Virus record (IMG/VR): IMGVR_UViG_3300025102_000024
Coordinates: 1-61,894 of that record
Strand: one strand, 5' to 3'
DNA length: 61,894 nucleotides
Source: a virus
Lineage: Duplodnaviria > Caudoviricetes
Notes under the pieces: model-generated
The model's input: the letters and a program-made list of their open reading frames with translations, nothing else
Databases searched by the model: none
Told to the model about the DNA's origin: nothing
Translations under genes and position numbers: made by a program
In this document: one piece after another, positions 1-61,894 of the stretch
Layout: each line of letters begins with the position of its first letter
Position numbering within the stretch: position 1 is the first letter of the stretch

Positions 1-424
1 CACGACGAATATTATTCATACTATCATTACCACCTTTCAAAAAGTGATAGAAGTTTACATACTCTCTACGAATTGTTGTATGTCCTTCCTTATCGGTTGC
101 TCCTAATGAGAAAGAAGCAGTTTCATGCATTCTACGAACTTCTTCACTAATTCTTGTACTCAATGTGCCACTATATGTTGTCTGATCATCATACCCTGTG
201 TAAGGTACTTCTCCCTGTGGCAAAACAGATACGATAGTCTCATCAAAGTTCCATATCAATATTGCTTTGAGTGATGGATCTTCGTATCTTTTCAATACTT
301 CAATTTTCTTTGCTTTTGATCTTTGCTTTGATGCAAGATGTAATACTTCAAAAGCAAATGGTTTTAAAGGAAGTTCAAGTGTATCCTTTTTAGTCGTCGT
401 CTTCTTCGGTGCTTTCGTTGTCAT
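1..424 (-). CDS. Conserved T4-like cyanophage hypothetical protein (3' end outside window)
   Basis: Hand translation from ATG at 424: MTTKAPKKTTTKKDTLELPLKPFAFEVLHLASKQRSKAKKIEVL...LIWNFDETIVSVLPQGEVPY; open to window edge; absent from ORF track. Confidence 0.75.
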   Translation of the reverse strand, partial: MTTKAPKKTTTKKDTLELPLKPFAFEVLHLASKQRSKAKKIEVLKRYEDPSLKAILIWNFDETIVSVLPQGEVPYTGYDDQTTYSGTLSTRISEEVRRMHETASFSLGATDKEGHTTIRREYVNFYHFLKGGNDSMNNIRR

Positions 425-620
425 AATTGTTTTCAAATCTAAATGCTACAATTTCATCTGGTACTAAATTTCCATTGATGTCGAACATCTCTGGATGTGG
501 TCTTGGAATCTCTCGATAATTCATCATATAGTCTCTTGCGACCCAACCTATAAGAATTCCAATTAGGAAAAACATAATTGAAATAGGTAAAGCAAGTGCT
601 GTTAAGACTTGAATATCCAT
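390..620 (-). CDS. Small membrane protein with HPEM motif and acidic tail
   Basis: N-terminal TM helix, PHPEM motif, EEDDD tail; GGAG RBS upstream. Confidence 0.75.
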   Translation of the reverse strand: MDIQVLTALALPISIMFFLIGILIGWVARDYMMNYREIPRPHPEMFDINGNLVPDEIVAFRFENNYDNESTEEDDD

Positions 621-638
621 GATACTCCTTTGGTTGTG

Positions 639-851
639 TTATTTCTTTTTCGACAAAGAAAATTCAAAATAGATACCAATTTCTTGATTAAAAAAATTAA
701 ATATCTTATCAAAAACAAATGAAATAGATTTCACTGGTTTTCTTTTTCCCTCATTGAGGATGAATTCAAAACCACGATTAATTTCGAGGTCTGATTTATT
801 TAGCTCATCCACCAATGATTTTTCGTTCTCTGAGGAACTCAACTGTTTCAA
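639..851 (-). CDS. Hypothetical protein (start uncertain)
   Basis: ORF fills the gap between neighbours in the same orientation. Confidence 0.55.
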   Translation of the reverse strand: MKQLSSSENEKSLVDELNKSDLEINRGFEFILNEGKRKPVKSISFVFDKIFNFFNQEIGIYFEFSLSKKK

Positions 852-1047
852 CTGATCCTCCTAATGTTTTACCATCACATACGACTTGTGGAAATGTAGA
901 ACCAAATCCAAACTCATCGTAGAATGCTTTTTTATCAAAGTGTTCATCTAAATTATACACCACAAACTTACTCTCTGTCAACTCTAAAACTTTTTTCACT
1001 TTTGTACATGCTGGACATCCATCCTTTGAAAAGACTGTGAAATTCAT
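805..1047 (-). CDS. nrdC: Glutaredoxin
   Basis: CPAC active site, TFPQV and GG motifs, 80 aa. Confidence 0.9.
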   Translation of the reverse strand: MNFTVFSKDGCPACTKVKKVLELTESKFVVYNLDEHFDKKAFYDEFGFGSTFPQVVCDGKTLGGSVETVEFLRERKIIGG

Positions 1048-1083
1048 ATGTTTTTATGGACTTAAATAATGATTTATACAAAT

Positions 1084-1181
1084 AAAAAAGGGAGGATACC
1101 CTCCCTTTGTGTTACCACCAACACACTTCCCCCACCACAGGGAAGTATCTTTAGTCCCAAATCTACAAGGATGCTAAAGAC
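1084..1181 (-). ncRNA. Candidate stand-alone small RNA: three hairpins plus intrinsic terminator
   Basis: Stems 1148-1154/1174-1180, 1125-1131/1140-1146, 1108-1113/1120-1125; terminator 1087-1095/1100-1108 plus U-run; consensus promoter directly upstream; no ORF. Confidence 0.7.
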
Positions 1182-1187
1182 TTTTTT

Positions 1188-1216
1188 ATTATAGTGTATA
1201 TTTTTAGTCTTGTCAA
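1188..1216 (-). promoter_or_regulatory. Sigma70-type promoter
   Basis: TTGACA (1211-1216), 17 nt, TATAAT (1188-1193); perfect consensus. Confidence 0.85.
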
Positions 1217-1217
1217 G

Positions 1218-2318
1218 CTATAGTTCTGCAGTTGCTGTATAACCAAATCCTGATGATTGACTATTAGAAGAAGATTGACGGAATCCGTTTGCAGTTGCTG
1301 CTAGTGCCGCTCCAGAACCTGATAAACCTATAAAAGCCATTGTTGGTGTTGTTCTCATTGCAACAGGAAATAACCAACTAGCAGTATTATTGTTATAGAC
1401 CATAAGTGTATCTGCAGGTACTGTTTGGAAATATCGTTGGCAACGTGCAAGTTCATCTCCGATACTGCGGTGCTCGAACGAGGTCGATACAGTACCAGTT
1501 TCAAATTGAACTCCTGTTAGGAAAATATCATTAGAAGTGCTATCAAAACAATTAACTTGTCCTACACTATTTCTAGCTCTATCAGCAACATCTCCCCAAT
1601 CTAACCATCCACCATCATCTGCCTGTGCAGTACCACTTGTATATGCACTACCTTGAGCAAAATACCAACTCATCCTCATACCTCTGGTATTGTCATTATC
1701 AAATCCGTCAGATGTAAATCCAGGAAAACTAAGAGTTACTTTTTGCCATGTATTAGCTGAACTAACAGTATATTTTCTAGAAATAAAAGCAGCACCACTA
1801 GTATTACTTAATTCATCACCATATAAACGAACCCAATGAATCCCTGCTTTTGGTGATTTAATCCAAAAACATAATGTAGTTGTTTCAGCACTCGAAGTTC
1901 CATATTTTAACCTTGTTAACTCTTGTCCTTCAAAACGATATTCAAGTTGAGTATATGTAGCAGCATTACTATCACCTCCAGCAGTCGTAACATCTAACTT
2001 TAAAGATTTAGCAAAACCTTGACCAGATGGAACATCTGTGCTTTGTGACATTGTTACGATTGAATAATTTGACTGAAATTGAAATCTATCAGGACCACCA
2101 AATCCTCCTCCAGCACCACCACTAGCATGACCTAAACCAGTAACCTGACCTCTTTGGGACACGTTCATGGCTCCGTTGATTATTAAATTACGATGAGAAA
2201 GTCCACCTCCCCCAGTCATTCCAGTTATTCTTGCAGTGCAAGTTCCATCTGATGCTGTTGTGATTGCATCACTCGTTGCACTATTGTGTCTGATTGCGTC
2301 TACTTTTAATGTGCTCAT
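1218..2318 (-). CDS. Tail fibre/adhesin-like protein, RNLIING...FEH...CQRY class
   Basis: N-terminal MSTLKVDAI; LSHRNLIINGAM and GVQFETG...FEHRS...LARCQRY shared with 4 paralogues in the window. Confidence 0.7.
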   Translation of the reverse strand: MSTLKVDAIRHNSATSDAITTASDGTCTARITGMTGGGGLSHRNLIINGAMNVSQRGQVTGLGHASGGAGGGFGGPDRFQFQSNYSIVTMSQSTDVPSGQGFAKSLKLDVTTAGGDSNAATYTQLEYRFEGQELTRLKYGTSSAETTTLCFWIKSPKAGIHWVRLYGDELSNTSGAAFISRKYTVSSANTWQKVTLSFPGFTSDGFDNDNTRGMRMSWYFAQGSAYTSGTAQADDGGWLDWGDVADRARNSVGQVNCFDSTSNDIFLTGVQFETGTVSTSFEHRSIGDELARCQRYFQTVPADTLMVYNNNTASWLFPVAMRTTPTMAFIGLSGSGAALAATANGFRQSSSNSQSSGFGYTATAEL

Positions 2319-2872
2319 ACTAGTGCCCTCACAAAATGACCTGAAAATTCATTAATAGAATATTGTTGTCCGTTTGCAATAGTTATACTTGAACCTGTTG
2401 TATGATATCCAAAAATTTCCACATAATCACTTGATCCATTAAATGATACTAAAGAAGATATGAATGCAGATCTACTGGCAGCAAAATTATGTCTAAAATC
2501 ACAATTAACATATCTTGATCCATTTTTTTTAATATCAATAGCATAAACATTATTTACATTTACATAGTATATACTTGCAGTAATATAATAATATCCAGCT
2601 AATTGAGGTGTAAACCTGTAATTAGTTGAATGATCATAATATCCGTGTGAGTCAAATACCTCCGCATCAAATTGAATTTTAGTTGATGTATTATTTGATA
2701 TTGATTGAGTGTTATTATTTCTTGCAAAAAATACTGGTTTATATGTGTCTGTCAAGACTGTTCCATCAGCATTACCTGGCACCTTTAAGGTGCGATTTGC
2801 CGCTGGATTACTGTCAGGTGTTGTGAGAGAGACACTATTGCCTCCCGAATGTACTAATTTTATGTTACTCAT
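2315..2872 (-). CDS. Fibre-like protein with C1q/TNF-like C-terminal domain
   Basis: PVFFAR...FD...FTPQLAGYYYITASI...DYVEIF pattern. Confidence 0.6.
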   Translation of the reverse strand: MSNIKLVHSGGNSVSLTTPDSNPAANRTLKVPGNADGTVLTDTYKPVFFARNNNTQSISNNTSTKIQFDAEVFDSHGYYDHSTNYRFTPQLAGYYYITASIYYVNVNNVYAIDIKKNGSRYVNCDFRHNFAASRSAFISSLVSFNGSSDYVEIFGYHTTGSSITIANGQQYSINEFSGHFVRALV

Positions 2873-3564
2873 TATGCCACTCCATACATAGAAAATCTAC
2901 CAGTTGCTATATTATTTTGATTCGTGTATTGTAACTCAAGACCAGTTACTTCTCTGGAATCAGTGATAGCTCCATGTATATATTGCCCTCTTAAAGCTCC
3001 ATCACTACTCATATATGCGTTATGACCATGATATCTTAGTCGTCTGTTATTTTCAAAACCATGCAAGTAAATTGTGCAGTTCCAGTCCTCTTTGACATAA
3101 CCACTTGCTTCTAAATTACCAACATTATTATAATTTAATCTAAATCTATTCAATACACCAAAGTGTTCGTCTGCACTTACACCAACAGTTCCAGAATAAT
3201 AATCAGAGTTAGAATATAACGAAGTTCCGTTAGAACCATATCTTATTCTCATTTCAAAATCCTCATTATCAGACACAGATCTAACTCCATCCATCACAAT
3301 CATATATGTTTTAAAATCGGTAAATGCATTAGTAACATTAGATTCAGTAAAAGTTACCGCAGAAGTATTTGATGTAACATTAACTGTTGCTAATGGAACT
3401 AATCCACTAACTCCTGATGTCTTAGCATATGTCACTGCAGAATTTGCAATCTTAGCATTCGTGACAGCATTTGATGCTAATGTAGTATCATTCACAACAC
3501 CAGAACCAAGACCCCCAACTGAGAGTCCTGTTATACTTCCATCTCCGTTAATAGTTACTGGCAT
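2872..3564 (-). CDS. Tail fibre/adhesin-like protein
   Basis: AVTNAKIA repeats; C-terminal domain ending GRFSMYG, similar to the 45578..47119 C-terminus (GVVKLYG). Confidence 0.6.
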   Translation of the reverse strand: MPVTINGDGSITGLSVGGLGSGVVNDTTLASNAVTNAKIANSAVTYAKTSGVSGLVPLATVNVTSNTSAVTFTESNVTNAFTDFKTYMIVMDGVRSVSDNEDFEMRIRYGSNGTSLYSNSDYYSGTVGVSADEHFGVLNRFRLNYNNVGNLEASGYVKEDWNCTIYLHGFENNRRLRYHGHNAYMSSDGALRGQYIHGAITDSREVTGLELQYTNQNNIATGRFSMYGVA

Positions 3565-3586
3565 AAGATTCTTTACTCCCTGATAT

Positions 3587-4159
3587 TTATACGATGGTCA
3601 AGAAACTACCTGACGGTACTGTGACTGTGACACCAGATTTAATTGCGACTGGACCTGCTGCCATCGCATTTTTACCTGAACTTATAGTATAACTCACATC
3701 AACCGAATTGTCATTCTCAAAGAACACAGTATTTGTTGATGCACCACCAACAGGTGCTCCTGCTGGTAAGTTTATTAATTGTGAACCATCACCAAAGTAT
3801 GTGACGATACCAGATCCTACAGGTCCGACTGTTCCACCTGTACCAATTCTTACTCCACTTCTTGCTGTTAATATTCCTATCGAATCTACATTCGTTACGT
3901 CTTCGTATGTTAATGTTCCTGCAATACCAACAGTTCCATTGAACTTGGCATCACTTACAAAAGTTATTTCCTGTGTCGCACGATCTACATGAAAAGTAGT
4001 TCCAGTCGTGGTGATACCAACAGTACCAATACCCGACTGCGTTCCATCTAAGTGAAGTAGTAACTCTCCATTAGAATTTGTTATTTTTATTTTTTCGTTG
4101 ACTGATGCACTAGTAGGATCTGACTTTGCCTCAATACCATGAATTCTAAGGGTACTCAT
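3587..4159 (-). CDS. Fibre adaptor-like protein
   Basis: MSTLRI N-motif, LTYEDVTNVDS linker, C-terminal GKNAMAAGPV...LTIV module. Confidence 0.65.
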   Translation of the reverse strand: MSTLRIHGIEAKSDPTSASVNEKIKITNSNGELLLHLDGTQSGIGTVGITTTGTTFHVDRATQEITFVSDAKFNGTVGIAGTLTYEDVTNVDSIGILTARSGVRIGTGGTVGPVGSGIVTYFGDGSQLINLPAGAPVGGASTNTVFFENDNSVDVSYTISSGKNAMAAGPVAIKSGVTVTVPSGSFLTIV

Positions 4160-4184
4160 TCTTTTAGTATATCCTTTTAGTTAT

Positions 4185-4682
4185 TTAGCCTGATACTTCA
4201 TAGATAATGAGTTGAGCTCCACCTCTCTCACCATCACCTACTGACTTGTTGACATTAAATGATGAACCGTTCGCACTTCCCCAAGGACCAGCAGCTAAAG
4301 TATATGTAATTTCTGATGATCCACCATTAACATCAACAACCATTTGATAATATCCACCCCATTGGTTATTATCATTTTTTGATTGATTATGCATCATGTA
4401 TCGACCTCCAGGATATGAATCTACTCCACCAATAGTCTTTTTTAAACCAACATACCAAGTGGAGTTGTTACCAGTATCTTCTCTTACTCTTAGTCTTATA
4501 TCTATTAAAATTTTACTGTCTGCTCTCACTGGAGTATATGTTGTACTCATGATATCTCCAGCTGCTGTTAAATCGAGAACTGTGTCAAGTTGTGCAACCT
4601 TCATTTGGATGATACCACCACAAGTTGAATTGGTTGATAGTCCATCTCTTGGAACGATTCGATTGGTTCTTAGTTCTGACAT
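4185..4682 (-). CDS. Short fibre-tip/adhesin-like protein (GGIIQ class)
   Basis: MSELRTNRI, GGIIQ, TP...SKILI, C-terminal YEVSG; paralogue of 4682..5188. Confidence 0.6.
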   Translation of the reverse strand: MSELRTNRIVPRDGLSTNSTCGGIIQMKVAQLDTVLDLTAAGDIMSTTYTPVRADSKILIDIRLRVREDTGNNSTWYVGLKKTIGGVDSYPGGRYMMHNQSKNDNNQWGGYYQMVVDVNGGSSEITYTLAAGPWGSANGSSFNVNKSVGDGERGGAQLIIYEVSG

Positions 4683-5188
4683 TATGCTGATACCTCCATA
4701 ACAGAAATTGAGGAAGACAAAGAATAATTTGTATCATCTGCTCTTCTATTAATACCTAACGCATAACTGCCACTTGTAGCTCTCGCCACTACTTTATAGG
4801 TATGAGAGCTAGTATCTCCTGGAGCATGTAAGATTTGAAGACCATGACCACTACTTAAATTTCCATCATCTTGTCTAACCATAGCGAAACCTCGTTCATT
4901 AGCACTAGCCCCTCCAGTTCCATTACCAATAAGAGTTGAATCAAAAAGTAATCTTAAAACTGCTGCATCTTCACAACTTGCAAATACATTAACTGTTACT
5001 AAAATTTTACTAGTAGAAAATTTAGGGGTTATATCAACACTTAAACCACTAACATCAACAAAACTAGTACTTGTTATTAATGTTTGATCTACTTTGGTAA
5101 CGCATTTAACTTGAACAATACCACCTCCACCACCAGTGGGAACACCACCAGTTGGAATTATTTTATCGACTCTTAATTCTGATGACAT
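4682..5188 (-). CDS. Short fibre-tip/adhesin-like protein (GGIVQ class)
   Basis: MSSELRVDKI, GGIVQV, ITP...SKILV, C-terminal MEVSA. Confidence 0.6.
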   Translation of the reverse strand: MSSELRVDKIIPTGGVPTGGGGGIVQVKCVTKVDQTLITSTSFVDVSGLSVDITPKFSTSKILVTVNVFASCEDAAVLRLLFDSTLIGNGTGGASANERGFAMVRQDDGNLSSGHGLQILHAPGDTSSHTYKVVARATSGSYALGINRRADDTNYSLSSSISVMEVSA

Positions 5189-5190
5189 AG

Positions 5191-5550
5191 TTATGAAGGT
5201 TCAGTTGGCCAGTTTACGGATGTTAAGTCTAATTCATAATCAGATCCTAACTTTGGTGTTTGTGTTGTAATATCACGAAGTGCTTGACGATATGTTCTCC
5301 ATGCAGTTGATAAGGTAACATCCTTACCTGCTCTCCAGTCTGTCAATGCAATTCTTCGATCTCTTTCAATACGCAATAATCTCATTGGTTCTGCTGCATC
5401 AAGTGAAGAAATCTTACTATTGATTTCTGTTTCTGTTGGTTTTGTCTGACTACTATCTAACCATTCAAGACCAGAGTAATCAGATCCACGAAGAGTCCAC
5501 TGTGCTCCTGGCTTTAATTCTTGTAGTGCTGCTGGAATGTCGTATTTCAT
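5191..5550 (-). CDS. Tail fibre assembly chaperone-like protein
   Basis: LRIERDRRIALTDW...WRTYRQALRDI...WP signature of phage tail assembly chaperones. Confidence 0.75.
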   Translation of the reverse strand: MKYDIPAALQELKPGAQWTLRGSDYSGLEWLDSSQTKPTETEINSKISSLDAAEPMRLLRIERDRRIALTDWRAGKDVTLSTAWRTYRQALRDITTQTPKLGSDYELDLTSVNWPTEPS

Positions 5551-5565
5551 AATGTTATTTATAAG

Positions 5566-6126
5566 TTAATTTACAATCTCATATGCAACCATTGTAACAG
5601 AATTAGATATTCCACCTACTGCATCATGAAATATGAAATTGTGACTACCACCACTTCCCCTTGCTCTTGCATATGCCATATATTTCATCACTGAACCAGC
5701 AGCTAATCCACCAGTATCAATTGCTTGACCAGAGTGTGGTCTATATGCTGGTGATCCACCAAAGAAAGCATCAACATAAGCTAGAATACTTGCAGTACCA
5801 CCATCTGCTGATCTATAGATTGATGTTACTCCTTGAACACCAGTACCATTAGCATCTTGAGCACCACCAGTGATAGTTGCAACACAATAACTTGTACCTG
5901 CAGTAGTGCCACCTGCTAATTTTCTAGTAAATTGTGCAAAGAGTCCAGTATTAACATCACCATCCGAAGTGGTAGAAAAATCAGTGCTAAGATGACCGTA
6001 TGCTGATGTTATTATTGTTCCTGATGGAGCATCAACCCAATTTCCACCCAAATTAATGTTACTTGGAATCACTAGTGTGCTTCCACTACTTGATATTTGT
6101 GTGCTTCCTAAATTTAATGTTCCCAT
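5566..6126 (-). CDS. Short fibre-tip/adhesin-like protein
   Basis: PSGTII motif, C-terminal YEI as in the GGIIQ class; followed by a chaperone gene. Confidence 0.55.
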   Translation of the reverse strand: MGTLNLGSTQISSSGSTLVIPSNINLGGNWVDAPSGTIITSAYGHLSTDFSTTSDGDVNTGLFAQFTRKLAGGTTAGTSYCVATITGGAQDANGTGVQGVTSIYRSADGGTASILAYVDAFFGGSPAYRPHSGQAIDTGGLAAGSVMKYMAYARARGSGGSHNFIFHDAVGGISNSVTMVAYEIVN

Positions 6127-6131
6127 TTTTT

Positions 6132-6647
6132 TTATACTGTTCTAGGTATATAATTAAAATTTATAACGATGCGTTCTTTTGTATCACTACTTGAAGAACC
6201 TGCATGTTTCAGATTTGTTGGAAAAGTTACTAATCTATTTTCCTTACTCTGAACTCTTGAACCATTCTCAAAGTATGTTCCACCATCATTATTATTAACA
6301 TAATATACAGATGTCATAGATTCTGACAAATTTTTAAAATCATTATGCATTGGGGTGACTCTCACACTATCAGTTTTCATTCTCAAATTTGCTTTTATTT
6401 TAATCCAAGCCACAGGATTAATCTGTTGCATTATAGGAGATATGATGGATGTTGAATTTGACACCATTCCTTTAGTTGGATTCCAAAAAACATGAACGAA
6501 TTGAAAGTCATCAGGATGATCATCTTTTCCAACACAAAAAGAATTATAGACCCAAGTGCAATCAACATAGAACCACGTTAATATTTCACTCCAGACACTA
6601 AAAGGTAAAAAATCATCAACGACTTTTACCCCAGAAGGTAAATTCAT
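6132..6647 (-). CDS. 2OG-Fe(II) oxygenase
   Basis: HxD (MHND), distal His (KHAG), R-x-V-I-N; YYVNNNDGGT. Confidence 0.85.
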   Translation of the reverse strand: MNLPSGVKVVDDFLPFSVWSEILTWFYVDCTWVYNSFCVGKDDHPDDFQFVHVFWNPTKGMVSNSTSIISPIMQQINPVAWIKIKANLRMKTDSVRVTPMHNDFKNLSESMTSVYYVNNNDGGTYFENGSRVQSKENRLVTFPTNLKHAGSSSSDTKERIVINFNYIPRTV

Positions 6648-6667
6648 TCTATTATTTATTATCTATA

Positions 6668-7252
6668 CTACACGATAACCCATGCACCGTCAAGTGTCAT
6701 AGTTGAACCTAATGTAACTGGTCCTGCATTCAATGCATTTCTTCCAGTTCCAATATAATAACCATTGATATTATCTAGTCTTGCGTTGAATACAAGTGAA
6801 CCATCACCAATGTAAATACCTCTAAATGAATTTGCAGCACCAACAGTTTCATAATTATCAACTGTGGTGGTTTGAATACCAAGATTCTTAACAGTTGTGA
6901 TACCTGCTGTGCCAAATTTAAATTCACTACCTGATGGAAGACCAGTCAGATCAGAACCATCACCAACAAACTTAGTCGCAGTCGCAACACCAGTGATTAC
7001 AACACCACTATTATTTGCCTGTGCCTTAACTGCTCCACTAAACTTAATTGCAGAAGCATCAATACCTGTTAAGTTTGCACCACTACCACTAAAAGAAGTC
7101 GCAGTAACAACACCAGTGAACTTACCATCACCACCGACATCCAAAGCAGATGAAGGAATTGTAGATCCGATACCCACATTCCCACCAGAATTCTGCGTGA
7201 CACCTCCAGTGCCAGATTGATGTTTCCAATTATTAAAACGGATGTCAGACAT
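6668..7252 (-). CDS. Fibre adaptor-like protein
   Basis: GNVGIG, TATSFSGSGANLT repeats, C-terminal GRNALNAGPV...WVIV module. Confidence 0.65.
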   Translation of the reverse strand: MSDIRFNNWKHQSGTGGVTQNSGGNVGIGSTIPSSALDVGGDGKFTGVVTATSFSGSGANLTGIDASAIKFSGAVKAQANNSGVVITGVATATKFVGDGSDLTGLPSGSEFKFGTAGITTVKNLGIQTTTVDNYETVGAANSFRGIYIGDGSLVFNARLDNINGYYIGTGRNALNAGPVTLGSTMTLDGAWVIV

Positions 7253-7270
7253 TATATATTTTTCTACTAT

Positions 7271-7576
7271 TTATGATGGTTTATCTGCAATCAACTTTGC
7301 TTTCCATGCATCTTTGACTGATGTAGTCCATACAGCATTGCATATTGCTTTGACTTCATCCGCAATATCTGTTGTACCATCTGGTTCTTTTGTTAATGGA
7401 TTATCAACAAGATTATCTGATGCATCTAAAGTGCCTGGATCAAGAACAAATCTATTAAAAGATCTTGTGAGTTCTACTCCATCTTTTTTGATGACTGTAG
7501 CTTTTCGGACCTGTACTGCTTTGTACTGTCCAACGACTTCTATTTTATCGTATTCTATTGATTCTGCAAGTGCCAT
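7271..7576 (-). CDS. Small partner/chaperone-like protein of the DDYEEG-class fibre
   Basis: MALAESIEYDKIEVVG...VQVR; directly downstream of 7628..8725; GGAGG RBS. Confidence 0.6.
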   Translation of the reverse strand: MALAESIEYDKIEVVGQYKAVQVRKATVIKKDGVELTRSFNRFVLDPGTLDASDNLVDNPLTKEPDGTTDIADEVKAICNAVWTTSVKDAWKAKLIADKPS

Positions 7577-7627
7577 TAGGGAAATCCTCCGAATTAAACT
7601 GGTTTAGGCATAATTATTTATGATGGG

Positions 7628-8725
7628 TTATGCGTCTGTCATATAAGTAATATTATATTCAACTAAAAAATCTTTATTATGAAAAGTTTTATTTGTAGCG
7701 TATGATATTAAAGCACCAGAGGCATCATGAGTAGCTCTGCTTATCCAGAATGAAAGATTTGAGCCACTCATACCTACAGCAATCTGACCTTGATTATAAT
7801 TGTATACATTATTATTAGTTCCATACCAGTCAGTAGTCTGCCAAGTAACTGACCCGTAAGCGTGTCTGTAACCTGATCCATTAGGTGCAAAAGGAACTCC
7901 TGATATTTTTAATATATCGGTTTGCGAAGTAAATAAAGGTTTTGTACCCCCACCTTGTAATAATCCAGCAAGATTAACTAATCTTCCAATTTTTGTATAT
8001 TTTCCTTGTGCTGCTGCATAAGCTGGAGTGTTAGACAAACCAACAAGATTTGGACCCCAATTTCCTTCTTCATAGTCGTCAAGAGCGTTGGCTGCTGCGG
8101 TGTCTCCGTTAAATGATATTCCTCCACCAGATTGAAACCTTACTTCCTCAGTATTATTGACTCCAAAAATTATTGGAGCATTTCCACTTTGCCAAACTTG
8201 TGCTGCGTTTGCTCCTCCTATCGCACCACTACTTGTTCCTAATTTATTAATTGAGAAATAACCACCACTTCCACTAGATTGCTGTAGTTTTACTGTTGCA
8301 AAAGATGTATTTGTTGAGTTTTGAACCAGCACAGTTGGTATTGCTGGTTTAGATACATTGAGATTCCCTGCACCTACTGCTAAATCACTACCATCAAAAG
8401 TTAAATTAGATTCACCATTTAAGTTAACACCACTTCCACCAGTTATAACTCTGTTGTCTGCATTGTTTGCTATGGTTGCTTGTGCTGGTAATGAAGTTAA
8501 GTTTGCACCACTAATTGCTGGAAGTGTACCAGTTAATTGTCCAGCAGGTATACTGGTTAAGTTTGCACCACTACCAGTTACAGCACCAGTTACATTACCA
8601 GTTACATTACCACTAAAACTATTTGCAGTAACAATACCAGAAACAATCGCACCAGTATCTGAGAAGGTTACTGTTGATAACCCACTTCGGTTTATTATTT
8701 TATTTACTCTAATTTCTGATGCCAT
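7628..8725 (-). CDS. Tail fibre protein (ALDDYEEG class)
   Basis: MASEIRVNKI, GNVT and GANLT repeats, NALDDYEEG...YTKIGRLV. Confidence 0.7.
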   Translation of the reverse strand: MASEIRVNKIINRSGLSTVTFSDTGAIVSGIVTANSFSGNVTGNVTGAVTGSGANLTSIPAGQLTGTLPAISGANLTSLPAQATIANNADNRVITGGSGVNLNGESNLTFDGSDLAVGAGNLNVSKPAIPTVLVQNSTNTSFATVKLQQSSGSGGYFSINKLGTSSGAIGGANAAQVWQSGNAPIIFGVNNTEEVRFQSGGGISFNGDTAAANALDDYEEGNWGPNLVGLSNTPAYAAAQGKYTKIGRLVNLAGLLQGGGTKPLFTSQTDILKISGVPFAPNGSGYRHAYGSVTWQTTDWYGTNNNVYNYNQGQIAVGMSGSNLSFWISRATHDASGALISYATNKTFHNKDFLVEYNITYMTDA

Positions 8726-9417
8726 TATCCTTTTATTTCCATTACTGTGATGTTAGAGATATATCTACCTCTCTTATTAGTATCACTATCACTATTAGAT
8801 CTATTCAAATGAATATATTGCTGACTGCCAGCATTATGATAAAAAGCATAATGAAACTTATGCTCGTTTGTATCTGCACATGAGATGTAAACGTGAATAG
8901 GTATGGTAAAAACTCCCTCAGTATTTCCACTATCACCACCAGAAAGAGATCGTCTTCTACTACTAGCTGCATCTCCAAGAGCTCCAGCTGTGGTAACAGC
9001 AGAATTATTATCATACAACATTGAATTAACAGCTAATCCATTTGAACCAATAACAACCTGCCCTGTTATTAAAAAGAAATTTGAAGCACTAGAAGCAGTG
9101 ATAGTAACTCTCAATAAATCATTATTAAAACTCCAAATAGCACCAGAATTAGTATTATCACTATATGCCGATGTTAATGTAGTATTTTTAACTTGAACAA
9201 TACCACCAGTAGGGACAGGTATATTTGTTAAGTTTGCACCACTACCACTGAATGAAGTTGCAGTACATACACCAGCAAATTGTGCGTGACCTTGATGAGA
9301 TATTGTTGCACCAATACCAGTCGTTCCAGTCAGAGGTCCCACGGTCAATCCAGTGGTAAGACCGACACGATCTCCACCATTCTCTCCAACTATACTTGTA
9401 ACTCTAATTTCTGACAT
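8725..9417 (-). CDS. Tail fibre/adhesin-like protein (GGIVQ class)
   Basis: MSEIRV, SGSGANLT, GGIVQV, C-terminal MEIKG. Confidence 0.65.
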   Translation of the reverse strand: MSEIRVTSIVGENGGDRVGLTTGLTVGPLTGTTGIGATISHQGHAQFAGVCTATSFSGSGANLTNIPVPTGGIVQVKNTTLTSAYSDNTNSGAIWSFNNDLLRVTITASSASNFFLITGQVVIGSNGLAVNSMLYDNNSAVTTAGALGDAASSRRRSLSGGDSGNTEGVFTIPIHVYISCADTNEHKFHYAFYHNAGSQQYIHLNRSNSDSDTNKRGRYISNITVMEIKG

Positions 9418-9424
9418 ACTTTAT

Positions 9425-10624
9425 TTATAATTCTGCACTAAAATTTAAAGTTGTAGGATCAGATTTCATAATCATACCACCACCAGAATTATTTTGCATA
9501 TTACTCGTGCTTGCCATTTCTAAACAAACTGAGGATATACCACCAGTATTTAGTATGTAAGCAGAAGTTCCATTAGCAATTGTCATACTTGATGCAGCGA
9601 AAGTAGCACTGTCATTATTAGCATCAAACATTAAATTACCAGATCCAGTATAAGTGGGGTTAGTCCTCATCGGCACTGGGAAATAAATTGCAAATCTAGC
9701 AGTAGAGGTACTATTTGCAAACGCAGCAATTCCCATAAAAGCATTAGTATTTCCTTTTATATTAAAGAAATAACGTTGACAATCACTTAATTGCTCTCTA
9801 AAATTTTTATGCTCGAACGGGGTCGCTACGGGACCAACTTCTAATTGAACTCCTGTGAGATACCAATAATTATTGGCATTGTCCCATAAGTTGACTTGGT
9901 TAGTAGATGCTCTATAACTGCCACCACTTGTCCAACTTGAAGTAGGAGAGACTGACACATCACTATTAGCACATAAGAACCAATCTACATACAAACCTAC
10001 AGTATTGTCATTAGGAATAGCATCTGCTGTATTACCAACTATTGTTATTGTTTTCTTTTCCCAAGTATCTGCTGAACTTATTGTGTAGTCAAATAAAACG
10101 TATTTTCCTTCTTGTATTACTTGAACAGAATATGTACCAGTTTTGTTTGAATATACCCAAAAAGATAAAGTCATTGTTTTAGCACTACTCGTGCCATATC
10201 TAAGATGCTGTAAATTTTGTCCTTCTATACGTTGTCCAATATTAGCACGTTGACCAGAACTCGGTGTTTCTGTATTTCCTATATCAACTTTTAAACTTTT
10301 AGTAAATCCTTCACTACTCGGTGCTGTCGTTGAATGGTAAATTTTAGCACTATCAGTATCAAAACTACCACCAAGAGATAATTTCCATCTATCTAAAGTA
10401 TAAATCGAAGAAGTAACAGGATTAAAATAACCTAAAGTGCCTGTTTGTACCCTTTGATTAACTTGCATCGCTCCATTTATTATAACATTGCGATGAGAAA
10501 GTTGTCCTTGTGTTGGTACAAAAGAAGTCGCAGTAACAATACCAGACATATTAATGCCCTTTGTAAAGTTAACGGGACTGTTCCCATTCTCTCCTAATAC
10601 ATTTGTGACTCTTATTTCTGACAT
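9425..10624 (-). CDS. Tail fibre/adhesin-like protein (CQRY class)
   Basis: MSEIRV, LSHRNVIING, GVQLEVGPVATPFEH...CQRY. Confidence 0.7.
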   Translation of the reverse strand: MSEIRVTNVLGENGNSPVNFTKGINMSGIVTATSFVPTQGQLSHRNVIINGAMQVNQRVQTGTLGYFNPVTSSIYTLDRWKLSLGGSFDTDSAKIYHSTTAPSSEGFTKSLKVDIGNTETPSSGQRANIGQRIEGQNLQHLRYGTSSAKTMTLSFWVYSNKTGTYSVQVIQEGKYVLFDYTISSADTWEKKTITIVGNTADAIPNDNTVGLYVDWFLCANSDVSVSPTSSWTSGGSYRASTNQVNLWDNANNYWYLTGVQLEVGPVATPFEHKNFREQLSDCQRYFFNIKGNTNAFMGIAAFANSTSTARFAIYFPVPMRTNPTYTGSGNLMFDANNDSATFAASSMTIANGTSAYILNTGGISSVCLEMASTSNMQNNSGGGMIMKSDPTTLNFSAEL

Positions 10625-10628
10625 TTAA

Positions 10629-10967
10629 TTATAATGGTTTTGGATTATCACTCTTTACCTTGGCGATTGCATCTTTCCAAGTTGTAGTGCCATTGACAGC
10701 ATCCCAATATTGCATATCTAATTGTTCTGCCAAGCTAGGGAAAGCATCTCGTCTTTTTGATTTGTAACTATCATTTTCTAAATCCCACGCAGTTTGTAAT
10801 GCAACGAGTCCTGATGTGCAGTCTGATTCTGATGGTTTTGAACCACCATCATGTACTATAAGATTTGAATAAATTTTATTTTTAGAATTACTCCATCCAA
10901 ACCACTGTCCTGTTCTCACAGTAACAAGATAATCTTCTATATGATCTGGTCTACCATCTATTCTCAT
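10629..10967 (-). CDS. Small tail-associated/chaperone-like protein
   Basis: YKSKR...PSLAEQLDM.YWD...WKDAIAKVKSDNPKP; TAATG-coupled to the upstream fibre gene. Confidence 0.6.
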   Translation of the reverse strand: MRIDGRPDHIEDYLVTVRTGQWFGWSNSKNKIYSNLIVHDGGSKPSESDCTSGLVALQTAWDLENDSYKSKRRDAFPSLAEQLDMQYWDAVNGTTTWKDAIAKVKSDNPKPL

Positions 10968-11641
10968 TATGTATCTCCTAATTTAACAAAGGTAAAAGAG
11001 TTTTCATTATATCCAGTATTGCCAAGAAACAATACAGAACTTCTATTTGTATAAGCTCGAAATTTTACTTTATGAGTAGATGTGCTTGTTACATCAAAAA
11101 TAAAATTAGCAACTGCATTATTTATATTGTAATCTGCCGAAAAAGTGGCAAATCCATCAGCAGCAAGAGCATAACTACTATTATTTGTAGTAACTTGTAT
11201 CTGTAGTTCAGCAAATCTATTATCTCCAGAATTTCTTTTAAAAGGCATACATGCCATAATTTGATAAATTCCAGTTGAAGGAAATGTAAATATTCCACTT
11301 GATTGGGTCATACCAGAACCAATTTGACCATGACTATTTGTATCGCCTCTTTCCCAATTTGAAGTAAAGTCCGTTATTCCATCTGAGGTCATAGTTCCAC
11401 CAGAAGTTATTCTCCATTGGTCTGCCATCGAAAGACCAGATGATAAACCAGTTAAGTTTGCACCACTGATTGCTGGTAAAGTTCCAGTTAGATTTGCTGC
11501 AGGTAAAGTAGTTAAGTTTGCGCCACTACCACTAAAACTTGTTGCAGTAATAATACCAGAAGATACATTAATACCTTTGGCAAAATTAACAGCATCAAGT
11601 CCATTATCTGCTATTATATTGTTAACTCTAATCTCAGACAT
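10967..11641 (-). CDS. Tail fibre/adhesin-like protein (ADQWR class)
   Basis: MSEIRV, GANLT repeats, ADQWR...FTFPSTGIY. Confidence 0.65.
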   Translation of the reverse strand: MSEIRVNNIIADNGLDAVNFAKGINVSSGIITATSFSGSGANLTTLPAANLTGTLPAISGANLTGLSSGLSMADQWRITSGGTMTSDGITDFTSNWERGDTNSHGQIGSGMTQSSGIFTFPSTGIYQIMACMPFKRNSGDNRFAELQIQVTTNNSSYALAADGFATFSADYNINNAVANFIFDVTSTSTHKVKFRAYTNRSSVLFLGNTGYNENSFTFVKLGDT

Positions 11642-11663
11642 TTTAAATATTCTCCTCCACTAT

Positions 11664-12113
11664 TTAGAACACCTCTAAAACATTCATAATGAATGTTGTT
11701 CCAGCAGACACATGGAATGTTGCACCAGTTGAAACTACAATTCGACTCAATCTTGTGAATGTTGTATTACCTGACATATTATCAGATTCAATCCTTACTG
11801 ATTGACCTGCACCAACTGTAAATGATTCTGTTGTTTTGAATATCAGATTTTCAAGAGTACCTTGTGTACTACTCAGTGCTGTTGAAAATCCACTGACTCC
11901 AGTTAGATTTGCACCATCTCCACTGAATGATGTTGCAGTAACACTACCACTACTTACGTTTACATTACCACCAGTTACATTTATACCACTTCTTGCTGTT
12001 ACAATACCGATTGAGTCTACGTTTGCAACGTCTTCATAGGTCAGTGTACCACCGATGCCAATGTCACCTGGTGTGGTTATGTCTCCTGTAATTCCGTTTA
12101 GTTGTATTCCCAT
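11664..12113 (-). CDS. Fibre adaptor-like protein
   Basis: LTYEDVANVDS; C-terminal TALSSTQ...FIMNV module homologous to internal parts of 45578..47119 and 50962..52695. Confidence 0.6.
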   Translation of the reverse strand: MGIQLNGITGDITTPGDIGIGGTLTYEDVANVDSIGIVTARSGINVTGGNVNVSSGSVTATSFSGDGANLTGVSGFSTALSSTQGTLENLIFKTTESFTVGAGQSVRIESDNMSGNTTFTRLSRIVVSTGATFHVSAGTTFIMNVLEVF

Positions 12114-12133
12114 CAGGTTTTTAGTTATTTATC

Positions 12134-12679
12134 TTATGATTGAATTGGAGCGCACTTAATAATACCCATCTCATTACCAGCTGAAAAGTAATTAATATTT
12201 ATAACAACTCTTCTTGGATCATTTGTCAAAGATGTGCCAGTGTGTCTTTTATTACTATCGAAGATAACAATTCGATTTTCTACACTCTCCACAATTCCTT
12301 CATTTTCAAAAGAAGTGTAACCATCACAAGTATTTAAATAAAAAATAGCAGTCTTTGAATTTGGAAATCTTTGATCAACATGATATCCATGTTCAACGAT
12401 ACTCGGAGTTTTAGTTGTAAGATTTGCTTTAATTCTAATTATTGCAGCGACATTTAATTTATCTAAGAGAGGAGGCATACGTTCAAATAATCTACTTTCT
12501 GGCATTGCACCTCCGTGTATTCCATGAACAAATTGATAATTATCAAGGTCTGATACTCCTGTCCTTAATTCATCTCTTTCTACAACTTCACTCCATTCCC
12601 ACTTACAATCAAATGAAAAAAATGCTTGTTGTATATTAATAAACGAATCATAATCTAAAAAATTATCAATAACTTGCAT
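12134..12679 (-). CDS. 2OG-Fe(II) oxygenase
   Basis: YHVD, RHTG, RVVININY; paralogue of 6132..6647. Confidence 0.85.
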   Translation of the reverse strand: MQVIDNFLDYDSFINIQQAFFSFDCKWEWSEVVERDELRTGVSDLDNYQFVHGIHGGAMPESRLFERMPPLLDKLNVAAIIRIKANLTTKTPSIVEHGYHVDQRFPNSKTAIFYLNTCDGYTSFENEGIVESVENRIVIFDSNKRHTGTSLTNDPRRVVININYFSAGNEMGIIKCAPIQS

Positions 12680-12682
12680 AAA

Positions 12683-14161
12683 TTATAATTCAGATGTTGC
12701 TGTAAAATTTTCCCACCAATTATCGTCCTGACCTACAGTATAACTAAAATAATCTTTACCAATATATGAAGTTCCACCAGTTCTTCTAGCATTTCCACCA
12801 ATCGTAGGTGTATCTCTCATTTGTGTTGGATAAAAGACGTTTACATAAGTTGAATTATTACCCCATCTACCTGCGTAAATATTACCATTTGATGTAAGAG
12901 GTTTGTAAAAATATCGTTGGCAACGTGCGAGTTCTTCTTTATAGCTGCGGTGCTCGAACGGAGTTGCCACAGGTCCAACTTCTAATTGAACTCCTGTGAT
13001 TTGAAAAGATGCATTATTTGTTGTGTACCAAGTTGTAGCATAATCAGGCATTCTTGCAGCATTATCCAAATTACCCCAAGTATTAAGAGTTGCACCAGAA
13101 GATGTATAATCTGTGCCAAAAAATGGACTCCAAACAATTTCGAGTCCCATAGCTATTCTATTTGCTGCACTATCAGTGTCAAATTCTAGATTTGAATTAC
13201 CAGGTATTTTTACAATTACTTTTTTCCAAGTTGCGAAAGCTAACGTACCTGTTTCAAAAGCGTAATGTTGTGCTGTACTTGAATCAGGTACTTTTAAATA
13301 ACCATAAGTATTGAGATTAGCATTTACCCCCTGCTTTACCCAAAAAGATAAAGTTATAAAACTATTTGCATCAGTATAGTTCCAACCACATTGTGCCATT
13401 TCTTGTGCTTCAATTTTATGACTCATGTAAATATAATCTGCAGCACCAGCACCAGATGTTTGGTTTCCATTTGAAATACCCCAAGCTGTTCTAAATCCCT
13501 CTTTGTAAGGATGGGGACCAGTCATCGGTAGATGATATTGAGCTGGTGCAGATACACCAAATATAGTTTGTGTGGGGTTTGCATCTGTGCCTGTAAAATA
13601 CATCGCAAATCTATCAACAGTTTGATAACCAGAAGATGTAGATGACGAACCCCTTTGATTTATTTTAAAATCTCCGTTGACAATGATGTTGCGATGAGAA
13701 AGTTGTCCTGTCGTTGGAACTAAAGCAGTTGCAGTTATAATGCCTGATGTATTTGCACTTCCATCAGTTCCTAAACCAGCACCAGTCATTTGTGATGCAT
13801 CACCACGGAAACTTGTTGCAGTTATAATACCACTTGCATTGCCAATTTTTATATTGCTTCCTACATTTAAATCATTACCAACTAAATTTATTCCCAATCT
13901 TGCGGTTACTATACCAACTGAATCTATATTTGCTACGTCCTCATATGTTAATACACCACCAACTCCTAGATTTCCTGTGATAGTAGCACTTGCAGCATTT
14001 ATTGTTCCACCAACAAATGTTGTCGCAGTTATAACACCAGAAGTTATATTATTTACAGTTACATCAGCAGCAGTTCCATCGGCACGAAAGATCGAAATAT
14101 CACCACCATTTCCAGTGATACTTGAAACTCCTGATATACTATTTGGTCGAATTACTGTCAT
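12683..14161 (-). CDS. Tail fibre/adhesin-like protein (CQRY class)
   Basis: LTYEDV linker, LSHRNIIVNG, ATPFEHRS...LARCQRY. Confidence 0.7.
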   Translation of the reverse strand: MTVIRPNSISGVSSITGNGGDISIFRADGTAADVTVNNITSGVITATTFVGGTINAASATITGNLGVGGVLTYEDVANIDSVGIVTARLGINLVGNDLNVGSNIKIGNASGIITATSFRGDASQMTGAGLGTDGSANTSGIITATALVPTTGQLSHRNIIVNGDFKINQRGSSSTSSGYQTVDRFAMYFTGTDANPTQTIFGVSAPAQYHLPMTGPHPYKEGFRTAWGISNGNQTSGAGAADYIYMSHKIEAQEMAQCGWNYTDANSFITLSFWVKQGVNANLNTYGYLKVPDSSTAQHYAFETGTLAFATWKKVIVKIPGNSNLEFDTDSAANRIAMGLEIVWSPFFGTDYTSSGATLNTWGNLDNAARMPDYATTWYTTNNASFQITGVQLEVGPVATPFEHRSYKEELARCQRYFYKPLTSNGNIYAGRWGNNSTYVNVFYPTQMRDTPTIGGNARRTGGTSYIGKDYFSYTVGQDDNWWENFTATSEL

Positions 14162-14172
14162 ATCTTTATTTA

Positions 14173-15462
14173 TTAAACCACCACAAAATTACCATCAACA
14201 TTCAGAACACCATTGACTGATACAGGACCTGCCATCAAACCATTCATTGAAGTTCCAATATAATGATTACCATTGATTGCATTATCATATAGTATCATAC
14301 CATTACTAATATAAAGTCCTCTTGCAGAATTACCAACACCTTGTAGATCAGCATCATCAGTGCTTGTTGTTCCAACACCAACGATTGCAGAAGAAGTTTG
14401 AATACCAGTGACTGATGTAGTGAATGCACTTGAACCTCCACCACCAGCAATGCTAATATCAATTACATTACCAGTTTGCTTAAATGTATTACCAGCACCA
14501 ACAAAGTTTAATGTGCGAACTGTTCCAATCGCAACACTACCAGACTGAATACCAACTATTGGATCAGAATCTGTAATCGTTACATTACCTGATCTACCTA
14601 AGAATCCTGTGACACCACTTGTAGAAGCACCAGCAAATCCAATATGTCTTACGTGAATGACTGTGCCATTCGCAGGTGCAGATGCAAAGGTAAGTGAATT
14701 AGAACCTGTGCCTGATACTGTATAAGATCTTGTATTCTGTGAATCAGATGGATACTGCATCACACCATCTAATGCAACTAATATATTATCATTATTAACG
14801 ACTGCTCTTGATAAAGTAAATGTAGTTGTGCTTCCATCAGCAGTAAATGTATCTACCTTATTATCTGAGATGTCAAATGTTGGAAAATTATTTGCTACAA
14901 GATTTCCAAATATAACATCAGTTGAAGATGGTGCTGCTGCGAATACAATTATAGAACCATTTGAATCTATACCATATCCATTTGCAGGTGATGTAGAATC
15001 GTGTGGTCTTTGGATGACACCATTATGTGATAAGAACAACTGTGCTGCTCTTGTCATCTGTGCTTTTGTGCCACTATCATATGTTGCAACAAACTTTGTA
15101 TTGACACTATCAAATGCAACACTTAATGTATGTGCTGCTCCAGTTCCAGTTCCCGTAATATTAATTTTGTTTCCAGCAGCTGCATCAGATGCATTTGCTG
15201 CTAATTGAATTGTATTATGATCTACTTTAATTGTAAAATATACAGTCCCGTTTGAAAGACCTGTGATATTTCCTCCACCACCATTCGTATATGTGACTCT
15301 TGAACCTGTAAGGAAACGATGATTATTTAATGTAATTGTATCAGCAGACTGACTGACTACTGCTGCATTTGAACCATCAAATGTCGTTGTGAACGCAAGA
15401 TCATCTAAGATCTTAAAACTATTATTCTCTCCAGTTGCGTTACGATTACCTAGATATGCCAT
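14173..15462 (-). CDS. Virion structural protein (baseplate/fibre-base-like)
   Basis: MAYLGN start, DGS-TTFTL...LVALDGVMQ repeats typical of cyanomyovirus baseplate-associated proteins; C-terminal NGLMAGPV module. Confidence 0.6.
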   Translation of the reverse strand: MAYLGNRNATGENNSFKILDDLAFTTTFDGSNAAVVSQSADTITLNNHRFLTGSRVTYTNGGGGNITGLSNGTVYFTIKVDHNTIQLAANASDAAAGNKINITGTGTGAAHTLSVAFDSVNTKFVATYDSGTKAQMTRAAQLFLSHNGVIQRPHDSTSPANGYGIDSNGSIIVFAAAPSSTDVIFGNLVANNFPTFDISDNKVDTFTADGSTTTFTLSRAVVNNDNILVALDGVMQYPSDSQNTRSYTVSGTGSNSLTFASAPANGTVIHVRHIGFAGASTSGVTGFLGRSGNVTITDSDPIVGIQSGSVAIGTVRTLNFVGAGNTFKQTGNVIDISIAGGGGSSAFTTSVTGIQTSSAIVGVGTTSTDDADLQGVGNSARGLYISNGMILYDNAINGNHYIGTSMNGLMAGPVSVNGVLNVDGNFVVV

Positions 15463-15463
15463 A

Positions 15464-16231
15464 TTATACCACCACTAAAACTGAACCTGTTGCAACATCA
15501 ATTGTTGCTCCGACTGCAACACTGACCGTACCAATCAATAATCCATTCTTTCCAGAAGGAACATTAATACTACTACTAATATCATTATCAATTAGAAGTG
15601 CACCATCAGTAATTGCAATGTTACCTAATGATTGTAATGCACCTTCGGAGTTTGCTGTACCAACTGCTGATGCTGTACCAACACCAACAACTTTACTTGT
15701 GGCAACACCGACTGCATCAGATGCCCAAGTACCAGCAGCACCAACACCACCTCCTCCTCCTTGGAAGAATACTGTTGCAATACCAACATCTGCGTTAAAA
15801 AATCCTGTAGTAACACCAGGACCTGCAAAGTTGATTTGAGTAACTGCTGTACCAACAGTGACTGATGAAGTGTTGTTGTAATTAGATGTTGAAACACCTA
15901 ACTTTGCACTATCATTTAATTGTGTTAATCCAACAGAACCATCAGCTGGAACTCCAATTCCTAATGCAAGACCAAGAACAATAATAAAAGCATCATCAGA
16001 TGCACCAGGTGCAGTCGCAAATGTTATTTCATTATTATTAATCTGATATGCAGAGTCTGCTTCTTGGATTACACCAGCAACTGATACTAGAAGTGAGAAT
16101 GATGAACCAGGAAAAAAATCACTACCACCACTCTTCAATTGAAAAGTGACAGTAGATCCATTAAACTGAGATGATATGTCATCTAGTTTAAGATAATTTC
16201 CTGATGTGAGTTCTCGACCTAAGTATGGCAT
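15464..16231 (-). CDS. Virion structural protein (baseplate/fibre-base-like)
   Basis: MPYLG, LDDISSQFNGSTVTF, LVSVAGVIQ; C-terminal GKNGLLIGTV module. Confidence 0.6.
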   Translation of the reverse strand: MPYLGRELTSGNYLKLDDISSQFNGSTVTFQLKSGGSDFFPGSSFSLLVSVAGVIQEADSAYQINNNEITFATAPGASDDAFIIVLGLALGIGVPADGSVGLTQLNDSAKLGVSTSNYNNTSSVTVGTAVTQINFAGPGVTTGFFNADVGIATVFFQGGGGGVGAAGTWASDAVGVATSKVVGVGTASAVGTANSEGALQSLGNIAITDGALLIDNDISSSINVPSGKNGLLIGTVSVAVGATIDVATGSVLVVV

Positions 16232-16248
16232 TATATCTTTTTAGTTAT

Positions 16249-16434
16249 TTAGTCGGCTGCTTCTGGACTATTGCCAGCAGCTACCCATGCGAGATAGACC
16301 TGATAATCTGTATTGTTCTCTTTAAAAGGAATTACTTTTCTTATATCACCATTCATAATTTCTACACCATCAGGTTCTGTTACATCTACACCATTTTTCA
16401 TTAGTTTATAGATTGGGTTTGTTGGGTATGCCAT
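16249..16434 (-). CDS. Small chaperone-like partner of a CQRY-class fibre
   Basis: IP...N.DYQ.YLAWVAAGN..EAAD; paralogue at 52704..52871. Confidence 0.7.
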   Translation of the reverse strand: MAYPTNPIYKLMKNGVDVTEPDGVEIMNGDIRKVIPFKENNTDYQVYLAWVAAGNSPEAAD

Positions 16435-16437
16435 TGT

Positions 16438-18192
16438 TTAAATCTCCGCATTAAATGCTACAAATTTTTGTGTGTTTGATCCAAATGAATGGGCAGAACA
16501 TCTAACTGTCTGCCCTTGTCTCGATGCATCACCAGACATGATTAGGCAACTTTGATTATGTCCTGTTTTACCAGTATCTTGTGAAATTTGATGATGATAT
16601 TGAGCACTATTACCAAACAATTTCTCATAAACATATGCACCAGAACCTCCAGCAAGAGCTTCTAATGTAGGTTCTGCTCTCATAGTGGTTGGGAAATATA
16701 CGGGTATGAATATATTACCTGAATAATATTGATGACCAGTGCCTAAGATTTCATAAGTATCTGTGCACATCGCAAAGTAATAACGTTGACAACGAGTGAG
16801 TTCATCTGCTACGCTGCGGTGCTCAAATGTGGTGGCTGAAGATCCAACTTCGAGTTGAACTCCCGTCACATCAAAGGTAGCATTGGATGTATTTGCCCAA
16901 TTTTGTGAGTAGTCAGGTGTTCTGTTTGTTGAACTAGATGACTGCCATGCGTTAAGAGTGTGTCCACTTGTAGTATAATAAGTACCATACCAAGGTATAA
17001 AGTGAACAACTAAACCTTCTTCAGTATTATTATGTACGGATACATTTGAATTTCCAGGAATTGTTTTTGTTATCTTTGTCCAAGTATTTGCACTTAGAGT
17101 ATAAGAAAAAGTATAAGTTTGACCTGTTCCATCACGACTATTCAACCAACCATAGTAGGTTCCAGCTAAACTCGATCTCACCCAAGCACTTAGAGTCACA
17201 TAACTTGAAGATGATTTGAAATTCCAACCACTATTTGCGACATTTTGTGCTTCTATAGTTTGACCAATAAATCTATAATCAGTATCAGTAGTTGTATTAC
17301 TTGTATTAGTTAATCTTAAATAATTACTAAAACCATTTTCAAATGCAGTTCCACTTTGCTCCGAAACTTGTGATTGAGTAACTCCCCCACCACTCCAGTT
17401 ATTAGTCCATCTATCAATTGTATTCATACCAGAGGATGTAGATGATGTTCCTCTTTGAGCTATAGTCATAGCTCCGTTGATTATTAAATTTCTATAACTT
17501 CTTGCAGCAGGTAAACCTGTAAGATTTGCGCCACTAATTGCTGGAAGTGTACCAGTTATGTTTGCAGCAGGTATATTTGTTAAGTTTGCAGCACTAATCG
17601 CAGGTAATGCACCACTTAGTTTTGAAGAAGTTAATGTTGATATTCTTGCGTCGGCAACCGTTCCTGTTAGATTACCAGCAGGAATACTTGTTAAGTTTGC
17701 ACCACTTCCAACAAAACTTGTTGCTGTTACAACACCAGTTACATCAATACCTTGTGAATTTGAAGTGACTGCAGAACCAACTACTACAAGGTTTGCAGTT
17801 GCAGTGGTGGCTGATAATGCACCAGTGAGTGTCGTAGAACCACCAACTTGAATACCACCTGTAAAGTTTGCAGTGGTAGAAGTTTTAATATTATCTGTTG
17901 ATGCAACTCCCGTTAATGATGAACCATCTCCAGAAAATCCAGAGGCAGTTACAATACCAATAAATCTTGCCCCACCATCATCAAATATTGTTGATCCTGC
18001 ACCGATTGGAGTGTCACCACCAAGAACATTTATTCCAGCAGCCTCTACTCCTACACTGTGAACATTTGTAGATCCAGTTTTAAAATTTGAAAAGGTTGCT
18101 ATACCAGCAGAATCAAGACCACCAACATTTAAAACTTGATGAGTATTGATACCAGTTTGAGTTATGAGAGTTCTGTTGGTGGATAATGCCAT
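16438..18192 (-). CDS. Tail fibre protein (CQRY class)
   Basis: GANLT/LPAIS repeats, RNLIINGAM, ATTFEHRS...CQRY. Confidence 0.7.
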   Translation of the reverse strand: MALSTNRTLITQTGINTHQVLNVGGLDSAGIATFSNFKTGSTNVHSVGVEAAGINVLGGDTPIGAGSTIFDDGGARFIGIVTASGFSGDGSSLTGVASTDNIKTSTTANFTGGIQVGGSTTLTGALSATTATANLVVVGSAVTSNSQGIDVTGVVTATSFVGSGANLTSIPAGNLTGTVADARISTLTSSKLSGALPAISAANLTNIPAANITGTLPAISGANLTGLPAARSYRNLIINGAMTIAQRGTSSTSSGMNTIDRWTNNWSGGGVTQSQVSEQSGTAFENGFSNYLRLTNTSNTTTDTDYRFIGQTIEAQNVANSGWNFKSSSSYVTLSAWVRSSLAGTYYGWLNSRDGTGQTYTFSYTLSANTWTKITKTIPGNSNVSVHNNTEEGLVVHFIPWYGTYYTTSGHTLNAWQSSSSTNRTPDYSQNWANTSNATFDVTGVQLEVGSSATTFEHRSVADELTRCQRYYFAMCTDTYEILGTGHQYYSGNIFIPVYFPTTMRAEPTLEALAGGSGAYVYEKLFGNSAQYHHQISQDTGKTGHNQSCLIMSGDASRQGQTVRCSAHSFGSNTQKFVAFNAEI

Positions 18193-18193
18193 A

Positions 18194-18523
18194 TTATGTT
18201 ATCTCCATAATTGTCAAAGCAACATCTAAACTATTATTTACATCACTTAATGCTGTAACTGTATCCACTGCCTCTACAACTATCTTATTTCCTTGCATGA
18301 TTTCTAATGCAGATCCTTGTGGGATAGGGACATTCTTTAATATGTTTATATCATCTCCATTTGTTGCTCTTGATATTCCGATTCCAACATTAATTCCTTG
18401 ACCAGATACATTCGTACAAGTTACACCAATGATAACTGTAGTCGTCGCACCAGGTACTGTGTATATTCCAACTGTGGATACACCAATATTATTTTTCGAT
18501 TTTAATTTAAAAGTATTAGCCAT
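18194..18523 (-). CDS. Small virion structural protein
   Basis: MANTFK...YTVP...LD..L.IME; directly follows the long fibre gene. Confidence 0.6.
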   Translation of the reverse strand: MANTFKLKSKNNIGVSTVGIYTVPGATTTVIIGVTCTNVSGQGINVGIGISRATNGDDINILKNVPIPQGSALEIMQGNKIVVEAVDTVTALSDVNNSLDVALTIMEIT

Positions 18524-18570
18524 TTTTTATAGTTTAAAAAGGTGCAATATCCCCGTTGAGATATTTATAA

Positions 18571-21402
18571 TCATCCCAAAGCAATCGCCAGAGCAACAAC
18601 ATCAGCGTTCGTAACACCACCAGCAGATGTGACAGTCGCAGTATCACCTGAAACAGCAGCAGCAATGCCTGAACCAACAAAGTTGATTGTAGTGACACTA
18701 CCAGCAGTTCCGACTGTTGATCCTTCATCTTTAATTGATAGACCCTCAACACGAACTGTAGCAATACCAGTATTAGATACTGCATCAACACTTACTAGTG
18801 ATCCCTCAAAGTCAAGTCCTGTGGCACCAGTTGCTTTAGCACCACTACCCTCAGATACTCCTAGACCTGCTATTGCATTGACAGTCACCGTTGCAATACC
18901 TGCACCAACAGCTGCATCAGCAGTGACGACACTACCTAAGAAGTTAATTGTGGAGATACTATTTGCAGAACCAACGATAGTATTCTCATCACGAATTGAA
19001 ATACCTTCAATCGCACCAGCAGGAGCAGAAGTTACCCAAGTTGGAGCAGCTCCAGCACCATTTGATTGTAGGATTTGTCCTGAACTACCTGTGTCTAATA
19101 AATCTGTATCATTATTTGAATCTTGATATAGGATTTGATTAGTTCCATTGATTGCAAGGTCAGTTGCAAGAGTTGCAGTGCCAGATAAGTTACCAGTCAC
19201 ATTACCAGTTAAATCACCAGAGAAACCACCACTTGATGTAGTGACACCCGTGACCACAACACCAAATCCATTTGCTTGTGCCTTGACTGCTCCACCAAAT
19301 TTTAATGCAGATGCATCTATACCTGTTAAATTACTACCATCACCACTGAAACTTGTAGCAGTAACAACACCTGTTGCAATGACACCTGTTGCATTTAAAG
19401 TTACCCCTGAACCAACAACAGCACCACCTGAAACTGTAAGTGCACCTAATGTTCCGACACTTGTAAGTGAAGAACTGACAACATTAGCACCAAGAGTAGT
19501 TGCAGAAAGAACCTCAGTTCCATTAATTTTATAAACCTTACCAGATGCAACATCAAGATGCTCACTTGATTTTAATGAGTCAGCAGTATTATTATATCTT
19601 ATAAACTTCCTTATACCCGTTGAACCAATTCCAATACCTGCACCATCTAATAATGCGTTTGTTGGAACTGTTGATGCAATACCAACTACAAAGTCTCCAA
19701 ACTCTATGTCACCATTGTGAACTGAGAATGTTGTACCATCAACAAACAAGTCACCTTTAATTCTTACCTTTCCTGTATTATCACCAACTGCAGCAGGGTC
19801 GATAAAGAGTTCAGCAGGTCCTGTAATACTATTGGTTGTGATATTAACTCCAGTTCCACTCGCACCTGTTGATAATCTAGAGAAGGTTGCAATACCTGTG
19901 CTGTTTAAACTTCCATTACCAAGTGCAGTGTTGATACCTGTTAATCCAGAACCATCTCCAACGAAGGTATTCCCAGTTATGGTTCCCGATGCGGTTATAT
20001 TTCCAGTTACATTTAATAGTGATCCATTGAATGTTAAATTACCACTATCCTCTACAGCACCTGAACCACCTGCAAGAACCACACGACCAGAAGTTAAGTC
20101 TGATACGATTAGTGACGCTGCTGATAAATCCGTTCCGTTAAAGACTAAGTTTCCACTATCCTGTAAAGCACCAGACCCTCCAACAGTTACAACACGACCT
20201 GATGTTAAATCACTTACAGTTGCAGATGATAAAGTTGTTTCTCCACCAGTTACTGATAATCCACCACGAAGAGTTGCTGCATAGTTACTATTAACAACAT
20301 TAGAGTTATTCTGGACAGCATTGCCCATGTACCCGTGGTTTGTACATTGGTAGTGAAGAACTATTGGAGTTTCATCACCAACTGCTATTTGTGTATATGC
20401 ACCAGAGTTACCAGCAGTTCCGTTTACGGTTACTCCTGTGCTGTAAGTTGTTGTTTTATCTGCCTCAAGATAGAAGTTTATAGGGTGATTACTATTACTA
20501 TTATCACTCTGATCAAATTTATAAGTTCTACCTGGTGTAAGTGTTATGAATGGAGAGAATACTCCATCAATTTTATATCCTAAACTACTACCTTGCCCTT
20601 GATATCTGTGTGTAGAGTCCTTTGATGCAACAGTTACAGTATAAGTTTTTACTGTATCACTATGAGGTGCCCTTAAATCATCAAACCCAGAAATTGATCC
20701 TGAGACATCTAAACTATTGCGAATAGTCGCAGCATAGTTTGTATTTAATACATTGGCATTGCTTTGTATCGCATTGCCCATATAACCATGATTTGTGCAT
20801 TGATAGTGAAGCACCACTGGTGTCTCATCACCTACAACGATCTGAGTATAAGCACCAGAGTTACCAGCAGTTCCATTAACAGTTACACCTGTGCTATAAG
20901 TAGTCGTCTTATCTGACTCTAAGTAAAAGTTTATGGGGTGATTACTATTACTATTATCACTCTGATCAAATCTATATGTTCTACCTGGTGTGAGGGTTAA
21001 AAAGGGAGACTCAACACCATCTACTTTATATCCTAAACTACTTCCTTGTCCGTTATATCTGTGATCGTTAGTCTTTGTTGCTACAACAACTGTAAATACT
21101 TTGATTGTATCAGAGTGTGGTGCTCCTAGATTATCGAATCCACCGATTGATCCACGAACATCTAACTTTGATAAGGGAACTGTTGTCCCTATGCCAACTG
21201 AATTACTATAATGTATAGACAATCCACCATATGCCTCAGTCCACGGAGTTAAATTGGTGACAGTTGCTAACCCTACACCTTCTCTCTCAGTGTAAAGAAA
21301 ACCGTCATATGTATTAAGTGCTAATTCTCCTAGTTGAAGGTCAGACCCAGCTGGTCGTTTCCCCTCAATCGCAGACCTTTTCAGTCTAAATGGTGTCGCC
21401 AT
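18571..21402 (-). CDS. Long tail fibre protein with Mtd_N-like N-terminus and duplicated 151-aa domain
   Basis: LKRS...P...LQLGELALN..DG N-terminal motif; Gly/Ser/Thr-rich repeats; 453-nt tandem duplication. Confidence 0.8.
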   Translation of the reverse strand: MATPFRLKRSAIEGKRPAGSDLQLGELALNTYDGFLYTEREGVGLATVTNLTPWTEAYGGLSIHYSNSVGIGTTVPLSKLDVRGSIGGFDNLGAPHSDTIKVFTVVVATKTNDHRYNGQGSSLGYKVDGVESPFLTLTPGRTYRFDQSDNSNSNHPINFYLESDKTTTYSTGVTVNGTAGNSGAYTQIVVGDETPVVLHYQCTNHGYMGNAIQSNANVLNTNYAATIRNSLDVSGSISGFDDLRAPHSDTVKTYTVTVASKDSTHRYQGQGSSLGYKIDGVFSPFITLTPGRTYKFDQSDNSNSNHPINFYLEADKTTTYSTGVTVNGTAGNSGAYTQIAVGDETPIVLHYQCTNHGYMGNAVQNNSNVVNSNYAATLRGGLSVTGGETTLSSATVSDLTSGRVVTVGGSGALQDSGNLVFNGTDLSAASLIVSDLTSGRVVLAGGSGAVEDSGNLTFNGSLLNVTGNITASGTITGNTFVGDGSGLTGINTALGNGSLNSTGIATFSRLSTGASGTGVNITTNSITGPAELFIDPAAVGDNTGKVRIKGDLFVDGTTFSVHNGDIEFGDFVVGIASTVPTNALLDGAGIGIGSTGIRKFIRYNNTADSLKSSEHLDVASGKVYKINGTEVLSATTLGANVVSSSLTSVGTLGALTVSGGAVVGSGVTLNATGVIATGVVTATSFSGDGSNLTGIDASALKFGGAVKAQANGFGVVVTGVTTSSGGFSGDLTGNVTGNLSGTATLATDLAINGTNQILYQDSNNDTDLLDTGSSGQILQSNGAGAAPTWVTSAPAGAIEGISIRDENTIVGSANSISTINFLGSVVTADAAVGAGIATVTVNAIAGLGVSEGSGAKATGATGLDFEGSLVSVDAVSNTGIATVRVEGLSIKDEGSTVGTAGSVTTINFVGSGIAAAVSGDTATVTSAGGVTNADVVALAIALG
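20270..21150 (-). repeat. Intragenic tandem duplication, period 453 nt (boundaries approximate)
   Basis: GCACCAGAGTTACCAGCAGTTCC at 20399 and 20852; both copies encode LTPGRTY..DQSDNSNSNHPINFYLE...LHYQCTNHGYMGNA. Confidence 0.9.
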
Positions 21403-21409
21403 TATTTCA

Positions 21410-21460
21410 TTCGGTATGTACCAAAATTAAGCAGTATATACTACCTATTGAGTTATTTAT
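21410..21460 (-). promoter_or_regulatory. Late promoter plus twin-hairpin 5' leader of the long fibre gene
   Basis: ATAAATA at 21454-21460; hairpins GGUAGU-AUAU-ACUGCU and UUUGGU-ACAU-ACCGAA. Confidence 0.55.
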
Positions 21461-21832
21461 TCAACTTGCATTATTCCGTCTTGGACGATACGAAAATAAA
21501 TTGCTTGGAGGGTCTGGTTCCATCCATTTTTTTATCTTTTCGTATCTCTGTTCACTAAAAAAATCTTGTGAAGAATACCATTCCACCCAAGGTTCATGTC
21601 CCTTATGTTGATTGCAGGTTGAACAACAGCAAACAACGTTCTTTGTAAAATCAGTTCCTCCCTTTGAACGGGGTACAATATGATCTATGGTTAAATTATT
21701 GCCTGATCCACAATACGCACAGACGTAGTTCCACGTTTCCTTTATCTTTCTCCTCCATAACCTTTTTGCTTCCTGTGAACTTGTTGTTTCCAAGTTAAAC
21801 AAATAGTGACGGGGTGAAGATAGAACTCTCAT
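21461..21832 (-). CDS. HNH endonuclease
   Basis: CAYCG...LTIDHIVPRSKGG...NVV..C..CN..K. Confidence 0.92.
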   Translation of the reverse strand: MRVLSSPRHYLFNLETTSSQEAKRLWRRKIKETWNYVCAYCGSGNNLTIDHIVPRSKGGTDFTKNVVCCCSTCNQHKGHEPWVEWYSSQDFFSEQRYEKIKKWMEPDPPSNLFSYRPRRNNAS

Positions 21833-21850
21833 ATGTGCTTGCGACTATGA

Positions 21851-22102
21851 TTATTTATCTTTTTGATATTTTTTTATACTTTCTTCCCATTCTGACATAC
21901 TTGACTGCATTTGACCTTCATTTTCTTTTGCATCATATTGATTATATCCCTTTATTCTTTTCCACTCGTTATATAATGCTCCCAGTATCCAAGACTGAGA
22001 TAAACTTTTAGGTCCACTCTCCAAGAGTTCAAGATATCTCTTATTACTTGTATAACTTTTATACTCTTCTCTCCAGTTGGAGTCATCATATGGTTTCTTC
22101 AC
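21851..22102 (-). CDS. Conserved cyanophage hypothetical protein
   Basis: GTG start overlapping the upstream stop (GTGA); DDSNWREEY...GPKSLSQSW. Confidence 0.7.
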   Translation of the reverse strand: MKKPYDDSNWREEYKSYTSNKRYLELLESGPKSLSQSWILGALYNEWKRIKGYNQYDAKENEGQMQSSMSEWEESIKKYQKDK

Positions 22103-22242
22103 TCTTCTCCTTCAAGAGTTACATTACGAACCACAATTCTATCACCTTCGATTCTGAATTGTAATTCATCCTCATTGTCCCACATGAGTTCTTGATATAA
22201 TGAGTCTAATACTCTCATGTCGTGCCAAAGATCGTTCGCCAT
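22099..22242 (-). CDS. 47-aa hypothetical protein (not in ORF track)
   Basis: MANDLWHDMRVLDSLYQELMWDNEDELQFRIEGDRIVVRNVTLEGEE; AAGGA upstream; stop overlaps next start. Confidence 0.7.
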   Translation of the reverse strand: MANDLWHDMRVLDSLYQELMWDNEDELQFRIEGDRIVVRNVTLEGEE

Positions 22243-22261
22243 TTATCCTTTGTAAGTCCTG

Positions 22262-22630
22262 TTATTTATTATTTTCACTTAAGTATAGCATAGCATTTTT
22301 GAGGGTGTCAACATTATGTTTAAATCCTTTCAATCCCTTTTCACAATCTCTGCATACATTATTTGATACCTTTGTATTTGATTCTTTACAGATTAAACAA
22401 GATCCAACTTGGTATTTTTTCTTTATTTTATTCTCATACTCTCTCACTCGATCACGAGTGCAGACCTTACACTCATAAGCATAAGATGATATTTTTGTTG
22501 CATCTGGTCGGCATTTATAAAAATCAGCAATTAAATTTTTCTCCTTTCCGCATACACGACAGGTTCTTTCTTTTAAAAATAAATGCTGAGTTTCTAATTC
22601 AAAGTCAATACCCATTTTTTCCTTCAGCAT
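22262..22630 (-). CDS. Zn-finger, endonuclease VII-like protein, probably catalytically degenerate
   Basis: CRVC...FY...CKVC N-terminus; CLIC...CRDC..GL..F....L..A..YL C-terminus without the DH/N residues. Confidence 0.6.
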   Translation of the reverse strand: MLKEKMGIDFELETQHLFLKERTCRVCGKEKNLIADFYKCRPDATKISSYAYECKVCTRDRVREYENKIKKKYQVGSCLICKESNTKVSNNVCRDCEKGLKGFKHNVDTLKNAMLYLSENNK

Positions 22631-22862
22631 AATCTAAAGCTTGCTTTGCAGTTTGCATTAGACGAACTCTACGCATATCGTGAGTGTTAGGTAATGTTAA
22701 AGAAAACCCTAGCAAATCTCCATCAGGATCATCAGGTATTCCAATTGGTTGAACAAAAAATATTCCTGCATGTGCCACACATTTCCACCCTATATCCACA
22801 AAACCCAAATCTCTCAGGGCACATTCAAGTTTAAGGGAGTAACAAGCTTCTTTTAGAATCAT
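22605..22862 (-). CDS. Hypothetical protein
   Basis: 85-aa ORF in operon context. Confidence 0.65.
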   Translation of the reverse strand: MILKEACYSLKLECALRDLGFVDIGWKCVAHAGIFFVQPIGIPDDPDGDLLGFSLTLPNTHDMRRVRLMQTAKQALDYAEGKNGY

Positions 22863-22889
22863 ATTTTATCTATAAAAAGTCTAATAAGC

Positions 22890-22920
22890 AAAAAAATACC
22901 CCGAAATTTTTTCCGAGGTA
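22890..22920 (-). terminator. Intrinsic terminator after psbD
   Basis: TACCTCGGAA...TTTCGGGGTA hairpin followed by T-run. Confidence 0.65.
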
Positions 22921-22945
22921 AATGTAATTAAAAGTTGATTTTGGT

Positions 22946-24022
22946 TTAGAGTGCGTTACCACGAGGTAATACTTCCTCTGGGAACACGAAGTTCTCATGA
23001 GGTTGGTCAACAGATGACATCCATGCTCTCATACCTTCGTTGAGAAGAATATTCTTTGTGTAGAAAGTTTCAAACTCTGGATCTTCTGCTGCTCTTATCT
23101 CTTGAGATACAAAATCGTATGCTCTTAAGTTAAGTGCAAGACCTACAATACCAATTGATGATGTCCACATTCCCATCACAGGAACGAACAGCATAAGGAA
23201 GTGTAAGAATCTTTTGTTTGAGAAAGCAACACCAAATATCTGTGACCAGAATCTGTTTGCTGTAATCATACTATAAGTTTCCTCTTCCTGTGTAGGATCA
23301 AATGCTCTGAATGTTGTGCTTTGAACCTTACCTTCTGAATAAACAGAGGTGTCTTCATACAAAGTGTTCTGTACTGTTGCACCGTGAATGGCACAGAGTA
23401 ATGCTCCACCTAGTATTCCTGCTACACCCATCATATGAAATGGGTTAAGAGTAATATTGTGGAATCCTTGTATGAATAAAATATATCTAAAAATTGCTGC
23501 GACACCAAATGATGGTGCGAAGAACCAACTATGCTGACCTAAAGGATAGATCAAAAAGATGCTTGTGAAGACTGCGATAACAGCAGAGAATGCTAGAGCA
23601 TTGTAAGGACGAATCCCAACAAGTCCTGCAATCTCAAATTGACGAAGCATGAAACCTATAAGTCCGAAGACTCCATGTAATGCTACAAAGTTCCATAGTC
23701 CACCAAGTTGAACCCAACGAACGAATGAACCTTGTGCTTCAGGTCCCCAGAGGAACATGAGACTATGACCCATTGCATCACCAGGTGTGGAGACTGCTGC
23801 TGTTAAGAAGTTTGCTCCCTCTAAGTAAGAGGATGCGATACCGTGTGTATACCATGAGGTAACGAAAGTAGTTCCAACGAACCAACCTCCGATAGCAAGG
23901 TAAGCACAAGGTAAAAGTAAAAGACCAGACCATCCGATGAATACAAAACGATCTCTCTTTAACCAGTCATCAAGAACATCAAACCAACCCCTTGTGGGTG
24001 CTTGTAAGGTAGATGCTACCAT
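22946..24022 (-). CDS. psbD: Photosystem II D2 protein
   Basis: [16 protein letters not shown]...[10 protein letters not shown]; AGGAG RBS. Confidence 0.99.
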
Positions 24023-24036
24023 TAATTTCTCCTATG

Positions 24037-24060
24037 AAAAAGGGGTCATAAAGACCCCCT
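24037..24060 (-). terminator. Intrinsic terminator between psbA and psbD
   Basis: AGGGGGTC-TTTAT-GACCCCT-TTTT. Confidence 0.7.
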
Positions 24061-24082
24061 GAGTTATTATTTGATTAATAAA

Positions 24083-25171
24083 TTAACCAATTGCAGGTGC
24101 TGTTAAAGCAACTGTTGTAGACTCTGCAGATGCTAAGTCTAGTGGGAAGTTGTGTGCATTTCTTTCATGCATTACTTCCATTCCTAAGTTTGCTCTGTTA
24201 AGAACATCTCCCCAAGTTGGTACAATCTTACCACCAGCGTCTACGACAGACTGGTTGAAGTTGAAACCGTTAAGGTTGAATGCCATTGTGCAGATACCCA
24301 TTGAGGTTAACCATACACATACAACAGGGAATACTGCTAGGAAGAAGTGTAAACTTCTTGAGTTATTGAATGAAGCATACTGGAAGATAAGACGACCAAA
24401 GTAACCGTGTGCAGCTACAATGTTGTATGTTTCTTCTTCTTGTCCGAACTTGTAACCATAGTTCTGAGATTCTGTCTCAGTTGTTTCTCTGATTAGAGAT
24501 GAAGTAACAAGTGAACCGTGCATTGCTGAGAATAAAGATCCTCCGAACATACCTGCAACACCAGCCATGTGGAATGGGTGCATAAGAATGTTGTGCTCTG
24601 CTTGGAATACGAACATAAAGTTAAATGTACCTGAGATACCTAGTGGCATTCCGTCTGAGAAAGATCCCTGACCGAAAGGATACACTAAGAATACTGCAAA
24701 TGCTGCAGATACAGGTGCTGAATATGCTACACATATCCAAGGTCTCATACCTAATCTGTATGATAGTTCCCACTGTCTGCCCATGTAAGCAGAAATTCCG
24801 ATTAGGAAGTGGAAAATAACTAACTGGTAAGGACCACCGTTATATAACCATTCATCTACTGTTGCTGCTTCCCAAATTGGGTAGAAGTGTAGACCTATAG
24901 CGTTTGATGAAGGAACAACTGCACCAGAGATGATGTTGTTACCGTACATGAAAGAACCCGCTACTGGTTCTCTGATTCCGTCGATATCGACTGGAGGTGC
25001 TGCTATGAAAGCAACGATAAAGCATGCTGCTGCTGCGAGCAAACATGGGATCATGAGTACACCGAACCAACCAACATAAATTCTGTTGTTTGTTGATGTA
25101 ACCCACTCACAGAACTCAGGCCATCCCTTTAGGATACCGCCTTGTCTGCGTGTGATATTTGAGGTTGTCAT
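24083..25171 (-). CDS. psbA: Photosystem II D1 protein (start moved to ATG 25171, MTTS...)
   Basis: [13 protein letters not shown]...[13 protein letters not shown]; uninterrupted; Prochlorococcus-like [16 protein letters not shown]. Confidence 0.99.
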
Positions 25172-25179
25172 TAGTAAGA

Positions 25180-25292
25180 CGTTTAAGTAGGGCATCAGGG
25201 GAGATGCGAGACTTATTTCCTGTAACCCCTCGCTACAGGATATGAGAGACTATTGCTTATACTGCCTATAGGTCTCGGTTTAAGAGCAGTCT
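25180..25292 (-). ncRNA. PhotoRC-II-like structured psbA leader RNA
   Basis: GAGAC/GTCTC, TCCTGTAGC/GTTACAGGA and GCATC/GATGC pairings upstream of phage psbA; family recalled, not searched. Confidence 0.7.
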
Positions 25293-25350
25293 ACTTGGGA
25301 GGGCGATCCGTTCGAGTCCCAAATAAATTGTGAGGAATCCCTCACCGATG

Positions 25351-25384
25351 TATTTATATTAACAAATCTTTACAAAATTGTCAA
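25351..25384 (-). promoter_or_regulatory. psbA composite promoter: sigma70, T4 late and HLR1-like repeat
   Basis: TTGACA-17-TAATAT; TATAAATA at 25351-25358; TTAACAAA-N2-TTTACAAA at 25359-25376. Confidence 0.7.
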
Positions 25385-25393
25385 TAAGTATTA

Positions 25394-27817
25394 TTACTTA
25401 TTCTTTGCCATCCTCTTAATTTTGTTGATTGTCTTCTGTTTATTGACTACTGCATCTATCTCTGGATCACCTGTAGGAGGCATGGAATTTGCACTTGCAG
25501 GATCTAATTTCTTATATCTATTTGCCTTTTTACCATACTCTGGATGAAATCCATTTATCATCTTAGGTGGTGATTCAGCAGGAAACTCAGGTGCAATCTT
25601 TTTGTTCTCTAAGAATCTTCTCTTAATTAACTCATAGGTAGATTCTTCTTTCTTAGGTATTACAGGATGAGACTTAAAGTATGCTTCATTAATCCATTTT
25701 TCATTTTCCTCTTGTAATATCTCATTAATTTTAGACTGAAGCATATTACTTTTAACACCATGTTGATCTTCCATGAATACGATTGAGTCTCCTTCAATAT
25801 GTTCTTTCCTTGTTACATTATACTTTTTACCATTGAAAAGGAATGAATACATATTAGGATTTTTACCCCAATACTGCTCTAATTCTTTTGCACCCATCTT
25901 CTTATAATCATTCAAGGCATGACCAAAGGCATGCTTACCATTACCAATCAATTCAAGAACTCCGTTCATTTTTTCCTGAGACTGAATTACATTATGATTG
26001 ATAAAATCTTTAGTCCATGATGTTCTTTCTTGTGGTTTGAATGGTTGAGGACCACCAATGTTCTTATTAAATAACTTATCCATGTCTTGGAAGTTTGTTT
26101 CTGGTTTTTTATTCTTATCTTTATATCTTTGACCAGGACTTACCTTGTAAGTTTTTTGTTTTGTCTCTGGTAAAATAACTGGTTGAGTTAAATGTCCGAA
26201 GATTTCTCTCTTTCTTTCAAGAGATAATCCCTCTTCCATACCACCACGATTAGTTGTGCTACCAAGTGGTCTACCACCTTGGCCTCCTTGATTGATTTTA
26301 ATTTTACTATTGGGAACTTTTACTTTATACTTCATGGTAGGTGAATTATATAAACCACCATGTTGATTTGCACCTGTAATACCTGTTTTAGCAGCAATAA
26401 CACCACCCACGACTACAGGAATACTACCTGCACCTAGTGAATCCAATTCAATTCCTGCTGCTGTTAAAGCAGCACCGAGTGGTGTATCTTCTGCTCCTTC
26501 TACACTACCACCTGGTCTAAATTCATAATTTTTTTCAATAGTCCAATTCTGTCCATTACTATTTTTAAAGTCTTCAAAATCAATTTGTACATTATTATGA
26601 ATCGAATTATCTAATCCAGGTCTGTCATAAACTTTATCTTGAAGTCCCTTTGTCACCGCATCTTTTGCTAAGTCCCACATTAACTCACCAACTGTCGTGG
26701 CATCACTGTTTGGAGGTTTTTGTGCTAATGGTTTATTTGCTCTGTCAGGATTATTTTGAACTTCTAATGCTTTTTTAATTGCATCATTTACAATAGGATC
26801 ATTCCTCACATCATTTAATGCATTTAAATCCCTATCTGAAAATTCGTTTGTAACATCAATCCTTTCATCAGAACCATTCGGGTTCTTTTTAAGAAAATCA
26901 TCATACTTGTTGAGCATGTTTGCTGAACTTTCCATGCGAGTTATCTTACCCAAATTTTCAATGACACCATCCATTACATCATCAAACTTGTCACCTAAAA
27001 AATCTTTTAATTGATCAATACCATCCTCAACATTTTTGTCAAAAGAATCTCCAAAATTCCTAAGACCTTTTTTTATCTTATCAAGCATTGCAGAGAAGTT
27101 ATCACCTGCTTGCTTATCTAATGGTGTAGCATCTGGAACTTCTCTTGGTTCTTTCTTAGAAACACCAGTTAGAATACAAGGGTATCTACCATATGCGTCA
27201 GGTGTTGCTGATGGAGGACCTGGATAGAATGCACGATATGAATAAGTAGCTGGATCGTTGGTGTTGCCATTTGCCTTTTTAATATCCCTAAACCAAAGTG
27301 CTTGCTCAGTCGTCAACTGCCCGTAAGAATAGAATGTACCAGTACCTGATCCACCACTTCCAGATGATCCATCCCAATCAGACAACTTACCATCAATACG
27401 ACCAAGGTTTACCATTCTACGATCTGATTCACGAATATATCCAACCATCGTCCAAGGATAAGACCATGTATAATACATGGCTGCCATTGGTCCTAAAACA
27501 TAACTTGTATCTCCTGGTGGTTCTTCTGTTTTTACATATTTTCCGTCCGCATGAACACCACCTGCATTAAATAAACCTGTTGTATCTCTTGCTTCTGTTG
27601 AATTGGTTGGATTTTCTCCTATATTATAATCTGTTTCGTCTGTCTCACCATCTGTAATTGTTTCAAAAGAATTACCTTGTGGATTACTAGGATCTCCTTG
27701 AAAAACAAATGCAGTATTATTTCTTGGCATATCCTCATCAAGCATAGAGAGTTTTTCATTCAACTCTGTAGACTTTAAATGATTTTTTAATTTTGAAAAA
27801 GTTTTTTTCTTTGCCAT
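25394..27817 (-). CDS. Large cyanophage hypothetical protein (807 aa)
   Basis: Long ORF; C-terminal NGFHP.YG...YKKLDP..A.SMP.TGDPEID. Confidence 0.8.
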   Translation of the reverse strand: MAKKKTFSKLKNHLKSTELNEKLSMLDEDMPRNNTAFVFQGDPSNPQGNSFETITDGETDETDYNIGENPTNSTEARDTTGLFNAGGVHADGKYVKTEEPPGDTSYVLGPMAAMYYTWSYPWTMVGYIRESDRRMVNLGRIDGKLSDWDGSSGSGGSGTGTFYSYGQLTTEQALWFRDIKKANGNTNDPATYSYRAFYPGPPSATPDAYGRYPCILTGVSKKEPREVPDATPLDKQAGDNFSAMLDKIKKGLRNFGDSFDKNVEDGIDQLKDFLGDKFDDVMDGVIENLGKITRMESSANMLNKYDDFLKKNPNGSDERIDVTNEFSDRDLNALNDVRNDPIVNDAIKKALEVQNNPDRANKPLAQKPPNSDATTVGELMWDLAKDAVTKGLQDKVYDRPGLDNSIHNNVQIDFEDFKNSNGQNWTIEKNYEFRPGGSVEGAEDTPLGAALTAAGIELDSLGAGSIPVVVGGVIAAKTGITGANQHGGLYNSPTMKYKVKVPNSKIKINQGGQGGRPLGSTTNRGGMEEGLSLERKREIFGHLTQPVILPETKQKTYKVSPGQRYKDKNKKPETNFQDMDKLFNKNIGGPQPFKPQERTSWTKDFINHNVIQSQEKMNGVLELIGNGKHAFGHALNDYKKMGAKELEQYWGKNPNMYSFLFNGKKYNVTRKEHIEGDSIVFMEDQHGVKSNMLQSKINEILQEENEKWINEAYFKSHPVIPKKEESTYELIKRRFLENKKIAPEFPAESPPKMINGFHPEYGKKANRYKKLDPASANSMPPTGDPEIDAVVNKQKTINKIKRMAKNK

Positions 27818-27829
27818 TATAAATTAATC

Positions 27830-28360
27830 CTATACTTTATTTATTATAACATCAGCACTTGGATATGTTACTGTACCTGATGGCCATGCTACCACAGTTA
27901 TTCGATTTGTGCTAGCTGAACCATTTACAACTTCAATGCCATGCCAAATATCTGGGTTGACCCATACAAATCTATTTGGTTTTGGTTCGATTATTGATCC
28001 ATCACAATCTTTAAACTTTAAATTACCACCCCATGATGTATCCCATGCAGGGTGTATGTAGTAAATATATCCACCATCTTCTCTGTGATATCCACCATTA
28101 GAAGGATCAGATGATTCTACATTAATATCTTTAGGTAAAACATTAAGAGAAGAAAATAATTTAATCTCACTCTCCCAGTCAGATTGCCACAAGTTAAGTG
28201 TGATTAATTTTTCTTTTATCCAAGAATTGATTTCAGTATGAAGAGAAGTTCTATTCTCAGAATACTCAGATGCATTTAAATAAGAACCTATACCAGATTG
28301 AATATAATTCCACTTACTACTATCTAAAAAATTATCTATACTAATTGCTGCTACACTCAT
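27830..28360 (-). CDS. 2OG-Fe(II) oxygenase, prolyl-hydroxylase-like
   Basis: YYIHPAWDTSWGGNL, PKPNR, WHGI, RIT; first metal motif atypical (HRED). Confidence 0.75.
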   Translation of the reverse strand: MSVAAISIDNFLDSSKWNYIQSGIGSYLNASEYSENRTSLHTEINSWIKEKLITLNLWQSDWESEIKLFSSLNVLPKDINVESSDPSNGGYHREDGGYIYYIHPAWDTSWGGNLKFKDCDGSIIEPKPNRFVWVNPDIWHGIEVVNGSASTNRITVVAWPSGTVTYPSADVIINKV

Positions 28361-28382
28361 TTACACAAATACTTTTAAGTAT

Positions 28383-28487
28383 TTATGTCTCTATCATAGC
28401 AGACATCATAACAACGAAGAGAGTTGTTAATATTACTGTCCCTGAGAATATCATAATAAACATTTGAAGTATTGTGGATACATTCAT
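28383..28487 (-). CDS. 34-aa single-TM microprotein
   Basis: MNVSTILQMFIMIFSGTVILTTLFVVMMSAMIET; ATGA overlap with upstream ORF. Confidence 0.65.
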   Translation of the reverse strand: MNVSTILQMFIMIFSGTVILTTLFVVMMSAMIET

Positions 28488-28618
28488 AATATACCTGCAT
28501 ATGCAGTAGTAGATAACCCGTATAGAGACACAAAAACTATCATCCAAGAAAATATTCTTGGAACATATTTGATTGATGGTGGTTGTTTGTATGCTTCCAT
28601 TACGTCGTGGTAATTCAT
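28484..28618 (-). CDS. 44-aa single-TM microprotein
   Basis: MNYHDVMEAYKQPPSIKYVPRIFSWMIVFVSLYGLSTTAYAGIL; ATGA overlaps at both ends. Confidence 0.7.
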   Translation of the reverse strand: MNYHDVMEAYKQPPSIKYVPRIFSWMIVFVSLYGLSTTAYAGIL

Positions 28619-28719
28619 CCTAATAATCCTGCAGATCCTGCTGTAATTCCCACAGTCAGGAAGAATAAAAATTCAAATACAGGCATAAATCCTGCGTTCT
28701 TTAGTAAAAATTGAGTCAT
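28615..28719 (-). CDS. 34-aa single-TM microprotein
   Basis: MTQFLLKNAGFMPVFEFLFFLTVGITAGSAGLLG; GAGGAG upstream. Confidence 0.7.
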   Translation of the reverse strand: MTQFLLKNAGFMPVFEFLFFLTVGITAGSAGLLG

Positions 28720-28748
28720 TTGTGCTTGTGCTCCTCAGCTATTATTGT

Positions 28749-28823
28749 TTAAGAAAATACGAACGGTAGTCCGTTGATTGCAGTGAATGATACTGCACAT
28801 GCGAATAAAATTTGGTAAATCAT
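28749..28823 (-). CDS. 24-aa hydrophobic microprotein
   Basis: MIYQILFACAVSFTAINGLPFVFS; AAGGAG RBS in the end of the upstream ORF. Confidence 0.6.
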   Translation of the reverse strand: MIYQILFACAVSFTAINGLPFVFS

Positions 28824-28825
28824 TT

Positions 28826-28987
28826 TTATGCTCCTTGGTATACTGGTGACATTACTCCACCTTCGGGATCGTCATCGTCATCATCATCTACTCTTAAAAA
28901 CAACTCCAACCCTACAAGGAATGCTAATGGATAAAAACACCATAGTATTGCCATGAAGGGTGAGATGTTTGTTGCTTCAGCGATCAT
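28826..28987 (-). CDS. 53-aa membrane microprotein with poly-Asp tract
   Basis: MIAEATNISPFMAILWCFYPLAFLVGLELFLRVDDDDDDDPEGGVMSPVYQGA; ATGA overlap. Confidence 0.75.
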   Translation of the reverse strand: MIAEATNISPFMAILWCFYPLAFLVGLELFLRVDDDDDDDPEGGVMSPVYQGA

Positions 28988-29082
28988 ACGAATACGTTAG
29001 TAGTTGTACTTGCAATTACTGCTATCATAAAAATATAAGGTACAACTTTAAATGGTACTGGTTGTCTCTTCACTGAGTTCAT
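28984..29082 (-). CDS. 32-aa single-TM microprotein
   Basis: MNSVKRQPVPFKVVPYIFMIAVIASTTTNVFV; TAATG and ATGA overlaps. Confidence 0.7.
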   Translation of the reverse strand: MNSVKRQPVPFKVVPYIFMIAVIASTTTNVFV

Positions 29083-29195
29083 TATACGATACCTGGTATA
29101 AGTTGACCTGTTGCTAAGTAGATGCCACCGAATAGAACGAATGCGAACATTGCTGGTCTACCGATTGCTCTCTCGAAGATATCTTTGTTGTTCAT
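29082..29195 (-). CDS. hli: Divergent high-light-inducible protein (37 aa)
   Basis: MNNKDIFERAIGRPAMFAFVLFGGIYLATGQLIPGIV; TGQLIPG tail; ExxNGR changed to ERAIGR. Confidence 0.75.
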   Translation of the reverse strand: MNNKDIFERAIGRPAMFAFVLFGGIYLATGQLIPGIV

Positions 29196-29338
29196 TAGAC
29201 GAAACCTGGAATGATTTGTCCTGTTGTTAGGTAAGCACCTAATCCTGCGATGATGCCAAGCATTGCGAATCTGCCATTAAGCTTCTCTGCAAAAAACTTT
29301 TCCTTTTCAATTGTTCTTGTTTCTGTTTTATTTGTCAT
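29195..29338 (-). CDS. hli: High-light-inducible protein (47 aa; start moved to 29338)
   Basis: AEKLNGRFAMLG...TGQIIPG; TAATG coupling. Confidence 0.93.
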   Translation of the reverse strand: MTNKTETRTIEKEKFFAEKLNGRFAMLGIIAGLGAYLTTGQIIPGFV

Positions 29339-29445
29339 TAGAATATACCTGGAATAAGGTTTCCTGTTGTTGCGTATGCACCGACTGCTGCTACGAAACC
29401 AAGCATTGCTGCCCAACCGTTAAATCTTTCTGCTTCTGGAGTCAT
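29338..29445 (-). CDS. hli: High-light-inducible protein (35 aa, not in ORF track)
   Basis: MTPEAERFNGWAAMLGFVAAVGAYATTGNLIPGIF; alternative in-frame ATG at 29490. Confidence 0.93.
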   Translation of the reverse strand: MTPEAERFNGWAAMLGFVAAVGAYATTGNLIPGIF

Positions 29446-29491
29446 GAGTTTGTACCTTTTATTAATTGTGAATTGTGAATTGATCTTCATT

Positions 29492-29617
29492 TTAGAAGAA
29501 TCCTGGTGCTATCCATCCGAATAGACCATAGTTGATTGTGCCGATTACTAAACCAAGCATTGCAAGACGACCATTGATCTTCTCAGCATATTTCCAATAG
29601 GAATGATTTTTATCCAT
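29492..29617 (-). CDS. hli: High-light-inducible protein (41 aa; start moved to 29617)
   Basis: AEKINGRLAMLG; TAATG coupling. Confidence 0.9.
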   Translation of the reverse strand: MDKNHSYWKYAEKINGRLAMLGLVIGTINYGLFGWIAPGFF

Positions 29618-29814
29618 TAGAATATACCTGGAATGATTTGACCTGTGGTTGCATATGCACCTAATAATGCAACGAAACCAATCATAGCCCAACGACCATT
29701 AACTTTCTCTGCATTTTGTGGATATCCTTCATAGGATACAGACTCATCAATATATGGACGAGTTTCAGTTGGAAAGGCATTTTGTCTTCCACCACTTTCA
29801 GTTGTAACAGTCAT
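29617..29814 (-). CDS. hli: High-light-inducible protein (65 aa)
   Basis: AEKVNGRWAMIG...TGQIIPGIF. Confidence 0.95.
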   Translation of the reverse strand: MTVTTESGGRQNAFPTETRPYIDESVSYEGYPQNAEKVNGRWAMIGFVALLGAYATTGQIIPGIF

Positions 29815-29820
29815 TTAAGT

Positions 29821-29870
29821 TTTATTAATTTATGTAACAATATTATATATAAAATATTAAATTTTGTCAA
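29821..29870 (-). promoter_or_regulatory. Sigma70 promoter of the hli operon with downstream HLR1-like repeat
   Basis: TTGACA(29865-70)-17-TATAAT(29842-47); GTTACATA-N2-TTAATAAA at 29821-29838. Confidence 0.75.
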
Positions 29871-29901
29871 ATATCTTAACATACGGATATCCGTATACAT
29901 T

Positions 29902-29927
29902 AAAAAAGAGGGTCTAAACCCCCTTTT
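29902..29927 (-). terminator. Intrinsic terminator of the glycan operon
   Basis: AAAAGGGGGT-TTAG-ACCCTCTTTTTT. Confidence 0.7.
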
Positions 29928-30717
29928 ATTGTTGATTCTGTATCGGTTCTGTCACACGACCCAGATAAGGATCGAAATTCATTAGTTTGTCTATCGGAAC
30001 ATCTACACCTGATTGCAACCACCAATTTGTCAAAGCATTATAACTTGCCTTGTGTATCGCATCTACATGCTCTGGGTGTATTGAAGAACCCAGTTGCACT
30101 TTGTATAGAAATATAGGAATTGCATATGTATTACCTGAGTTGTATATCAAATCATCTGCAACTGCTCTCGGTTTCACACCATTATCAAGTTTATACTTAT
30201 CATCTCTACAGTGAAGTCTTATAAGTTTCTCTGCGTGATGACGATTAATAATATAGCAAGCAGTTGAAAAATCATTTACAAATCTACGATGTAATGTAAC
30301 ATGTAGTCCTCCAGTACAGATGATTGCTAGTTGTATTACATCCCAATCATATGGAATTTGCGATATAAAATTGCTCCAAGTAAAATTCCAGCACTTGACA
30401 ATTTCCAAATCAATATCATCTTCCATGATGATCGCATAAGGAGTATCAGATGTTTCATACCAATGTTTAATAGCTTTTAAATGTGATGTAGTACAACCAA
30501 CCTCACCAGATGTCATCTGTTCTGGGTATCTACCTTTTAATATATCACCTAGATCATCATTACGACCATCATATGCAGACACTCTCTCATAGTTTTCAAT
30601 CTCCCAATACTTAAAGAGATTCTCCATATATTCTTTTCTTTCTGGTTGTCCATCAAGGTTGATATAATATATCGGACCAATATTCTTTAACTTGTGAACT
30701 GATTTATTTTTATCCAT
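29926..30717 (-). CDS. Glycosyltransferase family 25
   Basis: YYINL...ER, SAYDG, GEVGC..SH, I.EDD. Confidence 0.88.
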   Translation of the reverse strand: MDKNKSVHKLKNIGPIYYINLDGQPERKEYMENLFKYWEIENYERVSAYDGRNDDLGDILKGRYPEQMTSGEVGCTTSHLKAIKHWYETSDTPYAIIMEDDIDLEIVKCWNFTWSNFISQIPYDWDVIQLAIICTGGLHVTLHRRFVNDFSTACYIINRHHAEKLIRLHCRDDKYKLDNGVKPRAVADDLIYNSGNTYAIPIFLYKVQLGSSIHPEHVDAIHKASYNALTNWWLQSGVDVPIDKLMNFDPYLGRVTEPIQNQQ

Positions 30718-31502
30718 TAGACTGTGTATACTGCTCCGTGCTGATAGGTAAACCCTTGAACTGGTTGAATGTGCTTTGATGGCATGAATAGATTGACACC
30801 TAAAAACTTAATTGGTGCATCTCCCCATCTCTTAGTGTATATACCACCATTCTCGTCAATCATATTATAGAATGCCATATACTCACTTGTCAAGAACCAA
30901 TCAACTTTTCCTAACTCCCAGTTTGTATAATACATCCAACGATCAGGTATGTTGTTTGGATATTTTTCATTCACTAAATCCCATAGACCCTCTACAACCT
31001 TCTCATTATCCTGTTGAACAGCAGGAGCTACATACCCATACCAACATTCATTTTCCTTTGCCCACTTGAATATATCGTATCCTAGAGGGGTCTGAATGAA
31101 TGAGTCTGTATCTAAACGAATGTAGTATTCATATTGCTGAACAATTGGAAATTTATAAACTTCACCAGAAAACATTCGACACATATGACGGTATCCCATT
31201 GAGAAACCAGGATGACCCCACTCAATAGGACCATTACCGTGTGTAGGATGTGGATAGAACTCTGGTATATTATCTGCAATCTCTTTTGAATAGTCAGGTG
31301 TTTTAAATTCTATAATTTTATATTTTAAGTCTAAATTTGTTTTGACTTTTGGCATGTATTCTATGAATGATTCTTCAATGAATACTAATACATCTGTACT
31401 ATCAGTATACTTAAGGAGATTTTCTTCTAGTAATGATAGAGACTTATTAAATTCTTCAATGTCTTTATCAGATGATCTGACGAGGTAGATAATACAATTC
31501 AT
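30717..31502 (-). CDS. GT15 (Kre2/Mnt1-like) alpha-1,2-mannosyltransferase (start moved to 31502)
   Basis: GYRHMCRMFSG, YY.RLD.D, Y.NWE, GGIY..RWGDAP. Confidence 0.85.
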   Translation of the reverse strand: MNCIIYLVRSSDKDIEEFNKSLSLLEENLLKYTDSTDVLVFIEESFIEYMPKVKTNLDLKYKIIEFKTPDYSKEIADNIPEFYPHPTHGNGPIEWGHPGFSMGYRHMCRMFSGEVYKFPIVQQYEYYIRLDTDSFIQTPLGYDIFKWAKENECWYGYVAPAVQQDNEKVVEGLWDLVNEKYPNNIPDRWMYYTNWELGKVDWFLTSEYMAFYNMIDENGGIYTKRWGDAPIKFLGVNLFMPSKHIQPVQGFTYQHGAVYTV

Positions 31503-32863
31503 ATCATTTGCCATTCTTTATAGGGTATCATGTTTGGACTATGGGTTTGTATAAAAGACTTTGGATAGAATACTTTATTGTTTGGTTGATTCTTATCTAA
31601 GAAAGCAGACCAGAAACTAAAAGTAGATACATGCAAAATGTGATACTCACATTCTACCATCTTTTTAAGAGAAAGGAAAGCATCATCTTCTATGATAGCA
31701 AAAGCATTTGGAAATGTCTCATCAAACCATTTTATTTTTTCTTTTGCCTTTTCATTGTCATCAGAGAATATGAATACTAATACATTCTCAGGTATTCGTT
31801 TGAAGCACTCAATATAAAAAGAGTCATCAACATATCCATTTACATGATCATCAGCAGCACGAGTGCAGAATCGAAGATGTAAGGATGCAGTGTTTGGTAC
31901 AGAAAGATCTGTCACAGATAATTGGTCTCTTACATAATCAAGCTCATCACAATCACTAAATCGAAACATATCATTGATAACAAACTTTGTATCATATGTT
32001 GTTTCTAAATTTCCTTTCCAATTTAAATTAGGAAATGTAGATTCGATCTTCTCATGACTACCATCATGTCCACCTAGTAAACGATCTGAATTATATGATG
32101 AGGGATATTTGCCTCCTCCATTCCACAAATCCCAAGTTCCAAAGAATGGTTTTGATATATCATGTTTCTTACAAAAAGAAATTACCTCTGCCATCTGAAA
32201 CAAATTATTTCCTAGACCACCATGTAATGTAGCACTCACATCATATGATGCAATGTTAACAGGCATATAAGAATCATCACCGACATTTAAATTTACCTTT
32301 GATAGTATATCAGTACTATATTCTTTATCTTCAAAAAATTTAATTGAATCTACCATAATAAAATTATTAGGATATTTCTTCTTCATACTATCAGCTATCT
32401 GATAATATTCATTGTAGTAATTTTCGATTGATACAAATGATGTACAGTCACTATGATTAGGAAATTGATCAACTGCATATCGGTTATGACCAATACCAAG
32501 TGTTCTATCTTTTACATTACAAGGATTACGATAACCCCAAGATATAAACAATGACCATAGAGTATTGAATTTATTCCCCTTCATACATAAAAACTTCATC
32601 TGTGGATGAAGTTCTATAAATTCTGGTATGTATTTTAAATATGAATGAGTAATATTAGTTGTAGTATCAATAAGTGAAACTCTTCTAAGTCTCTCCTCTT
32701 TTGAAAGACTTTCTGAATTCCAAATTAAACAATCATCATTCCAATTTTCAAAACTATTTTGATACTTCCTACCCCCATCTTTATATTTGACAGGTATATG
32801 ATTTTTCAATATCTGATGCATTCTTAAAAATCCACATGCACCTGTACCAATTACATGAAACAT
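31499..32863 (-). CDS. Fusion: sulfotransferase-like N-domain plus GT11 domain (start moved to 32863)
   Basis: N-terminal VIGTGACG; GGLGNNLFQ, LHLR, IFSDD, STFSFW. Confidence 0.7.
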   Translation of the reverse strand: MFHVIGTGACGFLRMHQILKNHIPVKYKDGGRKYQNSFENWNDDCLIWNSESLSKEERLRRVSLIDTTTNITHSYLKYIPEFIELHPQMKFLCMKGNKFNTLWSLFISWGYRNPCNVKDRTLGIGHNRYAVDQFPNHSDCTSFVSIENYYNEYYQIADSMKKKYPNNFIMVDSIKFFEDKEYSTDILSKVNLNVGDDSYMPVNIASYDVSATLHGGLGNNLFQMAEVISFCKKHDISKPFFGTWDLWNGGGKYPSSYNSDRLLGGHDGSHEKIESTFPNLNWKGNLETTYDTKFVINDMFRFSDCDELDYVRDQLSVTDLSVPNTASLHLRFCTRAADDHVNGYVDDSFYIECFKRIPENVLVFIFSDDNEKAKEKIKWFDETFPNAFAIIEDDAFLSLKKMVECEYHILHVSTFSFWSAFLDKNQPNNKVFYPKSFIQTHSPNMIPYKEWQMI

Positions 32864-33486
32864 TAATATAAAACTCCACCTGATAATAATACTCCTCTTT
32901 GTTGCCAAGGTTTGGAGCACACATCAAATTTAGATTTGAAATCATCTCGAATTAAATAAACATTTCCAGATTGTTTGCCAACATATCCAGACATGCCAAT
33001 AAAATCATATCCGATTTCATCTGCAAAATTAATTAATTCTATAATACCAGACTCTAAACCATTTGGTTCAATGATTATTACTATTGGTCTGTATTTACCT
33101 AGACTTCTTGCTACATTAATATCATCACCATCAACATCAATAGATGCTAATACAAAATTATCATTTGATACTTCAAACTTAGATTTGTCAATTATATCTT
33201 CAAGAGTATTATCTATAGAGACTAGTTCATTAAAACACGCAATATTATTATATTGATCTTGCATTGATAAATTTAATCTAGAAGTAGCTTCAACTAAGAT
33301 AGCATTATAGTTATCATTTTTTGACCATAGATTAGCACAATTACTTGATAAAAATCCATCCCATGCTCCAATTTCAAGCACAGTTCCACCTGTAATATTC
33401 AAGTGGTCGAATATTGCTTGATTAATACTATCCTCACCATTCTCAGAATACACATCTTGTGAATGATTATATAGTAAATCAATCAT
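32863..33486 (-). CDS. FkbM-like SAM methyltransferase
   Basis: YSENGED, LEIGAWDG..SN, SIDVDGDD. Confidence 0.75.
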   Translation of the reverse strand: MIDLLYNHSQDVYSENGEDSINQAIFDHLNITGGTVLEIGAWDGFLSSNCANLWSKNDNYNAILVEATSRLNLSMQDQYNNIACFNELVSIDNTLEDIIDKSKFEVSNDNFVLASIDVDGDDINVARSLGKYRPIVIIIEPNGLESGIIELINFADEIGYDFIGMSGYVGKQSGNVYLIRDDFKSKFDVCSKPWQQRGVLLSGGVLY

Positions 33487-34294
33487 ATTTGAGTCCTCTT
33501 AACTCATACTCCCAACGAACATCCATATTCATTCTAGGTTTACCATCCTCTTCAATAATTTGTCCTACAAAAATACCATGTTCCATAGGTTCATGTGAAG
33601 GGAAAGGACGACTATCTTGATTGGGTGGATATATTTCTTTGAGTTGTTTATACACACCTTCTTTTACATAGTATTCTAATCCAACACTATAGGCACTTTT
33701 ATAATGCACATGATCACCAAGTTGATATGTTGGTTTTCCTACTATCTCTGAGTGTCTCCAATGATCATGACAAACATGATCTTCTTTAATAAGTGGCCAG
33801 AGAACATCATTTAATATAGTTTGATCTGCTGTCCTGATATTTGCATTAACATTTTCTAAATCAAGTCTTCCATATTTTGAATGAAAAACTTTATTGTTTA
33901 TACCAAACATACCTGCCATGATTGTATAACCATGATTATGACAATCTCTCAAGAGATGTGCAGATTTATTTGATACAATCCATTCATCTACAGCATTCTT
34001 TTCTCTATAACTTAATCTACTATCAGTATCTCTACTAATCCAATATTCAACATCAGGTTCATTGAGTGGTCTAAATCTCCAATTCAAACCATCATAAGAA
34101 TTTTTTCTTTCACAATGAACAACCTCTGATCCATGTTCCTCTATTGCATCAAGATACATTGACGGTACATCTTGAGCAACATAGAATCGTGCAGTCCACT
34201 CAGGATAAATTTCTTTTGCAATTCTTGCATTCTCTACAGCACCCACACAATATAGTGGATTGTCACCGAAGAGACTAAATGTTATCAGTCGCAT
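33479..34294 (-). CDS. Putative glycosyltransferase (start moved to 34294)
   Basis: ITFSLFG...Y..GA.EN, WRF, SRDTDSR (DxD), DQ..L. Confidence 0.65.
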   Translation of the reverse strand: MRLITFSLFGDNPLYCVGAVENARIAKEIYPEWTARFYVAQDVPSMYLDAIEEHGSEVVHCERKNSYDGLNWRFRPLNEPDVEYWISRDTDSRLSYREKNAVDEWIVSNKSAHLLRDCHNHGYTIMAGMFGINNKVFHSKYGRLDLENVNANIRTADQTILNDVLWPLIKEDHVCHDHWRHSEIVGKPTYQLGDHVHYKSAYSVGLEYYVKEGVYKQLKEIYPPNQDSRPFPSHEPMEHGIFVGQIIEEDGKPRMNMDVRWEYELRGLKYD

Positions 34295-34871
34295 ACCAAG
34301 ATCCATAATAACAATCAGCACCATGAAAACCAGGTTCTGATCCACCTTTAAATATTTTACCAAAATCACCTAAAACATCAGTGAATGTTTCGGGTGTAAT
34401 ATAATGCGGATGTGCTGTATCTGTCACACTACCAATACTCTCAAAAACTCTAACTACTTTTGATGTTTTCTTTGCCAATTCTAATTGTTTCTTTGGATCT
34501 AAAACATGCTGTACAACATTGAAGAACCAAGTCTCATCAACCTTCTCATCTATATCTAAATGTTCATAAGGTGCTGCAATTATTTCAACTCCTATGTCTT
34601 CATAATCTTTTCTAATATTAGGTGGCCAACGATCTATCAGAGGTTCAATTAATATGCCTCTTTTAAAGTTTCCTTTTGTCATATGAATAGAACCTCTTGG
34701 TCCTCCACCAACTTCAACAATGACTTTATCTTTAAAATCTTTTAGGTAATCTATACCTAGATATTTTCCTATAACAGTTGAACCGACATTATATGCCTCT
34801 GGTCTTAAATCTTGATGGTGTCCGAACTCTTCAGTTTGAGCGGTCTCCCACCTGTCCATTGTAATTTCCAT
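34275..34871 (-). CDS. Class I SAM-dependent methyltransferase
   Basis: VEVGGGP, IEPL, FNVVQHV.DP. Confidence 0.8.
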   Translation of the reverse strand: MEITMDRWETAQTEEFGHHQDLRPEAYNVGSTVIGKYLGIDYLKDFKDKVIVEVGGGPRGSIHMTKGNFKRGILIEPLIDRWPPNIRKDYEDIGVEIIAAPYEHLDIDEKVDETWFFNVVQHVLDPKKQLELAKKTSKVVRVFESIGSVTDTAHPHYITPETFTDVLGDFGKIFKGGSEPGFHGADCYYGSWYATDNI

Positions 34872-35683
34872 TAAATTAACTCTCTGTGTTCAATCAATCT
34901 ACGAGTATTTATGAGGTCTTTATGACGTTCATAAAATAGTTTTGTATTCTTATGGTGTGCTTTAAACAACCAAGGTGCAGGTTGACCTGTAACCCTTGTG
35001 CCACCCCATGAATTATCACTTTCATAATCAATTAAATATGCACCAACAACTTTACCAAGTTCTTTAAATGCACGATAACACAAATCATGGTCATCCATAT
35101 CTTGGGGTGAAAATGCCTCATCAAAATAATTTAATTTCTTGAGGTCTTCATGGTCTATCATAAGAGGACCACGATTTACAGAACATCTAACTGCAAAAAT
35201 ATCTTTTGGAATTATCTGCTGTTTATTAGCGTGATCAACATGATCTAGTATATCACACCAACAATCATCTAAATTATTTTTCATACCGATGTGTCTACTA
35301 CTCTCATTAAACACCCAGTTATGTGCGGTGTTTGCAGTCACAGCAAAGACATCATCAAATGCTTTAAATGGTTTCTCCATTCTAACATTCCAATCCTTTT
35401 CTGTCACTATCATATCATCTTGTATGATAATAATTTTATCACCTTTTGCTGCTTTTATACCAATGTTATTTGCTTTGGTTTCAAATACATCAGGTGCATG
35501 CAGTAGTTTCCAATCTACGGGTGTGCTTAATAAAGTGTCCCAAACAACTTGCTCAGAGTTATCAGAACAACCATCTAAAACAATAATCAATTCATAAGGA
35601 GTTCTAGTATTATAATAAATTCCCTCAAGCACTTTTTCAAGTAACCAATCTTTATTATGAACTGTTAAAATAATACTATGCAT
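34871..35683 (-). CDS. Glycosyltransferase family 2
   Basis: SIILTVHN, DGCSDNS, N.G, QDD, DD.DL. Confidence 0.88.
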   Translation of the reverse strand: MHSIILTVHNKDWLLEKVLEGIYYNTRTPYELIIVLDGCSDNSEQVVWDTLLSTPVDWKLLHAPDVFETKANNIGIKAAKGDKIIIIQDDMIVTEKDWNVRMEKPFKAFDDVFAVTANTAHNWVFNESSRHIGMKNNLDDCWCDILDHVDHANKQQIIPKDIFAVRCSVNRGPLMIDHEDLKKLNYFDEAFSPQDMDDHDLCYRAFKELGKVVGAYLIDYESDNSWGGTRVTGQPAPWLFKAHHKNTKLFYERHKDLINTRRLIEHRELI

Positions 35684-36410
35684 TTTTTATCTGAATTAAA
35701 AATTTATCAATCTCTCTACCGTATCCAGCAGATCCTCTTTCATACCAATAATCATAATCACATTCTATATAATTTCTGTAGTCTTGTCCACCCACTGTTA
35801 AACCATCACGGACTGCAATATTTGTTAGAATACTTTGGTCGTTACGATGTTCAACAAAGGACGATAGTTCTTCACCTAAAGTGCTTGGTGCATTATTTAC
35901 AATATCTAAATCAAGACAGAAGTTCAACCAATCCTCAACTCCTTTGATAGATTTTTCACAACACTTCCATATCATAAACCCTGCTTCAAGTTGACTTACA
36001 TCGTGATAATCTTCTTCATCACAATTCATCTTGATAAAACAATCTCTCTTTGTATAATTACCATTGATATTATTACTCAATAACAATAATGAAGCATCGT
36101 TTTCATCTAGAGTCTCTTCAATATAACTTACTAAGCCTGGTGAAAACATATCACCACAATCACAATATATTAGATAGTCTCCTTCATTGATAGATTTAAG
36201 AGTTTCAAGAATATAATATGGTTTCCATACCCACCAACCTGCACCTTTTGATTGGTCTAAAATCTTTTGATTATCCTTATAGAAATCAGTAGTTTCTAAC
36301 TGCTTTCGAGAGTAAGGATGATGTGTAAATCCTTCTTTGTGAGTTTGATGTAAAAATTTTTGTTGTTCTGCAAAGTTTTCGTCTGCGTATGATAGTAAAT
36401 GCCAATTCAT
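35676..36410 (-). CDS. Putative glycosyltransferase
   Basis: GWWVWKP, Y.D.G, HRNDQS motifs; operon context. Confidence 0.6.
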   Translation of the reverse strand: MNWHLLSYADENFAEQQKFLHQTHKEGFTHHPYSRKQLETTDFYKDNQKILDQSKGAGWWVWKPYYILETLKSINEGDYLIYCDCGDMFSPGLVSYIEETLDENDASLLLLSNNINGNYTKRDCFIKMNCDEEDYHDVSQLEAGFMIWKCCEKSIKGVEDWLNFCLDLDIVNNAPSTLGEELSSFVEHRNDQSILTNIAVRDGLTVGGQDYRNYIECDYDYWYERGSAGYGREIDKFLIQIKNA

Positions 36411-37300
36411 AATGTCTCCTTAATCCAATCGTCTAATTTTATTTGTGGTTTCCATTTAAAGGTTTTGTAAATTTTGTCTATGTTAGCAAGTGTAATTCTT
36501 GCTTCACCCTTTCTACTTGGTATGTTCACCTGATTATCTGAAATCAAATCTGCTATTTCATTTACAGAATAATTTATACCCGTGCCGACATTGTATATTT
36601 GCCCGTATGCTTCATCATCAGGATTTGATATTGCTGCCATTATATTTGCATTAACAACATCTTTGACATGAACAAAATCTCTTCTTTGTTCCCCATCACC
36701 TACAATTGTAAGGGACTCACCTGCATCTCTTTGCCTTTCAAAGATTCCTATAACTGGTGCATATTGACCCCTCTTTGGTGCTCTCTCACCATAGACATTA
36801 AAGTATCTAAAAATAATAGTTTGTAATCCAAAAAGGTTGGTGTACATTTCACATAATTTTTCACCTGCAATCTTTGATACTGAATATGGATTTAAGCAAT
36901 CATCAGGTTGAGTTTCTACATTTGGAAATGGATTATTACCATATCCAGATGAAGTTGAAGAATATAAAAACTTCTTAACTCCAGTTTCTCTTGCAATCTG
37001 TAAAAGAGTACAAGTTCCTTTTACATTAATATCAACTGCATTGATTGGATTTTCAGTTGCTGTTCCAATCCTAGATTCTGCAGCACAATGAAAGACATAA
37101 TCAACATTTGTGAATGCATTTTTCATAAATTTATAATCAGTTATATCTCCTCTTACATTCATTGCCTTATCATTCCAATAGAACTGATCATTATCAGCAT
37201 ATTCATTATCAATTGCAACTACTTCATGTCCAAGATTAAGTAATCCATCAACCATATGAGATCCTATAAAACCAGCTGCACCTGTAACTAAACTAATCAT
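36407..37300 (-). CDS. NAD-dependent nucleotide-sugar epimerase/dehydratase
   Basis: TGAAGFIG, YSVSK (YxxxK), RYFNVYG, RDFVHV.D. Confidence 0.92.
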   Translation of the reverse strand: MISLVTGAAGFIGSHMVDGLLNLGHEVVAIDNEYADNDQFYWNDKAMNVRGDITDYKFMKNAFTNVDYVFHCAAESRIGTATENPINAVDINVKGTCTLLQIARETGVKKFLYSSTSSGYGNNPFPNVETQPDDCLNPYSVSKIAGEKLCEMYTNLFGLQTIIFRYFNVYGERAPKRGQYAPVIGIFERQRDAGESLTIVGDGEQRRDFVHVKDVVNANIMAAISNPDDEAYGQIYNVGTGINYSVNEIADLISDNQVNIPSRKGEARITLANIDKIYKTFKWKPQIKLDDWIKETL

Positions 37301-38175
37301 AATCTTTCCTGTAAATATTTTTGATTTTTGTAGTATTCAATTAATTGTTCTTTTGATAAGACTCTCAATTGTTCCCATAGTTGATTATTAGATTGCATAA
37401 ATGGATTATGAAACCAAGAGTTCTGTGTTCTTTGATGTTCTAAATGATATGCGTGTTCATCTACTCTACCAATATTATATCCTAATGTTTTCCAACGATG
37501 ATGTCTTTCAATATCTTCTGGTGCATATGCAATAAACCCTTCATTCTCTAATCCACCATCAATATAAACTTGACGATTAAAGAACTGAACCATTCCATAC
37601 TCCGCCCATCCTTGACCTTGTTCACTTTGATAATAAAAGTATCTATCATCAAAAGATTTACAATCATAATTTGATTCTAAAAAACTACTGACCCAACCAC
37701 CTTTTTCAAAACGATCCATATCATTTTGTGTTTCAATAGTGAATCCAAGATTTACTTTTCTCTCACCATGATTACCATAACGATAAGGATATACAACATC
37801 ATATTCACCCTCTAACATTTTAACAGATTGAACGTAACTGTCAATCGGTAATATTAAATCAGTATCATAGTTGACAACAATATCAGTCTTTGATTCCATT
37901 ACCATATCATTCAATATTCTAGTGCGATGAAATGCATCATCATCACGAGTATCATCTTCAAATATATGAATTAAGTTTGTTGTATCAACTAATCTTTTAA
38001 TTATTGGTAGTGCAAATGCTTCAAATCTACCTTCTGAATCTACCTCTTTGATCATTACATTTGTATCAAAGTGATGTAAAAGATATGCTGTTGATAGGAT
38101 TACATTACGAAGACGATCACCTGTATCAATACGCAATGGAATTATAAAAGTAGTATTTTTTAAATCAGATTTCAT
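37297..38175 (-). CDS. GT-A fold glycosyltransferase (GT7/GT2-like)
   Basis: FIIP.R, YDTD, GG.ENE.F..Y..ED.ER, YHLEH. Confidence 0.75.
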   Translation of the reverse strand: MKSDLKNTTFIIPLRIDTGDRLRNVILSTAYLLHHFDTNVMIKEVDSEGRFEAFALPIIKRLVDTTNLIHIFEDDTRDDDAFHRTRILNDMVMESKTDIVVNYDTDLILPIDSYVQSVKMLEGEYDVVYPYRYGNHGERKVNLGFTIETQNDMDRFEKGGWVSSFLESNYDCKSFDDRYFYYQSEQGQGWAEYGMVQFFNRQVYIDGGLENEGFIAYAPEDIERHHRWKTLGYNIGRVDEHAYHLEHQRTQNSWFHNPFMQSNNQLWEQLRVLSKEQLIEYYKNQKYLQERL

Positions 38176-38974
38176 TAATCATTCTCCAACTTCGAGGAAA
38201 TAAATCTATTGTAGATTTACTTGCGTTATTCGGACCAAACCATCTATTAGGATAGATCACTTCTTTACATGGGTTTTGTGATAACCATGCACCCCACCAA
38301 GAATAGGTAGAGTTAGCAATAATAAAATCACTACATTGTGTCATTAAATATAAGTCATGATATGAGCTATTGGAGTGTGAAACTAAGAACCTATCATTGT
38401 CAAAAAGTTTTTGCTCAAAACACCACTCAGGATCATCAGAAAAAATAATAACTTGACGATCTTCATCAAAACAATCTAATGCATTTTCATAATAACTCAT
38501 AGGTAAGTTATGATGATTTGCAGAGTTGATAAGGAAATCACCCCTACGAATATGCAATGATATAGGATTATCAAATTGTCTTAGAGTTTTCCTACATTCA
38601 TCAACAATGTTCTTATTAAATTTAAAGTCTTTAATAATCTCATCTCTAATGTTTAAAAAGTATTTTGGTGTTTGAAAGAACCCAACTAAAGAACAATCAT
38701 CAGGGCAATTATTATATAAGTCTTCATCAAAATGAAACTGTGCTTCTTGCACATAATCATTTGTCTGCAAGAAACCATAATGTTTGCTTTTAAATTTGAA
38801 TGGTTCAAATAGTTCAATACGAAGTGTATTGCCAAGACCATCTTCTATTGCCTGATCATGATTTGGAATGATATAATCCAAACCACGATTTCTTGCAATA
38901 CCTTTGAGTGCTGCATATTGAAACATCTGGTTCCCCAGTTGTCCCATCTTACCAAGATAATTTAATCCAATCAT
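38165..38974 (-). CDS. GT11 alpha-1,2-fucosyltransferase family protein
   Basis: GQLGNQMFQYA, HIRRGD, FSDD, NSTYSWWGA. Confidence 0.92.
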   Translation of the reverse strand: MIGLNYLGKMGQLGNQMFQYAALKGIARNRGLDYIIPNHDQAIEDGLGNTLRIELFEPFKFKSKHYGFLQTNDYVQEAQFHFDEDLYNNCPDDCSLVGFFQTPKYFLNIRDEIIKDFKFNKNIVDECRKTLRQFDNPISLHIRRGDFLINSANHHNLPMSYYENALDCFDEDRQVIIFSDDPEWCFEQKLFDNDRFLVSHSNSSYHDLYLMTQCSDFIIANSTYSWWGAWLSQNPCKEVIYPNRWFGPNNASKSTIDLFPRSWRMINEI

Positions 38975-39791
38975 CAGGTATCAAATCTTTAGTGTCATTT
39001 TCTTTAAGAAGTTGTGGACCGAACCAAGGGTCTGGTGCGATCACAGGATTTGTACGATCTTTTTGTAACCATGCACCCCACCAACTTAATGTGCTTGGTG
39101 ATATTATAGCACCATTACACTGACTCATCAAGCATAAGTCAACATATGGTATGAATGATTTACGATAAACTCCATCACCCTCCATACATTTGTGATCATA
39201 CTGTTCAACTTCCTCATTGATAAAAAATCTTTTATCTTCAAAAAAGTCTTGGCTCTTACACCATTCAACATCATCACTACACACAAGAACCTTTGAGTCT
39301 GAGTCAAAATGTTCTAATGCTTTTTCATAATAATCAAAAGTGGGAACAGGATGTAAATGTTCTCTACCTATATTATCTCCACGACGTACATGTAAAAATA
39401 TTAACTTCTTATGTTGACAAGTAAACTCTAAACAAGGTTCTCTAATATCATCTACAAATTCAAAATCTTCTCTGATTTCTTTCTCAATATGTTTAAAATA
39501 TTTCTCGCTCTGTAAATACCCATCTATATTTGTATCATCCTTACAATTATTGAATAGATCCTCGTCAAAATGAAAATGAGACTCCCACCTTGTTTCATAA
39601 GGAACCTCATTAATATGTTTTAAATGATATAACTTAAACGGATCATGCATTCCATAGTTTGCTGTCCGTGTGCTATCAGGTGGAATGCAAAACTCATATC
39701 CATGTTTTGCTGCAATGCCACGCAAAGATGCATACTGGAAGAGTTGATTGCCAAATCTTCCATTAATACCTAATCTATTGTAACCAATCAT
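38949..39791 (-). CDS. GT11 alpha-1,2-fucosyltransferase family protein
   Basis: GRFGNQLFQYA, HVRRGD, SDD, STLSWWGA. Confidence 0.92.
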   Translation of the reverse strand: MIGYNRLGINGRFGNQLFQYASLRGIAAKHGYEFCIPPDSTRTANYGMHDPFKLYHLKHINEVPYETRWESHFHFDEDLFNNCKDDTNIDGYLQSEKYFKHIEKEIREDFEFVDDIREPCLEFTCQHKKLIFLHVRRGDNIGREHLHPVPTFDYYEKALEHFDSDSKVLVCSDDVEWCKSQDFFEDKRFFINEEVEQYDHKCMEGDGVYRKSFIPYVDLCLMSQCNGAIISPSTLSWWGAWLQKDRTNPVIAPDPWFGPQLLKENDTKDLIPDDWIKLSW

Positions 39792-40906
39792 AATTTAATT
39801 TCAAAAACCTGTTCGTTTGGTTCTTCATAAATGATTCGAGAATCACACTGATCTCTAAGTGAAGAGTCAGAACAATACACTATATATCCCTCATTTAATA
39901 AGTCTAAACAAAGTCGATATTGTTGACTTTCAGTAAGGATATCAGTCTTAGGTTTGTATGTCAAGTAATCAAAAAAGAATGGTAATTTTTTCTTGTTCTT
40001 ATTAATAAAATAATCTTTCAAGAATGTAGCATGATCTTCATTAAATGCATCAGTAACATGACCAATGTTATGATTTACTCCTACTTTACTTGCATATGAT
40101 GCGAATGCACGATTGTCTCTTGGAAAACAAGGACCACCAAATCCAAAACCATATTTCATATATTTTTTTCCAATCCTATCATCAGAACCAATTGACATCA
40201 ATACATTATCAATCTCATTTTCCATACCAGATAATGTAAGGACTTCTCCTAGCATATTAGCATAGCTAATCTTTGTGGTAAGAAAACAATTTACAGCAAT
40301 TTTTGTAACCTCTGCTGCTTTTGTACTCATAAAGTAGATGGAAGGACTAATAAATCCCATCTGTATTTTTTCATATACCTGTTCTAGTTCTGATTTATGA
40401 TTACCGTCACCACCAATCAACACCATATCGGCATTTTGTAAATCACGAATGATAGAACCTTGTGCAATAAACTCTGGGTTATAAAATATATCAATACCAG
40501 TATCCTTAAGTGCTTCTTGGAAATCATTACAATCACCAGGATTTGTAGTGCAACCAATAACTAAAGATTTTTCATCTAATAATATTGAAACATCTTTAAA
40601 GTCATCTATAACTTTCCATACAGCACTCACATCATAACTTCCATCTTCAAGTGAAGGTGTGGCAACTAGAGTAAAGATAATATCACATTCTGTAATGACT
40701 CTGAGATTATCAGTTGTGAATTCAATATTATTTGCTTCCGAAAGATAATCTTGAACCTCTGGTTCAGCAGTACGAATAATACCATTCTGCAAGTCTTTGA
40801 TGTATCCTTCACGATTGTCAGATGCTAGGACATTATATCCTGCTTTTTCAATCAAAAGAGCAAGGCAGATTCCTAATCTACCTGCTCCAATTAATCCAAT
40901 TTTCAT
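39788..40906 (-). CDS. ugd: UDP-glucose/GDP-mannose 6-dehydrogenase
   Basis: GAGRLG, VATP, NPEF, AE..K...N, GFGGPCFPRD. Confidence 0.9.
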   Translation of the reverse strand: MKIGLIGAGRLGICLALLIEKAGYNVLASDNREGYIKDLQNGIIRTAEPEVQDYLSEANNIEFTTDNLRVITECDIIFTLVATPSLEDGSYDVSAVWKVIDDFKDVSILLDEKSLVIGCTTNPGDCNDFQEALKDTGIDIFYNPEFIAQGSIIRDLQNADMVLIGGDGNHKSELEQVYEKIQMGFISPSIYFMSTKAAEVTKIAVNCFLTTKISYANMLGEVLTLSGMENEIDNVLMSIGSDDRIGKKYMKYGFGFGGPCFPRDNRAFASYASKVGVNHNIGHVTDAFNEDHATFLKDYFINKNKKKLPFFFDYLTYKPKTDILTESQQYRLCLDLLNEGYIVYCSDSSLRDQCDSRIIYEEPNEQVFEIKL

Positions 40907-41676
40907 AATTTGAATGTAGGGATAGGTTGCATTTTATGTTTGTTTAATGTGTTAAATCTACTTAAGATTTCAACAGCAGGTCCTGTACCTCTTTCCATTG
41001 CTTCTTCAAGTTGTTCGTATGATGCACCAAGTTGTGCTTCATCAGTTCTTGAGTCATCCCATAGACCATCAGTTGGTGTTGCATCAACAATGCGTTGATC
41101 AACTTCTAGATATTCACCTAGTTCCCAGACTTCCGTTTTATAAAGGTCAGCAATAGGGGCGATATCAACACCACCGTCACCATACTTAGTATAAAAACCG
41201 ACTCCATAATCCTCCACTTTGTTACCTGTTCCAACTACTATACCACCTACTGATCCAGCAATTTGATATAGAGTTACCATACGAATTCGTGATTTCGTAT
41301 TTGCATTTGCGTGTGCACTTGCAGTAAACTCTCTCTTATTATAATTTTGTGCTTCAGACCACCACTCAACTGACTTTATTAAACCTTCATATACACTCGA
41401 AAGTTCTATTTCAATTCTTCTAACATTATCATACTTTTCTACTAATGCCTTTGAATGAACATCAGAAAGTTTTGTATTCTTAAATTTAGAATCAAGTGGC
41501 ATGCACACAACATAAGTTGGCAATCCTGTTCTAGCACACAATGAGGAGACAACAGCAGAATCAATTCCACCTGATACTCCTATTACAAATGCATCAATGC
41601 TGTGTTCCCAATAATAATCTTTTAACCATCCAACAATATTATCTGTTAGATCTTCATAACTATCAATTCGTGTCAT
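40903..41676 (-). CDS. nadE: NH3-dependent NAD+ synthetase
   Basis: GVSGGIDSA, N.KSRIRM..LY, GTGN..E..GFYTKYGDG, L.KTEV, PTDGLW, DE..LG. Confidence 0.95.
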   Translation of the reverse strand: MTRIDSYEDLTDNIVGWLKDYYWEHSIDAFVIGVSGGIDSAVVSSLCARTGLPTYVVCMPLDSKFKNTKLSDVHSKALVEKYDNVRRIEIELSSVYEGLIKSVEWWSEAQNYNKREFTASAHANANTKSRIRMVTLYQIAGSVGGIVVGTGNKVEDYGVGFYTKYGDGGVDIAPIADLYKTEVWELGEYLEVDQRIVDATPTDGLWDDSRTDEAQLGASYEQLEEAMERGTGPAVEILSRFNTLNKHKMQPIPTFKL

Positions 41677-41677
41677 T

Positions 41678-42781
41678 TTATCCAGATGCTAATAATTCAA
41701 TTTCCTCTTCTGATTGTAGCACATCATCTAATTGTTTGCTATAGATTTGTGTACAAATCCAATTATAAGTTTTACGGATTCCATCTTCTAGTGATTGAGA
41801 ATAATCCCAACCAAGTTTTTCTCTAACAAGATCGTTGTTTGAGTTGCGTCCACGAACACCAAGAGGAGCATCAAGTATATGATTCTTCTCTACCTTTTTA
41901 CTTGCAACCTTTGCTGCTGTTTCAACTAACTGATTAATTGTAACCATCTCTTCTGATCCGATATTCACAGGTCCTAAGAAATCAGATTGCATTAATCTCC
42001 AAGTTGCTTCGACGCATTCATCAATGAACAGGAAGGAACGAGTTTGTAAACCATCTCCCCACACCTCGATAGATCCACCTTCCTGCGAGAGTTGAGCCAC
42101 TTTACGGCAGATTGCTGCTGGAGCCTTTTCTCTTCCTCCATCCCATGTTCCTTCTGGACCGAAAATGTTATGGTAACGAGCAACACGAACAGGTATACCG
42201 TAGTTACGATTATAAGTGAGATATAATCTTTCCGAGAAGAGTTTTTCCCATCCATATTCGGAGTCAGGGTTAGCAGGGTAAGCAGATTCTTCACGACAAT
42301 CAGGGTTAGCAGGGTCTAGTTGATTATGCTCTGGGTACATACACGCAGAACTTGAATAAAATATTTTTGTCTTATTTGATTCTTTATCTTTATTCCACTT
42401 CTTTTGTTCTTCTAAAAGGTTTAAATTAATGGAAGCAGAGTTGTGCATAATATCTGCATCATTCTCTCCTGTAAATATAAATCCTGCACCTCCCATATCA
42501 GCAGCAAACTGATATATCTCATCAAATGGTTCTAAAAACTTATCTACGATTTGTGAATAATAATTGCCTCTCTCACCACCATAACGAATGACTCTACGAA
42601 CAATTTCTACATCTCTTAGATCACCACAAATAAATTCGTTTGCTTCTGTCTTAGAAAACTCAGGGTATTTTAGATCTACACCTCTTACCCAATATCCTTC
42701 TTTACGCAGTCTCTTTACCATATGACTGCCAATAAATCCACCTGCACCAAGAACAAGTGCGGTTTTTTTGTACTCTCTCAT
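41678..42781 (-). CDS. GDP-mannose 3,5-epimerase-like protein
   Basis: GAGGFIG, AADMGG.GFI, SSACMYP, YGWEK, REKAPAA.CRK, GVRGRNS. Confidence 0.88.
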   Translation of the reverse strand: MREYKKTALVLGAGGFIGSHMVKRLRKEGYWVRGVDLKYPEFSKTEANEFICGDLRDVEIVRRVIRYGGERGNYYSQIVDKFLEPFDEIYQFAADMGGAGFIFTGENDADIMHNSASINLNLLEEQKKWNKDKESNKTKIFYSSSACMYPEHNQLDPANPDCREESAYPANPDSEYGWEKLFSERLYLTYNRNYGIPVRVARYHNIFGPEGTWDGGREKAPAAICRKVAQLSQEGGSIEVWGDGLQTRSFLFIDECVEATWRLMQSDFLGPVNIGSEEMVTINQLVETAAKVASKKVEKNHILDAPLGVRGRNSNNDLVREKLGWDYSQSLEDGIRKTYNWICTQIYSKQLDDVLQSEEEIELLASG

Positions 42782-42806
42782 ATCCTATAGGAATAGTCGA
42801 TCAATT

Positions 42807-42846
42807 TATTTAGTATAAAAAATAAAGGGTTACTTGTCAACCCTTC
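42807..42846 (-). promoter_or_regulatory. Overlapping terminator hairpin, sigma70 promoter and late promoter ahead of the glycan operon
   Basis: AAGGGTT/AACCCTT hairpin plus U-rich tail; TTGACA(42835-40)-17-TATACT(42812-17); CTAAATA(42807-13). Confidence 0.7.
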
Positions 42847-43174
42847 CATAATCATCCTGTAATCTTACAATATCTTTCTCATCACACTTTCCCCTCTGCA
42901 CTTCAATAAAAGTAACACCATCTGGACTTGCTTCCATACGATGTACTTCCTTTTTTGCAATAAACATATCATCACCAGGATTCATAACGGAAATATCTTT
43001 ATTTACAATGCATTTACCAGAACCTTCTACCACTGTCCAATGCTCATCACGATGGTGATGATACTGAAGTGATAGTTTTGTATTTGGATTTAAATGTATC
43101 TTTTTAACCTTATAAGTTGCACCCTCATCAAGAGTGATGTACCAACCCCAAGGTCTAAATTCAAACTTTCTCAT
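42830..43174 (-). CDS. Mannose-6-phosphate isomerase (type II cupin)
   Basis: RPWG, LSLQYHHHRDEHW, HR, IEVQ.G...E.DIVRL.DDYGR. Confidence 0.92.
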   Translation of the reverse strand: MRKFEFRPWGWYITLDEGATYKVKKIHLNPNTKLSLQYHHHRDEHWTVVEGSGKCIVNKDISVMNPGDDMFIAKKEVHRMEASPDGVTFIEVQRGKCDEKDIVRLQDDYGRVDK

Positions 43175-43189
43175 TACGAAAGATTATAT

Positions 43190-43396
43190 TTAATGTTCTG
43201 TTTTGTAGTAAGATGTGTTATTTTCTAACCACTTTATAATTGATGCAACCTTACCTTCAAGTGACGCATCAGAAGTGCCTTCACTATGATCATGTACTAC
43301 TGCTTCAAGTGCTTTAAGTCTTGCTTCTACTTCAACATCATACTTAGACATTGATGCTCCACTTGAAGACTTACCTGCTGTTCCTTTGAATGCCAT
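43190..43396 (-). CDS. Conserved cyanophage hypothetical protein
   Basis: GASMSKYDVEVEARLKALE; ATAAATA upstream. Confidence 0.7.
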   Translation of the reverse strand: MAFKGTAGKSSSGASMSKYDVEVEARLKALEAVVHDHSEGTSDASLEGKVASIIKWLENNTSYYKTEH

Positions 43397-43415
43397 TTAA
43401 ATAATTAACTCTGAT

Positions 43416-43643
43416 TTATTTATCACACACATAACAAGGAACGCCAGCAGGATCTAACCACTTTGTATATTCAAAGTCATCAATGGCAGTTTTGAACTGC
43501 ATAAAGTTATCACAGAGGTACATATCTTTATACCCATTGTGATTATTCCACTTCTGAATACGATAGTCTGGTTGACCGTTCTCAAGTGGATCAGGCATTT
43601 TAACATACCTGTATGGATCATTCTGTACTAATACTTCAATCAT
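43416..43643 (-). CDS. Conserved cyanophage hypothetical protein
   Basis: GAGGAG RBS and its own promoter. Confidence 0.75.
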   Translation of the reverse strand: MIEVLVQNDPYRYVKMPDPLENGQPDYRIQKWNNHNGYKDMYLCDNFMQFKTAIDDFEYTKWLDPAGVPCYVCDK

Positions 43644-43664
43644 AATAATATGTCTTACTCCTCT

Positions 43665-43715
43665 ATTATAAACGATGTATGCCCTTGAGTCAAGTGTGCC
43701 AGTTAAAAAAGTGTC
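43665..43715 (-). promoter_or_regulatory. Early-type promoter with upstream inverted motif
   Basis: TTGACT(43688-93)-17-TATAAT(43665-70); GACACTT-N4-AACTGGCAC just upstream. Confidence 0.7.
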
Positions 43716-43959
43716 AAGGTCTGACTACGATATCTCCATCATCATCTTCATCATCTACATCCTCAAGTTTGAATACCATCAATTCTTCTCCGTATCCAAC
43801 CCCTTCCATCTCAGGGTGAGGTGCAGGTATTCTTGTTTTTGTTATTGGTTTATTTAAATCTGATATCGTGGTTGTCATCATTTTCCACATAAAAGCAAAG
43901 GTTGCTCCGAATATTGCAACAAAGCATACCAAAAATATTAATACTGTCACATCAGTCAT
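43714..43959 (-). CDS. DUF2973-like membrane protein
   Basis: TM helix, PHPEM...GEELMVF, acidic tail. Confidence 0.7.
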   Translation of the reverse strand: MTDVTVLIFLVCFVAIFGATFAFMWKMMTTTISDLNKPITKTRIPAPHPEMEGVGYGEELMVFKLEDVDDEDDDGDIVVRP

Positions 43960-44342
43960 TATCGTTGAAATAGTTTTTGAATTGGAACCTGTTTGATTTT
44001 ATCTATAACATCAACCTCAACACGATCAACAATCCTTTCTAATATATTAACATCTAAATCCATAAATGGTGGAATAACACCCAACACTCTTAACAAACCA
44101 TCAACAAATAAGGCAAGTGTGGTAAATCCAAGAATCATACTCAAGACAGTCGCATCACGATTATGCTTTGCCATTGATGCTTCATCAATCTTTCGTGCTT
44201 CGTCAACTGCTTCTTTGACTGCAGCAGAAATTAGAATATCAACCTCTTCTTTCGTATAGGCAATGTCTTTAATTTTTTCTTCTGTCGAATTTCTAGGACT
44301 TGCTACAGTCGTGATAGGGAATTCTCTGATTAGATTTATCAT
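43959..44342 (-). CDS. Hypothetical membrane protein
   Basis: HNRDAT...ILGF..LALFVDGLLR.LG.IPPF. Confidence 0.7.
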   Translation of the reverse strand: MINLIREFPITTVASPRNSTEEKIKDIAYTKEEVDILISAAVKEAVDEARKIDEASMAKHNRDATVLSMILGFTTLALFVDGLLRVLGVIPPFMDLDVNILERIVDRVEVDVIDKIKQVPIQKLFQR

Positions 44343-44369
44343 ATTGATTGCTTTTTAATATGTATTATA

Positions 44370-44525
44370 TCACATCATTTCATAGTTGTGACTGGTTGCT
44401 TTTGTTCCGTTATTAATTTGTTTCTTTTCTTCTAGTTCTTGTATCTTTTGTATCATTTGATGACTCTTTTTTATAGAGTCAAGTTTCTTTTGAACCTCTT
44501 CAAGTTCTTTTTGGATATTATCCAT
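44370..44525 (-). CDS. 51-aa coiled-coil protein (not in ORF track)
   Basis: MDNIQKELEEVQKKLDSIKK...NYEMM; GGGAG upstream. Confidence 0.55.
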   Translation of the reverse strand: MDNIQKELEEVQKKLDSIKKSHQMIQKIQELEEKKQINNGTKATSHNYEMM

Positions 44526-44615
44526 TATGGTGGTAAAATGCTCCCTTATAATCTCCTTGCCTAAAGCTACACGACAAGTTCTGATCTAAGTAATTATATT
44601 TAGGAAGATTGAAAA

Positions 44616-45530
44616 TTACTCAACAGGATGTATTAAGTAACCTGACCATTTAGTGGTAGAAAAAATATTAGGATTTCTGTTACTACTCATCCAAGCCTGT
44701 ACATAATCAGAGGTGCCATTACAAAAGACAATTTGAGAAAGTTGAGTGAAATAATAGTTACCATAGTTTGTAGAATATCCATCTGCATATTGACTAACTG
44801 CAGTGCCATTTAGTTTGAAGGCAAAACTCTGTTCAATACTACTTCCATTCATATCCGTACCAAACTGACCTGATAAATGGAATTGATAATGTCCTTTGAC
44901 TTGTGGTGTGAATCTGTGATTACTATTATTATACCATCCACACGAATCAAAACAATGAATATTGTCTGTTGTTACAGCTGGAATAATACCTTCTGTAGCA
45001 TTACTTGCTACCTCGGCTTGAAAGGCACCTAATAAACTCATACCACCTCTGTTTCCAGAGTAATATGATGTCATTATACCGATATTATTGACTCTCCATC
45101 TTTCTGAACCTTCAGTTGTAATTCTTATACTACCATCAGATCCCGTATCAACAGTTTCAACTTGTGTATTACCTTCAAATATTTTGTCTGCTGCTATTCC
45201 AGTTAAGTTAGCACCACTACCACTAAATGATGTTGCAGTTACAATACCACTTGCATTACCTAATTTTATATTACTTCCTACATTTAAATCATTCCCTACT
45301 ACATTTACACCTGCTCTTGCTGTAACGACACCAACTGAATCTATATTCGTTACGTCTTCATATGTTAATGTACCACCAACACCAATGTTTCCAGTGACTG
45401 TTAAATCACCAGTTATATTTTGACTCGTTGTTGTAGCAGTAACTACACCAGAAACAGTGATGCCATCAGGAAAATTAGGCGCACCATTTGCATTCTGGTT
45501 AGTTATTGTATTTGCTCTAATTCTCGACAT
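44616..45530 (-). CDS. Tail fibre protein with C1q-like tip
   Basis: MSRIRANTI, LTYEDV, FTPQVKGHYQF...DYVQ. Confidence 0.7.
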   Translation of the reverse strand: MSRIRANTITNQNANGAPNFPDGITVSGVVTATTTSQNITGDLTVTGNIGVGGTLTYEDVTNIDSVGVVTARAGVNVVGNDLNVGSNIKLGNASGIVTATSFSGSGANLTGIAADKIFEGNTQVETVDTGSDGSIRITTEGSERWRVNNIGIMTSYYSGNRGGMSLLGAFQAEVASNATEGIIPAVTTDNIHCFDSCGWYNNSNHRFTPQVKGHYQFHLSGQFGTDMNGSSIEQSFAFKLNGTAVSQYADGYSTNYGNYYFTQLSQIVFCNGTSDYVQAWMSSNRNPNIFSTTKWSGYLIHPVE

Positions 45531-45577
45531 TTTTTTATATTTTTAGTTATTTATAGACGAATGTAATTAATATTTAG

Positions 45578-47119
45578 TTACTTGATTCCATAAAGTTTTA
45601 CCACACCACCAGTAAAAGCAGTAGAACCAGAAAGTTGCAAAGAAGTTATTGCTGATGTGCTTTTATACTGTCCATGTGTCATAATGAATAAAGGATGACC
45701 ACTATAAGAAGGATCATCACCAACAGAAAACATTTCAAAAAGTTTTCTTGCACCACTATTAACATCAAACAAAGTAAAACGATGAACATTTTGTGAGTTT
45801 GGCCAACCTGCAAAACCTACACCATTAAAGTAGAAAGATGTAGCGTCACGATCACCTGTTGAATTTATTCCTTCATTTCCCTGTTGGTAAGTTCTATGCC
45901 ACGGATAATTTGTACCACTATCAGAATTAAATCTTAAATAGCAATCACCAAGAGCAGAAGCACCAACTAACCCCGTGACTGTTCCGTATAAATGTTGATA
46001 ACTCGATAAGCTTAAACTTATAGATGTAGAGTTATTGGTAATTGTCGTAGTGTTTAATAATGTAAAACCACCAGAACTAGGAGTTGCCCACTGCACTGCT
46101 GAACCAGAACCTTGACTTGTTAATACCTGACCTGATGTTCCATAGTTTGCACCAGCAATTCCAATTTGACCTGCACTTCCGATACGAAGTCTTTCTGAAC
46201 CATCAATCGCAAAATTTATTAATGATCCATTTACTGTACCATCAACGTCAGCTTGAAAAGCTAAACTTCCATATCTTCCAACTACATTAGCTATTCCACC
46301 ATCTTTAATTGATATTCTTGTAGCTGCGTCACTACCAGTACCAGACAAATTAAGTATGCTATCTGGAGTTGCAGTTCCAATACCAATTCCAGTTCCCGTT
46401 CCACTAATTAAAGTATTAGCACCTGTTGCTCCTATTCTTATACCACTTCTCGCTGTAACGACTCCTACTGAATCTATATTCGTTACGTCCTCATATGTTA
46501 GGACACCACCAACTCCTAGATTTCCTGTAATGGTTCCACTCGCAGCACTAATAGCACCTGAAAATGTTCCAGCAGTTCCCGTTAAACCATTTGGAAAGTT
46601 TGGTGCTCCGTTTGCACCTGCGTTTGTAATTGTACCTGCACGAATGCGACCACCAGTTGCAGCACTTGCAGTTGAAGTGCTTGTGCGAATACCTAAAACA
46701 TCAGGTATGAAAGTATCTCCGTCCGCAACTATGAAATCTGCGTCATCCTTTACAACAAGATCTTGATAATGAGTGTAAGATGCAACTGCTGAATCAGGAT
46801 GATTAACAGTAACAGTTGAACCAATACTTAATTCTTGATTAACATAGTAAATTTTATTTAATTCACTTGTATCATTATCACTTAATGGTGTTCCAATACC
46901 AGAACTTGATACTCCCTCTAAACCTGAACCATCACCAAAGAATGCAGATGCAGTTACAATTCCCGTGAATGTCGCATCACCATGTTTTCTGATTGTTACA
47001 CCAATACCAGTATTACTTCCAATATCAATACCAGTTGAATGCAGTAAAGAATCACCAATCAGTATCGAAGATCCTGGTTCTGTTCCTATTCCTGCTGGTG
47101 CGACTTTAGTGAATGACAT
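45578..47119 (-). CDS. Tail fibre protein
   Basis: Internal RIRAGTI/ANGAPNFP, LTYEDV, ERLRIGSAGQ, GQVLTS. Confidence 0.7.
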   Translation of the reverse strand: MSFTKVAPAGIGTEPGSSILIGDSLLHSTGIDIGSNTGIGVTIRKHGDATFTGIVTASAFFGDGSGLEGVSSSGIGTPLSDNDTSELNKIYYVNQELSIGSTVTVNHPDSAVASYTHYQDLVVKDDADFIVADGDTFIPDVLGIRTSTSTASAATGGRIRAGTITNAGANGAPNFPNGLTGTAGTFSGAISAASGTITGNLGVGGVLTYEDVTNIDSVGVVTARSGIRIGATGANTLISGTGTGIGIGTATPDSILNLSGTGSDAATRISIKDGGIANVVGRYGSLAFQADVDGTVNGSLINFAIDGSERLRIGSAGQIGIAGANYGTSGQVLTSQGSGSAVQWATPSSGGFTLLNTTTITNNSTSISLSLSSYQHLYGTVTGLVGASALGDCYLRFNSDSGTNYPWHRTYQQGNEGINSTGDRDATSFYFNGVGFAGWPNSQNVHRFTLFDVNSGARKLFEMFSVGDDPSYSGHPLFIMTHGQYKSTSAITSLQLSGSTAFTGGVVKLYGIK

Positions 47120-47135
47120 ATTACTTTTTAATTAT

Positions 47136-50100
47136 TTATTCTGCGTTAGTCTCTGTCTGATATGCAGTGCTACCTGATTGATCTGCAAATGCCATGTAAA
47201 TATGTGTATTTGATCTATTTGTTTGAGTAGAGGCACTTGTTTCTCCCTCTCTTACTTTAAAACCATCTGATAAAATATCAATACAAGGTTTAGATCCAAA
47301 CTGTCCAAAATCATTGTTAGCATATGACTCAACTTGAGCGTCATCCGAAAATAATACTTCAGCAGAAGCACTTTTATTAAAGGTAGTTCTTGTTGAGTCA
47401 ACAATACACCAGTGTCTGTTGGAAGCATTGTCAGCATTTTTCATCATAATAAATGCAGGTTTAAATCCGAGATGAACATATATTCCATCAGCGTTTTGAT
47501 TTCCTTCATAACTTCCAAATTTTGAATAACCAGGAATTTCCGTCCAACAATAAGCGATATAAGTATCACCACTTCCATTAACACTAGCATGATTTCCTAG
47601 TGAATATACAGATGATGTTGGAGCAGTGTTTGGATATACATCACTATTTGTTGTCTGTGCTTGAGTTGCATTAAGTTTTAGAAATTTCCCTCCGTCTATT
47701 TCTGAATGATAAACTTTCCAATCCTCTGTACCAGTTCTTCTCTTAGTTATAATACACTTAGGAACTTTACCTAATCCATGACCAATAGTTCCAGCACTAC
47801 CAGTGCCACTATAGGAAACGATACTGAATCCAGCCTCTTCATTTACAGATACTGATGTTGTAATAGTTCCATCGTTATTTGTGACTGCTGCACCACCTGC
47901 TTTCCAACACCATGCAAGATAATTATAACTTTGATTCCACCATTCATTACTACTACCACCACCATATTGCCAAGTAAATCCACCCTCATCAAAAGAAGCG
48001 AGGTATCCACCATTTGTATTATTCTCAACAAAATTTTGATCCGAATTTAATCTTTTACTAGGTCCTCTAACTGAGTCCATCCATACATGATGATATCCAT
48101 AATTTCTTGTTTTAGTCCAAACTAAATCAGGTTTAAATTCTAATCCAGATATTTTTCTATTTGAAGAAGAAGAATTACCAGTCCACAGTACAGTACCAAA
48201 ATGTTTTTGTGGTCTTATAATTGATGGAGTAGCACCTACAGGTATATTATTTGAACTAATTTTTTTATAACCAGCTGGTTGTGTATATGTAAAAGGTATT
48301 TGTCCAAAATTAATTTGTGCGTTCATCCAATCGCCACTAGTAGAGAATATAAATGGTGCATAAGTTGTTGTGCTGGCATTAGGTATGGAAGTGTCAGTAA
48401 AAATTGTTACGTTTTTATATTTTCCAATCAGTATTCTATTATCAACATCAAGAAGAAAAGACATCACACCAGCTCCTTCATTTGTTCTACTTGCACCACC
48501 AGTTTGATTGAAAAGTTTATGATAGTGAGAACCAAAATTAGTTTTATTTGTTTGTCCTGCGATTTCACCACCACCCTGATCAAAATCTGAAGTTATTCCT
48601 GAATACAATGCATAAGTTCCACCTGAATTATTAACTTCCCAATACCATTTACCTGATTGAATACCATCTGGTCCGAAACGAACATTTACTTTTTGTAATT
48701 TATAATTACCACCAGATAAATCTAAGTTACCATTTGATAAATCTCCAGATCGTCTACCATTTCCTTCTAAGGGATTAAGAGTAGGAAAATTATTTGTTGG
48801 AACATCTGACAAAACATCACTTGATGTAAAATTATTTGGTGCAAAAGTATTTCCCTGACCTGAAGTATCATCACCTACAGTTCCTGAATATGAAGCAGAA
48901 TATCTTGGAGTGTTACTAATTCTCAGTTCATCCATATAACCTTCAAAGAAGTTTCGATGAGTGCTTCCATAATAATGTTGAGAACCAATCTTAAGTGGTC
49001 CAACTGTACCACTATTAGTGTTATTTGCACCTTCTGATGCCCGATAAAGCACTTGTCCATCGGCACCCACCATCATCGTTCCATCTGCATTTCTCTGAAC
49101 AAACATATGAATCCATTGATTCAAAGGCCAAGATTGAGATGGACTATCACCACTCGAACCAGATTTTCCTCCACCACCTGCATTTCCTTGTATGGCAGTA
49201 TAAGGACTTGGTTGATTACCACCAAATGCAATATATGAACCATTCGCCGCAGGTTGAATATTAACTCCCAAATACTGTTGGTTTGAACTAGATGAGAACA
49301 TCCAACTATAATCTCTAGCAGTTATCCATATCCATCCTTCGTAAGTTTTGTTTGAAGACGCTGTTAATTCACTATACAGAGTACCATTACCACCAACAGT
49401 CAAACTATCATCACTACCGTCAAAAATAATTGAAGAAGTACCAAACTTTGATTGTGCTGTTGAATGTGATATTCCACCTGTTCCACTTACAGAATAACCA
49501 TTACTTGAACTATCTGTAAATGTGGTAGAACCATTTGATTCATTGTTGTTTATGAGTAATGCAGTATCTGAGTCAGTAGTAAACGATGCGGTTGGTACAG
49601 TATATGATCCATCAGTAGAAGTACTTTTAAATTCTAAATGAAATCCGTTTGTATTATAAGATCCTTCATATTTTTTTGGTCTCCATATCCCTGTCTGAAA
49701 ATCAGTATATCCAAAACTTGATGGTGTAAGTTGTAATCCATCAACAAAGTTGATTTCTGCCATATAACCATCAAAAGGTCCACTAATTGAATTAGCTGCT
49801 AATCCAATTCTTGTTGTTGATGCTTGATTAAATCCTGTATCAAAATTTTGAGATGGATTATTGCTAGTTGAAAATGAAGTTTCTTGAACTCCATTTACAT
49901 AAATTTTTATTCTATTATCAGCTGTACTATCTGTAGTATCAACTGCAGTTACAATATGATACCAAGCAGATGTGTCTCTAAAAAGTCTGTTAGTTACTTT
50001 AAAACTAGTACCCCAACCAATACATCTAAATGCATCGTTAATAAAATCTAACTCAAAATTACCTGCATCAGAATTACCAGAATGACAAGCTATTAATCTT

Positions 50101-50285
50101 GCAGCTACTAAATTTGTTCTTTTTACCCATAATGAAATAGTAAAAGTTTTTCTATTACCAGCACTACTAGGTGTTCTATCTAGATAAGCTGTATCAGCAC
50201 GATTAAATCTTAAACTATTCTTTATTACTGATCCACCTAATACACTATCATCAGTTATGATATGTGGTATGAATGCTCTTCCCAT
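47136..50285 (-). CDS. Large lectin-like virion protein (two LamG/ConA-like domains plus SPRY-like domain)
   Basis: FTISLWVKR...WYHIV...YVNG; F.GYMDELRIS; SGKWYWEV; F.PDLVW.K.R and GF.PAFIM.K repeats. Confidence 0.75.
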   Translation of the reverse strand: MGRAFIPHIITDDSVLGGSVIKNSLRFNRADTAYLDRTPSSAGNRKTFTISLWVKRTNLVAARLIACHSGNSDAGNFELDFINDAFRCIGWGTSFKVTNRLFRDTSAWYHIVTAVDTTDSTADNRIKIYVNGVQETSFSTSNNPSQNFDTGFNQASTTRIGLAANSISGPFDGYMAEINFVDGLQLTPSSFGYTDFQTGIWRPKKYEGSYNTNGFHLEFKSTSTDGSYTVPTASFTTDSDTALLINNNESNGSTTFTDSSSNGYSVSGTGGISHSTAQSKFGTSSIIFDGSDDSLTVGGNGTLYSELTASSNKTYEGWIWITARDYSWMFSSSSNQQYLGVNIQPAANGSYIAFGGNQPSPYTAIQGNAGGGGKSGSSGDSPSQSWPLNQWIHMFVQRNADGTMMVGADGQVLYRASEGANNTNSGTVGPLKIGSQHYYGSTHRNFFEGYMDELRISNTPRYSASYSGTVGDDTSGQGNTFAPNNFTSSDVLSDVPTNNFPTLNPLEGNGRRSGDLSNGNLDLSGGNYKLQKVNVRFGPDGIQSGKWYWEVNNSGGTYALYSGITSDFDQGGGEIAGQTNKTNFGSHYHKLFNQTGGASRTNEGAGVMSFLLDVDNRILIGKYKNVTIFTDTSIPNASTTTYAPFIFSTSGDWMNAQINFGQIPFTYTQPAGYKKISSNNIPVGATPSIIRPQKHFGTVLWTGNSSSSNRKISGLEFKPDLVWTKTRNYGYHHVWMDSVRGPSKRLNSDQNFVENNTNGGYLASFDEGGFTWQYGGGSSNEWWNQSYNYLAWCWKAGGAAVTNNDGTITTSVSVNEEAGFSIVSYSGTGSAGTIGHGLGKVPKCIITKRRTGTEDWKVYHSEIDGGKFLKLNATQAQTTNSDVYPNTAPTSSVYSLGNHASVNGSGDTYIAYCWTEIPGYSKFGSYEGNQNADGIYVHLGFKPAFIMMKNADNASNRHWCIVDSTRTTFNKSASAEVLFSDDAQVESYANNDFGQFGSKPCIDILSDGFKVREGETSASTQTNRSNTHIYMAFADQSGSTAYQTETNAE

Positions 50286-50294
50286 TATCTAACC

Positions 50295-50942
50295 TCAACT
50301 AAAGTTTACTGACGCACCTGCAAGTAGTGTCGTTCCTGCCGCTCCTGTCTTATGAACTGTGAATGATATTAAACTGAGAGAACCACTTGCTGTTGGTAAG
50401 TTTGGTGTTCCACCTGAAGGGAATTGGAATGCTGTACTGAATCCAACTGTTGCAACACCAACATTTTCAATTCTGATTTGATGACTATCTGCTTCCGTTC
50501 CACCTGTAACATCTATCGTAACGGTTCCTGTTGCTAATACTTTATGATCGTCTGCACTTGATAATAATAAATGAGTTGTAATGCCTGATGGAGTGATTGC
50601 TTCTGTTTGAATACCAACTGATATACCTGTTAGTGCTGAACCATCTCCTACAAAAGAAGTTGCAGTACATATACCAGTCACACGGAGACCATCTCTAAAT
50701 GTACCAACTCCTAAAGAATCAACATTGGTTACATCTTCATATGTTAATACACCAGCAACACCAAGATTACCAGAGAAAGTACCAGTAGTTGCAGTTAATC
50801 CATTTGGAAAATCTGCTGCACCACCAGATTGACCACTAAAATCTGTTGCAGTACAAACTCCAGTTACTTCCAAACCATTAGTCGCAGTTGGAGCACCGTT
50901 TGCAGTCTTATTCGTTATTGTATTTGCCCTTAATCTTGACAT
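50295..50942 (-). CDS. Tail fibre-like protein
   Basis: MSRLRANTI, LTYEDV; C-terminal FPSGGTP.L...D/L.ISF domain. Confidence 0.65.
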   Translation of the reverse strand: MSRLRANTITNKTANGAPTATNGLEVTGVCTATDFSGQSGGAADFPNGLTATTGTFSGNLGVAGVLTYEDVTNVDSLGVGTFRDGLRVTGICTATSFVGDGSALTGISVGIQTEAITPSGITTHLLLSSADDHKVLATGTVTIDVTGGTEADSHQIRIENVGVATVGFSTAFQFPSGGTPNLPTASGSLSLISFTVHKTGAAGTTLLAGASVNFS

Positions 50943-50961
50943 GGTATATCTTTTTAGTTAT

Positions 50962-52695
50962 TTATGAAGGAGTTCCTATTGCAGTAATAGAAATTATTGG
51001 TCTTCTGAATACATTAATAGCACCAGACGAACCATAGTTTCTTAATAAGTTAATTGCAAACTCATAAGAAGAATTATACTCACTCATTTGAAGTTTAATA
51101 ACTTTGCCACTAGTCCAACTAGCTAATCTACCCACTGAATAATCTGTACTACCACCTATATTAAATACCCATTTAAAAGTATTAAGTTGATCAAAGTAAT
51201 TTGTACCACCCCTTTGTCCAAATCTAGAATGTGTAATTTCCTGACCATCCCATAATAATCTTGCACCTAATATTGCATTACTATCTGTATCAGAAGCAAT
51301 GGCATATTGAAACTCGTAAATAACTTGTACTGCTCCATCTGGGGGTTGATATGTGATTACTGATCCTTGAGCATCATTTAGAGCTGTAGTTAATGCTTGC
51401 CAGTCGGTTGGGTTCTGTACTGTAACCGTACCCTTACTTGTAGTAAAACTTGAACCATCAGCAGGACTAGAGAATTGTTCTAAAACTTGTAGTCCACCTC
51501 CCCCCTTCCAAGATACAGCACCAGATGCACCACCACTTGTTAACACCTGACCTGATGTTCCATAGTTTGCACCAGCAATTCCTAATTGACCTGCACTTCC
51601 AATGCGAAGTCTTTCTGTTCCATTTCCTGTAGTTGCATTTGCAGCAGTATAGAATTTATGTGTATTTACTGCATATGCCCAACCTGTATATCCTCCATAA
51701 TTAATCTCATGACCAGAAGATCCAGATACTCCATATAATTGAGTAACCATCTTTGAAGGATCTGCATAAGTTGGCATCATTATGCGATATTGATTCTCTG
51801 TATTAGCATTTCTGTTTTGTCCATTCTGACCACCACTTGCACCAAGGGTTAGTGTTCCTAGATCTGTTGCACCTTGAGATTGAAGATCCAGACCACCAGC
51901 AGCAGCCCTCACTGTTGAATTTGTTCCTAATGCTCCATTTGATGTGATGCGAACTCTCTCACTACCACCAGTTTCTGCTGTAATTGTATCAGCAGCAGGG
52001 AATCTTATTGCAGTGTTAGTATCTCCAGAGTGAATTATTTTATCAGCAATTGATAAATCTGATCTTGCTGTTATAACACCAACTGAATCTATATTCGTTA
52101 CGTCTTCATATGTTAATGTACCACCAATATTTAAATTACCAGTGAATGTTCCAGCAGTTCCCGTTAAACCATTTGGAAAGTTTGGTGCTCCGTTTGCATT
52201 CTTATTTGTAATACTATCAACACGAATACGACCACTACCACCTGCACCAAGTCCTCCACCATCTGTACCAAGACCTAGAATATCAGGTATTACGTCATCT
52301 CCATCTTCAATTATTAAATCTGCTCCTTCTTCTAATCTTATATCTGCGTATTGTGTATATGCACCTGTTGATGTTGCTGGATGATCAACTGTAACTGTTG
52401 CACCAATACTTAATACTTCATTTGTAAAATATAATTTATTTAACGGACTTGTCTGTGTCGAACTTAATGCTGTTCCAAGTCCAGCAGGAAGATTTGTAAG
52501 ATTAGATCCATCACCAAAAAATGAGGTGGCAGTTATAATACCAGAGGTGTTAACACTTGAATTACCAAATGCAGTATTAATACCTGATAGATTTGCGCCA
52601 CTACCACTAAAACTTGACGCAGTAACGATTCCTGATAGGTTTAGATTACCATCAGAATTACCTACTATTTTATCGGTTGCTCTTGTTAGTGCCAT
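50962..52695 (-). CDS. Tail fibre protein
   Basis: Internal RIRVDSI/ANGAPNFP, LTYEDV, IRFPAADT, ERLRIGSAGQ. Confidence 0.7.
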   Translation of the reverse strand: MALTRATDKIVGNSDGNLNLSGIVTASSFSGSGANLSGINTAFGNSSVNTSGIITATSFFGDGSNLTNLPAGLGTALSSTQTSPLNKLYFTNEVLSIGATVTVDHPATSTGAYTQYADIRLEEGADLIIEDGDDVIPDILGLGTDGGGLGAGGSGRIRVDSITNKNANGAPNFPNGLTGTAGTFTGNLNIGGTLTYEDVTNIDSVGVITARSDLSIADKIIHSGDTNTAIRFPAADTITAETGGSERVRITSNGALGTNSTVRAAAGGLDLQSQGATDLGTLTLGASGGQNGQNRNANTENQYRIMMPTYADPSKMVTQLYGVSGSSGHEINYGGYTGWAYAVNTHKFYTAANATTGNGTERLRIGSAGQLGIAGANYGTSGQVLTSGGASGAVSWKGGGGLQVLEQFSSPADGSSFTTSKGTVTVQNPTDWQALTTALNDAQGSVITYQPPDGAVQVIYEFQYAIASDTDSNAILGARLLWDGQEITHSRFGQRGGTNYFDQLNTFKWVFNIGGSTDYSVGRLASWTSGKVIKLQMSEYNSSYEFAINLLRNYGSSGAINVFRRPIISITAIGTPS

Positions 52696-52703
52696 TTAGT
52701 TAT

Positions 52704-52871
52704 TTAGTCGGCTGCCTCTGCAGTGTTGCCAGCAGACACCCAAGAAAGGTATTCCTGATAATGCCTATTTGCATCATCAATTGGTATGAGTAAAACATTT
52801 CCATTTGAGTCAGTATGTTTTATGGAACATAAGTTTCCTCTCTCATAATCATTTACTAATTTATAAGTCAT
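52704..52871 (-). CDS. 55-aa chaperone-like partner of a CQRY-class fibre (not in ORF track)
   Basis: MTYKLV...IPIDDANRHYQEYLSWVSAGNTAEAAD; paralogue of 16249..16434. Confidence 0.8.
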   Translation of the reverse strand: MTYKLVNDYERGNLCSIKHTDSNGNVLLIPIDDANRHYQEYLSWVSAGNTAEAAD

Positions 52872-52873
52872 AG

Positions 52874-54169
52874 TTAAAGCTCCGCATCGAAATTTAGTTG
52901 GGCACTATCTTGTGAGAAAATTCTTCCAGAAGCACCCGCTGAGAAAGCATCACCACTGCTTCTAGAAAACCACATGTGACCAACTACCTGATTATACTCT
53001 CTACTATGCGACATATTATTACCTGCCAGAGTTATATCTGCACTACCTGATACACCAGCTCTTGCTTCTAACTGATCACCTGAAACACTTATGGTGGGAG
53101 TTGTTCTTAAATCTACCTTCCAATTTGGCATGACTTCAATGACGGTAGAACTATTTCCATTGATAGACATACCTAACATAGATCTATAAGAATATGCACT
53201 AGCAAAAACTTGGTAATATCTCTGACAGGCACGAAACTCATCTGCTAAATGTTTTTGCTCAAACGGAGTGGCTACAGATCCACGCTCTAATTGAACATTT
53301 GCAAAATCAACTGTAAATGCAGCAGTTGATGTATCACCTGCTGGTTGTCTGAATAATTCTATTTCATAAAAACTTGTATGTTTATTACCTGATACTGTTT
53401 TACCAGAGATACTTGGTGGTGTAAAAGTAAATGTTTTCTTTGTCCAAGTATTAGATGCAGTATAATTTGCAATACTTGTATCAACTACAGAAGAACCACC
53501 AGATCCAAAGTCTTGTCTGAATGTAAGATTGAATTGTCCACCACCAGGATTTGATCCTTTTACCCAGAAAGAAAGAGTCATCTCACCTTGACATCTTGTT
53601 ACATCTTCTACTCTCTGTCTCAAAGCAACATTATTATTACCAGTTGAGACATAGTATTTTAAATAATAAAATGGATTATCGGGGACATCAGTTTGGCCAG
53701 GAGAAAATGTTTGTCTAGTAACTCGTTTTGTAGCACCAGAAGATGCATGAAACCAACGATCACAACTTAAATATCCATCAGTAGTATTAGTACCACTATC
53801 AGTGGCTCTCTGCCAAACTAAAAATTGACCATTTATTATAAGATTACGATGAGAAAGTGGTGTATCTGAAACAAATGCAGTTGCAGTTATAATACCTGTG
53901 GTATTCACACTTGTGCCAGATCCAAAAGATGTATCAATACCAGTTAAGTTTGCACCACTGATTGCTGGTAATGTTCCAGTTAAGTTTGCTGCTGGTAATG
54001 AAGTTAAGTTTGCACCACTTCCAGTGAAACTTACTGCAGTTACTATACCCGTGGATTCTAAATTGTGACCCTTTAAATTTTTAGTTCCTAATTCAATATC
54101 AGAAGTAAAAGTTACAGAACTAATACCAGAATCGGATTCTATATTATTAACTACTATCTTACTTGTCAT
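52874..54169 (-). CDS. Tail fibre protein (CQRY class; start moved to 54169)
   Basis: LSHRNLIING, VQLERG.VATPFE...CQRY; ATGA overlap. Confidence 0.7.
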   Translation of the reverse strand: MTSKIVVNNIESDSGISSVTFTSDIELGTKNLKGHNLESTGIVTAVSFTGSGANLTSLPAANLTGTLPAISGANLTGIDTSFGSGTSVNTTGIITATAFVSDTPLSHRNLIINGQFLVWQRATDSGTNTTDGYLSCDRWFHASSGATKRVTRQTFSPGQTDVPDNPFYYLKYYVSTGNNNVALRQRVEDVTRCQGEMTLSFWVKGSNPGGGQFNLTFRQDFGSGGSSVVDTSIANYTASNTWTKKTFTFTPPSISGKTVSGNKHTSFYEIELFRQPAGDTSTAAFTVDFANVQLERGSVATPFEQKHLADEFRACQRYYQVFASAYSYRSMLGMSINGNSSTVIEVMPNWKVDLRTTPTISVSGDQLEARAGVSGSADITLAGNNMSHSREYNQVVGHMWFSRSSGDAFSAGASGRIFSQDSAQLNFDAEL

Positions 54170-54411
54170 ACGATCCTCCAATTACCTTGAACTGTGACAG
54201 AATGCCCTGCACCCACTTTGACAGTGCCAACAGTGAGTCCGTTTGTTCCTGATGGGATAATAACATTTTCATTAATTTCTGTACTGTTTGCTTTGATAAT
54301 TCCAAAACGATCTAACCATTGCTTCTTTCCATTTGCAGTAATTGTTTTATGAAAAGTGACAGAGTTTACACCAACTTTAGATTCAATTGTATTGACAATA
54401 ATCTTGGTCAT
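54166..54411 (-). CDS. Minimal adaptor-like protein (start moved to 54411)
   Basis: MTKIIVNTI plus GTNGLTVGTV...WRIV; paralogue of 54408..54644. Confidence 0.65.
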   Translation of the reverse strand: MTKIIVNTIESKVGVNSVTFHKTITANGKKQWLDRFGIIKANSTEINENVIIPSGTNGLTVGTVKVGAGHSVTVQGNWRIV

Positions 54412-54644
54412 ACAATTGCCCACTCACCATTAACTGTAATCGTATGTCCATCTGCAATGGTTATCGGACCTGATGAAAGACCATTCGTTCCATTTGGAAT
54501 AGTTATATCTTCAGCAATCGTATCACGATTTGCCTTAATGACACCAAATGTATCTAACCATTGATTGTCACCATTTGCTGTAATTGCCTTCTTAAATTCA
54601 GTGGCAACTGCAGAATCTATAATGTTAGCTTTAAGTGTTGACAT
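54408..54644 (-). CDS. Minimal adaptor-like protein
   Basis: MSTLKANII plus GTNGLSSGPI...WAIV. Confidence 0.65.
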   Translation of the reverse strand: MSTLKANIIDSAVATEFKKAITANGDNQWLDTFGVIKANRDTIAEDITIPNGTNGLSSGPITIADGHTITVNGEWAIV

Positions 54645-54651
54645 ATTTTAT

Positions 54652-55437
54652 TTATATTATCAATTTAAAAGCAGAGAAGTAGTTTCCTCTATATCCATTT
54701 GCATCATTACTAAAATAACCTTGTGAATTACCATTAGTGTCAAGCCATCCAAAAAGTTCAATATAATCTCCAGCAGCTAAACTCAACACTCCACCCAAAT
54801 TAACTTGAAAATGTCTTGTTCCAGCAGCATAACTGCTTATAAAACCATACTGAGTAATTTTTGTAGCACCATTCTGTTGTATTCTTGCTATTATTCCTCT
54901 TATATCATTCAGATTAGCATAAAAATTTAATCCTGCATTAACCTGATAGAATCCACCCTTTCCAGATGGAACTGTAAATCTATTCGCAGTGGTTCCAGAG
55001 GTAGAGTTATCATAAGCACTGTCTGTGTCAAAAGTTTCAGAGTTTAAAAACTCAACTTTAGTAAATGTTGCATCGGCTATTGAGTGACTCGTAACATTAT
55101 TACTCCAAGCATGAAATGCTGGTGTATTTGTTGGTGTCTTTGAGAAAGTAGTTGCTTCATATGATGTTGCAGTTATAATTCCAGTAGTATTAATTGAAGG
55201 GTTGCCACTTAAACCTGTTGCATCTCCTGTGACATTACCAGTGACATTACCAGTGACATTACCAGTAACATTACCAGTAACATTACCAGTAACAGCACCT
55301 TCAATCGGACCTACAAAACTACCAGCAGTGACTGAATTACCAACAGAAATATTATTTGTGACACTCGCAATTCCAGCAATGGTTATTGTAGAACCACCAC
55401 CGACTGGATTAATTTTATTGACGTTTAGTATACTCAT
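54652..55437 (-). CDS. Tail fibre protein with C1q-like tip
   Basis: GNVT repeats; PAF...FDT...FTVP...G.Y....GDYIELF. Confidence 0.7.
   Translation of the reverse strand: MSILNVNKINPVGGGSTITIAGIASVTNNISVGNSVTAGSFVGPIEGAVTGNVTGNVTGNVTGNVTGNVTGDATGLSGNPSINTTGIITATSYEATTFSKTPTNTPAFHAWSNNVTSHSIADATFTKVEFLNSETFDTDSAYDNSTSGTTANRFTVPSGKGGFYQVNAGLNFYANLNDIRGIIARIQQNGATKITQYGFISSYAAGTRHFQVNLGGVLSLAAGDYIELFGWLDTNGNSQGYFSNDANGYRGNYFSAFKLII
55229..55288. repeat. 12-bp tandem repeat x5 encoding GNVT
   Basis: GTGACATTACCA x3 then GTAACATTACCA x2. Confidence 0.95.
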
Positions 55438-55445
55438 TTTTTTTA

Positions 55446-56738
55446 TTATGTAAAGGTAACTGTTTGAGATGAGTCTGAGGTTGCAGTAATCGTTAAAATT
55501 GTATCACTTCCAACTGATGCAGAAGAAGATGTAACTCCACCAGTAACTGTAGCAGTATAATCTGATGAAAATCTGAGTATGATAACACCTGCACTACCAT
55601 TACCACCAGCAGAAGCACCACTAGCACCACCTCCAGCACTACCTCTGTTAGCGATTTGTGCGTCTTGGTCTCTAGCACCAGCACCAGCACCTCCACCTAC
55701 CGTAAGGTTTCCACTTTCGTAGTTTCCTCCACCACCTCCACCAGCGTATGCCACTGTTGAACCTGTGATTGTATTATTCAGTGAAGAACCACCATCTCCA
55801 TTAGTCCCACCAGAACCACCAACAACTCCAGCAGCACCAGCACCACCACCTCCACCACCACATTGAGGGGTATTTCCAGCACCATTTCCACCATTATATC
55901 CATAAGTTCCACTAGCACCAGCTTGACCAGTTTGGTTTCCACCACCACCACCACCACCTGATCCACCGCCAGGATCTGCACTTGGGTTTCCATCATCAGC
56001 AGACGTTCCTGTGGTTGCATAAGCACCACCTCCACCACCACCTTTGGATACTATATCATCAAACGTAGTTGTTCCACCATCATTACCTTTCCAAGGTGTT
56101 GCATTAACTCCAGCACCAGCAGCTCCAATGATAACTGAAAATGCAGATCCAATACTAATTGTTTTTGCAGATGCAGATGATGTTCCTCCACCCTGAGATT
56201 CATTATTCCAGTTTGTTCGTAGTGCTCCTGCACCACCACCTCCTCCACGGAAGTTACCACCACCAGCACCGCCTCCACCGACGACAAGATAATTTATAGC
56301 AAAGTTTCCTGATTTAGTATTGATAACATTCCATGCACTCCCAGTATATACCTGTAATGCATTAAAATTTGAATTAAAAATTATAGTTCCTGTTGCTGTT
56401 GAAACACCAGCATTTCTTCCTGCAGTCGTTGTAGTACCAACACCAACTGCATGTTTACTAATTTTTGTCGTACCATCTGTAATTTCTAAGGAACCAACAG
56501 TTGCGATACCAGTAACACGAAGTCCATCTCTTGCAGTTATAACTCCGACTGAATCTATATTCGTTACGTCTTCATATGTTAATGTACCACCAACACCAAG
56601 ATTTCCTCCTATTGTTAAATTTCCACTTGTAGTTAAATTACTATCTCCAATCAAACTCACTGTGCCACTAGCAGTTCCAATAGCAACATTAGTGCCACTC
56701 GATGGTAATATTGTATCTACTCGAAGATTACTAGCCAT
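55446..56738 (-). CDS. Fibre protein with glycine-rich adhesin-like domain
   Basis: MASNLRVDTI, LTYEDV, YLVVGGGG.GG...GGGGAG...G.AGVIILR. Confidence 0.72.
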   Translation of the reverse strand: MASNLRVDTILPSSGTNVAIGTASGTVSLIGDSNLTTSGNLTIGGNLGVGGTLTYEDVTNIDSVGVITARDGLRVTGIATVGSLEITDGTTKISKHAVGVGTTTTAGRNAGVSTATGTIIFNSNFNALQVYTGSAWNVINTKSGNFAINYLVVGGGGAGGGNFRGGGGGAGALRTNWNNESQGGGTSSASAKTISIGSAFSVIIGAAGAGVNATPWKGNDGGTTTFDDIVSKGGGGGGAYATTGTSADDGNPSADPGGGSGGGGGGGNQTGQAGASGTYGYNGGNGAGNTPQCGGGGGGAGAAGVVGGSGGTNGDGGSSLNNTITGSTVAYAGGGGGGNYESGNLTVGGGAGAGARDQDAQIANRGSAGGGASGASAGGNGSAGVIILRFSSDYTATVTGGVTSSSASVGSDTILTITATSDSSQTVTFT

Positions 56739-56762
56739 TAATATACTTTTTTATTATTTATA

Positions 56763-57020
56763 CTACCTAACTTCAAAGTCTAATTTACGGACTCTGCGTT
56801 GGTTTCTTTTCTCTTGCCATTCTAACTCATCTCCACTAAAGAGACTCTTCGATTTACTACCTCCATAGTTACCTAACATAATAATCTTATTCATATCCAT
56901 TGCTGAAATACGATCATTATATACAGTTGTATTATTTGAACAACCACAACATACTGATTTGCCAGATACTCCTATGACTTCTTTTCCACAGGAACGACAT
57001 CTAACCCTTATTGGTTCCAT
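56763..57020 (-). CDS. Small Zn-ribbon protein
   Basis: CRSC...CGC.N. Confidence 0.7.
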   Translation of the reverse strand: MEPIRVRCRSCGKEVIGVSGKSVCCGCSNNTTVYNDRISAMDMNKIIMLGNYGGSKSKSLFSGDELEWQEKRNQRRVRKLDFEVR

Positions 57021-57058
57021 TTATCAAATACCAATTATTATATTCTTTCTACTATATA

Positions 57059-57250
57059 TCACCAATCTTCTTCATAGTCATCCACTTCAACAGGTTTATT
57101 CATTTCATATTGCTTGCAATATGCATGCACATCAATCTCCATTCTATAATGAGCACGAGTATGAACTATCTGAATTAGACCAAGAGAACCTACTATTATC
57201 AAATTACAAGTTGTAAGTGGGTGTGTTAGAATTTCTAAAACTTTTTTCAT
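57059..57250 (-). CDS. Hypothetical membrane protein
   Basis: Short hydrophobic segment, acidic tail. Confidence 0.6.
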   Translation of the reverse strand: MKKVLEILTHPLTTCNLIIVGSLGLIQIVHTRAHYRMEIDVHAYCKQYEMNKPVEVDDYEEDW

Positions 57251-57266
57251 AAAGTTATGATAGCAT

Positions 57267-57295
57267 AAAAAAAGACCCCTGCAAGCAGAGGTCTT
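57267..57295 (-). terminator. Intrinsic terminator
   Basis: AAGACCTCTGC-TT-GCAGGGGTCTT followed by T-run. Confidence 0.8.
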
Positions 57296-57312
57296 GAAAG
57301 TAAGATACTTAC

Positions 57313-57684
57313 TTAGAAAGTGTACTTAAGTCCAACTTTACCAGAAACATCTAAGTCATCATTGTTAGTTGCGCCATAGATTTCTCCATAAACACCAACT
57401 TTCTCAGAGATGCCTTTTGATCCACCAAGGTATCCAGCAATTTCTACATCACCAAACTCGTCTGCAGTTTCTGTGTGCTGAACTGTTGGTCCTACAGATG
57501 CATACCAATTGATTCCGTTTGTTGTTGCTCCTTCGTAACCGATTTGAACTTCAACATTACCAGATGTATATGCTCCGTCAGGATATGAACCATTTGCCTC
57601 GACATTAACGTATGGACCAGCAAAAGCTGCACCTGCGAATAGGAATGGAGATGCTGCTACTGCAGCTATTGTTGATTTAATCAT
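57313..57684 (-). CDS. Small outer-membrane beta-barrel protein
   Basis: Signal peptide ending AAFA; alternating beta-strand pattern; C-terminal GLKYTF. Confidence 0.75.
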   Translation of the reverse strand: MIKSTIAAVAASPFLFAGAAFAGPYVNVEANGSYPDGAYTSGNVEVQIGYEGATTNGINWYASVGPTVQHTETADEFGDVEIAGYLGGSKGISEKVGVYGEIYGATNNDDLDVSGKVGLKYTF

Positions 57685-57691
57685 TTTTTTA

Positions 57692-57800
57692 AAAGTATCT
57701 CGCTAGGTATTAAAAAACCTGCGGATGGCAACTCCCTCGACAAGGGGTTGTACATTCTACGCAGGGTTACGATCTTTCGAGTCCTTCGTTCTATGTAATG
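57692..57800 (-). ncRNA. Structured 5' leader (attenuator/riboswitch candidate)
   Basis: CCTGCG/CGCAGG stem enclosing a CAAC-CCCT/AGGG-GTTG hairpin, followed by U6; GC-rich in AT-rich context. Confidence 0.55.
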
Positions 57801-57801
57801 G

Positions 57802-57835
57802 TATTTATTATACAATTTCTTTGGGATTGTGTCAA
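57802..57835 (-). promoter_or_regulatory. Sigma70 promoter with overlapping late promoter
   Basis: TTGACA(57830-35)-17-TATAAT(57807-12); ATAAATA at 57802-57808. Confidence 0.8.
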
Positions 57836-58488
57836 GCCCCTAACTTTTGTACGGATTTCCAGTCATTATCAAAGAGTTCTAACCCTTTGTCTGTCAGAAT
57901 ATGATTGTACATCTTATTAAACACTGTAGGTGGTAGAGTACATATGTTCGCACCATATTCAAATGCTCTGCCAACATCTCTTACATTACGAATAGATGCT
58001 GCAAGTATCTCTGTTCTCTTCCAGTTCTGTTTTGCAAAGGTATTTGCAATGTCCTTAATCAGACATAAACCACCGAATGAATTGTCATCAACTCTTCCTA
58101 CAAATGGTGAAACATAAGTTGCACCTGCCTTTGCAGATAGTATTGCTTGTGTTACTGAGAAGATAAGAGTTACATTTACTCTTACCAACTGTCTAGATAA
58201 CTCTTTACATACTGCAAGACCATCAGGTGTGCAGGGAACTTTGATTGTTGCATTCTTACGAAACTTCTTTGATAGTCTTATTCCTTCCTCATACATTTCT
58301 TTTCTATTTCCTACTACTTCCATACTGACATCGGTAAGTCCCATATCAATGAGTTCTTGATATACTTCTTCTGGATCACGACCACTCTTCATAATCAGAG
58401 TTGGATTGGTAGTAATCCCATCTATAAGTCCTGTATTGTATCCGTCTTGGATAAGTTGTGTATCTGCGGTATCTAAAAATATTTTCAT
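57832..58488 (-). CDS. talC: Transaldolase (start moved to 58488)
   Basis: MKIFLDTAD, GITTNPTLI, IKVP, VNVTLIFS, YVSPFVGR, ILAASIR. Confidence 0.96.
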   Translation of the reverse strand: MKIFLDTADTQLIQDGYNTGLIDGITTNPTLIMKSGRDPEEVYQELIDMGLTDVSMEVVGNRKEMYEEGIRLSKKFRKNATIKVPCTPDGLAVCKELSRQLVRVNVTLIFSVTQAILSAKAGATYVSPFVGRVDDNSFGGLCLIKDIANTFAKQNWKRTEILAASIRNVRDVGRAFEYGANICTLPPTVFNKMYNHILTDKGLELFDNDWKSVQKLGA

Positions 58489-58500
58489 GGTAACGTATAT

Positions 58501-58549
58501 AAAAAAAGAAGACCATCTGCCCGACTCATAGAGTTGCATCTTAGGTCTT
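58501..58549 (-). ncRNA. Small hairpin RNA with large internal loop (abiF-motif-like candidate) ending in a U-run
   Basis: AAGACC-TAAGATGCA-ACTC-TAT-GAGT-CGGGCAGAT-GGTCTT; family assignment unverified. Confidence 0.45.
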
Positions 58550-58558
58550 AAAAGAAAA

Positions 58559-58742
58559 GGGGGAGGTTGGGTTCCTGTGTACCAACAAAAGATGGGCATT
58601 ACTACAGAGTAAATACATCTTTGCCTGAGACCCGACTGGTTGGTCGGTTCTGCATCGCTGCAGCAGCACCACCTGTGTCTCATCACCTTAACCAGCGGTT
58701 GCCAGTAAGTTTATTCAGTCACTCCCTATGTTGCGTCCAACA
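58559..58742 (-). ncRNA. manA RNA motif
   Basis: GGGAG...CTCCC closing stem; GAGAC/GTCTC, CCGAC/GTCGG, AAAGATG/CATCTTT, GTTGG/CCAAC stems; matches recalled cyanophage manA RNA. Confidence 0.8.
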
Positions 58743-58747
58743 AACAT

Positions 58748-58776
58748 ACTATAATGTATAGTGATAGAGTTGTCAA
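58748..58776 (-). promoter_or_regulatory. Sigma70 promoter for manA RNA/talC
   Basis: TTGACA(58771-76)-17-TATAGT(58748-53). Confidence 0.75.
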
Positions 58777-58847
58777 GCTTTTGTTTTTATGTTAGAGTAT
58801 GTAAATATTTCGGGGCTAAATAGAGCTAGAAAATAATCGGTAAACTA

Positions 58848-59348
58848 ATGAAAAGGTTTATACCTATATTATTATTAACAGGGTTCAGTTCTCCTGTCAT
58901 GGCAGACATTACACACAAACTATCAAGTAGTGTGCAATTAAGTGTGGCAGCAGCTGCAACTCAGGTTGAAAGGATTGGGACATCATATTCTGTATCAGGA
59001 ACTGGTGTAGATACATCATATACATCTGGTGGTAGTTCAGTATCAGATGGTATTGGTTCATTAACCATATCAACAGGTGTTGGTGCTATTCCTTCTTTAG
59101 AAGCAACGCAAAAAACTGCTGGTTCAGCTTTCAGCTTCTCGCAAACCTTTACTCAAGGTGATGCATTAGCAACATCAGCACCTACTGCAGGAACTGTATC
59201 TAACTTCAGTAATCAGACATCTACTGGTTCAGGTACTGCTGGTGACTTAGCTGGTACAATCACAACTGCTGGTGCAGTTGCACTAACAGCTGGTGGATCT
59301 GGTACTGTGGCAACAGGACAATTTGTAAACGAATTGACAATTGACTAA
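58848..59348 (+). CDS. Exported Ser/Thr/Gly-rich protein
   Basis: Signal peptide MKRF...PVMA; CTAAATA late promoter at 58815-58821. Confidence 0.8.
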   Translation: MKRFIPILLLTGFSSPVMADITHKLSSSVQLSVAAAATQVERIGTSYSVSGTGVDTSYTSGGSSVSDGIGSLTISTGVGAIPSLEATQKTAGSAFSFSQTFTQGDALATSAPTAGTVSNFSNQTSTGSGTAGDLAGTITTAGAVALTAGGSGTVATGQFVNELTID

Positions 59349-59485
59349 TGATAAATGACTTTCTTGACAACTTGGCAGCAATTCAATATAGAAAAATGCA
59401 TGTCGAAGGCAAACGTTGCGATATATGTGATATGCTCTGCCCTTGTAAGTGTGCCGACTGCGATTGCAGTCCCAGTCGTCCCTAA
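59348..59485 (+). CDS. Candidate 45-aa Cys-rich peptide overlapping the next gene
   Basis: MINDFLDNLAAIQYRKMHVEGKRCDICDMLCPCKCADCDCSPSRP; TAATG-coupled to the upstream gene. Confidence 0.5.
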   Translation: MINDFLDNLAAIQYRKMHVEGKRCDICDMLCPCKCADCDCSPSRP

Positions 59486-59846
59486 TTTTACTCAGGGCTC
59501 GATGACGAGCAACACGGAGACAACATCTACCGTAACTGAGACAATTAATTCAATGAATTATGATACTGGTTATCAATATGTGATAACTGGTACAAATATC
59601 GAACACGATGGAAGTACTATTTCTGCTCCTTCAACAACAGGAAATAGTAATACATTAAATGGAGTGACTTCAACATGGACAAATTTGGATATCAACAACA
59701 AACCAAACTTCACAATAACAACGCCAGGAAACGCTTTTCAATTTACAGAAACATATTCTGGTCCAGGATTAACAAATCATACAATAATAAATCGGACGAC
59801 AACAATACAAAGCGTCACAAACACAACAAGTACCTTCTCAAATTAA
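59400..59846 (+). CDS. Exported Thr-rich protein (start 59400 preferred; 59355 possible)
   Basis: Signal peptide then VPVVPNF.QGSM.S.TET...FQFTETY.GPGL. Confidence 0.75.
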   Translation: MSKANVAIYVICSALVSVPTAIAVPVVPNFTQGSMTSNTETTSTVTETINSMNYDTGYQYVITGTNIEHDGSTISAPSTTGNSNTLNGVTSTWTNLDINNKPNFTITTPGNAFQFTETYSGPGLTNHTIINRTTTIQSVTNTTSTFSN

Positions 59847-60544
59847 TTTCAATTTGTTTGTTAGGATCAACAACACCTGCGTTTGCGAGTGACATAGGTG
59901 GTGTATCTGCCACAGCAAATCCCGTGGCAAACAGTTCTGGAAGCGTCACAAATCAAGCTATACAGGTCCTACAAGGTCCGTATATAACTAATACTTATGG
60001 AAATGGCATACAATGTCAAGGTCCTACTATGAACGTGACACCGTTTGCTACTGGTAATATGGCAATCAAACGTCCATATGAAGATTTTTGGAATGATCCA
60101 GTATATAATAATGTAGATGCAAATAATGATGATGTACCAGATAATCCAGGTGAGATATTATATTTTAAACCAACAAGAACAGGACAGAAAGATAGTCATA
60201 CAGTTTCATTAGGTGTGTCTGCTACTTGGTCAAAACCATTAGATAAGAAACTACAACAACTTTGTAAGGAAGCAGCAACTGCTAATGTCGCATATATGCA
60301 ACAACAAACTGCAAATAAAAGATTAGACTTTGAGATTGCAAGATTAAAGAACTGTGGAGAATTGATGAAGGCTGGTATTATGTTCCATAAAAAATCACCT
60401 TACTTTAAAGTATGTGCCGATGTTGTACTAGTAAATCCACCAGGAACATTACCAAATCATACCCATAATATAAACACAATTACTCCTCCTGCAAATGGGA
60501 ATGCTTCAGATCTAAAAACTCTTGAGATAGGAACTCAAAAATAA
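59675..60544 (+). CDS. Exported protein (start unresolved)
   Basis: Signal-like h-region ending PAFA; VSATANPVANSSGSVTNQA, IQCQG, LDFEIARLKNC. Confidence 0.75.
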   Translation: MDKFGYQQQTKLHNNNARKRFSIYRNIFWSRINKSYNNKSDDNNTKRHKHNKYLLKLISICLLGSTTPAFASDIGGVSATANPVANSSGSVTNQAIQVLQGPYITNTYGNGIQCQGPTMNVTPFATGNMAIKRPYEDFWNDPVYNNVDANNDDVPDNPGEILYFKPTRTGQKDSHTVSLGVSATWSKPLDKKLQQLCKEAATANVAYMQQQTANKRLDFEIARLKNCGELMKAGIMFHKKSPYFKVCADVVLVNPPGTLPNHTHNINTITPPANGNASDLKTLEIGTQK

Positions 60545-61309
60545 TTATTTTCTTTTAATTGGTTTGAGTCCTTTCTTCTCACGATATTTGTCTGTTGCTA
60601 TATCCGAACGAGTTGGTTTATAAACCTCCTTTCCTAATTTTTTCTTTACAAAATCTGTTGCCTTTTTAATTATAGGTTTGATTACTCTTAATAATAATGG
60701 TGTTGCTGCTGCAGATGCTGTAGCCACGATTGCGATTGCTGCTGTAGTGCTTACTTGATTTGTACTTGGTAAGAATTTCTCAACAGGTGTCGTATCTTCA
60801 TATAAAACCACACAAGTTGTTCCTTGTAGTTCGTGACCTATAACTCTCTCATCACCTGCCTGTGTCAAATCACCAACTCTAGGTTGATTTGGTGCAGGAC
60901 ATTCAATCTCTTCTTCTGATGTTAACCCACCAGTATCAGGAAGTTCTGGTGTTTCGATTTCTGGGGGTGGTGCAATTGGTGGGGGTGGTGTCTCTCTAGT
61001 TACTACAAGATTCTCTGGTTGATAATCCATTGCATCGTATGATGGATACTCACCATGAGGACATAATACTGTGCTACCTTTTGGATCTTGATTTACCAAG
61101 TCCTTATCAAAAGGAAGTCTTGAGATATGATCCTTATTATCTTTATGCATCTTCACACAACCAGGCATATCCACAATCGGAAATCCTATCTGCAAAGTGA
61201 CAGGCACTTGATGTACGGGTATATTTGTATGAGGAATCTTATGCGAATGAACTTGAGGAACATTCACATCATGTATATGGATATCATTTATTGGGGACAT
61301 AAACTTCAC
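60545..61309 (-). CDS. Pro-rich protein with C-terminal membrane anchor
   Basis: PIVDMPGCV, PPP tract, Ala-rich TM helix and basic tail. Confidence 0.75.
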   Translation of the reverse strand: MKFMSPINDIHIHDVNVPQVHSHKIPHTNIPVHQVPVTLQIGFPIVDMPGCVKMHKDNKDHISRLPFDKDLVNQDPKGSTVLCPHGEYPSYDAMDYQPENLVVTRETPPPPIAPPPEIETPELPDTGGLTSEEEIECPAPNQPRVGDLTQAGDERVIGHELQGTTCVVLYEDTTPVEKFLPSTNQVSTTAAIAIVATASAAATPLLLRVIKPIIKKATDFVKKKLGKEVYKPTRSDIATDKYREKKGLKPIKRK

Positions 61310-61493
61310 CTGTGACTCTTGGTAAAGATCTTGGTATCTGTTTCTCTACTTCTAACTTGATAGTATCAGAAAGAAATTTTCGATTCTCTTTAATTCGAGC
61401 ATCACGAGTAATCAACCCATATACTGCAAGAGATATGAAAAGAAAATTGCTTGCAACTAAAACACCAAAACCAATTTTATATGCGAGTTTCAT
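61284..61493 (-). CDS. Small membrane protein
   Basis: N-terminal TM helix; LP.VTG. Confidence 0.65.
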   Translation of the reverse strand: MKLAYKIGFGVLVASNFLFISLAVYGLITRDARIKENRKFLSDTIKLEVEKQIPRSLPRVTGEVYVPNK

Positions 61494-61668
61494 TAATTGC
61501 TTCTTTAATAATTCTCTTGAGTTGTTTGCCTTTCTTACCTAGACCAACAGTAGAGTCTATCTTTACTTTGACCCAATAAAGTCCTATAAGAACTATAAGA
61601 AATGGAATTGACTCTTCCCAAGAGATTTGATTCCATGCATCAACTACATTCAATACCGAAAAAATCAT
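61477..61668 (-). CDS. Small membrane protein (start moved to 61668)
   Basis: ATGA overlap with upstream ORF; TM helix. Confidence 0.65.
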   Translation of the reverse strand: MIFSVLNVVDAWNQISWEESIPFLIVLIGLYWVKVKIDSTVGLGKKGKQLKRIIKEAINETRI

Positions 61669-61811
61669 AATAAAATAGCACCAATAATAAATCCTTTTGC
61701 GAATGAGATACAAAGCATCTGATAGTCAGTCAAATTAAATTTGTCTTGAAACCATTTTGCTTTTGCTTTGTCCCAGTCTTTAATTTTTGTAAGTGTTTGT
61801 CCGAGTTTCAT
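61665..61811 (-). CDS. 48-aa membrane protein (not in ORF track)
   Basis: MKLGQTLTKIKDWDKAKAKWFQDKFNLTDYQMLCISFAKGFIIGAILL; coupled at both ends. Confidence 0.7.
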   Translation of the reverse strand: MKLGQTLTKIKDWDKAKAKWFQDKFNLTDYQMLCISFAKGFIIGAILL

Positions 61812-61894
61812 TAGTCTTCCTCTATAAGTGTACCATAAGATCTACGTATTTCACGTAAGTCTTCAAAGTTTTTTTGTTTTGTGCCACCGTCATA
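61811..61894 (-). CDS. C-terminus of a probable thermonuclease (SNase-like) protein
   Basis: YDGGTKQKNFEDLREIRR; only 27 codons visible. Confidence 0.5.
   Translation of the reverse strand, partial: YDGGTKQKNFEDLREIRRSYGTLIEED

Follow-up and report, generated by a model that had tools for sequence, protein, structure and literature searches.

Why do short stretches of identical DNA recur in fibre genes which are otherwise divergent? The question is raised by the window analysed here, an entire viral record of 61.9 kb that represents a T4-like cyanomyovirus fragment, 30% complete. The sharing of nucleotide boxes was noticed in an initial annotation, which read them as handles for crossover or gene conversion. 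The shared boxes are confirmed, all coordinates given for them being recovered in the sequence, while the handle reading is supported in part.

Fibre arrays and shared boxes

The window possesses 23 paralogous fibre genes, which form one blastp component and lie on the minus strand, in two arrays with 23 kb between them. Array 1 (1218..21402), identified from ORFs, the blastp component and PHROG tail-fibre families, contains 15 of the 23 genes. Here genes for chaperone-like proteins and 2OG-Fe(II) oxygenases are interspersed among the fibre genes, and a tail assembly chaperone gene (PF16778) is situated at 5191..5550. Array 2 (44616..56738) contains 8 fibre or structural genes, including that of a DUF7483 protein (47136-50285). 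A 13-kb cluster of glycosyltransferase and sugar-nucleotide genes is also present. No recombination genes were found in the 30%-complete fragment. Self-blastn of the window returned 69 HSPs, all direct and none inverted, as had been claimed for the repeats.

The YEDV box is the coding DNA for GGTLTYEDVTNIDSV, and three of its eight copies are identical. The 46-nt string is exact at 45334, 52082 and 56548, against 0.00 occurrences expected from shuffles, and no further match with three or fewer mismatches exists in the window; its first 23 nt recur at 46467. The identical trio occupies 45334..45379 (gene 44616-45530), 52082..52127 (gene 50962-52695) and 56548..56593 (gene 55446-56738), with identity spanning 46-52 nt. 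The copies at 46467..46512 (gene 45578-47119) and, in array 1, at 13917..13962 (gene 12683-14161) each share 41 of 46 nt with the trio. Diverged copies at 3879..3924 (gene 3587-4159), 50713..50758 (gene 50295-50942) and 12010..12055 (gene 11664-12113) retain 39, 37 and 35 of 46 nt. Variants previously noted near 3882, 13920 and 50716 are borne out as an amino-acid motif; the eighth copy (12013-12041), absent from that list, had been overlooked.

Among the shorter boxes, CGATGAGAAAGT occurs at 2191, 10491, 13692 and 53847, TGCTCGAACG at 1471, 9810 and 12951, CTGCGGTGCTCGAACG at 1465 and 12945, and AAGTTTGCACCACT at eight sites (7071, 8499, 8559, 9230, 11454, 17693, 53946 and 54006). The ERLRIGSAGQ.GIAGANYGTSGQVLTS block at 46115..46197 immediately precedes divergent C-terminal tips and is 94% identical to 51535-51617 over 83 nt. 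The ANGAPNFPNGLTGTAGT block at 46563..46653 is 87% identical to 52145-52235 over 91 nt, with 17 identical codons running. The pairings 46121-46197 with 51541-51617 and 46566-46616 with 52148-52198, described earlier, fall within these two blocks. Between the arrays, the block 13802..13980 matches array 2 (13814-13980 against 45231-45397, 84% over 167 nt), and the SGANLT/LPAISGANLTG block at 11447..11548 is 88% identical to 53939-54040 over 102 nt. The SFSGSGANLTG box of gene 44616-45530 lies at 45198..45251. The GIITATA..GQLSHRN junction box (13653..13760), with paralogous copies at 2152-2202, 10450-10552 and 53808-53912, opens the SHRN-CQRY tip. Inside the tip is the TGVQLEVG..ATPFEHR..CQRY box (12909..12999; copies at 1429-1517, 9768-9858 and 16778-16866), whose nucleotide excess is not significant. 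The 3' end of a 61-aa ORF (16240..16307) is 82% identical to 52695-52762, and a gene-start box (45481..45554), adjoined by a promoter-like TATAAATA site at 45555, is 81% identical to 50893-50965.

The boxes had been placed at module junctions. Detectable protein homology was found on either side of 38 of the 62 inter-gene box HSPs, so most boxes lie amid weak homology and are not strict junctions; what stands is that breakpoints are enriched at them, as described below. TGCTCGAACG does not mark a module end, since some 70-100 homologous residues lie beyond CQRY.

Codon identity of the YEDV box

Plain protein conservation with codon bias could produce boxes without recombination if they simply encode the most constrained residues. 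It fits the identity of boxes between genomes, about 72-87%, roughly as identical residues and codon bias predict. It also fits the short SHRN and FEH/CQRY boxes, which fail the run tests (p=0.04 to 0.71 for pairs of SHRN-CQRY domains), and the CCG used for the proline of PFEH, which is also common in foreign copies (4/8). The excess of the 10-12-nt boxes (CGATGAGAAAGT, TGCTCGAACG) is individually weak and not beyond expectation. However, the identical trio carries rare codons, and given its amino acids the identity over 15 codons has P=2.7e-10 under window codon usage and P=1.2e-7 under the position-specific codon frequencies of 131 foreign copies, that is, in the order of 1e-7 or less. GAC is used in 7/8 copies (window usage 17%) and ACG in 5/6 copies with threonine (window usage 5%). 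Pairs of the trio show 14-16 consecutive identical codons in the box (permutation p 0 to 0.002). In the single worked pair, 44616-45530 with 50962-52695, the box is codon-identical at 16/16 positions, whereas outside it only 16/42 identical residues share a codon (about 47% expected). Synonymous sites flanking the box are saturated in the exact-trio pairs. The claimed synonymous conservation over diverging flanks thus holds for the main boxes, which exceed protein conservation plus codon bias, and not for the 10-12-nt boxes taken individually. Conservation with codon bias is refuted for the identical trio and is improbable as an account of the whole set.

Codon choice is ordinary elsewhere. 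In 131 foreign viral stretches with the motif, GAC was found in 20/131 and ACG in 7/130, and these copies comprise 124 distinct 45-mers, each seen at most twice. IMG/VR contains no match to the exact 32-nt core; metagenome contigs yield 11. Five cultured genomes hold 1-3 strict copies each, against eight in the 62 kb of the window, and the copies of multi-copy genomes differ at synonymous sites. As the copies of foreign stretches and cultured genomes are ordinary in codon choice and lack such identity, the signal represents lineage-specific homogenisation rather than a general nucleotide constraint. It is confined to a subset: mean identity within the window is 0.67 against 0.553 between contigs, and the exact copies (3/8) are restricted to array 2, with lower identity between arrays (84-88%). 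In ten other multi-copy contigs, within-contig values lie between 0.40 and 0.80, against the same 0.553, and excess within-contig identity is not general among other phages. Longer conserved runs also show higher codon identity when distant phages are compared (observed/expected 1.27, the value inside the window being 1.62), so a mixture of divergence times or codon preference at particular positions may account for part of the signal. In a subset of the copies, the pattern expected of interlocus gene conversion was found, namely a tract more alike within the genome than between genomes, and this lineage-specific identity stands over saturated flanks. In the related contig L155, the box equals the exact trio over the 32-nt core and differs by 3/32 nt from the copy at 13917-13962, its positional ortholog; with flanks diverged by about 17%, point mutation could also account for this difference.

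Such islands might also arise if entire fibre genes had been duplicated recently and their flanks had then diverged fast under positive selection, with no exchange thereafter. The family is indeed expanded, as the copy number of the strict motif indicates, and the pair 45578-47119/50962-52695 is unsaturated overall (121/182 sites codon-identical, 83.9 expected). Against this, the trio flanks stand at the random level while the box is fully identical, adjacent segments of one gene have different nearest paralogs, and relatives hold the same box amid different flanks. Duplication without exchange is given little probability.

A sequence-level function of the box DNA or RNA, such as a role in RNA structure, in regulator binding or, through pausing at rare codons, in fibre folding, would agree with the retention of GAC and ACG in most window copies and with the AAC of the GANLT box, common in the window (10/12) and at foreign loci (10/13). 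But four copies folded as RNA gave different structures, with stability not above that of shuffles (z -0.07, -0.14, +0.10 and -1.62), no Rfam family was found in the arrays, and the rare codons are not retained in the 131 foreign copies and the 5 cultured genomes, which makes this account very improbable.

Mosaic breakpoints in related contigs

In gene 44616-45530, the nearest paralog changes between adjacent segments. It is 50295-50942 upstream (81% over 77 nt), 50962-52695 and 55446-56738 in the box (100%) and 12683-14161 downstream (84% over 96 nt).

Mapping of related contigs placed mosaic breakpoints at boxes, as the handle reading had proposed. L152 matches the same gene over 359 nt at 99-100% identity, 100% to the end of the SGSGANLTG box, where the match stops. 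Beyond it lie an unrelated tip and a PF16778 chaperone (E=2e-18), to which the chaperone at 5191..5550 is 50% identical. Likeness is regained from the stop codon on (95.5% over 132 nt), and the gene-start box bears a left edge of L152 homology at 45554. L152 thus appears to carry a swapped tip-plus-chaperone cassette beginning directly after the box. L259 belongs to a 94.9-kb contig with the gene order of the window. Compared in 30-nt windows, L259 matches the N-terminus of 45578-47119 at 80-100% identity in most windows; from the YEDV box on, it matches array-1 gene 12683-14161 instead, at 80-97%. It is most readily interpreted as a cross-array chimera joined at that box. The proposed exchange across arrays is supported by L259, while the restriction of exact copies to array 2 and the lower between-array identity temper it. 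In L155, the neighbouring genes and the N-terminal shaft keep codon identity of 73-79% at identical residues, while in the tip body that follows the SHRN box it is at random level (26/50), consistent with replacement of the tip body beyond that box.

Other homology ends are situated at the same features. L154 homology stops at 56548..56593, that of L165, L228, L258 and L272 at 46440, by the box at 46467..46512, and that of L249, L250 and L259 at 46549-46573, by the ANGAPNFPNGLTGTAGT block. A conserved block of L155, L190 and L176 stops at 13881-14008, around the box at 13917..13962, and one of L176, L190 and L281 at 16234-16251, by the 3' end of the 61-aa ORF. Strict boxes account for 17.6% of eligible positions, and 8/14 intragenic ends lie within 11 nt of them (p=0.001), or 12/14 with the extended box set (p=7.5e-6); the metagenome relatives had been picked for box presence, and BLAST ends lean towards the last conserved stretch. 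Counted by site cluster, the values are 4/9 (p=0.057) and 7/9 (p=0.002). In a hand tally of IMG/VR relatives of 44616-45530, 78/79 match to residue 197 at furthest and 22/79 stop at residues 110-120, the box ending at residue 111-112.

Mis-assembly of metagenomes at repeats could mimic both identity and mosaics. The window and every relative are assembled contigs, possibly chimeric at repeats; short contigs of other runs stop at boxes (45228, 46109, 56574 and 53894), like assembly graphs at repeats; and near the end of L156 lies an inverted copy that looks like an artefact. However, the 32-nt core was found in 11 independent metagenome contigs, and two runs, possibly the source, contain 98% of the words sampled from the stretch. 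The right junction of L152 lies in unique, repeat-free sequence, L259 sits in a long contig of conserved gene order, and identical boundaries recur in several contigs. An artefact is rated a slim chance.

Probable exchange at conserved motifs and known systems

Both boxes and mosaics are probably due to recombination and gene conversion acting on conserved adaptor motifs. The boxes would encode short motifs of the shaft or adaptor, strongly conserved and recurring across the 23-gene family, namely GGTLTYEDVTNIDSV, SFSGSGANLTG, ANGAPNFPNGLTGTAGT, ERLRIGSAGQ..GQVLTS and GIITATA..LSHRN. Homologous recombination, with paralogs of the same genome and co-infecting relatives as partners, would act there because the boxes are the sole stretches sufficiently alike in DNA. 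Short-tract gene conversion would keep the synonymous sites of certain groups of copies identical. A crossover or longer conversion tract starting in a box would join an N-terminus to a new downstream part (shaft, tip or tip-plus-chaperone cassette), an exchange for which the breakpoints of relatives provide the evidence; its 3' boundary would tend to fall at the gene end or in the start region of the following gene. The enzymes are presumably T4-type recombination proteins, and events may be frequent on ecological time scales. Nucleotide identity may itself be selected as a handle or may be a by-product of gene conversion.

Tail-fibre tips and their cognate assembly chaperones are reportedly exchanged as cassettes among phages of the P2, Mu and P1 type. 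Similarly, the C-terminal tip and downstream chaperone gene of L152 seem to move as one replaceable unit, but the window has no invertible segment or invertase, and many of its fibre genes lack an adjoining chaperone. Invertible segments of the Gin, Cin or shufflon type were rejected, as the self-HSPs are all direct and the scanned proteins included no recombinase family. A diversity-generating retroelement was likewise rejected, with no reverse transcriptase in a Pfam scan of 60 proteins from the larger ORFs; the one 293-nt repeat pair checked showed no adenine bias in its mismatch spectrum.

Recombination at conserved motifs called His boxes is said to occur in the T-even tail-fibre genes g37 and g38. 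An account of such recombination, including at glycine-rich motifs, is also given by Trojet et al. 2011 (PMC3157838). As in those genes, conserved motifs of this T4-like phage alternate with hypervariable adhesin segments, and in L152, L155 and L259, by comparison of assembled contigs, motifs flank variable segments with junctions in or near them. The motifs differ (YEDV, SGSGANLTG and GQVLTS), and the window has 23 paralogs in two arrays of one genome, a subset being homogenised to exact identity. Glycine-rich motif architecture is lacking, and searches of Pfam and PHROGs matched none of 31 fibre-array proteins to a gp37/gp38 family. The gp37/gp38 parallel drawn earlier is apt for motif recombination; with neither His box nor gp38 in the window, it is a functional analogy, not family membership.

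A closer parallel in phage type is cyanomyovirus S-TIM4, in which laboratory evolution brought 15 synonymous changes within 120 bp of ORF108, identical to sequence elsewhere in that genome, from which the authors infer recombination (Enav et al. 2018, PMC6224464). This also represents ectopic conversion between repeats in a structural or fibre-like gene; it concerns one gene in laboratory passage and is not linked to tip swapping or a many-gene box set. A hypervariable island, the host recognition cluster, is described for pelagimyophages and cyanomyophages (Zaragoza-Solas et al. 2020, PMC7029224), and short structural variants are reported within fibre genes of natural populations (PMC12379486). 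The likeness lies in tail-fibre genes and glycosyltransferases in one island that varies among relatives; the available parts of both accounts treat island and variants, without nucleotide-identical boxes as exchange sites. VrlC and the neck gene gp14, which flank that cluster, were not found in the 30%-complete fragment. The swapping of fibre parts at shared DNA stretches, which recombination and conversion at the adaptor motifs would bring about here, is a familiar route by which phages alter host recognition.

Genomic context of the fibre arrays

The window comprises one viral record in full, 61,894 bases. This record is estimated to be about 30% complete and nearly all of its ORFs are on the minus strand. 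It possesses psbA and psbD (22946-25195), PhotoRC-II and manA RNA motifs, a transaldolase and a 13-kb glycosyltransferase/sugar-nucleotide block. Rfam placed the PhotoRC-II RNA (64 bits) at 25205-25302 on the minus strand, just upstream of the photosystem gene 24083-25195, and the manA RNA (187 bits) at 58556-58742 on the same strand, where it overlaps the start region of the transaldolase ORF. Nucleotide matches to cultured phages were found only in Prochlorococcus and Synechococcus myoviruses. On the basis of gene content and these matches, the window was identified as a T4-like cyanomyovirus fragment. Its content is similar to the host recognition cluster of pelagimyophages and cyanomyophages, as outlined in PMC7029224. 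The sugar block (29926-43174, minus strand) is situated between the two fibre arrays and encodes glycosyltransferases of families 25, 15, 11 (three genes) and 2, two epimerase/dehydratases, UDP-glucose dehydrogenase, NAD synthase and mannose-6-phosphate isomerase. An 807-aa ORF (25394-27817, minus strand) adjoining the photosystem genes matched no Pfam or PHROG family. The three ~107-nt direct repeats at 29185-29713 are due to 4-5 small tandem genes (29082-29814, minus strand) which share the ending ..NGR.AM.G...G.Y.TTGQ.IPG.F and are of the high-light-inducible (hli) type.

The 23 minus-strand fibre-like genes form one blastp-connected family, and many of them match PHROG tail-fibre families. 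They are arranged in array 1 (1218-21402) and array 2 (44616-56738), spaced by 23.2 kb. Sequence comparison found no solved structure akin to 44616-45530 (best E=0.55), and the homolog search with gene 12683-14161 gave only 4 loci, all distant. TATAAATA, the T4 late-promoter consensus, occurs on the minus strand at 45555 and 56762; genes 44616-45530 and 55446-56738 start 24-25 nt downstream of these sites. Fibre gene 18571-21402 (943 aa) has an internal 293-nt tandem duplication (20318-20610 and 20771-21063, minus strand; 83% identical). Gene 54652-55437 contains a 12-nt periodic repeat encoding (GNVT)n at 55209-55319 (minus strand), which is matched by Synechococcus phage S-PRM1 (92% over 50 nt); a shorter run is found at 8557-8631.

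Two small minus-strand ORFs, 16249-16434 (61 aa) and 52704-52871 (55 aa), each lie directly downstream of a SHRN-CQRY-type fibre gene. They have a common C-terminus, Y..YL.WV.AGN..EAAD, their DNA is 82% identical over 68 nt, and the block conserved in three related sequences (L176, L190 and L281) stops at 16234-16251, near the first of them. These ORFs may represent a tip-associated helper gene. Three 2OG-Fe(II) oxygenase paralogs were observed on the minus strand (6132-6647, 12134-12679 and 27830-28360); two are interleaved with array-1 fibre genes, and their PHROGs label, DNA endonuclease V, looks like a mislabel. The product of the minus-strand gene 47136-50285 is a structural protein of 1049 aa that carries a DUF7483 domain at its C-terminus. 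The DNA likeness of the gene to its nearest relatives, L140 and L141, is mainly confined to 49625-50213 (595 nt), which makes it another mosaic gene. In the 8 loci found via this protein, the neighbouring fibre genes showed no nucleotide likeness to those of the window.

Nucleotide identity of the boxes

The fibre genes have in common short, near-identical coding stretches, here called boxes. One of them, the YEDV box, is a 46-nt repeat with the coding-strand product GGTLTYEDVTNIDSV; it is exact at 45334, 52082 and 56548. AAGTTTGCACCACT corresponds to SGANL of the SFSGSGANLTG motif and has 8 exact sites, CGATGAGAAAGT corresponds to LSHR at the start of the SHRN-CQRY tip domain, and TGCTCGAACG corresponds to PFEH, ~15 residues N-terminal to CQRY. 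All coordinates in the initial annotation were correct, and its statement that every repeat is direct holds for 69 of 69 self-blastn HSPs. The YEDV copies it listed are real and one had been missed, making eight in the window. Its placement of TGCTCGAACG at the domain end was wrong, as the FEH/CQRY box is inside the tip and is followed by ~70-100 homologous residues.

Codon usage of the window, computed from 59 ORFs, gives GAC as 17% of Asp codons and ACG as 5% of Thr codons. In the YEDV box, however, 7 of 8 copies have GAC, and 5 of the 6 copies with Thr have ACG. The copies at 45334, 52082 and 56548 are identical over 46-52 nt and the remaining pairs agree at 30-42 of 46 nt. If the residues are the same, the probability of three identical copies is P=2.7e-10 under window codon usage and P=1.2e-7 under the position-specific frequencies of the 131 foreign copies among the matches listed. 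In pairwise codon alignments of the three exact-copy genes, the box forms 14-16 identical codons running (permutation p 0-0.002). Outside the box, 44616-45530 and 50962-52695 share the codon at 16 of 42 identical residues, which is at or below random expectation. The dS is far lower inside the YEDV box than outside, so the condition that the initial annotation set for its own refutation does not hold for this box. Genes 45578-47119 and 50962-52695 share ANGAPNFPNGLTGTAGT as 17 identical codons running and an ERLRIGSAGQ..GQVLTS block (94% over 83 nt) with a long identical-codon run, in a pair that is unsaturated overall (121/182 codon-identical sites vs 83.9 expected). The run tests on SHRN-CQRY domain pairs were without significance (p=0.04 to 0.71), and by these tests the 10-12-nt boxes are weak individually. 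All four LSHR copies read CTT TCT CAT CGN. Identity of the boxes as an observation is confirmed, and it is statistically real for the main ones.

The nucleotide identity of the box is not a general constraint. In the foreign IMG/VR motif stretches (at least 131), GAC is used in 20/131 and ACG in 7/130 among the matches listed; the 131 foreign YEDV copies among the matches listed comprise 124 distinct 45-mers, none occurring more than twice. Five complete cultured cyanomyovirus genomes possess 1-3 strict copies each, and multiple copies differ at synonymous sites. The exact 32-nt core had 0 matches in IMG/VR, in a searched set which may omit the records nearest to the window, and 11 matches in metagenome contigs. 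With 13 kb as query, megablast retrieved only box-sized or weak matches from the phage collection (9 records, each covering at most 2%); distant blastn with 2.5 kb gave 29 records in which, among the matches listed, all were at or beside boxes. Synonymous identity of the YEDV box within a contig is 0.67 in the window and 0.40-0.80 in ten other multi-copy contigs, and 0.553 between contigs. Pooled, the ten reach 149/238 (0.63) vs 0.553 between contigs, a difference driven by one contig, and this points only weakly to within-genome homogenisation as a general feature of other phages. The longer the conserved run, the higher the codon identity at identical residues, both within the window (0.477 to 0.723, observed/expected 1.62) and between the window and 82 distant loci (0.456 to 0.598, observed/expected 1.27). 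Some of the signal is therefore general, and the excess is peculiar to this genome. The GANLT box departs from the pattern, with AAC (22% usage) in 10/12 window copies and 10/13 foreign versions.

Other explanations fared worse. RNA structure in the YEDV box was rejected, as four copies fold differently and with stability no greater than that of shuffles; Rfam found no family within the fibre arrays. A diversity-generating retroelement was rejected on the 293-nt repeat pair in 18571-21402, whose mismatch spectrum is without adenine bias, and invertible segments on the direct orientation of all self-blastn HSPs.

Exchange junctions at the boxes

The nearest paralog of 44616-45530 changes by segment. 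Its upstream flank most resembles 50295-50942 (81% over 77 nt), its box is 100% identical to 50962-52695 and 55446-56738, and its downstream flank is closest to the array-1 gene 12683-14161 (84% over 96 nt, within a 167-nt block of 84%). Further inter-array blocks pair 11447-11548 with 53939-54040 (88%) and 8483-8512 with 53990-54019 (30 nt exact). The earlier description of the boxes as module junctions is valid only in part: protein homology, counted if detectable at least 25 residues beyond the box, flanks both sides in 38 of 62 inter-gene box HSPs, the C-terminal side only in 16, the N-terminal side only in 3 and neither in 5.

Junctions were also found in related sequences from IMG/VR or metagenome contigs (L-numbers). 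L152, a 1.7-kb metagenome contig, is 99.2% identical to 45554-45196, base-for-base through the end of the SFSGSGANLTG box; the left edge of this homology (45554) abuts the TATAAATA site at 45555. After the box come ~1 kb of unrelated sequence and then, beginning at the stop codon of 44616-45530, a 132-nt stretch of 95.5% identity. Nothing in the window is homologous to the replacement tip (best E=0.41). The second product of the replacement is a tail assembly chaperone of 115 aa (PF16778, E=2e-18) with 50% identity to window gene 5191-5550 of the same family. L152 is thus a tip-plus-chaperone cassette swap beginning at the box. L259 comes from a 94.9-kb IMG/VR contig in which the neighbouring genes are the same as in the window. 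Its gene at the position of 45578-47119 is mostly 80-100% identical to that gene over the first ~190 codons (30-nt windows); starting with the YEDV box it is 80-97% identical to 12683-14161, via GNDLNVGSNIK..GIITATAFVPTTGQLSHRN into a SHRN-type tip. L259 therefore joins an array-2-like N-terminus to array-1-like sequence, the exchange between arrays that the initial annotation had predicted.

L155 is a positional ortholog with codon identity at identical residues of 267/365 and 97/127 in two upstream genes, 60/76 in the N-terminal shaft of 12683-14161 and 21/32 in the GIITATA..SHRN box. In the tip body this falls to 26/50, a random level, with 28% amino-acid identity, and the TGVQLE..CQRY box has 15/25. 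Beyond the SHRN box, a distant allele has taken the place of the tip body, with the 3' boundary outside the L155 sequence. L154 combines a 55446-56738-like N-terminus (83%) with a 50962-52695-like post-box part (82%), and L153 combines a 50962-like pre-box with a 55446-like post-box part, the likeness extending only ~50 nt per side. Together with the two window genes, four of four combinations around one box are represented.

The breakpoint count drew on 32 HSPs from the relatives; each had to be 200 nt or longer, be 80% or more identical and have 120 nt or more outside boxes, a last condition that excludes the L152 HSP. Homology ends were counted inside fibre genes, more than 20 nt from a gene boundary. 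With the reservation that BLAST ends stop at the last conserved stretch and that L148-L158 were selected as box-bearing, 8 of 14 ends fall within 11 nt of strict boxes, as against a 17.6% share of such positions among the eligible sites (binomial p=0.001), and 12 of 14 fall at boxes extended by repeat-search families (26.9% of sites, p=7.5e-6). As 9 site clusters, the counts are 4/9 (p=0.057) and 7/9 (p=0.002), respectively. Several other homology ends are at gene starts or stops (44607, 47119, 47133 and 54656) or at the repeated element 16240-16307. Among 79 IMG/VR relatives of 44616-45530, L259 alone matches past residue 197. By hand tally, matches end at residues 74-92 in 12 loci, 110-120 in 22, 124-131 in 17 and 147-153 in 15; the SGSGANLTG box ends at residue 111-112.

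The relatives are assembled contigs throughout and possibly chimeric at repeats. Against chimerism, the right junction of L152 is without a repeat and L259 is in a long contig keeping the gene order of the window. In L156 (1644-2046) the YEDV box region occurs twice in opposite orientations near the contig end, probably a fold-back assembly artefact. Contigs from four other runs, compared with 43800-57200, support no conclusion. Their joints (e.g. 46458 to 56551) extend just 30-32 nt to each side. Their summed depth is much higher in box bins than in the majority of tip bins, and the boxes are places where contigs stop; these two features are expected of assembly-graph repeats, and the depth includes other organisms. 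The zero depth of tip bin 44694-45140 in X7 counts as no finding.

Probable gene conversion and fibre diversification

Homologous recombination with short-tract gene conversion at conserved adaptor motifs is the best reading of these data. The lineage-specific identity over saturated flanks is a conversion footprint, and exchange junctions lie at boxes, where tips and a chaperone have been moved as whole units. The substance of the proposal that identical boxes act as crossover or gene-conversion handles is thus supported, and its details were overstated. T4-like phages depend on recombination. We infer the rate of exchange and also the enzymes, which would be T4-type recombination proteins; none is encoded in this fragment. 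A simple crossover between direct-repeat paralogs of the same molecule would delete the intervening DNA, which makes non-crossover conversion or exchange between co-replicating genomes plausible. The box identity may be a selected handle or may be a by-product only. It is doubtful that the arrays are a standing module library in which conversion-kept boxes often reshuffle shafts, tips and chaperones, their identity being selected for evolvability. If so, new fibre combinations would arise within ordinary infections, and the system would be an equivalent, based on recombination, of antigenic-variation cassettes or of diversity-generating retroelements.

Tetart reportedly described recombination at conserved motifs of T-even fibre genes in 1998. 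The window boxes work like the motifs at which T-even fibre genes recombine, as described in PMC3157838; they are placed outside the T-even family because they have no His box, gp38 or glycine-rich motif architecture. A subset of copies fits the definition of interlocus gene conversion. In the laboratory, the cyanomyophage S-TIM4 acquired 15 synonymous changes in 120 bp of a structural gene which match its own genome elsewhere, ascribed to recombination by the authors of PMC6224464. Sullivan et al. 2005 already noted the fibre genes of P-SSM2 and P-SSM4 as mosaic and paralogous (PMC1079782), and long reads revealed short structural variants in the fibre genes that lie in host-recognition islands of cyanomyophages (PMC12379486). 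In the literature covered, mainly outside subscription journals, the boxes are unnamed and concerted evolution in cyanophage fibres is undescribed; YEDVTN, TYEDV and LTYEDVT were not found there in a phage context. The boxes are a clear new example of a principle already established for T-even and other phages.

The boxes break or mis-join metagenome assemblies, which is a warning for their interpretation. They indicate the points at which fibre genes tolerate cutting and rejoining. A few adaptor motifs serving as exchange sites, with tips and chaperones travelling as cassettes, offer a concrete, testable diversification mechanism for the hypervariable host-recognition island of marine cyanomyoviruses and aid the reading of host-range evolution in these abundant ocean phages.

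Follow-up and report, generated by a model that had tools for sequence, protein, structure and literature searches.

Two tail-fibre gene arrays and a conserved N-terminal peptide

The DNA analysed here (the window, 61,894 nucleotides) comes from a marine T4-like cyanophage (cyanomyovirus) whose tail-fibre genes, unusually numerous, are disposed in two arrays. The genes discussed below all lie on the minus strand and are referred to by their lower coordinate. A strict N-terminal pattern, M-x(1-3)-[ILV]-[RK]-[VAIT]-x-x-[ILV], here termed the plug, opens 12 of the 36 non-overlapping ORFs within the arrays (1218, 3587, 4185, 4682, 7628, 8725, 9425, 10967, 44616, 50295, 54408 and 55446) as against 0 of the 44 outside them, and 1000 shuffles of residues 2-41 of every ORF yielded a mean of 0.30 matches with a maximum of 4. 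An HMM trained on these 12 and run over the ORFs of the window recovered four more, 52874 (ATG at 54169; 17.1 bits), 54166 (ATG at 54411; 16.9 bits), 6668 (10.9 bits) and 54652 (10.6 bits), with all remaining ORFs at or below 5.3 bits in a bimodal score distribution. The 12 strict and four weaker HMM matches thus give about 16 plugs, close to the 17 or so that the initial annotation had counted. ORFs 2315 (2315-2872, MSNIKLVHS) and 12683 (12683..14161, 492 aa, MTVIRPNSI, 2.5 bits) resemble plugs by eye, yet score within the background and were rejected. Two classes of plug can be distinguished, class 1 of the form M-S-T-L-x-V-x-x-L and class 2 of the form M-x-x-T-I-N-G-x-G-x-I-T-G-L-S-x-G-G-L.

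Most of these peptides precede variable C-terminal tips. One such group comprises 44616 (44616..45530, 304 aa, MSRIRANTI, 39.8 bits), 50295 (50295..50942, 215 aa, MSRLRANTI, 35.9 bits), 54652 (54652..55437, 261 aa, MSILNVNKI) and 55446 (55446..56738, 430 aa); the last has a glycine-rich tip (PF21722 Gly_rich_2, E 2.7e-7, above cut-off), the only tip label to pass Pfam, and 'C1q-like' and similar labels given earlier were unconfirmed. Four plug-plus-tip genes occupy 7628..11641 (10967-11641, 9425-10624, 8725-9417 and 7628-8725; plugs of 35-41 bits), with a chaperone-like small ORF among them (10629-10967). Those in 4185..6126, behind gene 6668, are 5566-6126 and the plug-bearing 4682-5188 and 4185-4682, accompanied by a fibre-assembly chaperone (5191-5550; phrog_4912 tail fibre assembly, E 1.7e-12). 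Gene 4682 is homologous to genes 37-39 of the podovirus P-SSP7 (E 2e-5 to 1e-18). The stretch 1218..2872, which holds two further tip genes (2315 and 1218), matches phrog_4492 (E 1.5e-49); here 1218 (1218-2318) combines a plug with a tip ending in ...TATAEL, and its first 25 residues share 64% identity with the N-terminus encoded by P-SSP7 gene 41.

A C-terminal module in base-type proteins and small couplers

Six proteins of the window (3587, 6668, 14173, 15464, 54166 and 54408) end in a module of about 50 residues, ...N-G-L-S-A-G-P-I-T-I-x-x-G-x-T-V-T-V-x-G-x-W-x-I-V, which we call the canonical socket. These proteins lack any variable tip, and the module is strongly conserved while the protein bodies vary. 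The division into base-type proteins with a socket, proteins with plug and socket, and proteins with plug and variable tip is as first described. Two base-type proteins carry sockets at their ends: 15464 (15464..16231, 255 aa, N-terminus MPYLGRE..., socket 61.1 bits), whose N-terminus matches phrog_18673 (E 1e-27) and which has 256-aa orthologues in loci L008-L018, and 14173 (14173..15462, 429 aa, socket 64.5 bits), in which residues 203-274 show weak similarity, below cut-off, to the T7-fibre N-domain (PF03906, E 2.8e-4) and residues 206-271 resemble residues 8-71 of P-SSP7 gp17. The next gene after this pair, 12683, encodes a tip protein. Protein 3587 (3587..4159, 190 aa) consists of plug, shaft and socket (76.3 bits); its socket matches the end of phrog_34255 and, over 66 aa, shares 42% identity with the end of P-SSP7 gp17. 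It is followed by tip protein 2872 (2872..3564, 230 aa), which has the class-2 plug MPVTINGDGSITGLSVGGL and an N-terminal type also found after sockets in P-SSP7, SS120-1, L102 and L153. Protein 6668 (6668..7252, 194 aa) has a weak plug (MSDIRFNNW), a shaft and a socket (63.4 bits).

The smallest members are little more than plug and socket. Protein 54408 (54408..54644, 78 aa) starts with MSTLKANII, and its socket is the last 50 residues (54408-54560; 83.7 bits); it has 554 homologues of 42-137 aa and aligns with the final 66 of the 3319 positions in the tail-fibre profile phrog_5342. An AF2 monomer model of it is poor (mean pLDDT 50). It overlaps by 4 nt with 54166 (54166..54411, 81 aa; weak plug MTKIIVNTI, socket 82.6 bits), which in turn overlaps by 4 nt with 52874 (52874..54169, 431 aa), a protein with plug MTSKIVVNNI and a tip ending in ...NFDAEL. 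The trio is kept in related loci, where orthologues of 52874 have only about the first 25 residues in common.

Searches with the socket found 7,915 representative clusters and no match in Pfam, NCBIfam or PDB; it is a large, widespread and uncurated family, so far unnamed. It was C-terminal in 72 of 73 HMM matches in the window and 30 loci, and in all 156 socket ORFs of 125 further viral loci; among the best 150 matches of the cluster search, 147 have the socket end within 2 aa of the C-terminus. In P0150 two canonical sockets lie internally, and a plug-like stretch comes after each. The window-trained HMM finds an N-terminal plug in just 6 of the 149 representative socket proteins, and chains of couplers are therefore not the rule. 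That the motifs reflect mere chance or the composition of repetitive fibre proteins might be entertained, as the fibre proteins of the window share many low-complexity repeats; this explanation is already refuted by the 12 strict plugs against 0.30 expected, the bimodal HMM scores and the size of the socket family.

A second module type and natural fusions

The initial annotation had included 11664 as a seventh, divergent socket. The six others stand, but 11664 (11664..12113, 149 aa) has no socket HMM match and a profile-profile probability of 1.4% with the socket, and we assign it to a separate, non-homologous module (phrog_28668). It is a free adaptor of this second type, followed by plug genes 10967, 9425, 8725 and 7628. 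The module spans about 80-140 aa and either ends precisely at the C-terminus or leads, through a linker of 8-12 aa, into a plug. Of 180 complete modules in 120 longer homologues, 118 are C-terminal; the other 62 lie internally, and in 61 cases a G[RK][ILVM][RK]... plug follows 8-12 aa downstream.

Fusion of this module to an internal plug in 45578 and 50962, as had been proposed, is borne out by alignment: full-length 11664 aligns to the first ~145 aa of both, and a G/S/T linker of 10-12 aa then leads into GRIRAGTITN... or GRIRVDSITN..., matching the N-termini of 44616 and 50295. In protein 45578 (45578..47119, 513 aa) the module (about 46676-47119) and the linker are thus succeeded by the internal plug GRIRAGTI (about 46580-46654), a shaft and a tip, and 50962 (50962..52695, 577 aa) has the same architecture (module about 52270-52695; GRIRVDSI about 52162-52236). 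The former corresponds to two genes in the relative L005 (8968-9387 and 9415-10002), and the latter is split in L005 (4999-5340 and 5361-6089) and in L026 (11544-11885 and 11905-12603).

Socket-plug order in other phages

In many marine phages the gene after a socket starts with M-S-T-L-x-V-x-x-L, mostly overlapping or abutting it. Among 88 unique socket/next-gene pairs, 47 share an ATGA overlap and 14 abut; the loci are mutually related and a single DNA-pattern search supplied many of them, so these counts are not independent events. A loose plug pattern, drawn up after the data had been seen, covers 35 of 57 unique next-gene N-termini (22 lie outside it) versus 40 of 1079 other ORFs of the same loci, most of the 40 being other fibre genes. 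In P-HM1 a 3676-aa fibre with a terminal socket precedes proteins starting MSTLSVNNL and MSTLNVADI, and in S-CAM4 a 284-aa 'virion structural protein' starting MSTLQVRNL overlaps a 3031-aa fibre; the presence of the small plug proteins in the virion is taken from database annotation only. S-SM1, Venkman and SS120-1 show the same order. The earlier suggestion that plug and socket should co-occur across phages agrees with 11 T7-like cyano- and pelagiphage fibre regions: a plug gene comes next in both of the two with a socket, and the plug pattern is absent from all 34 annotated ORFs of the nine without one. Plugs outnumber sockets in every genome examined, an excess that a simple one-trimer-on-one-trimer model leaves unexplained.

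P-SSP7 provides the closest parallel. Its gp17 ends in a canonical socket and is followed by four plug proteins, genes 37, 38, 39 and 41, with class-2 or class-1 plugs at their starts; of the 58 CDS in its whole genome, 1 has the socket and 2, which lie in the cluster behind gp17, fit the plug pattern. Described as a trimer (bioRxiv 10.64898/2026.08.19.745834), gp17 lies directly before genes 37 and 38, in which resistance-breaking and host-range mutations have been reported (PMC5520035).

The socket could instead do no more than nucleate trimerisation or folding, or cap the end of a fibre segment, in a role like that of the fibritin C-terminal domain, with the plug binding elsewhere (baseplate or another adaptor) and adjacency reflecting conserved gene order alone. 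Fibre proteins commonly require a terminal registration element, and a module that is nearly always the very last residues, highly conserved beside variable bodies, suits such a role. We nevertheless judge it unlikely as the whole explanation, since fused forms run from module straight into plug, couplers of 78-81 aa consist of plug and socket only, no socket protein has a variable tip, 61 of the 88 pairs show the next gene overlapping or adjoining the socket gene, and the socket profile finds no PDB chain at E<=1, fibritin included (best E-value 1.1). An end-cap role and a docking role are in any case not exclusive.

Co-inheritance of socket and plug

Across 75 pairs (2775 comparisons), socket identity correlates with plug identity at r=0.76, a value that linkage alone would inflate because the socket end adjoins the plug start in the DNA; socket and plug correlate with the rest of their own proteins at r=0.55 and 0.54. 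A conserved plug with a diverged socket was seen in none of these comparisons, and a conserved socket with an unlike plug in 69.

Both flanks were less than 30% identical in 81 of 288 joint-conserved comparisons. Such unrelated flanks, together with the description of regions 3' of fibre genes as hypervariable islands (PMC5520035), would also fit conserved gene ends serving as recombination linkers, that is, crossover sites for cassette swaps with no need of docking. This seems improbable to us. Paralogues encode the conserved plug residues with differing synonymous codons (five for Ser, six for Leu/Ile), so that conservation is at the protein level and selection acts on the amino-acid sequence; fused proteins retain the joint, with a Gly-rich linker; and the same joint recurs in myo- and podoviruses of low DNA similarity. 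About equally improbable is that the plug serves as a tag for assembly, recognised by a chaperone or trimer-registration machinery rather than by the socket. Chaperone-like small ORFs are indeed scattered through the arrays and in P-SSP7, but they are far fewer than plug genes and do not stand beside each, and a tag would leave both the fusions with the socket modules and socket-plug co-inheritance unexplained.

A probable two-part joint in fibre assembly

Taken as a whole, the comparative evidence makes it likely that a two-part, non-covalent joint underlies the organisation of these fibre genes. Head-to-tail docking of subunits, as the initial annotation inferred, is well supported at the level of comparative genomics by the socket-to-plug order, the overlaps and abutments, the fusions and fissions at the joint and the co-inheritance of types. 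A proximal or adaptor protein would end in a small all-beta docking module of one of two unrelated types, and the protein encoded next would start with a conserved peptide of 10-25 aa (class 1 or 2) that docks on it, so that the fibre would run on, head-to-tail, from one polypeptide into the next. Proteins that combine a base-type N-terminus with a socket are predicted to attach the chain to the particle, those with plug and socket (78-194 aa) to act as couplers or extenders, and those in which a plug precedes a variable C-terminal domain to be exchangeable distal receptor-binding pieces. Binding may most simply involve the plug strand joining the last socket strands; the joint would presumably be trimeric, and several different tips might share one socket type on a single virion. 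The joint probably lets fibres be assembled from exchangeable pieces.

Relationship to known systems

The docking logic had been thought undescribed, but it is already in print for K1-5, G7C, CBA120, phages of Klebsiella and E. coli, and T4; what is so far unnamed is the socket/plug motif family, not the logic of anchor, branching and docking peptide or of multi-subunit fibres. The direct relative is P-SSP7 genes 36-41, a T7-like fibre with a paralogous cassette, in which plug genes follow the gp17 socket, though with one socket versus six in the window. PMC5520035 proposes a fibre-structure role for this cassette from position and weak similarity only, and its accessible portions do not mention the motifs.

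An anchor, a branching domain and a conserved N-terminal docking peptide have been described for K1-5, G7C, CBA120 and Klebsiella phages (PMC6872550), and the scheme has been validated by engineering (PMC13352976). In K1-5/SP6, G7C, CBA120, KP32, KP34 and PhiK64-1 a primary protein or adapter carries a virion anchor and a docking domain (PMC6872550, PMC13352976). As here, the secondary proteins have a short conserved N-terminal peptide (7-29 aa there) before a variable body; the mounting of several tips and the modular exchange of parts are further features in common with the scheme proposed here. Their docking domain, however, is an internal, T4gp10-like one that produces side branches, whereas the modules here are at the extreme C-terminus, of two unrelated types and without sequence match in Pfam, NCBIfam or PDB; and their tips are depolymerases, in contrast to the small non-enzymatic domains of these marine phages.

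For podoviruses of the marine phiRIO-1 group, side fibres of several polypeptides have been proposed, with a tail-attachment domain followed by fibre domains over adjacent polypeptides and with comparison to T4 and K1-5 (PMC4819975); the attachment domains differ from those of the window, and the accessible part of that paper defines no common joint motif. The T4 long tail fibre is a four-protein chain, gp34-gp35-gp36-gp37 (PMC3004832), and shares with the window polypeptides joined end to end, adjacent genes, distal host recognition and chaperone genes alongside, although no gp34-37 homologue appears by name among the PHROG or Pfam hits for the window. T4 has one fixed chain, whereas about 16 proteins of a single genome here make use of one common joint standard, which also recurs across myo- and podoviruses.

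A conserved C-terminal module in fibre proteins

Six proteins of the window end in a common module of about 50 residues, here called the socket, which, judging from sequence profiles, is a large, uncurated and terminal module without a name in Pfam, NCBIfam or PDB. In PHROG profiles it constitutes the last part of giant tail-fibre families, namely positions 3254-3319 of 3319 in phrog_5342, matched by the 78-aa protein 54408 (E 3.4e-19), and positions 994-1044 of 1044 in phrog_34255, matched by the socket protein 3587 (E 2e-14). A profile built from 18 sockets recovered 7,915 representative clusters at E<=0.001 (617 at E<=1e-10), and the match ended at most two residues from the C-terminus in 147 of the best 150. 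The N-termini of socket proteins are diverse, being Mtd_N-like, of a 'FPxSPxxG' type or T7-fibre-like, and just 6 of 149 representative proteins start with the plug peptide described below. The initial annotation had counted seven sockets, of which six are upheld; the seventh, 11664, was missed by the socket HMM, gave an hhalign probability of 1.4%, and is rejected as a divergent socket in favour of a separate module, phrog_28668, matched by 11664, 45578 and 50962 with E values of 7e-24 to 3e-18. Searches of Pfam, NCBIfam, PDB sequences and the Atlas returned no curated family for either the socket or this 11664-type module, and the socket profile run against all PDB sequences gave 11 matches with E of 1.1-9.6, none at E<=1 and none of them fibritin. 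The AF2 monomer model of 54408, obtained with a 34-row alignment, placed five short strands, all of them within the socket half, at a mean pLDDT of 50 and was too poor for fold comparison.

A conserved N-terminal peptide with variable bodies

The strict plug pattern, M-x(1-3)-[ILV]-[RK]-[VAIT]-x-x-[ILV], begins 12 ORFs of the window, corresponding to 12 of the 36 ORFs in the two fibre arrays against 0 of the 44 outside them, with 0.30 matches expected from shuffled N-termini. A profile of these 12 adds 52874, 54166, 6668 and 54652 at 10.6-17.1 bits, against a background of at most 5.3 bits, and the 12 strict and four weaker matches come close to the roughly 17 plug N-termini that had been proposed. 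As the codons of the plug vary between paralogues, it is the peptide that is conserved. The secondary, plug-bearing proteins combine this short conserved N-terminus with a variable body; among the orthologues of 52874 (plug plus tip) likeness is limited to about the first 25 residues. Over 56 unique N-termini of genes following a socket gene the plug consensus is M-S-T-L-x-V-x-x-L. A second plug type, M-x-x-T-I-N-G-x-G-x-I-T-G-L-S-x-G-G-L, lies behind sockets in the window (2872 after 3587), P-SSP7, SS120-1 and the related viral loci L102 and L153.

Several tips of the window (1218, 9425, 12683, 16438 and 52874) form an '...AEL' family, and one of them (1218-2318) has a sub-threshold Pfam likeness to class I chitinase (Glyco_hydro_19, E 0.0021, 18.3 bits; cut-off 25.5).

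Socket and plug meet at a gene boundary

Across another 125 viral loci the module was terminal in 156 of 156 socket ORFs, 147 of which are followed by a same-strand ORF within 150 nt. Among 88 de-replicated pairs of a socket gene and the next gene, 47 overlap by ATGA and 14 have a zero gap. A loose plug pattern, composed after the data had been seen, matched 35 of 57 unique next-gene N-termini as against 40 of 1079 other ORFs in the same loci, and these 40 are mostly further fibre genes of the same arrays. In the window one to four plug or plug-like genes stand behind every socket or 11664-type gene, and the same order, socket and then plug, is found in the named phages P-HM1, S-SM1, S-CAM4, P-SSP7 and Venkman. 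In one related locus (L006, 2218-2541) coupler A, the counterpart of the plug-plus-socket protein 54408, reads 28 residues beyond the socket and coupler B (54166, 81 aa) is not a separate ORF; this single non-terminal socket among 73 matches is likely to be a frameshift or assembly error.

The predicted co-occurrence of the two elements also held in T7-like phages. P-SSP7 has a socket in one of its 58 CDS (gp17), and the loose plug pattern in two of the 58, both within five genes after gp17. A further ten fibre regions of T7-like cyano- and pelagiphages were examined for annotated ORFs lying up to about 7 kb downstream: SS120-1 encodes a separate 128-aa socket protein with a class-2 plug gene 3 nt further on, and the remaining nine lack both the socket and any plug-pattern ORF (0/34).

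Two fusions of an 11664-type module to a plug, at 45578 and 50962, proved to be real, and at the orthologous positions the related loci L005 and L026 have two adjacent genes. From 1104 homologues of the 11664-type module at E<=1e-5 among 8000 candidates scored, 120 longer ones were used; these contain 180 complete modules, 118 terminal and 62 internal, and the motif G[RK][ILVM][RK][VAILT]xx[ILVM] lies 8-12 residues behind 61 of the 62 internal ones, although the mutual relatedness of the 120 proteins means that the independent events are fewer. The canonical socket is also found in this arrangement: an 887-aa protein (P0150) has two internal sockets, each followed by a plug-like stretch, and the second is continued by a tip of the '...AEL' type known from the window. 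As the best match is internal in only 3 of the 150 best socket matches, the joint nearly always coincides with a gene boundary.

To measure co-inheritance of the two ends, the final 35 aa of each socket and the opening 20 aa of the protein encoded next were compared pairwise for identity in 75 of 109 unique pairs, the others being left out because one protein was shorter than 90 aa. Socket and plug identities were correlated with r=0.76; each correlated less closely with the remainder of its own protein (0.55 and 0.54). Both halves of the joint were at least 70% identical in 288 comparisons, in 81 of which both flanks fell below 30% identity. A conserved socket with a diverged plug was seen in 69 cases and a conserved plug with a diverged socket in none. 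Part of this co-inheritance is due to the two segments being neighbours in the DNA. Two conserved ends adjoin where one gene gives way to the next, are fused in a single polypeptide in some cases, and are inherited together.

Distribution of the joint and origin of the window

For the 78-aa protein 54408 there are 554 homologues of comparable length. It matched 161 phage records, which are mostly cyanophages (with Synechococcus, Prochlorococcus or 'Cyanophage' in the name) and include two of Puniceispirillum phage. Searches with tblastn also detected the socket in the podovirus P-SSP7, in Methylophilales phages and in Puniceispirillum phage HMO-2011, with a weak match in PSS2 (31% identity, E 5e-4). 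A narrow DNA pattern for AGPITIADG, run against binned prokaryote genomes, found 53 stretches of which one was a true socket, the remainder being chance matches, mostly in Chloroflexota MAGs; a further query (P0122) matched five viral loci and none in prokaryote genomes. Each of five complete phage genomes has exactly one socket, compared to six in the window; the 11664-type profile gave no match in these five genomes, an empty output that is uninformative for this search method. On the strength of these sequence matches, the joint is uncurated and very widespread, with unusually many copies in the window.

All long ORFs of the window lie on the minus strand, and its G+C content is 31-40%. From the translations alone we recognised what we take to be PsbD (22946-24022), PsbA (24083-25195) and a transaldolase-like protein (57832-58686). 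Among phage isolates there was no close DNA relative, the best matches being stretches of about 50 bases in P-SSM2, P-SSM5 and S-PRM1, and the fibre proteins matched cyanomyoviruses by tblastn. We read the window as a probable T4-like cyanomyovirus contig. Its two fibre arrays are separated by a run of about 15 ORFs (29926-42781) that may be a cell-surface polysaccharide gene cluster; the products of 36407-37300 and 41678-42781 have the G-x-x-G-x-x-G N-termini typical of sugar-nucleotide epimerases/dehydratases. The sequence TATAAATA has 10 sites, all on the coding (minus) strand (e.g. 3584, 9422, 45548, 54649 and 56755) and mostly shortly 5' of fibre genes and psbA. These may be T4-type late promoters; their total of 10 against 8.08 expected is no excess over chance.

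Other genes of the fibre arrays

Like the genes of the T4 long tail fibre, the arrays have the organisation of serial subunits encoded by adjacent genes with a chaperone gene alongside, as is seen in the gene order, the overlaps, the fusions and fissions, and in 5191, which matches tail-fibre assembly chaperone families. This gene (5191-5550) is one of several small ORFs of 101-119 aa among the tip genes, the others being 10629-10967, which resembles P-SSP7 gene 40, and 7271-7576, a close look-alike of which stands behind fibre genes in P-GSP1. The C-termini of 5191, 10629 and 7271 read ...NWPTEPS, ...SDNPKPL and ...IADKPS, and look-alikes in related loci, as well as P-SSP7 gene 40, end in YPKP. 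Paralogues resembling 2OG-Fe(II) oxygenases occur within or beside the arrays (6132-6647, 12134-12679 and 27830-28360); 6132 matches phrog_274/phrog_81 and is 35% identical to 12134. Annotated 2OG-Fe(II) oxygenase genes likewise adjoin fibre genes in P-HM1, S-SM1, S-CAM4 and S-TIP37, and these proteins may modify fibre proteins. The 1049-aa structural protein at 47136-50285 (phrog_19943, E 2e-181) has relatives annotated as LamG/concanavalin-like lectin proteins (66 records). Pelagiphages, roseophages, Methylophilales phages and cyanophages all have such relatives in their fibre clusters, and the protein resembles a mobile fibre component that binds carbohydrate. Look-alikes of a 109-aa protein (MANTFK..., 18194-18523) lie directly 5' of the socket adaptor gene in two HMO-2011-like loci (L040 and L041).

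Functional implications

We infer that the plug, in which hydrophobic residues alternate along a short peptide, would bind the small and presumably all-beta socket, most simply by strand addition, and would in this way prolong a trimeric fibre. A complex prediction with alignments for three copies of coupler B and three of the first 75 aa of 52874 scored 0.01 against a mark of 0.32, in a run without controls, and gave no verdict, so that it counts neither for nor against docking. Plugs exceed sockets in number: the window has about 16-19 of them to 7 free modules, and the complete genomes read have 2-5 to a single socket. Hence either there is competition among tips for sockets, or a socket trimer can accommodate as many as three distinct chains. 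The tip genes behind a socket are often three tandem paralogues of nearly equal length, and such triplets recur as P-SSP7 genes 37-39 (L157, 5133-6882), in L005 (10002-11625) and as 5566, 4682 and 4185 of the window (4185-6126). These triplets hint at the second alternative and would be consistent with every subunit of a socket trimer taking up its own chain.

A more comprehensive reading, which taken as a whole we consider rather unlikely, is that of a portable docking standard with three-chain socket trimers, multiplying couplers and combinatorial display. The pair would be common to phages of marine cyanobacteria, SAR116 and OM43, among them myo- and podoviruses and probably siphoviruses, and its socket modules, of two or more unrelated kinds, would form cognate pairs with plugs of at least two classes. 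Three unlike plug chains would be mounted on each trimeric socket, forming a heterotrimeric tip or three separate branches, which would account for both the tip-gene triplets and the plug excess. The plug-plus-socket proteins of 78-81 aa would be pure couplers multiplying the docking sites, and this phage might display more than a dozen receptor-binding tips combinatorially.

Host recognition by marine cyanophages is poorly known, and their fibre genes are without clear T4 counterparts. The joint would offer an annotation rule, whereby a socket at the end marks a proximal piece and a plug at the start a distal, host-range piece. Such a rule would sort thousands of unnamed marine phage genes into adaptors, couplers and receptor-binding tips, predicts where tips can be exchanged, and concerns a module with 7,915 clusters that is absent from Pfam, NCBIfam and PDB.

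Comparison with P-SSP7 and known fibre systems

P-SSP7 offers a direct comparison with a characterized phage. Residues 8-71 of its gp17 resemble residues 206-271 of 14173, a socket protein of the window; window gene 4682 has homologues in its genes 37-39, and the plug of 1218 shares 64% identity with the beginning of its gene 41. Resistance-breaking mutations have been reported in genes 37 and 38 (Schwartz and Lindell, PMC5520035), a location for which the socket/plug rule would account. The authors describe genes 37-39 as a three-paralogue cassette directly downstream of the fibre gene and themselves point to the lack of direct structural evidence (PMC5520035). Even the best P-SSP7 map does not reach the distal fibres: the gp17 model described in a 2026 preprint (bioRxiv 10.64898/2026.08.19.745834) is of a trimer covering the first 117 aa only.

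The related protein gp17 of P-SSP7 has a clear N-terminal virion anchor; in the window 14173 has a sub-threshold match to PF03906 (T7 fibre N-domain) and 15464 matches the N-terminus of phrog_18673. As gp17 is trimeric, the socket occupies the extreme C-terminus of a trimeric fibre, which is the location of a domain of the fibritin kind; it is alike to the fibritin C-terminal domain in this respect, with no sequence likeness in the PDB search. It is unlike the T4gp10-like docking domain by sequence, having no Pfam or NCBIfam match and no PDB chain at E<=1. As to T4 gp34-37, PHROG matches of the window are to generic 'tail fiber protein' families, none of them so named.

Multi-subunit fibres had already been supposed for cyanomyoviruses by Sullivan et al. 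2005 (PMC1079782). In the openly readable article texts covered, we found the general logic and no description of the two motifs of the joint, which need not mean that there is none. The earlier statement that this logic had not been described is not borne out: both the receptor-binding systems made up of an anchor, a branching domain and a conserved docking peptide (PMC6872550; PMC13352976) and the T4 long fibre (PMC3004832) follow, in the published accounts of them, the same logic as socket and plug.

Follow-up and report, generated by a model that had tools for sequence, protein, structure and literature searches.

Conserved genes for single-helix microproteins accompany hli genes in a T4-like cyanomyovirus and in Prochlorococcus

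What is encoded by the very small hydrophobic reading frames that follow the hli genes of a cyanophage, and do their products act together with the HLIPs? The question is raised by a stretch of viral DNA of 61,894 nucleotides (IMG/VR record IMGVR_UViG_3300025102_000024; hereafter the window), which is a piece of a T4-like cyanomyovirus close to P-HM1 and P-HM2. Between positions 28383 and 29814, eleven minus-strand ORFs of 24-65 aa (boundaries taken at ATG starts) are tiled downstream of a perfect sigma-70 promoter, and psbA and psbD follow 3 kb downstream of the string. We refer to these ORFs as hliA-hliE and m6-m11, in the order of transcription; all of them lie on the minus strand.

The layout of the string suggests a single, compact unit of expression. 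The promoter (29842..29870, minus strand; TTGACA-17-TATAAT) matches the consensus at 12/12 positions, and an element with 11-12/12 matches is found 24-41 nt 5' of the first hli ATG in all 33 relatives in which this region could be examined. Just upstream of it a terminator-like hairpin (29906..29927) separates the operon from the preceding glycosyltransferase gene (29926-30717), which matches a PHROG glucosyltransferase. Seven of the ten ORF junctions overlap, either by 1 nt in the form TAATG (hliA/B, hliC/D, hliD/E and hliE/m6) or by 4 nt in the form ATGA (m6/m7, m9/m10 and m10/m11); the non-overlapping junctions have gaps of 46, 2 and 29 nt. In the region 28383-29195, 96.2% of the sequence lies in sense ATG-ORFs with a length of 24 aa or more, versus a mean of 34% (sd 16%, maximum 84%) in dinucleotide shuffles, none of 2000 reaching the observed value; antisense coverage is 15.9%. 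The Kyte-Doolittle maximum (19-residue window) ranges from 1.41 to 2.34 across all eleven ORFs, with three of the HLIPs lying under the usual line of 1.6 (hliA 1.57, hliC 1.41, hliD 1.52). The tiling of 28.38-29.19 kb by small hydrophobic ORFs, their joining by TAATG and ATGA overlaps and the single consensus promoter had all been claimed in a first-pass annotation of this DNA, and each is borne out. As judged from its layout, the hli and m string is one transcription unit, mostly translationally coupled via overlapping stop and start codons.

The first five genes are hli-like, as had also been claimed, and comprise four canonical members and one of the hli05 type, with matches to PHROG 178 at E-values from 2.5e-29 to 1.4e-7. 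More specifically, hliA (29617..29814) encodes a 65-aa HLIP of the hli03 type with a long N-terminus and an E..NGR.AM motif (phrog_178, E 2.5e-29), hliB (29492..29617) one of 41 aa (phrog_178, E 2.2e-14), hliC (29338..29445) one of 35 aa (phrog_178, E 2.7e-19), hliD (29195..29338) one of 47 aa and of the hli04 type (phrog_20629, E 9.6e-21; phrog_178, E 7.5e-18), and hliE (29082..29195) a divergent one of 37 aa and of the hli05 type (phrog_178, E 1.4e-7). The P-HM1 gene that corresponds to hliD is annotated hli04, and the DNA of hliE matches the annotated hli05 of P-SSM2. All five, hliA-hliE, are members of the known HLIPs (hli03, hli04, hli05; PHROG 178 and 20629; distantly PF00504). The chlorophyll-binding motif of HLIPs is E-x-x-N/H-x-R in a single helix. 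It reads E..NGR in hliA, hliB and hliD, E..NGW in hliC, and E..IGR in hliE, where Glu and Arg are kept and Ile replaces Asn. The other six products, m6-m11, resemble HLIPs in size, single helix, operon, promoter and phage-host distribution; an E..N/H.R motif occurs in 0/6 of their sequences, and the PHROG search gave no match between them and HLIP profiles.

The micro-ORFs are widely conserved in phages. Their order, strand and open frames are kept across up to 72 metagenomic phage contigs, order and strand being identical in 47 of the 50 loci that hold at least three of the families, and hli genes are present in all 58 phage loci of sufficient extent. In 7/74 phage loci a PTOX gene is found 2-2.6 kb downstream in the same orientation. 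Among unique DNAs the proposed frame is open in 32/32 for m6, 59/59 for m7, 30/30 for m8, 48/48 for m9 and 26/26 for m11, with the remaining five frames open in 0-13, in a set of homologues that was gathered by protein-level tblastn anchored on m7 and therefore favours conserved frames. Median pairwise dN/dS is 0.27 for m6, 0.23 for m7, 0.25 for m8, 0.35 for m9 and 0.32 for m11, versus 0.22 for hliE. Conservation of the frames in relatives was one of the two points on which the first-pass annotation had staked its reading beforehand. In addition, a 432-nt contig from an RNA library spans 28755-29186 (hliE, m6, m7 and the start of m8) with 3 differences, and RNA-library runs of two further studies also cover m6-m9; such contigs are informative neither on the strand nor on transcription as such, and one of the runs may stem from the window's own sample. 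The stretch 28466-28613 (m10 and the start of m11) was covered in none of four runs, which is not evidence of absence.

It could be argued that the small ORFs are untranslated and that their conservation reflects an RNA or DNA element, or chance. The ORFs are indeed very short, the DNA is AT-rich and there is no proteomic evidence. Nevertheless, this explanation appears extremely improbable, considering that no shuffle (0/2000) reproduces the tiling, that third-position variation dominates the alignments (dN/dS 0.23-0.35), that the proposed frame alone is open in all relatives, that hosts and phages alike preserve the amino-acid motifs at identities of 45-60%, and that the best Rfam match, at 14.8 bits, stays below its gathering score of 50. 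These comparisons show that each of the six micro-ORFs is a real gene that encodes a protein and is subject to purifying selection.

The first of them, m6 (28984..29082), encodes a protein of 32 aa that has a single helix and an invariant PVP..VPY.F motif, and 38 complete ORFs of it were collected. It is found in 35/61 phage loci reaching far enough, and in 34/38 its ATG shares 1 nt with the stop codon of an HLIP gene. The gene has no annotation, even in P-HM2, where the ORF occupies GU075905.1 168752-168835. Apparent HLIP-m6 fusions were seen in 5/18 representatives of the m6 profile, each a singleton on one contig; they were not counted as evidence, since a single wrong nucleotide at the TAATG junction is enough to produce one. 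A complex prediction for an hli04-type HLIP with m6 scored 0.02 against a mark of 0.32 and, having been run without controls, weighs neither way.

The neighbouring m7 (28826..28987; 53 aa) combines an LWCFYP helix with a poly-Asp tract and a GGV-M-P-Y tail. The D7 tract claimed for one of the unknown proteins is thus present here, and it is conserved within the m7 family. An AF2 model places the helix at residues 10-33 and leaves the tail disordered. The protein matches phrog_7843 over residues 4-53 (E 7.8e-24) and corresponds to PHM1_203/PHM2_202 (T4-GC 437), with a syntenic position after hli04. At least 5921 database proteins among 8000 scored are homologous to it at E<=0.001. Matches in the ESM Atlas are confined to unnamed viral clusters, and the matches of the m7 profile to rhodopsin helix F in the PDB are at chance level (E 0.15-1.3).

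For m8 (28749..28823), a hydrophobic peptide of 24 aa, an AAGGAG Shine-Dalgarno sequence lies 7 nt upstream, with a match of at least 6 nt in 21/30 relatives. It is found in 36/67 loci, so far in phages only (0/151 host genomes with a match), and is unannotated, even in P-HM2, where its ORF occupies GU075905.1 169070-169141. The single-helix protein m9 (28615..28719; 34 aa) carries invariant E, F, F, G, A, G and G residues (EF.FF...G..AG..G), matches phrog_17067 with residues 1-33 of the 33-position profile (E 2.6e-18), corresponds to PHM1_204/PHM2_203 (T4-GC 554/594) and occurs in 55/61 phage loci. The last protein, m11 (28383..28487; 34 aa, single helix, ..QMF..IFSGTV..T..VVMMS.M.E), gives a weak match to phrog_28108 (E 2.4e-4) and corresponds by its syntenic position to PHM1_208/PHM2_207 (T4-GC 556), with 46% identity to PHM1_208 in a local tblastn alignment (E 1e-4). 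It is present in 23/53 phage loci and, like m8, so far in phages only (0/151 host genomes).

The first-pass annotation had called the set undescribed, which holds for m6 and m8 and fails for m7, m9, m11 and the parent of m10, all of which were already annotated as hypothetical or 'carboxylesterase' genes. In fact, these four are the window's versions of the P-HM1/P-HM2 hypothetical genes T4-GC 437, 554/594 and 556 and of the 'carboxylesterase' gene T4-GC 438 given by Sullivan et al. (2010; PMC3037559), and they follow hli04 in an unchanged order. Among the annotations of these T4-GCs there is no counterpart of m6 or m8, and the window's m10 is just 44 aa long. The corresponding PHROGs of m7, m9, m11 and the m10 parent are 7843, 17067, 28108 and 14182. 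The microproteins belong to no known family or fold. Pfam gave no family for them and NCBIfam 0 families for 12 proteins, and our literature search found no paper that describes m6-m11.

The tBLASTn-type search that had been proposed as a check found homologues of all the microproteins in cyanophages, and of m6, m7 and m9 in Prochlorococcus. Among 151 host-family genomes, a full-length match to m7 at E<=2.5e-18 is present in 32, m9 in 47 (E<=1e-6) and m6 in 4; weak partial matches over the acidic part of m7 in 95 more genomes (E 1e-4 to 1e-6) were dropped as low-complexity noise. Host genomes hold up to 3 matches to m9 and up to 6 to m7. The homologous single-helix proteins include WP_269605792.1 (m7 type) and A9601_12501/ABM70534.1 and ABO16994.1 (m6 type), hypothetical proteins of Prochlorococcus whose genes have hli, PTOX or psbA in their neighbourhood. 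In a quick tree, the m7 copies of phage and host interleave, with a host 'core' clade separate from the phage copies.

The host m7 genes form 58 loci, 57 of them labelled Prochlorococcus; the counts that follow are not independent because many of the loci are orthologous. An hli gene lies within 3 kb in 29/58 loci, m7 stands directly upstream of AOX/PTOX in 20/58, and m9 is found just upstream of m7 in 9/58. In 27/58 loci, none of hli, PTOX and m9 occurs at a distance of up to 3 kb. The 'core' copy lies near EamA and DUF805 genes, and at one locus (L076) m7 is located between genes for glutathione peroxidase and an AhpC/TSA peroxiredoxin. A complete host genome of 1.71 Mb contains the operon hli-hli04-m7like-m9like-hli. 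Gene order is mostly m9 to m7 in hosts, whereas it is m7 to m9 in that hli operon and in the phages. Host m6 follows hli04 with 0-nt spacing, and one such hli04-m6 pair lies 325 nt from a D1 gene that is 96% identical to the window's psbA. The exchange of photosynthesis genes between cyanophages and Prochlorococcus has its textbook case in hli. The distribution of homologues marks the string of the window as the phage version of a cassette common to phage and Prochlorococcus. Of the six further single-helix ORFs claimed at the outset, all are thus conserved, under purifying selection and linked to hli in phages, and three are linked to hli in Prochlorococcus as well.

Judged from gene neighbourhood alone, the microproteins are probably unrecognised photoprotection helpers, since several of them adjoin hli, psbA or PTOX in Prochlorococcus. 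The explanation that best accounts for the whole, held tentatively and at slightly below even likelihood, is a transcription unit of HLIPs and microproteins that act together in thylakoid photoprotection. The conserved promoter drives five HLIP genes and six single-pass membrane micro-ORFs, the products of which may insert into the thylakoid membrane alongside the HLIPs. There, m6 would be a stoichiometric partner of the hli04/hli05-type HLIP, and m7 and m9 would act as a pair. As accessory helices they would give HLIP assemblies stability, or direct them to intermediates of PSII repair or assembly or to PTOX, and phage- and host-made D1/D2 would thereby be protected while the infected cell goes on photosynthesising; m8 and m11 would be phage-only additions. 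A more specific version, which we consider doubtful, takes m6, m7 and m9 as HLIP partner subunits: m6 paired 1:1 with the hli04/hli05-type HLIP and m7 and m9 as an acidic-tailed pair, in a module exchanged between Prochlorococcus and myoviruses and working at PSII repair intermediates or with PTOX. Psb34 and Psb35 are small proteins associated with HLIPs, and PSII, PSI and cytochrome b6f have low-molecular-mass subunits with a single helix. The microproteins are comparable to these in their size and their one transmembrane helix, and an accessory-helix role beside pigment-protein complexes would be plausible for them too, yet the Pfam, NCBIfam and PDB searches detected no sequence relationship to any of them.

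T4-like phages commonly carry small membrane ORFs in their variable regions, and with hli islands being mobile, co-transfer alone could explain the linkage to hli. The microproteins could be real but unrelated to HLIPs or PSII, generic small membrane proteins that ride on a mobile hli cassette and share its promoter for convenience, with roles for example in membrane, ion or redox stress, or in phage-host or phage-phage conflict such as exclusion. This alternative, which we regard as possible though rather unlikely, is in line with the 27/58 host m7 loci devoid of hli, PTOX and m9 within 3 kb, the detection of m8 and m11 so far in phages only, the variable content of the cassette (m6 35/61, m8 36/67, m11 23/53), the lack of a chlorophyll-binding motif or family match, and neighbours such as a 2OG-Fe(II) oxygenase and a signal-peptide protein with no relation to photosynthesis. 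It fits less well with the exact 1-nt overlap of m6 and HLIP in 34/38 phage loci and their 0-nt spacing in hosts, with a host operon that embeds m7 and m9 between hli genes, and with PTOX, peroxiredoxin, glutathione peroxidase and psbA as recurring host neighbours. Their size of 24-53 aa, single helix and photosynthesis-gene neighbourhood would also suit divergent low-molecular-mass subunits of PSII, PSI, cytochrome b6f or NDH-1, supplied by the phage to replace those of the host. We find this improbable: profiles of five families retrieved no photosynthetic subunit and chance-level matches only among 177,635 distinct PDB chain sequences (E<=10), there is no Pfam or NCBIfam match, and in host genomes the genes are retained as additional copies within hli islands (up to 3 of m9 and 6 of m7).

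Conserved micro-ORFs thus accompany hli genes in both phage and host, and genes of 24-35 aa that are under selection escape annotation in these abundant genomes. The set provides concrete candidate partners of HLIPs, and P-HM2 on MED4 is a tractable system for them. If m6, m7 and m9 are indeed HLIP partner subunits, they would be new parts of the machinery by which the ocean's most abundant phototroph protects its photosynthesis, and of the toolkit of the phage that hijacks it.

The remaining gene, m10 (28484..28618; 44 aa), has a different origin. The motif QP...K.VP.IF claimed for the ORFs at 28984 and 28484 is present in both m6 (RQPVPFKVVPYIF) and m10 (KQPPSIKYVPRIF) and is conserved within each family; when m6 was aligned by hhalign to the N-terminal part of the m10 family, the probability was 14% (E 0.0019). 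The common motif is real, but a shared ancestry of the two families is not established. The m10 protein matches only positions 1-32 of the 109-position phrog_14182 profile, and it represents the first 41 residues of a protein whose length is 101-133 aa in each of the 23 relatives for which the frame is complete (one further relative is cut off at a contig edge). The conserved mature domain, of approximately 72 aa following the ...AYA site, is missing from m10 in the protein alignment as well as in the DNA, where the deletion starts directly after ...TAYA. From these alignments m10 is not a native microprotein but a deletion remnant of a longer secreted protein, the T4-GC 438 'carboxylesterase', of which nothing beyond the signal-anchor is retained. 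As to the hydrolase implied by that name, a full-length relative of 118 aa had no match in Pfam (E<=0.01) or in NCBIfam (E<=1), its AF2 model reached a pLDDT of 48.9, too low for use, and the ESM Atlas gave no usable match. Sullivan et al. (2010; PMC3037559) list a 135-bp form of T4-GC 438 for P-RSM4 in their Table 3, and the exact 44-aa m10 is found on 8 contigs.

A clear string of small genes occupies the minus strand of the window between 29814 and 28383, where eleven ATG-start ORFs follow each other: five genes for high-light-inducible proteins (HLIPs), hliA (29617-29814), hliB (29492-29617), hliC (29338-29445), hliD (29195-29338) and hliE (29082-29195), and six further micro-ORFs, m6 (28984-29082), m7 (28826-28987), m8 (28749-28823), m9 (28615-28719), m10 (28484-28618) and m11 (28383-28487). 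The first-pass annotation had described the region 28.38-29.19 kb as tiled by small ORFs joined through TAATG and ATGA, and this observation is confirmed. Between 28383 and 29195, sense ATG-ORFs with a length of 24 aa or more account for 96.2% of the sequence, versus 15.9% on the antisense strand and 34% on average (sd 16%, maximum 84%) in dinucleotide shuffles, none of 2000 reaching the observed value, and 7 of the 10 junctions are overlaps of 1 nt (TAATG) or 4 nt (ATGA). Moreover, each of the eleven ORFs has one hydrophobic stretch (Kyte-Doolittle 19-residue maximum 1.41-2.34), in line with the single helix proposed for each, and both the D7 tract in m7 and the motif said to be common to two of the unknowns ([KR]-Q-P...K.VP.IF) are present. 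The anticipated consensus promoter is a perfect sigma-70 match (29870..29842, minus strand), which recurs with a match of 11-12 out of 12 in 33/33 relatives examined, 24-41 nt 5' of the first hli gene. A single conserved promoter drives this string of coupled genes.

The five hli genes were recognized correctly, as all match PHROG 178 ('high light inducible protein', E 2.5e-29 to 1.4e-7); the match to Pfam PF00504 is weak and below cut-off. They carry E..NGR (hliA, hliB, hliD), E..NGW (hliC) or E..IGR (hliE), and the DNA of hliE matches a P-SSM2 gene annotated as hli05. The window, a 61.9-kb linear IMG/VR virus record with an estimated completeness of 30%, has the Prochlorococcus myoviruses P-HM1, P-HM2 and MED4-213 (Eurybiavirus) as its closest named relatives, with a DNA identity of ~80% over the hli genes. 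Going downstream on the minus strand, a sugar cluster (30-42 kb), a terminator-like hairpin (29906-29927), the promoter and the eleven small ORFs are followed by a 2OG-Fe(II) oxygenase gene (27830-28360; PF13640, E 6.9e-7), an 807-aa ORF (25394-27817) without a PHROG family at E<=1e-5, psbA (370 aa, 24083-25195) and psbD (358 aa, 22946-24022), the last two lying ~3 kb downstream of the hli operon. The cluster directly upstream of the promoter (29926-42781) contains glycosyltransferases, nucleotide-sugar epimerases, a UDP-glucose dehydrogenase and an NAD synthetase-like gene, and is reminiscent of the LPS gene clusters that the accessible text of Sullivan et al. 2010 (PMC3037559) places close to hli03. 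Just downstream of psbD, HNH endonuclease and endonuclease VII-like genes (21461-22630, minus strand), which are of the mobile-element type, adjoin the photosynthesis genes.

An IMG/VR scan with m7 yielded at least 72 confirmed loci among the 595 pattern matches listed. In a local set of 74 loci (72 IMG/VR loci, P-HM1 and MED4-213), tblastn with all ORFs as queries detected m6 in 39, m7 in 74, m8 in 36, m9 in 63, m10 in 24 and m11 in 27. Among the IMG/VR loci long enough to hold the gene in question, the presence amounts to 35/61 (m6), 36/67 (m8), 55/61 (m9), 19/59 (m10) and 23/53 (m11), and to 58/58 for hli. Gene order and strand are constant in 47 of the 50 loci with at least three families, m6 following m9 in the other three, and all matches uncut by contig ends are complete ORFs of similar length. 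The frame conservation in relatives on which the earlier claim depended was found: every unique DNA (m6 32, m7 59, m8 30, m9 48, m11 26) keeps the proposed frame open, against 0-13 for the remaining five frames. Codon variation is greatest at third positions, and the median pairwise dN/dS is 0.27 for m6, 0.23 for m7, 0.25 for m8, 0.35 for m9 and 0.32 for m11, next to 0.22 for hliE. These sets, like those for the frames, were compiled by protein similarity with m7 as the anchor, and the pairs within them are non-independent. Invariant residues are P8, V9, P10, V14, P15, Y16 and F18 in m6, W16, Y19, P20 and the Asp run in m7, and E16, F17, F20, G24, A27, G28 and G31 in m9. The six non-hli ORFs are genes and selection acts on the microproteins; that the small ORFs would be non-coding is hardly credible.

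Two of the genes deserve separate mention. The C-terminal Y-Q-G-A codons of m7 (TACCAAGGAGCATAA; 28826-28840, minus strand) hold the Shine-Dalgarno sequence of m8, AAGGAG 7 nt 5' of its ATG, and therefore part of their conservation may serve m8 translation; a Shine-Dalgarno match of 6 nt or more precedes m8 in 21 of 30 unique relatives. In an AF2 model of m7 (mean pLDDT 73), residues 10-33 form a helix and the acidic tail is disordered. Matches of the W..YP motif in this helix to microbial rhodopsins (helix F; PDB E 0.15-1.3; Pfam Bac_rhodopsin E 0.17) are at chance level. The other case, m10, is the remnant of a longer protein. Its relatives measure 101-133 aa in all 23 cases where the frame is complete, and combine a signal-peptide-like N-terminus ending in ...TAYA with a highly conserved Trp/Cys-rich domain of ~72 aa; the window DNA matches theirs as far as the AYA codons and continues from there directly with the sequence ~10 nt short of the m11 start. 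Eight contigs carry exactly this 44-aa form, and of 151 genomes in the Prochlorococcus/Synechococcus family 48 have the mature domain. The predicted fold of a 118-aa relative was of poor quality, and ESM Atlas searches with this relative and with m7 returned nothing informative.

The microproteins had been called undescribed, which stands for m6 and m8, both matching unannotated P-HM2 DNA, and falls for the other four, known before, like the hli genes, though as nameless hypotheticals. In P-HM1 and P-HM2 the hypothetical genes after hli04 are T4-GC 437 (m7) and T4-GC 554 or 594 (m9), T4-GC 438 ('carboxylesterase') is the full-length m10, and T4-GC 556, further on, is m11; the corresponding PHROGs are 7843 (m7), 17067 (m9), 14182 (m10) and 28108 (m11). 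The accessible text of Sullivan et al. 2010 (PMC3037559) gives T4-GC 438 as a sporadic host-like gene, of 135 bp in P-RSM4, and holds no discussion of T4-GC 437, 554/594 or 556. None of m6-m11 has a family in Pfam or NCBIfam, and neither database lends profile support to the carboxylesterase label (e.g. for L014:3349-3705 and its relatives). No paper on these microproteins was found in the literature searched, within which m6 and m8 as selected genes, m10 as a remnant, the translational coupling of m6 to an HLIP and the placement of m6, m7 and m9 in a cassette shared by phage and host and linked to hli, PTOX and psbA appear to be new.

The coupling is very regular in phages: 34 of 38 loci (22 hli04-type, 10 hli05-type, 2 degenerate) show an overlap of exactly 1 nt between the HLIP stop and the m6 start, the remaining four comprising three with m6 after m9 and one in which no upstream ORF was found. 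Indeed, P-HM2 has the chain hli03, hli04, m6 (29 aa, 1-nt overlap), m7, m8 (24 aa), m9 and a 124-aa protein. Apparent HLIP-m6 fusions were discarded, being singletons that a 1-nt error could create.

The suggested search of Prochlorococcus and cyanophages gave homologues of m6, m7 and m9 in both. Among the 151 host-family genomes, m7 has a full-length match (E<=2.5e-18) in 32, all of 1.6-2.0 Mb, while 95 other matches (partial, E 1e-4 to 1e-6, to the acidic part) were treated as noise; m9 is present in 47 (E<=1e-6; all <=2.0 Mb; up to three copies) and m6 in 4, and m8 and m11 were not found. The host homologues are named hypothetical only (WP_269605792.1, A9601_12501, ABO16994.1). A scan with the m7 alignment, one genome per species, confirmed 58 loci, 57 of them titled Prochlorococcus and two complete chromosomes among them. 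Host m7 lies directly upstream of the PTOX gene (PF01786, E 2e-15) in 20 of these, within 3 kb of hli in 29 and just downstream of m9 in 9, and m9 and m7 are at most ~330 nt apart in at least 11 genomes among the matches listed. In one host locus (L076) m7 stands between glutathione peroxidase and AhpC/TSA peroxiredoxin genes. One complete 1.71-Mb genome has an operon of hli (35 aa), hli04-type (46 aa), m7-like (60 aa, 1-nt overlap), m9-like (37 aa) and hli (42 aa) genes, as well as an hli04-type gene followed at 0 nt by m6 (35 aa), 325 nt from a divergent D1 gene 96% identical to the window psbA. In phages, PTOX is found 2-2.6 kb downstream in 7 of 74 loci. The linkage to hli genes holds in two kinds of genome. 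In Prochlorococcus MIT 0916 (locus L107:2019-2099, minus strand) a 26-aa ORF (MKLVPYIF...) with the m6 core motif, below the search threshold for m6, sits between hli genes and an m7-PTOX pair.

With regard to function, the first-pass interpretation of thylakoid microproteins acting with HLIPs is partly supported. The microproteins may enter the thylakoid membrane together with HLIPs, m6 being made in step with an hli04/hli05-type HLIP that it would bind, and m7, with its poly-Asp tail, possibly acting as a pair with m9, in which a membrane Glu accompanies a glycine-zipper-like G..AG..G. During synthesis of phage D1 and D2, the set might help HLIPs to function at intermediates of PSII repair or assembly, or support PTOX-based electron release. 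We hold this combined reading tentatively, at slightly under even chances. Its main rival, in which the peptides are genuine membrane proteins but do no more than travel along with the mobile hli cassette, is somewhat less likely. Hli, PTOX and m9 are all absent within 3 kb in 27 of the 58 host m7 loci. In a quick, poorly resolved m7 tree (59 columns) a host 'core' clade of 25 rows is separate, the PTOX-linked and m9-linked host copies group with 15 phage rows (SH-aLRT 98), and at least two label changes are forced. Divergent canonical small subunits are a very improbable explanation, since profile searches of PDB chain sequences gave no photosynthetic subunit.

One marine RNA run contains a 432-nt contig with 3 differences that extends over 28755-29186 (hliE, m6, m7 and the beginning of m8), together with a 176-nt contig over m9-m8, and m6-m9 are likewise covered by runs of two further studies. 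Being assembled contigs, they give no information on strand or on transcription; they may stem from carried-over DNA, and the best run possibly comes from the sample that yielded the window. According to the accessible text of Thompson et al. 2016 (PMC5082946), the AMGs of P-HM2, hli included, belong to the middle expression cluster.
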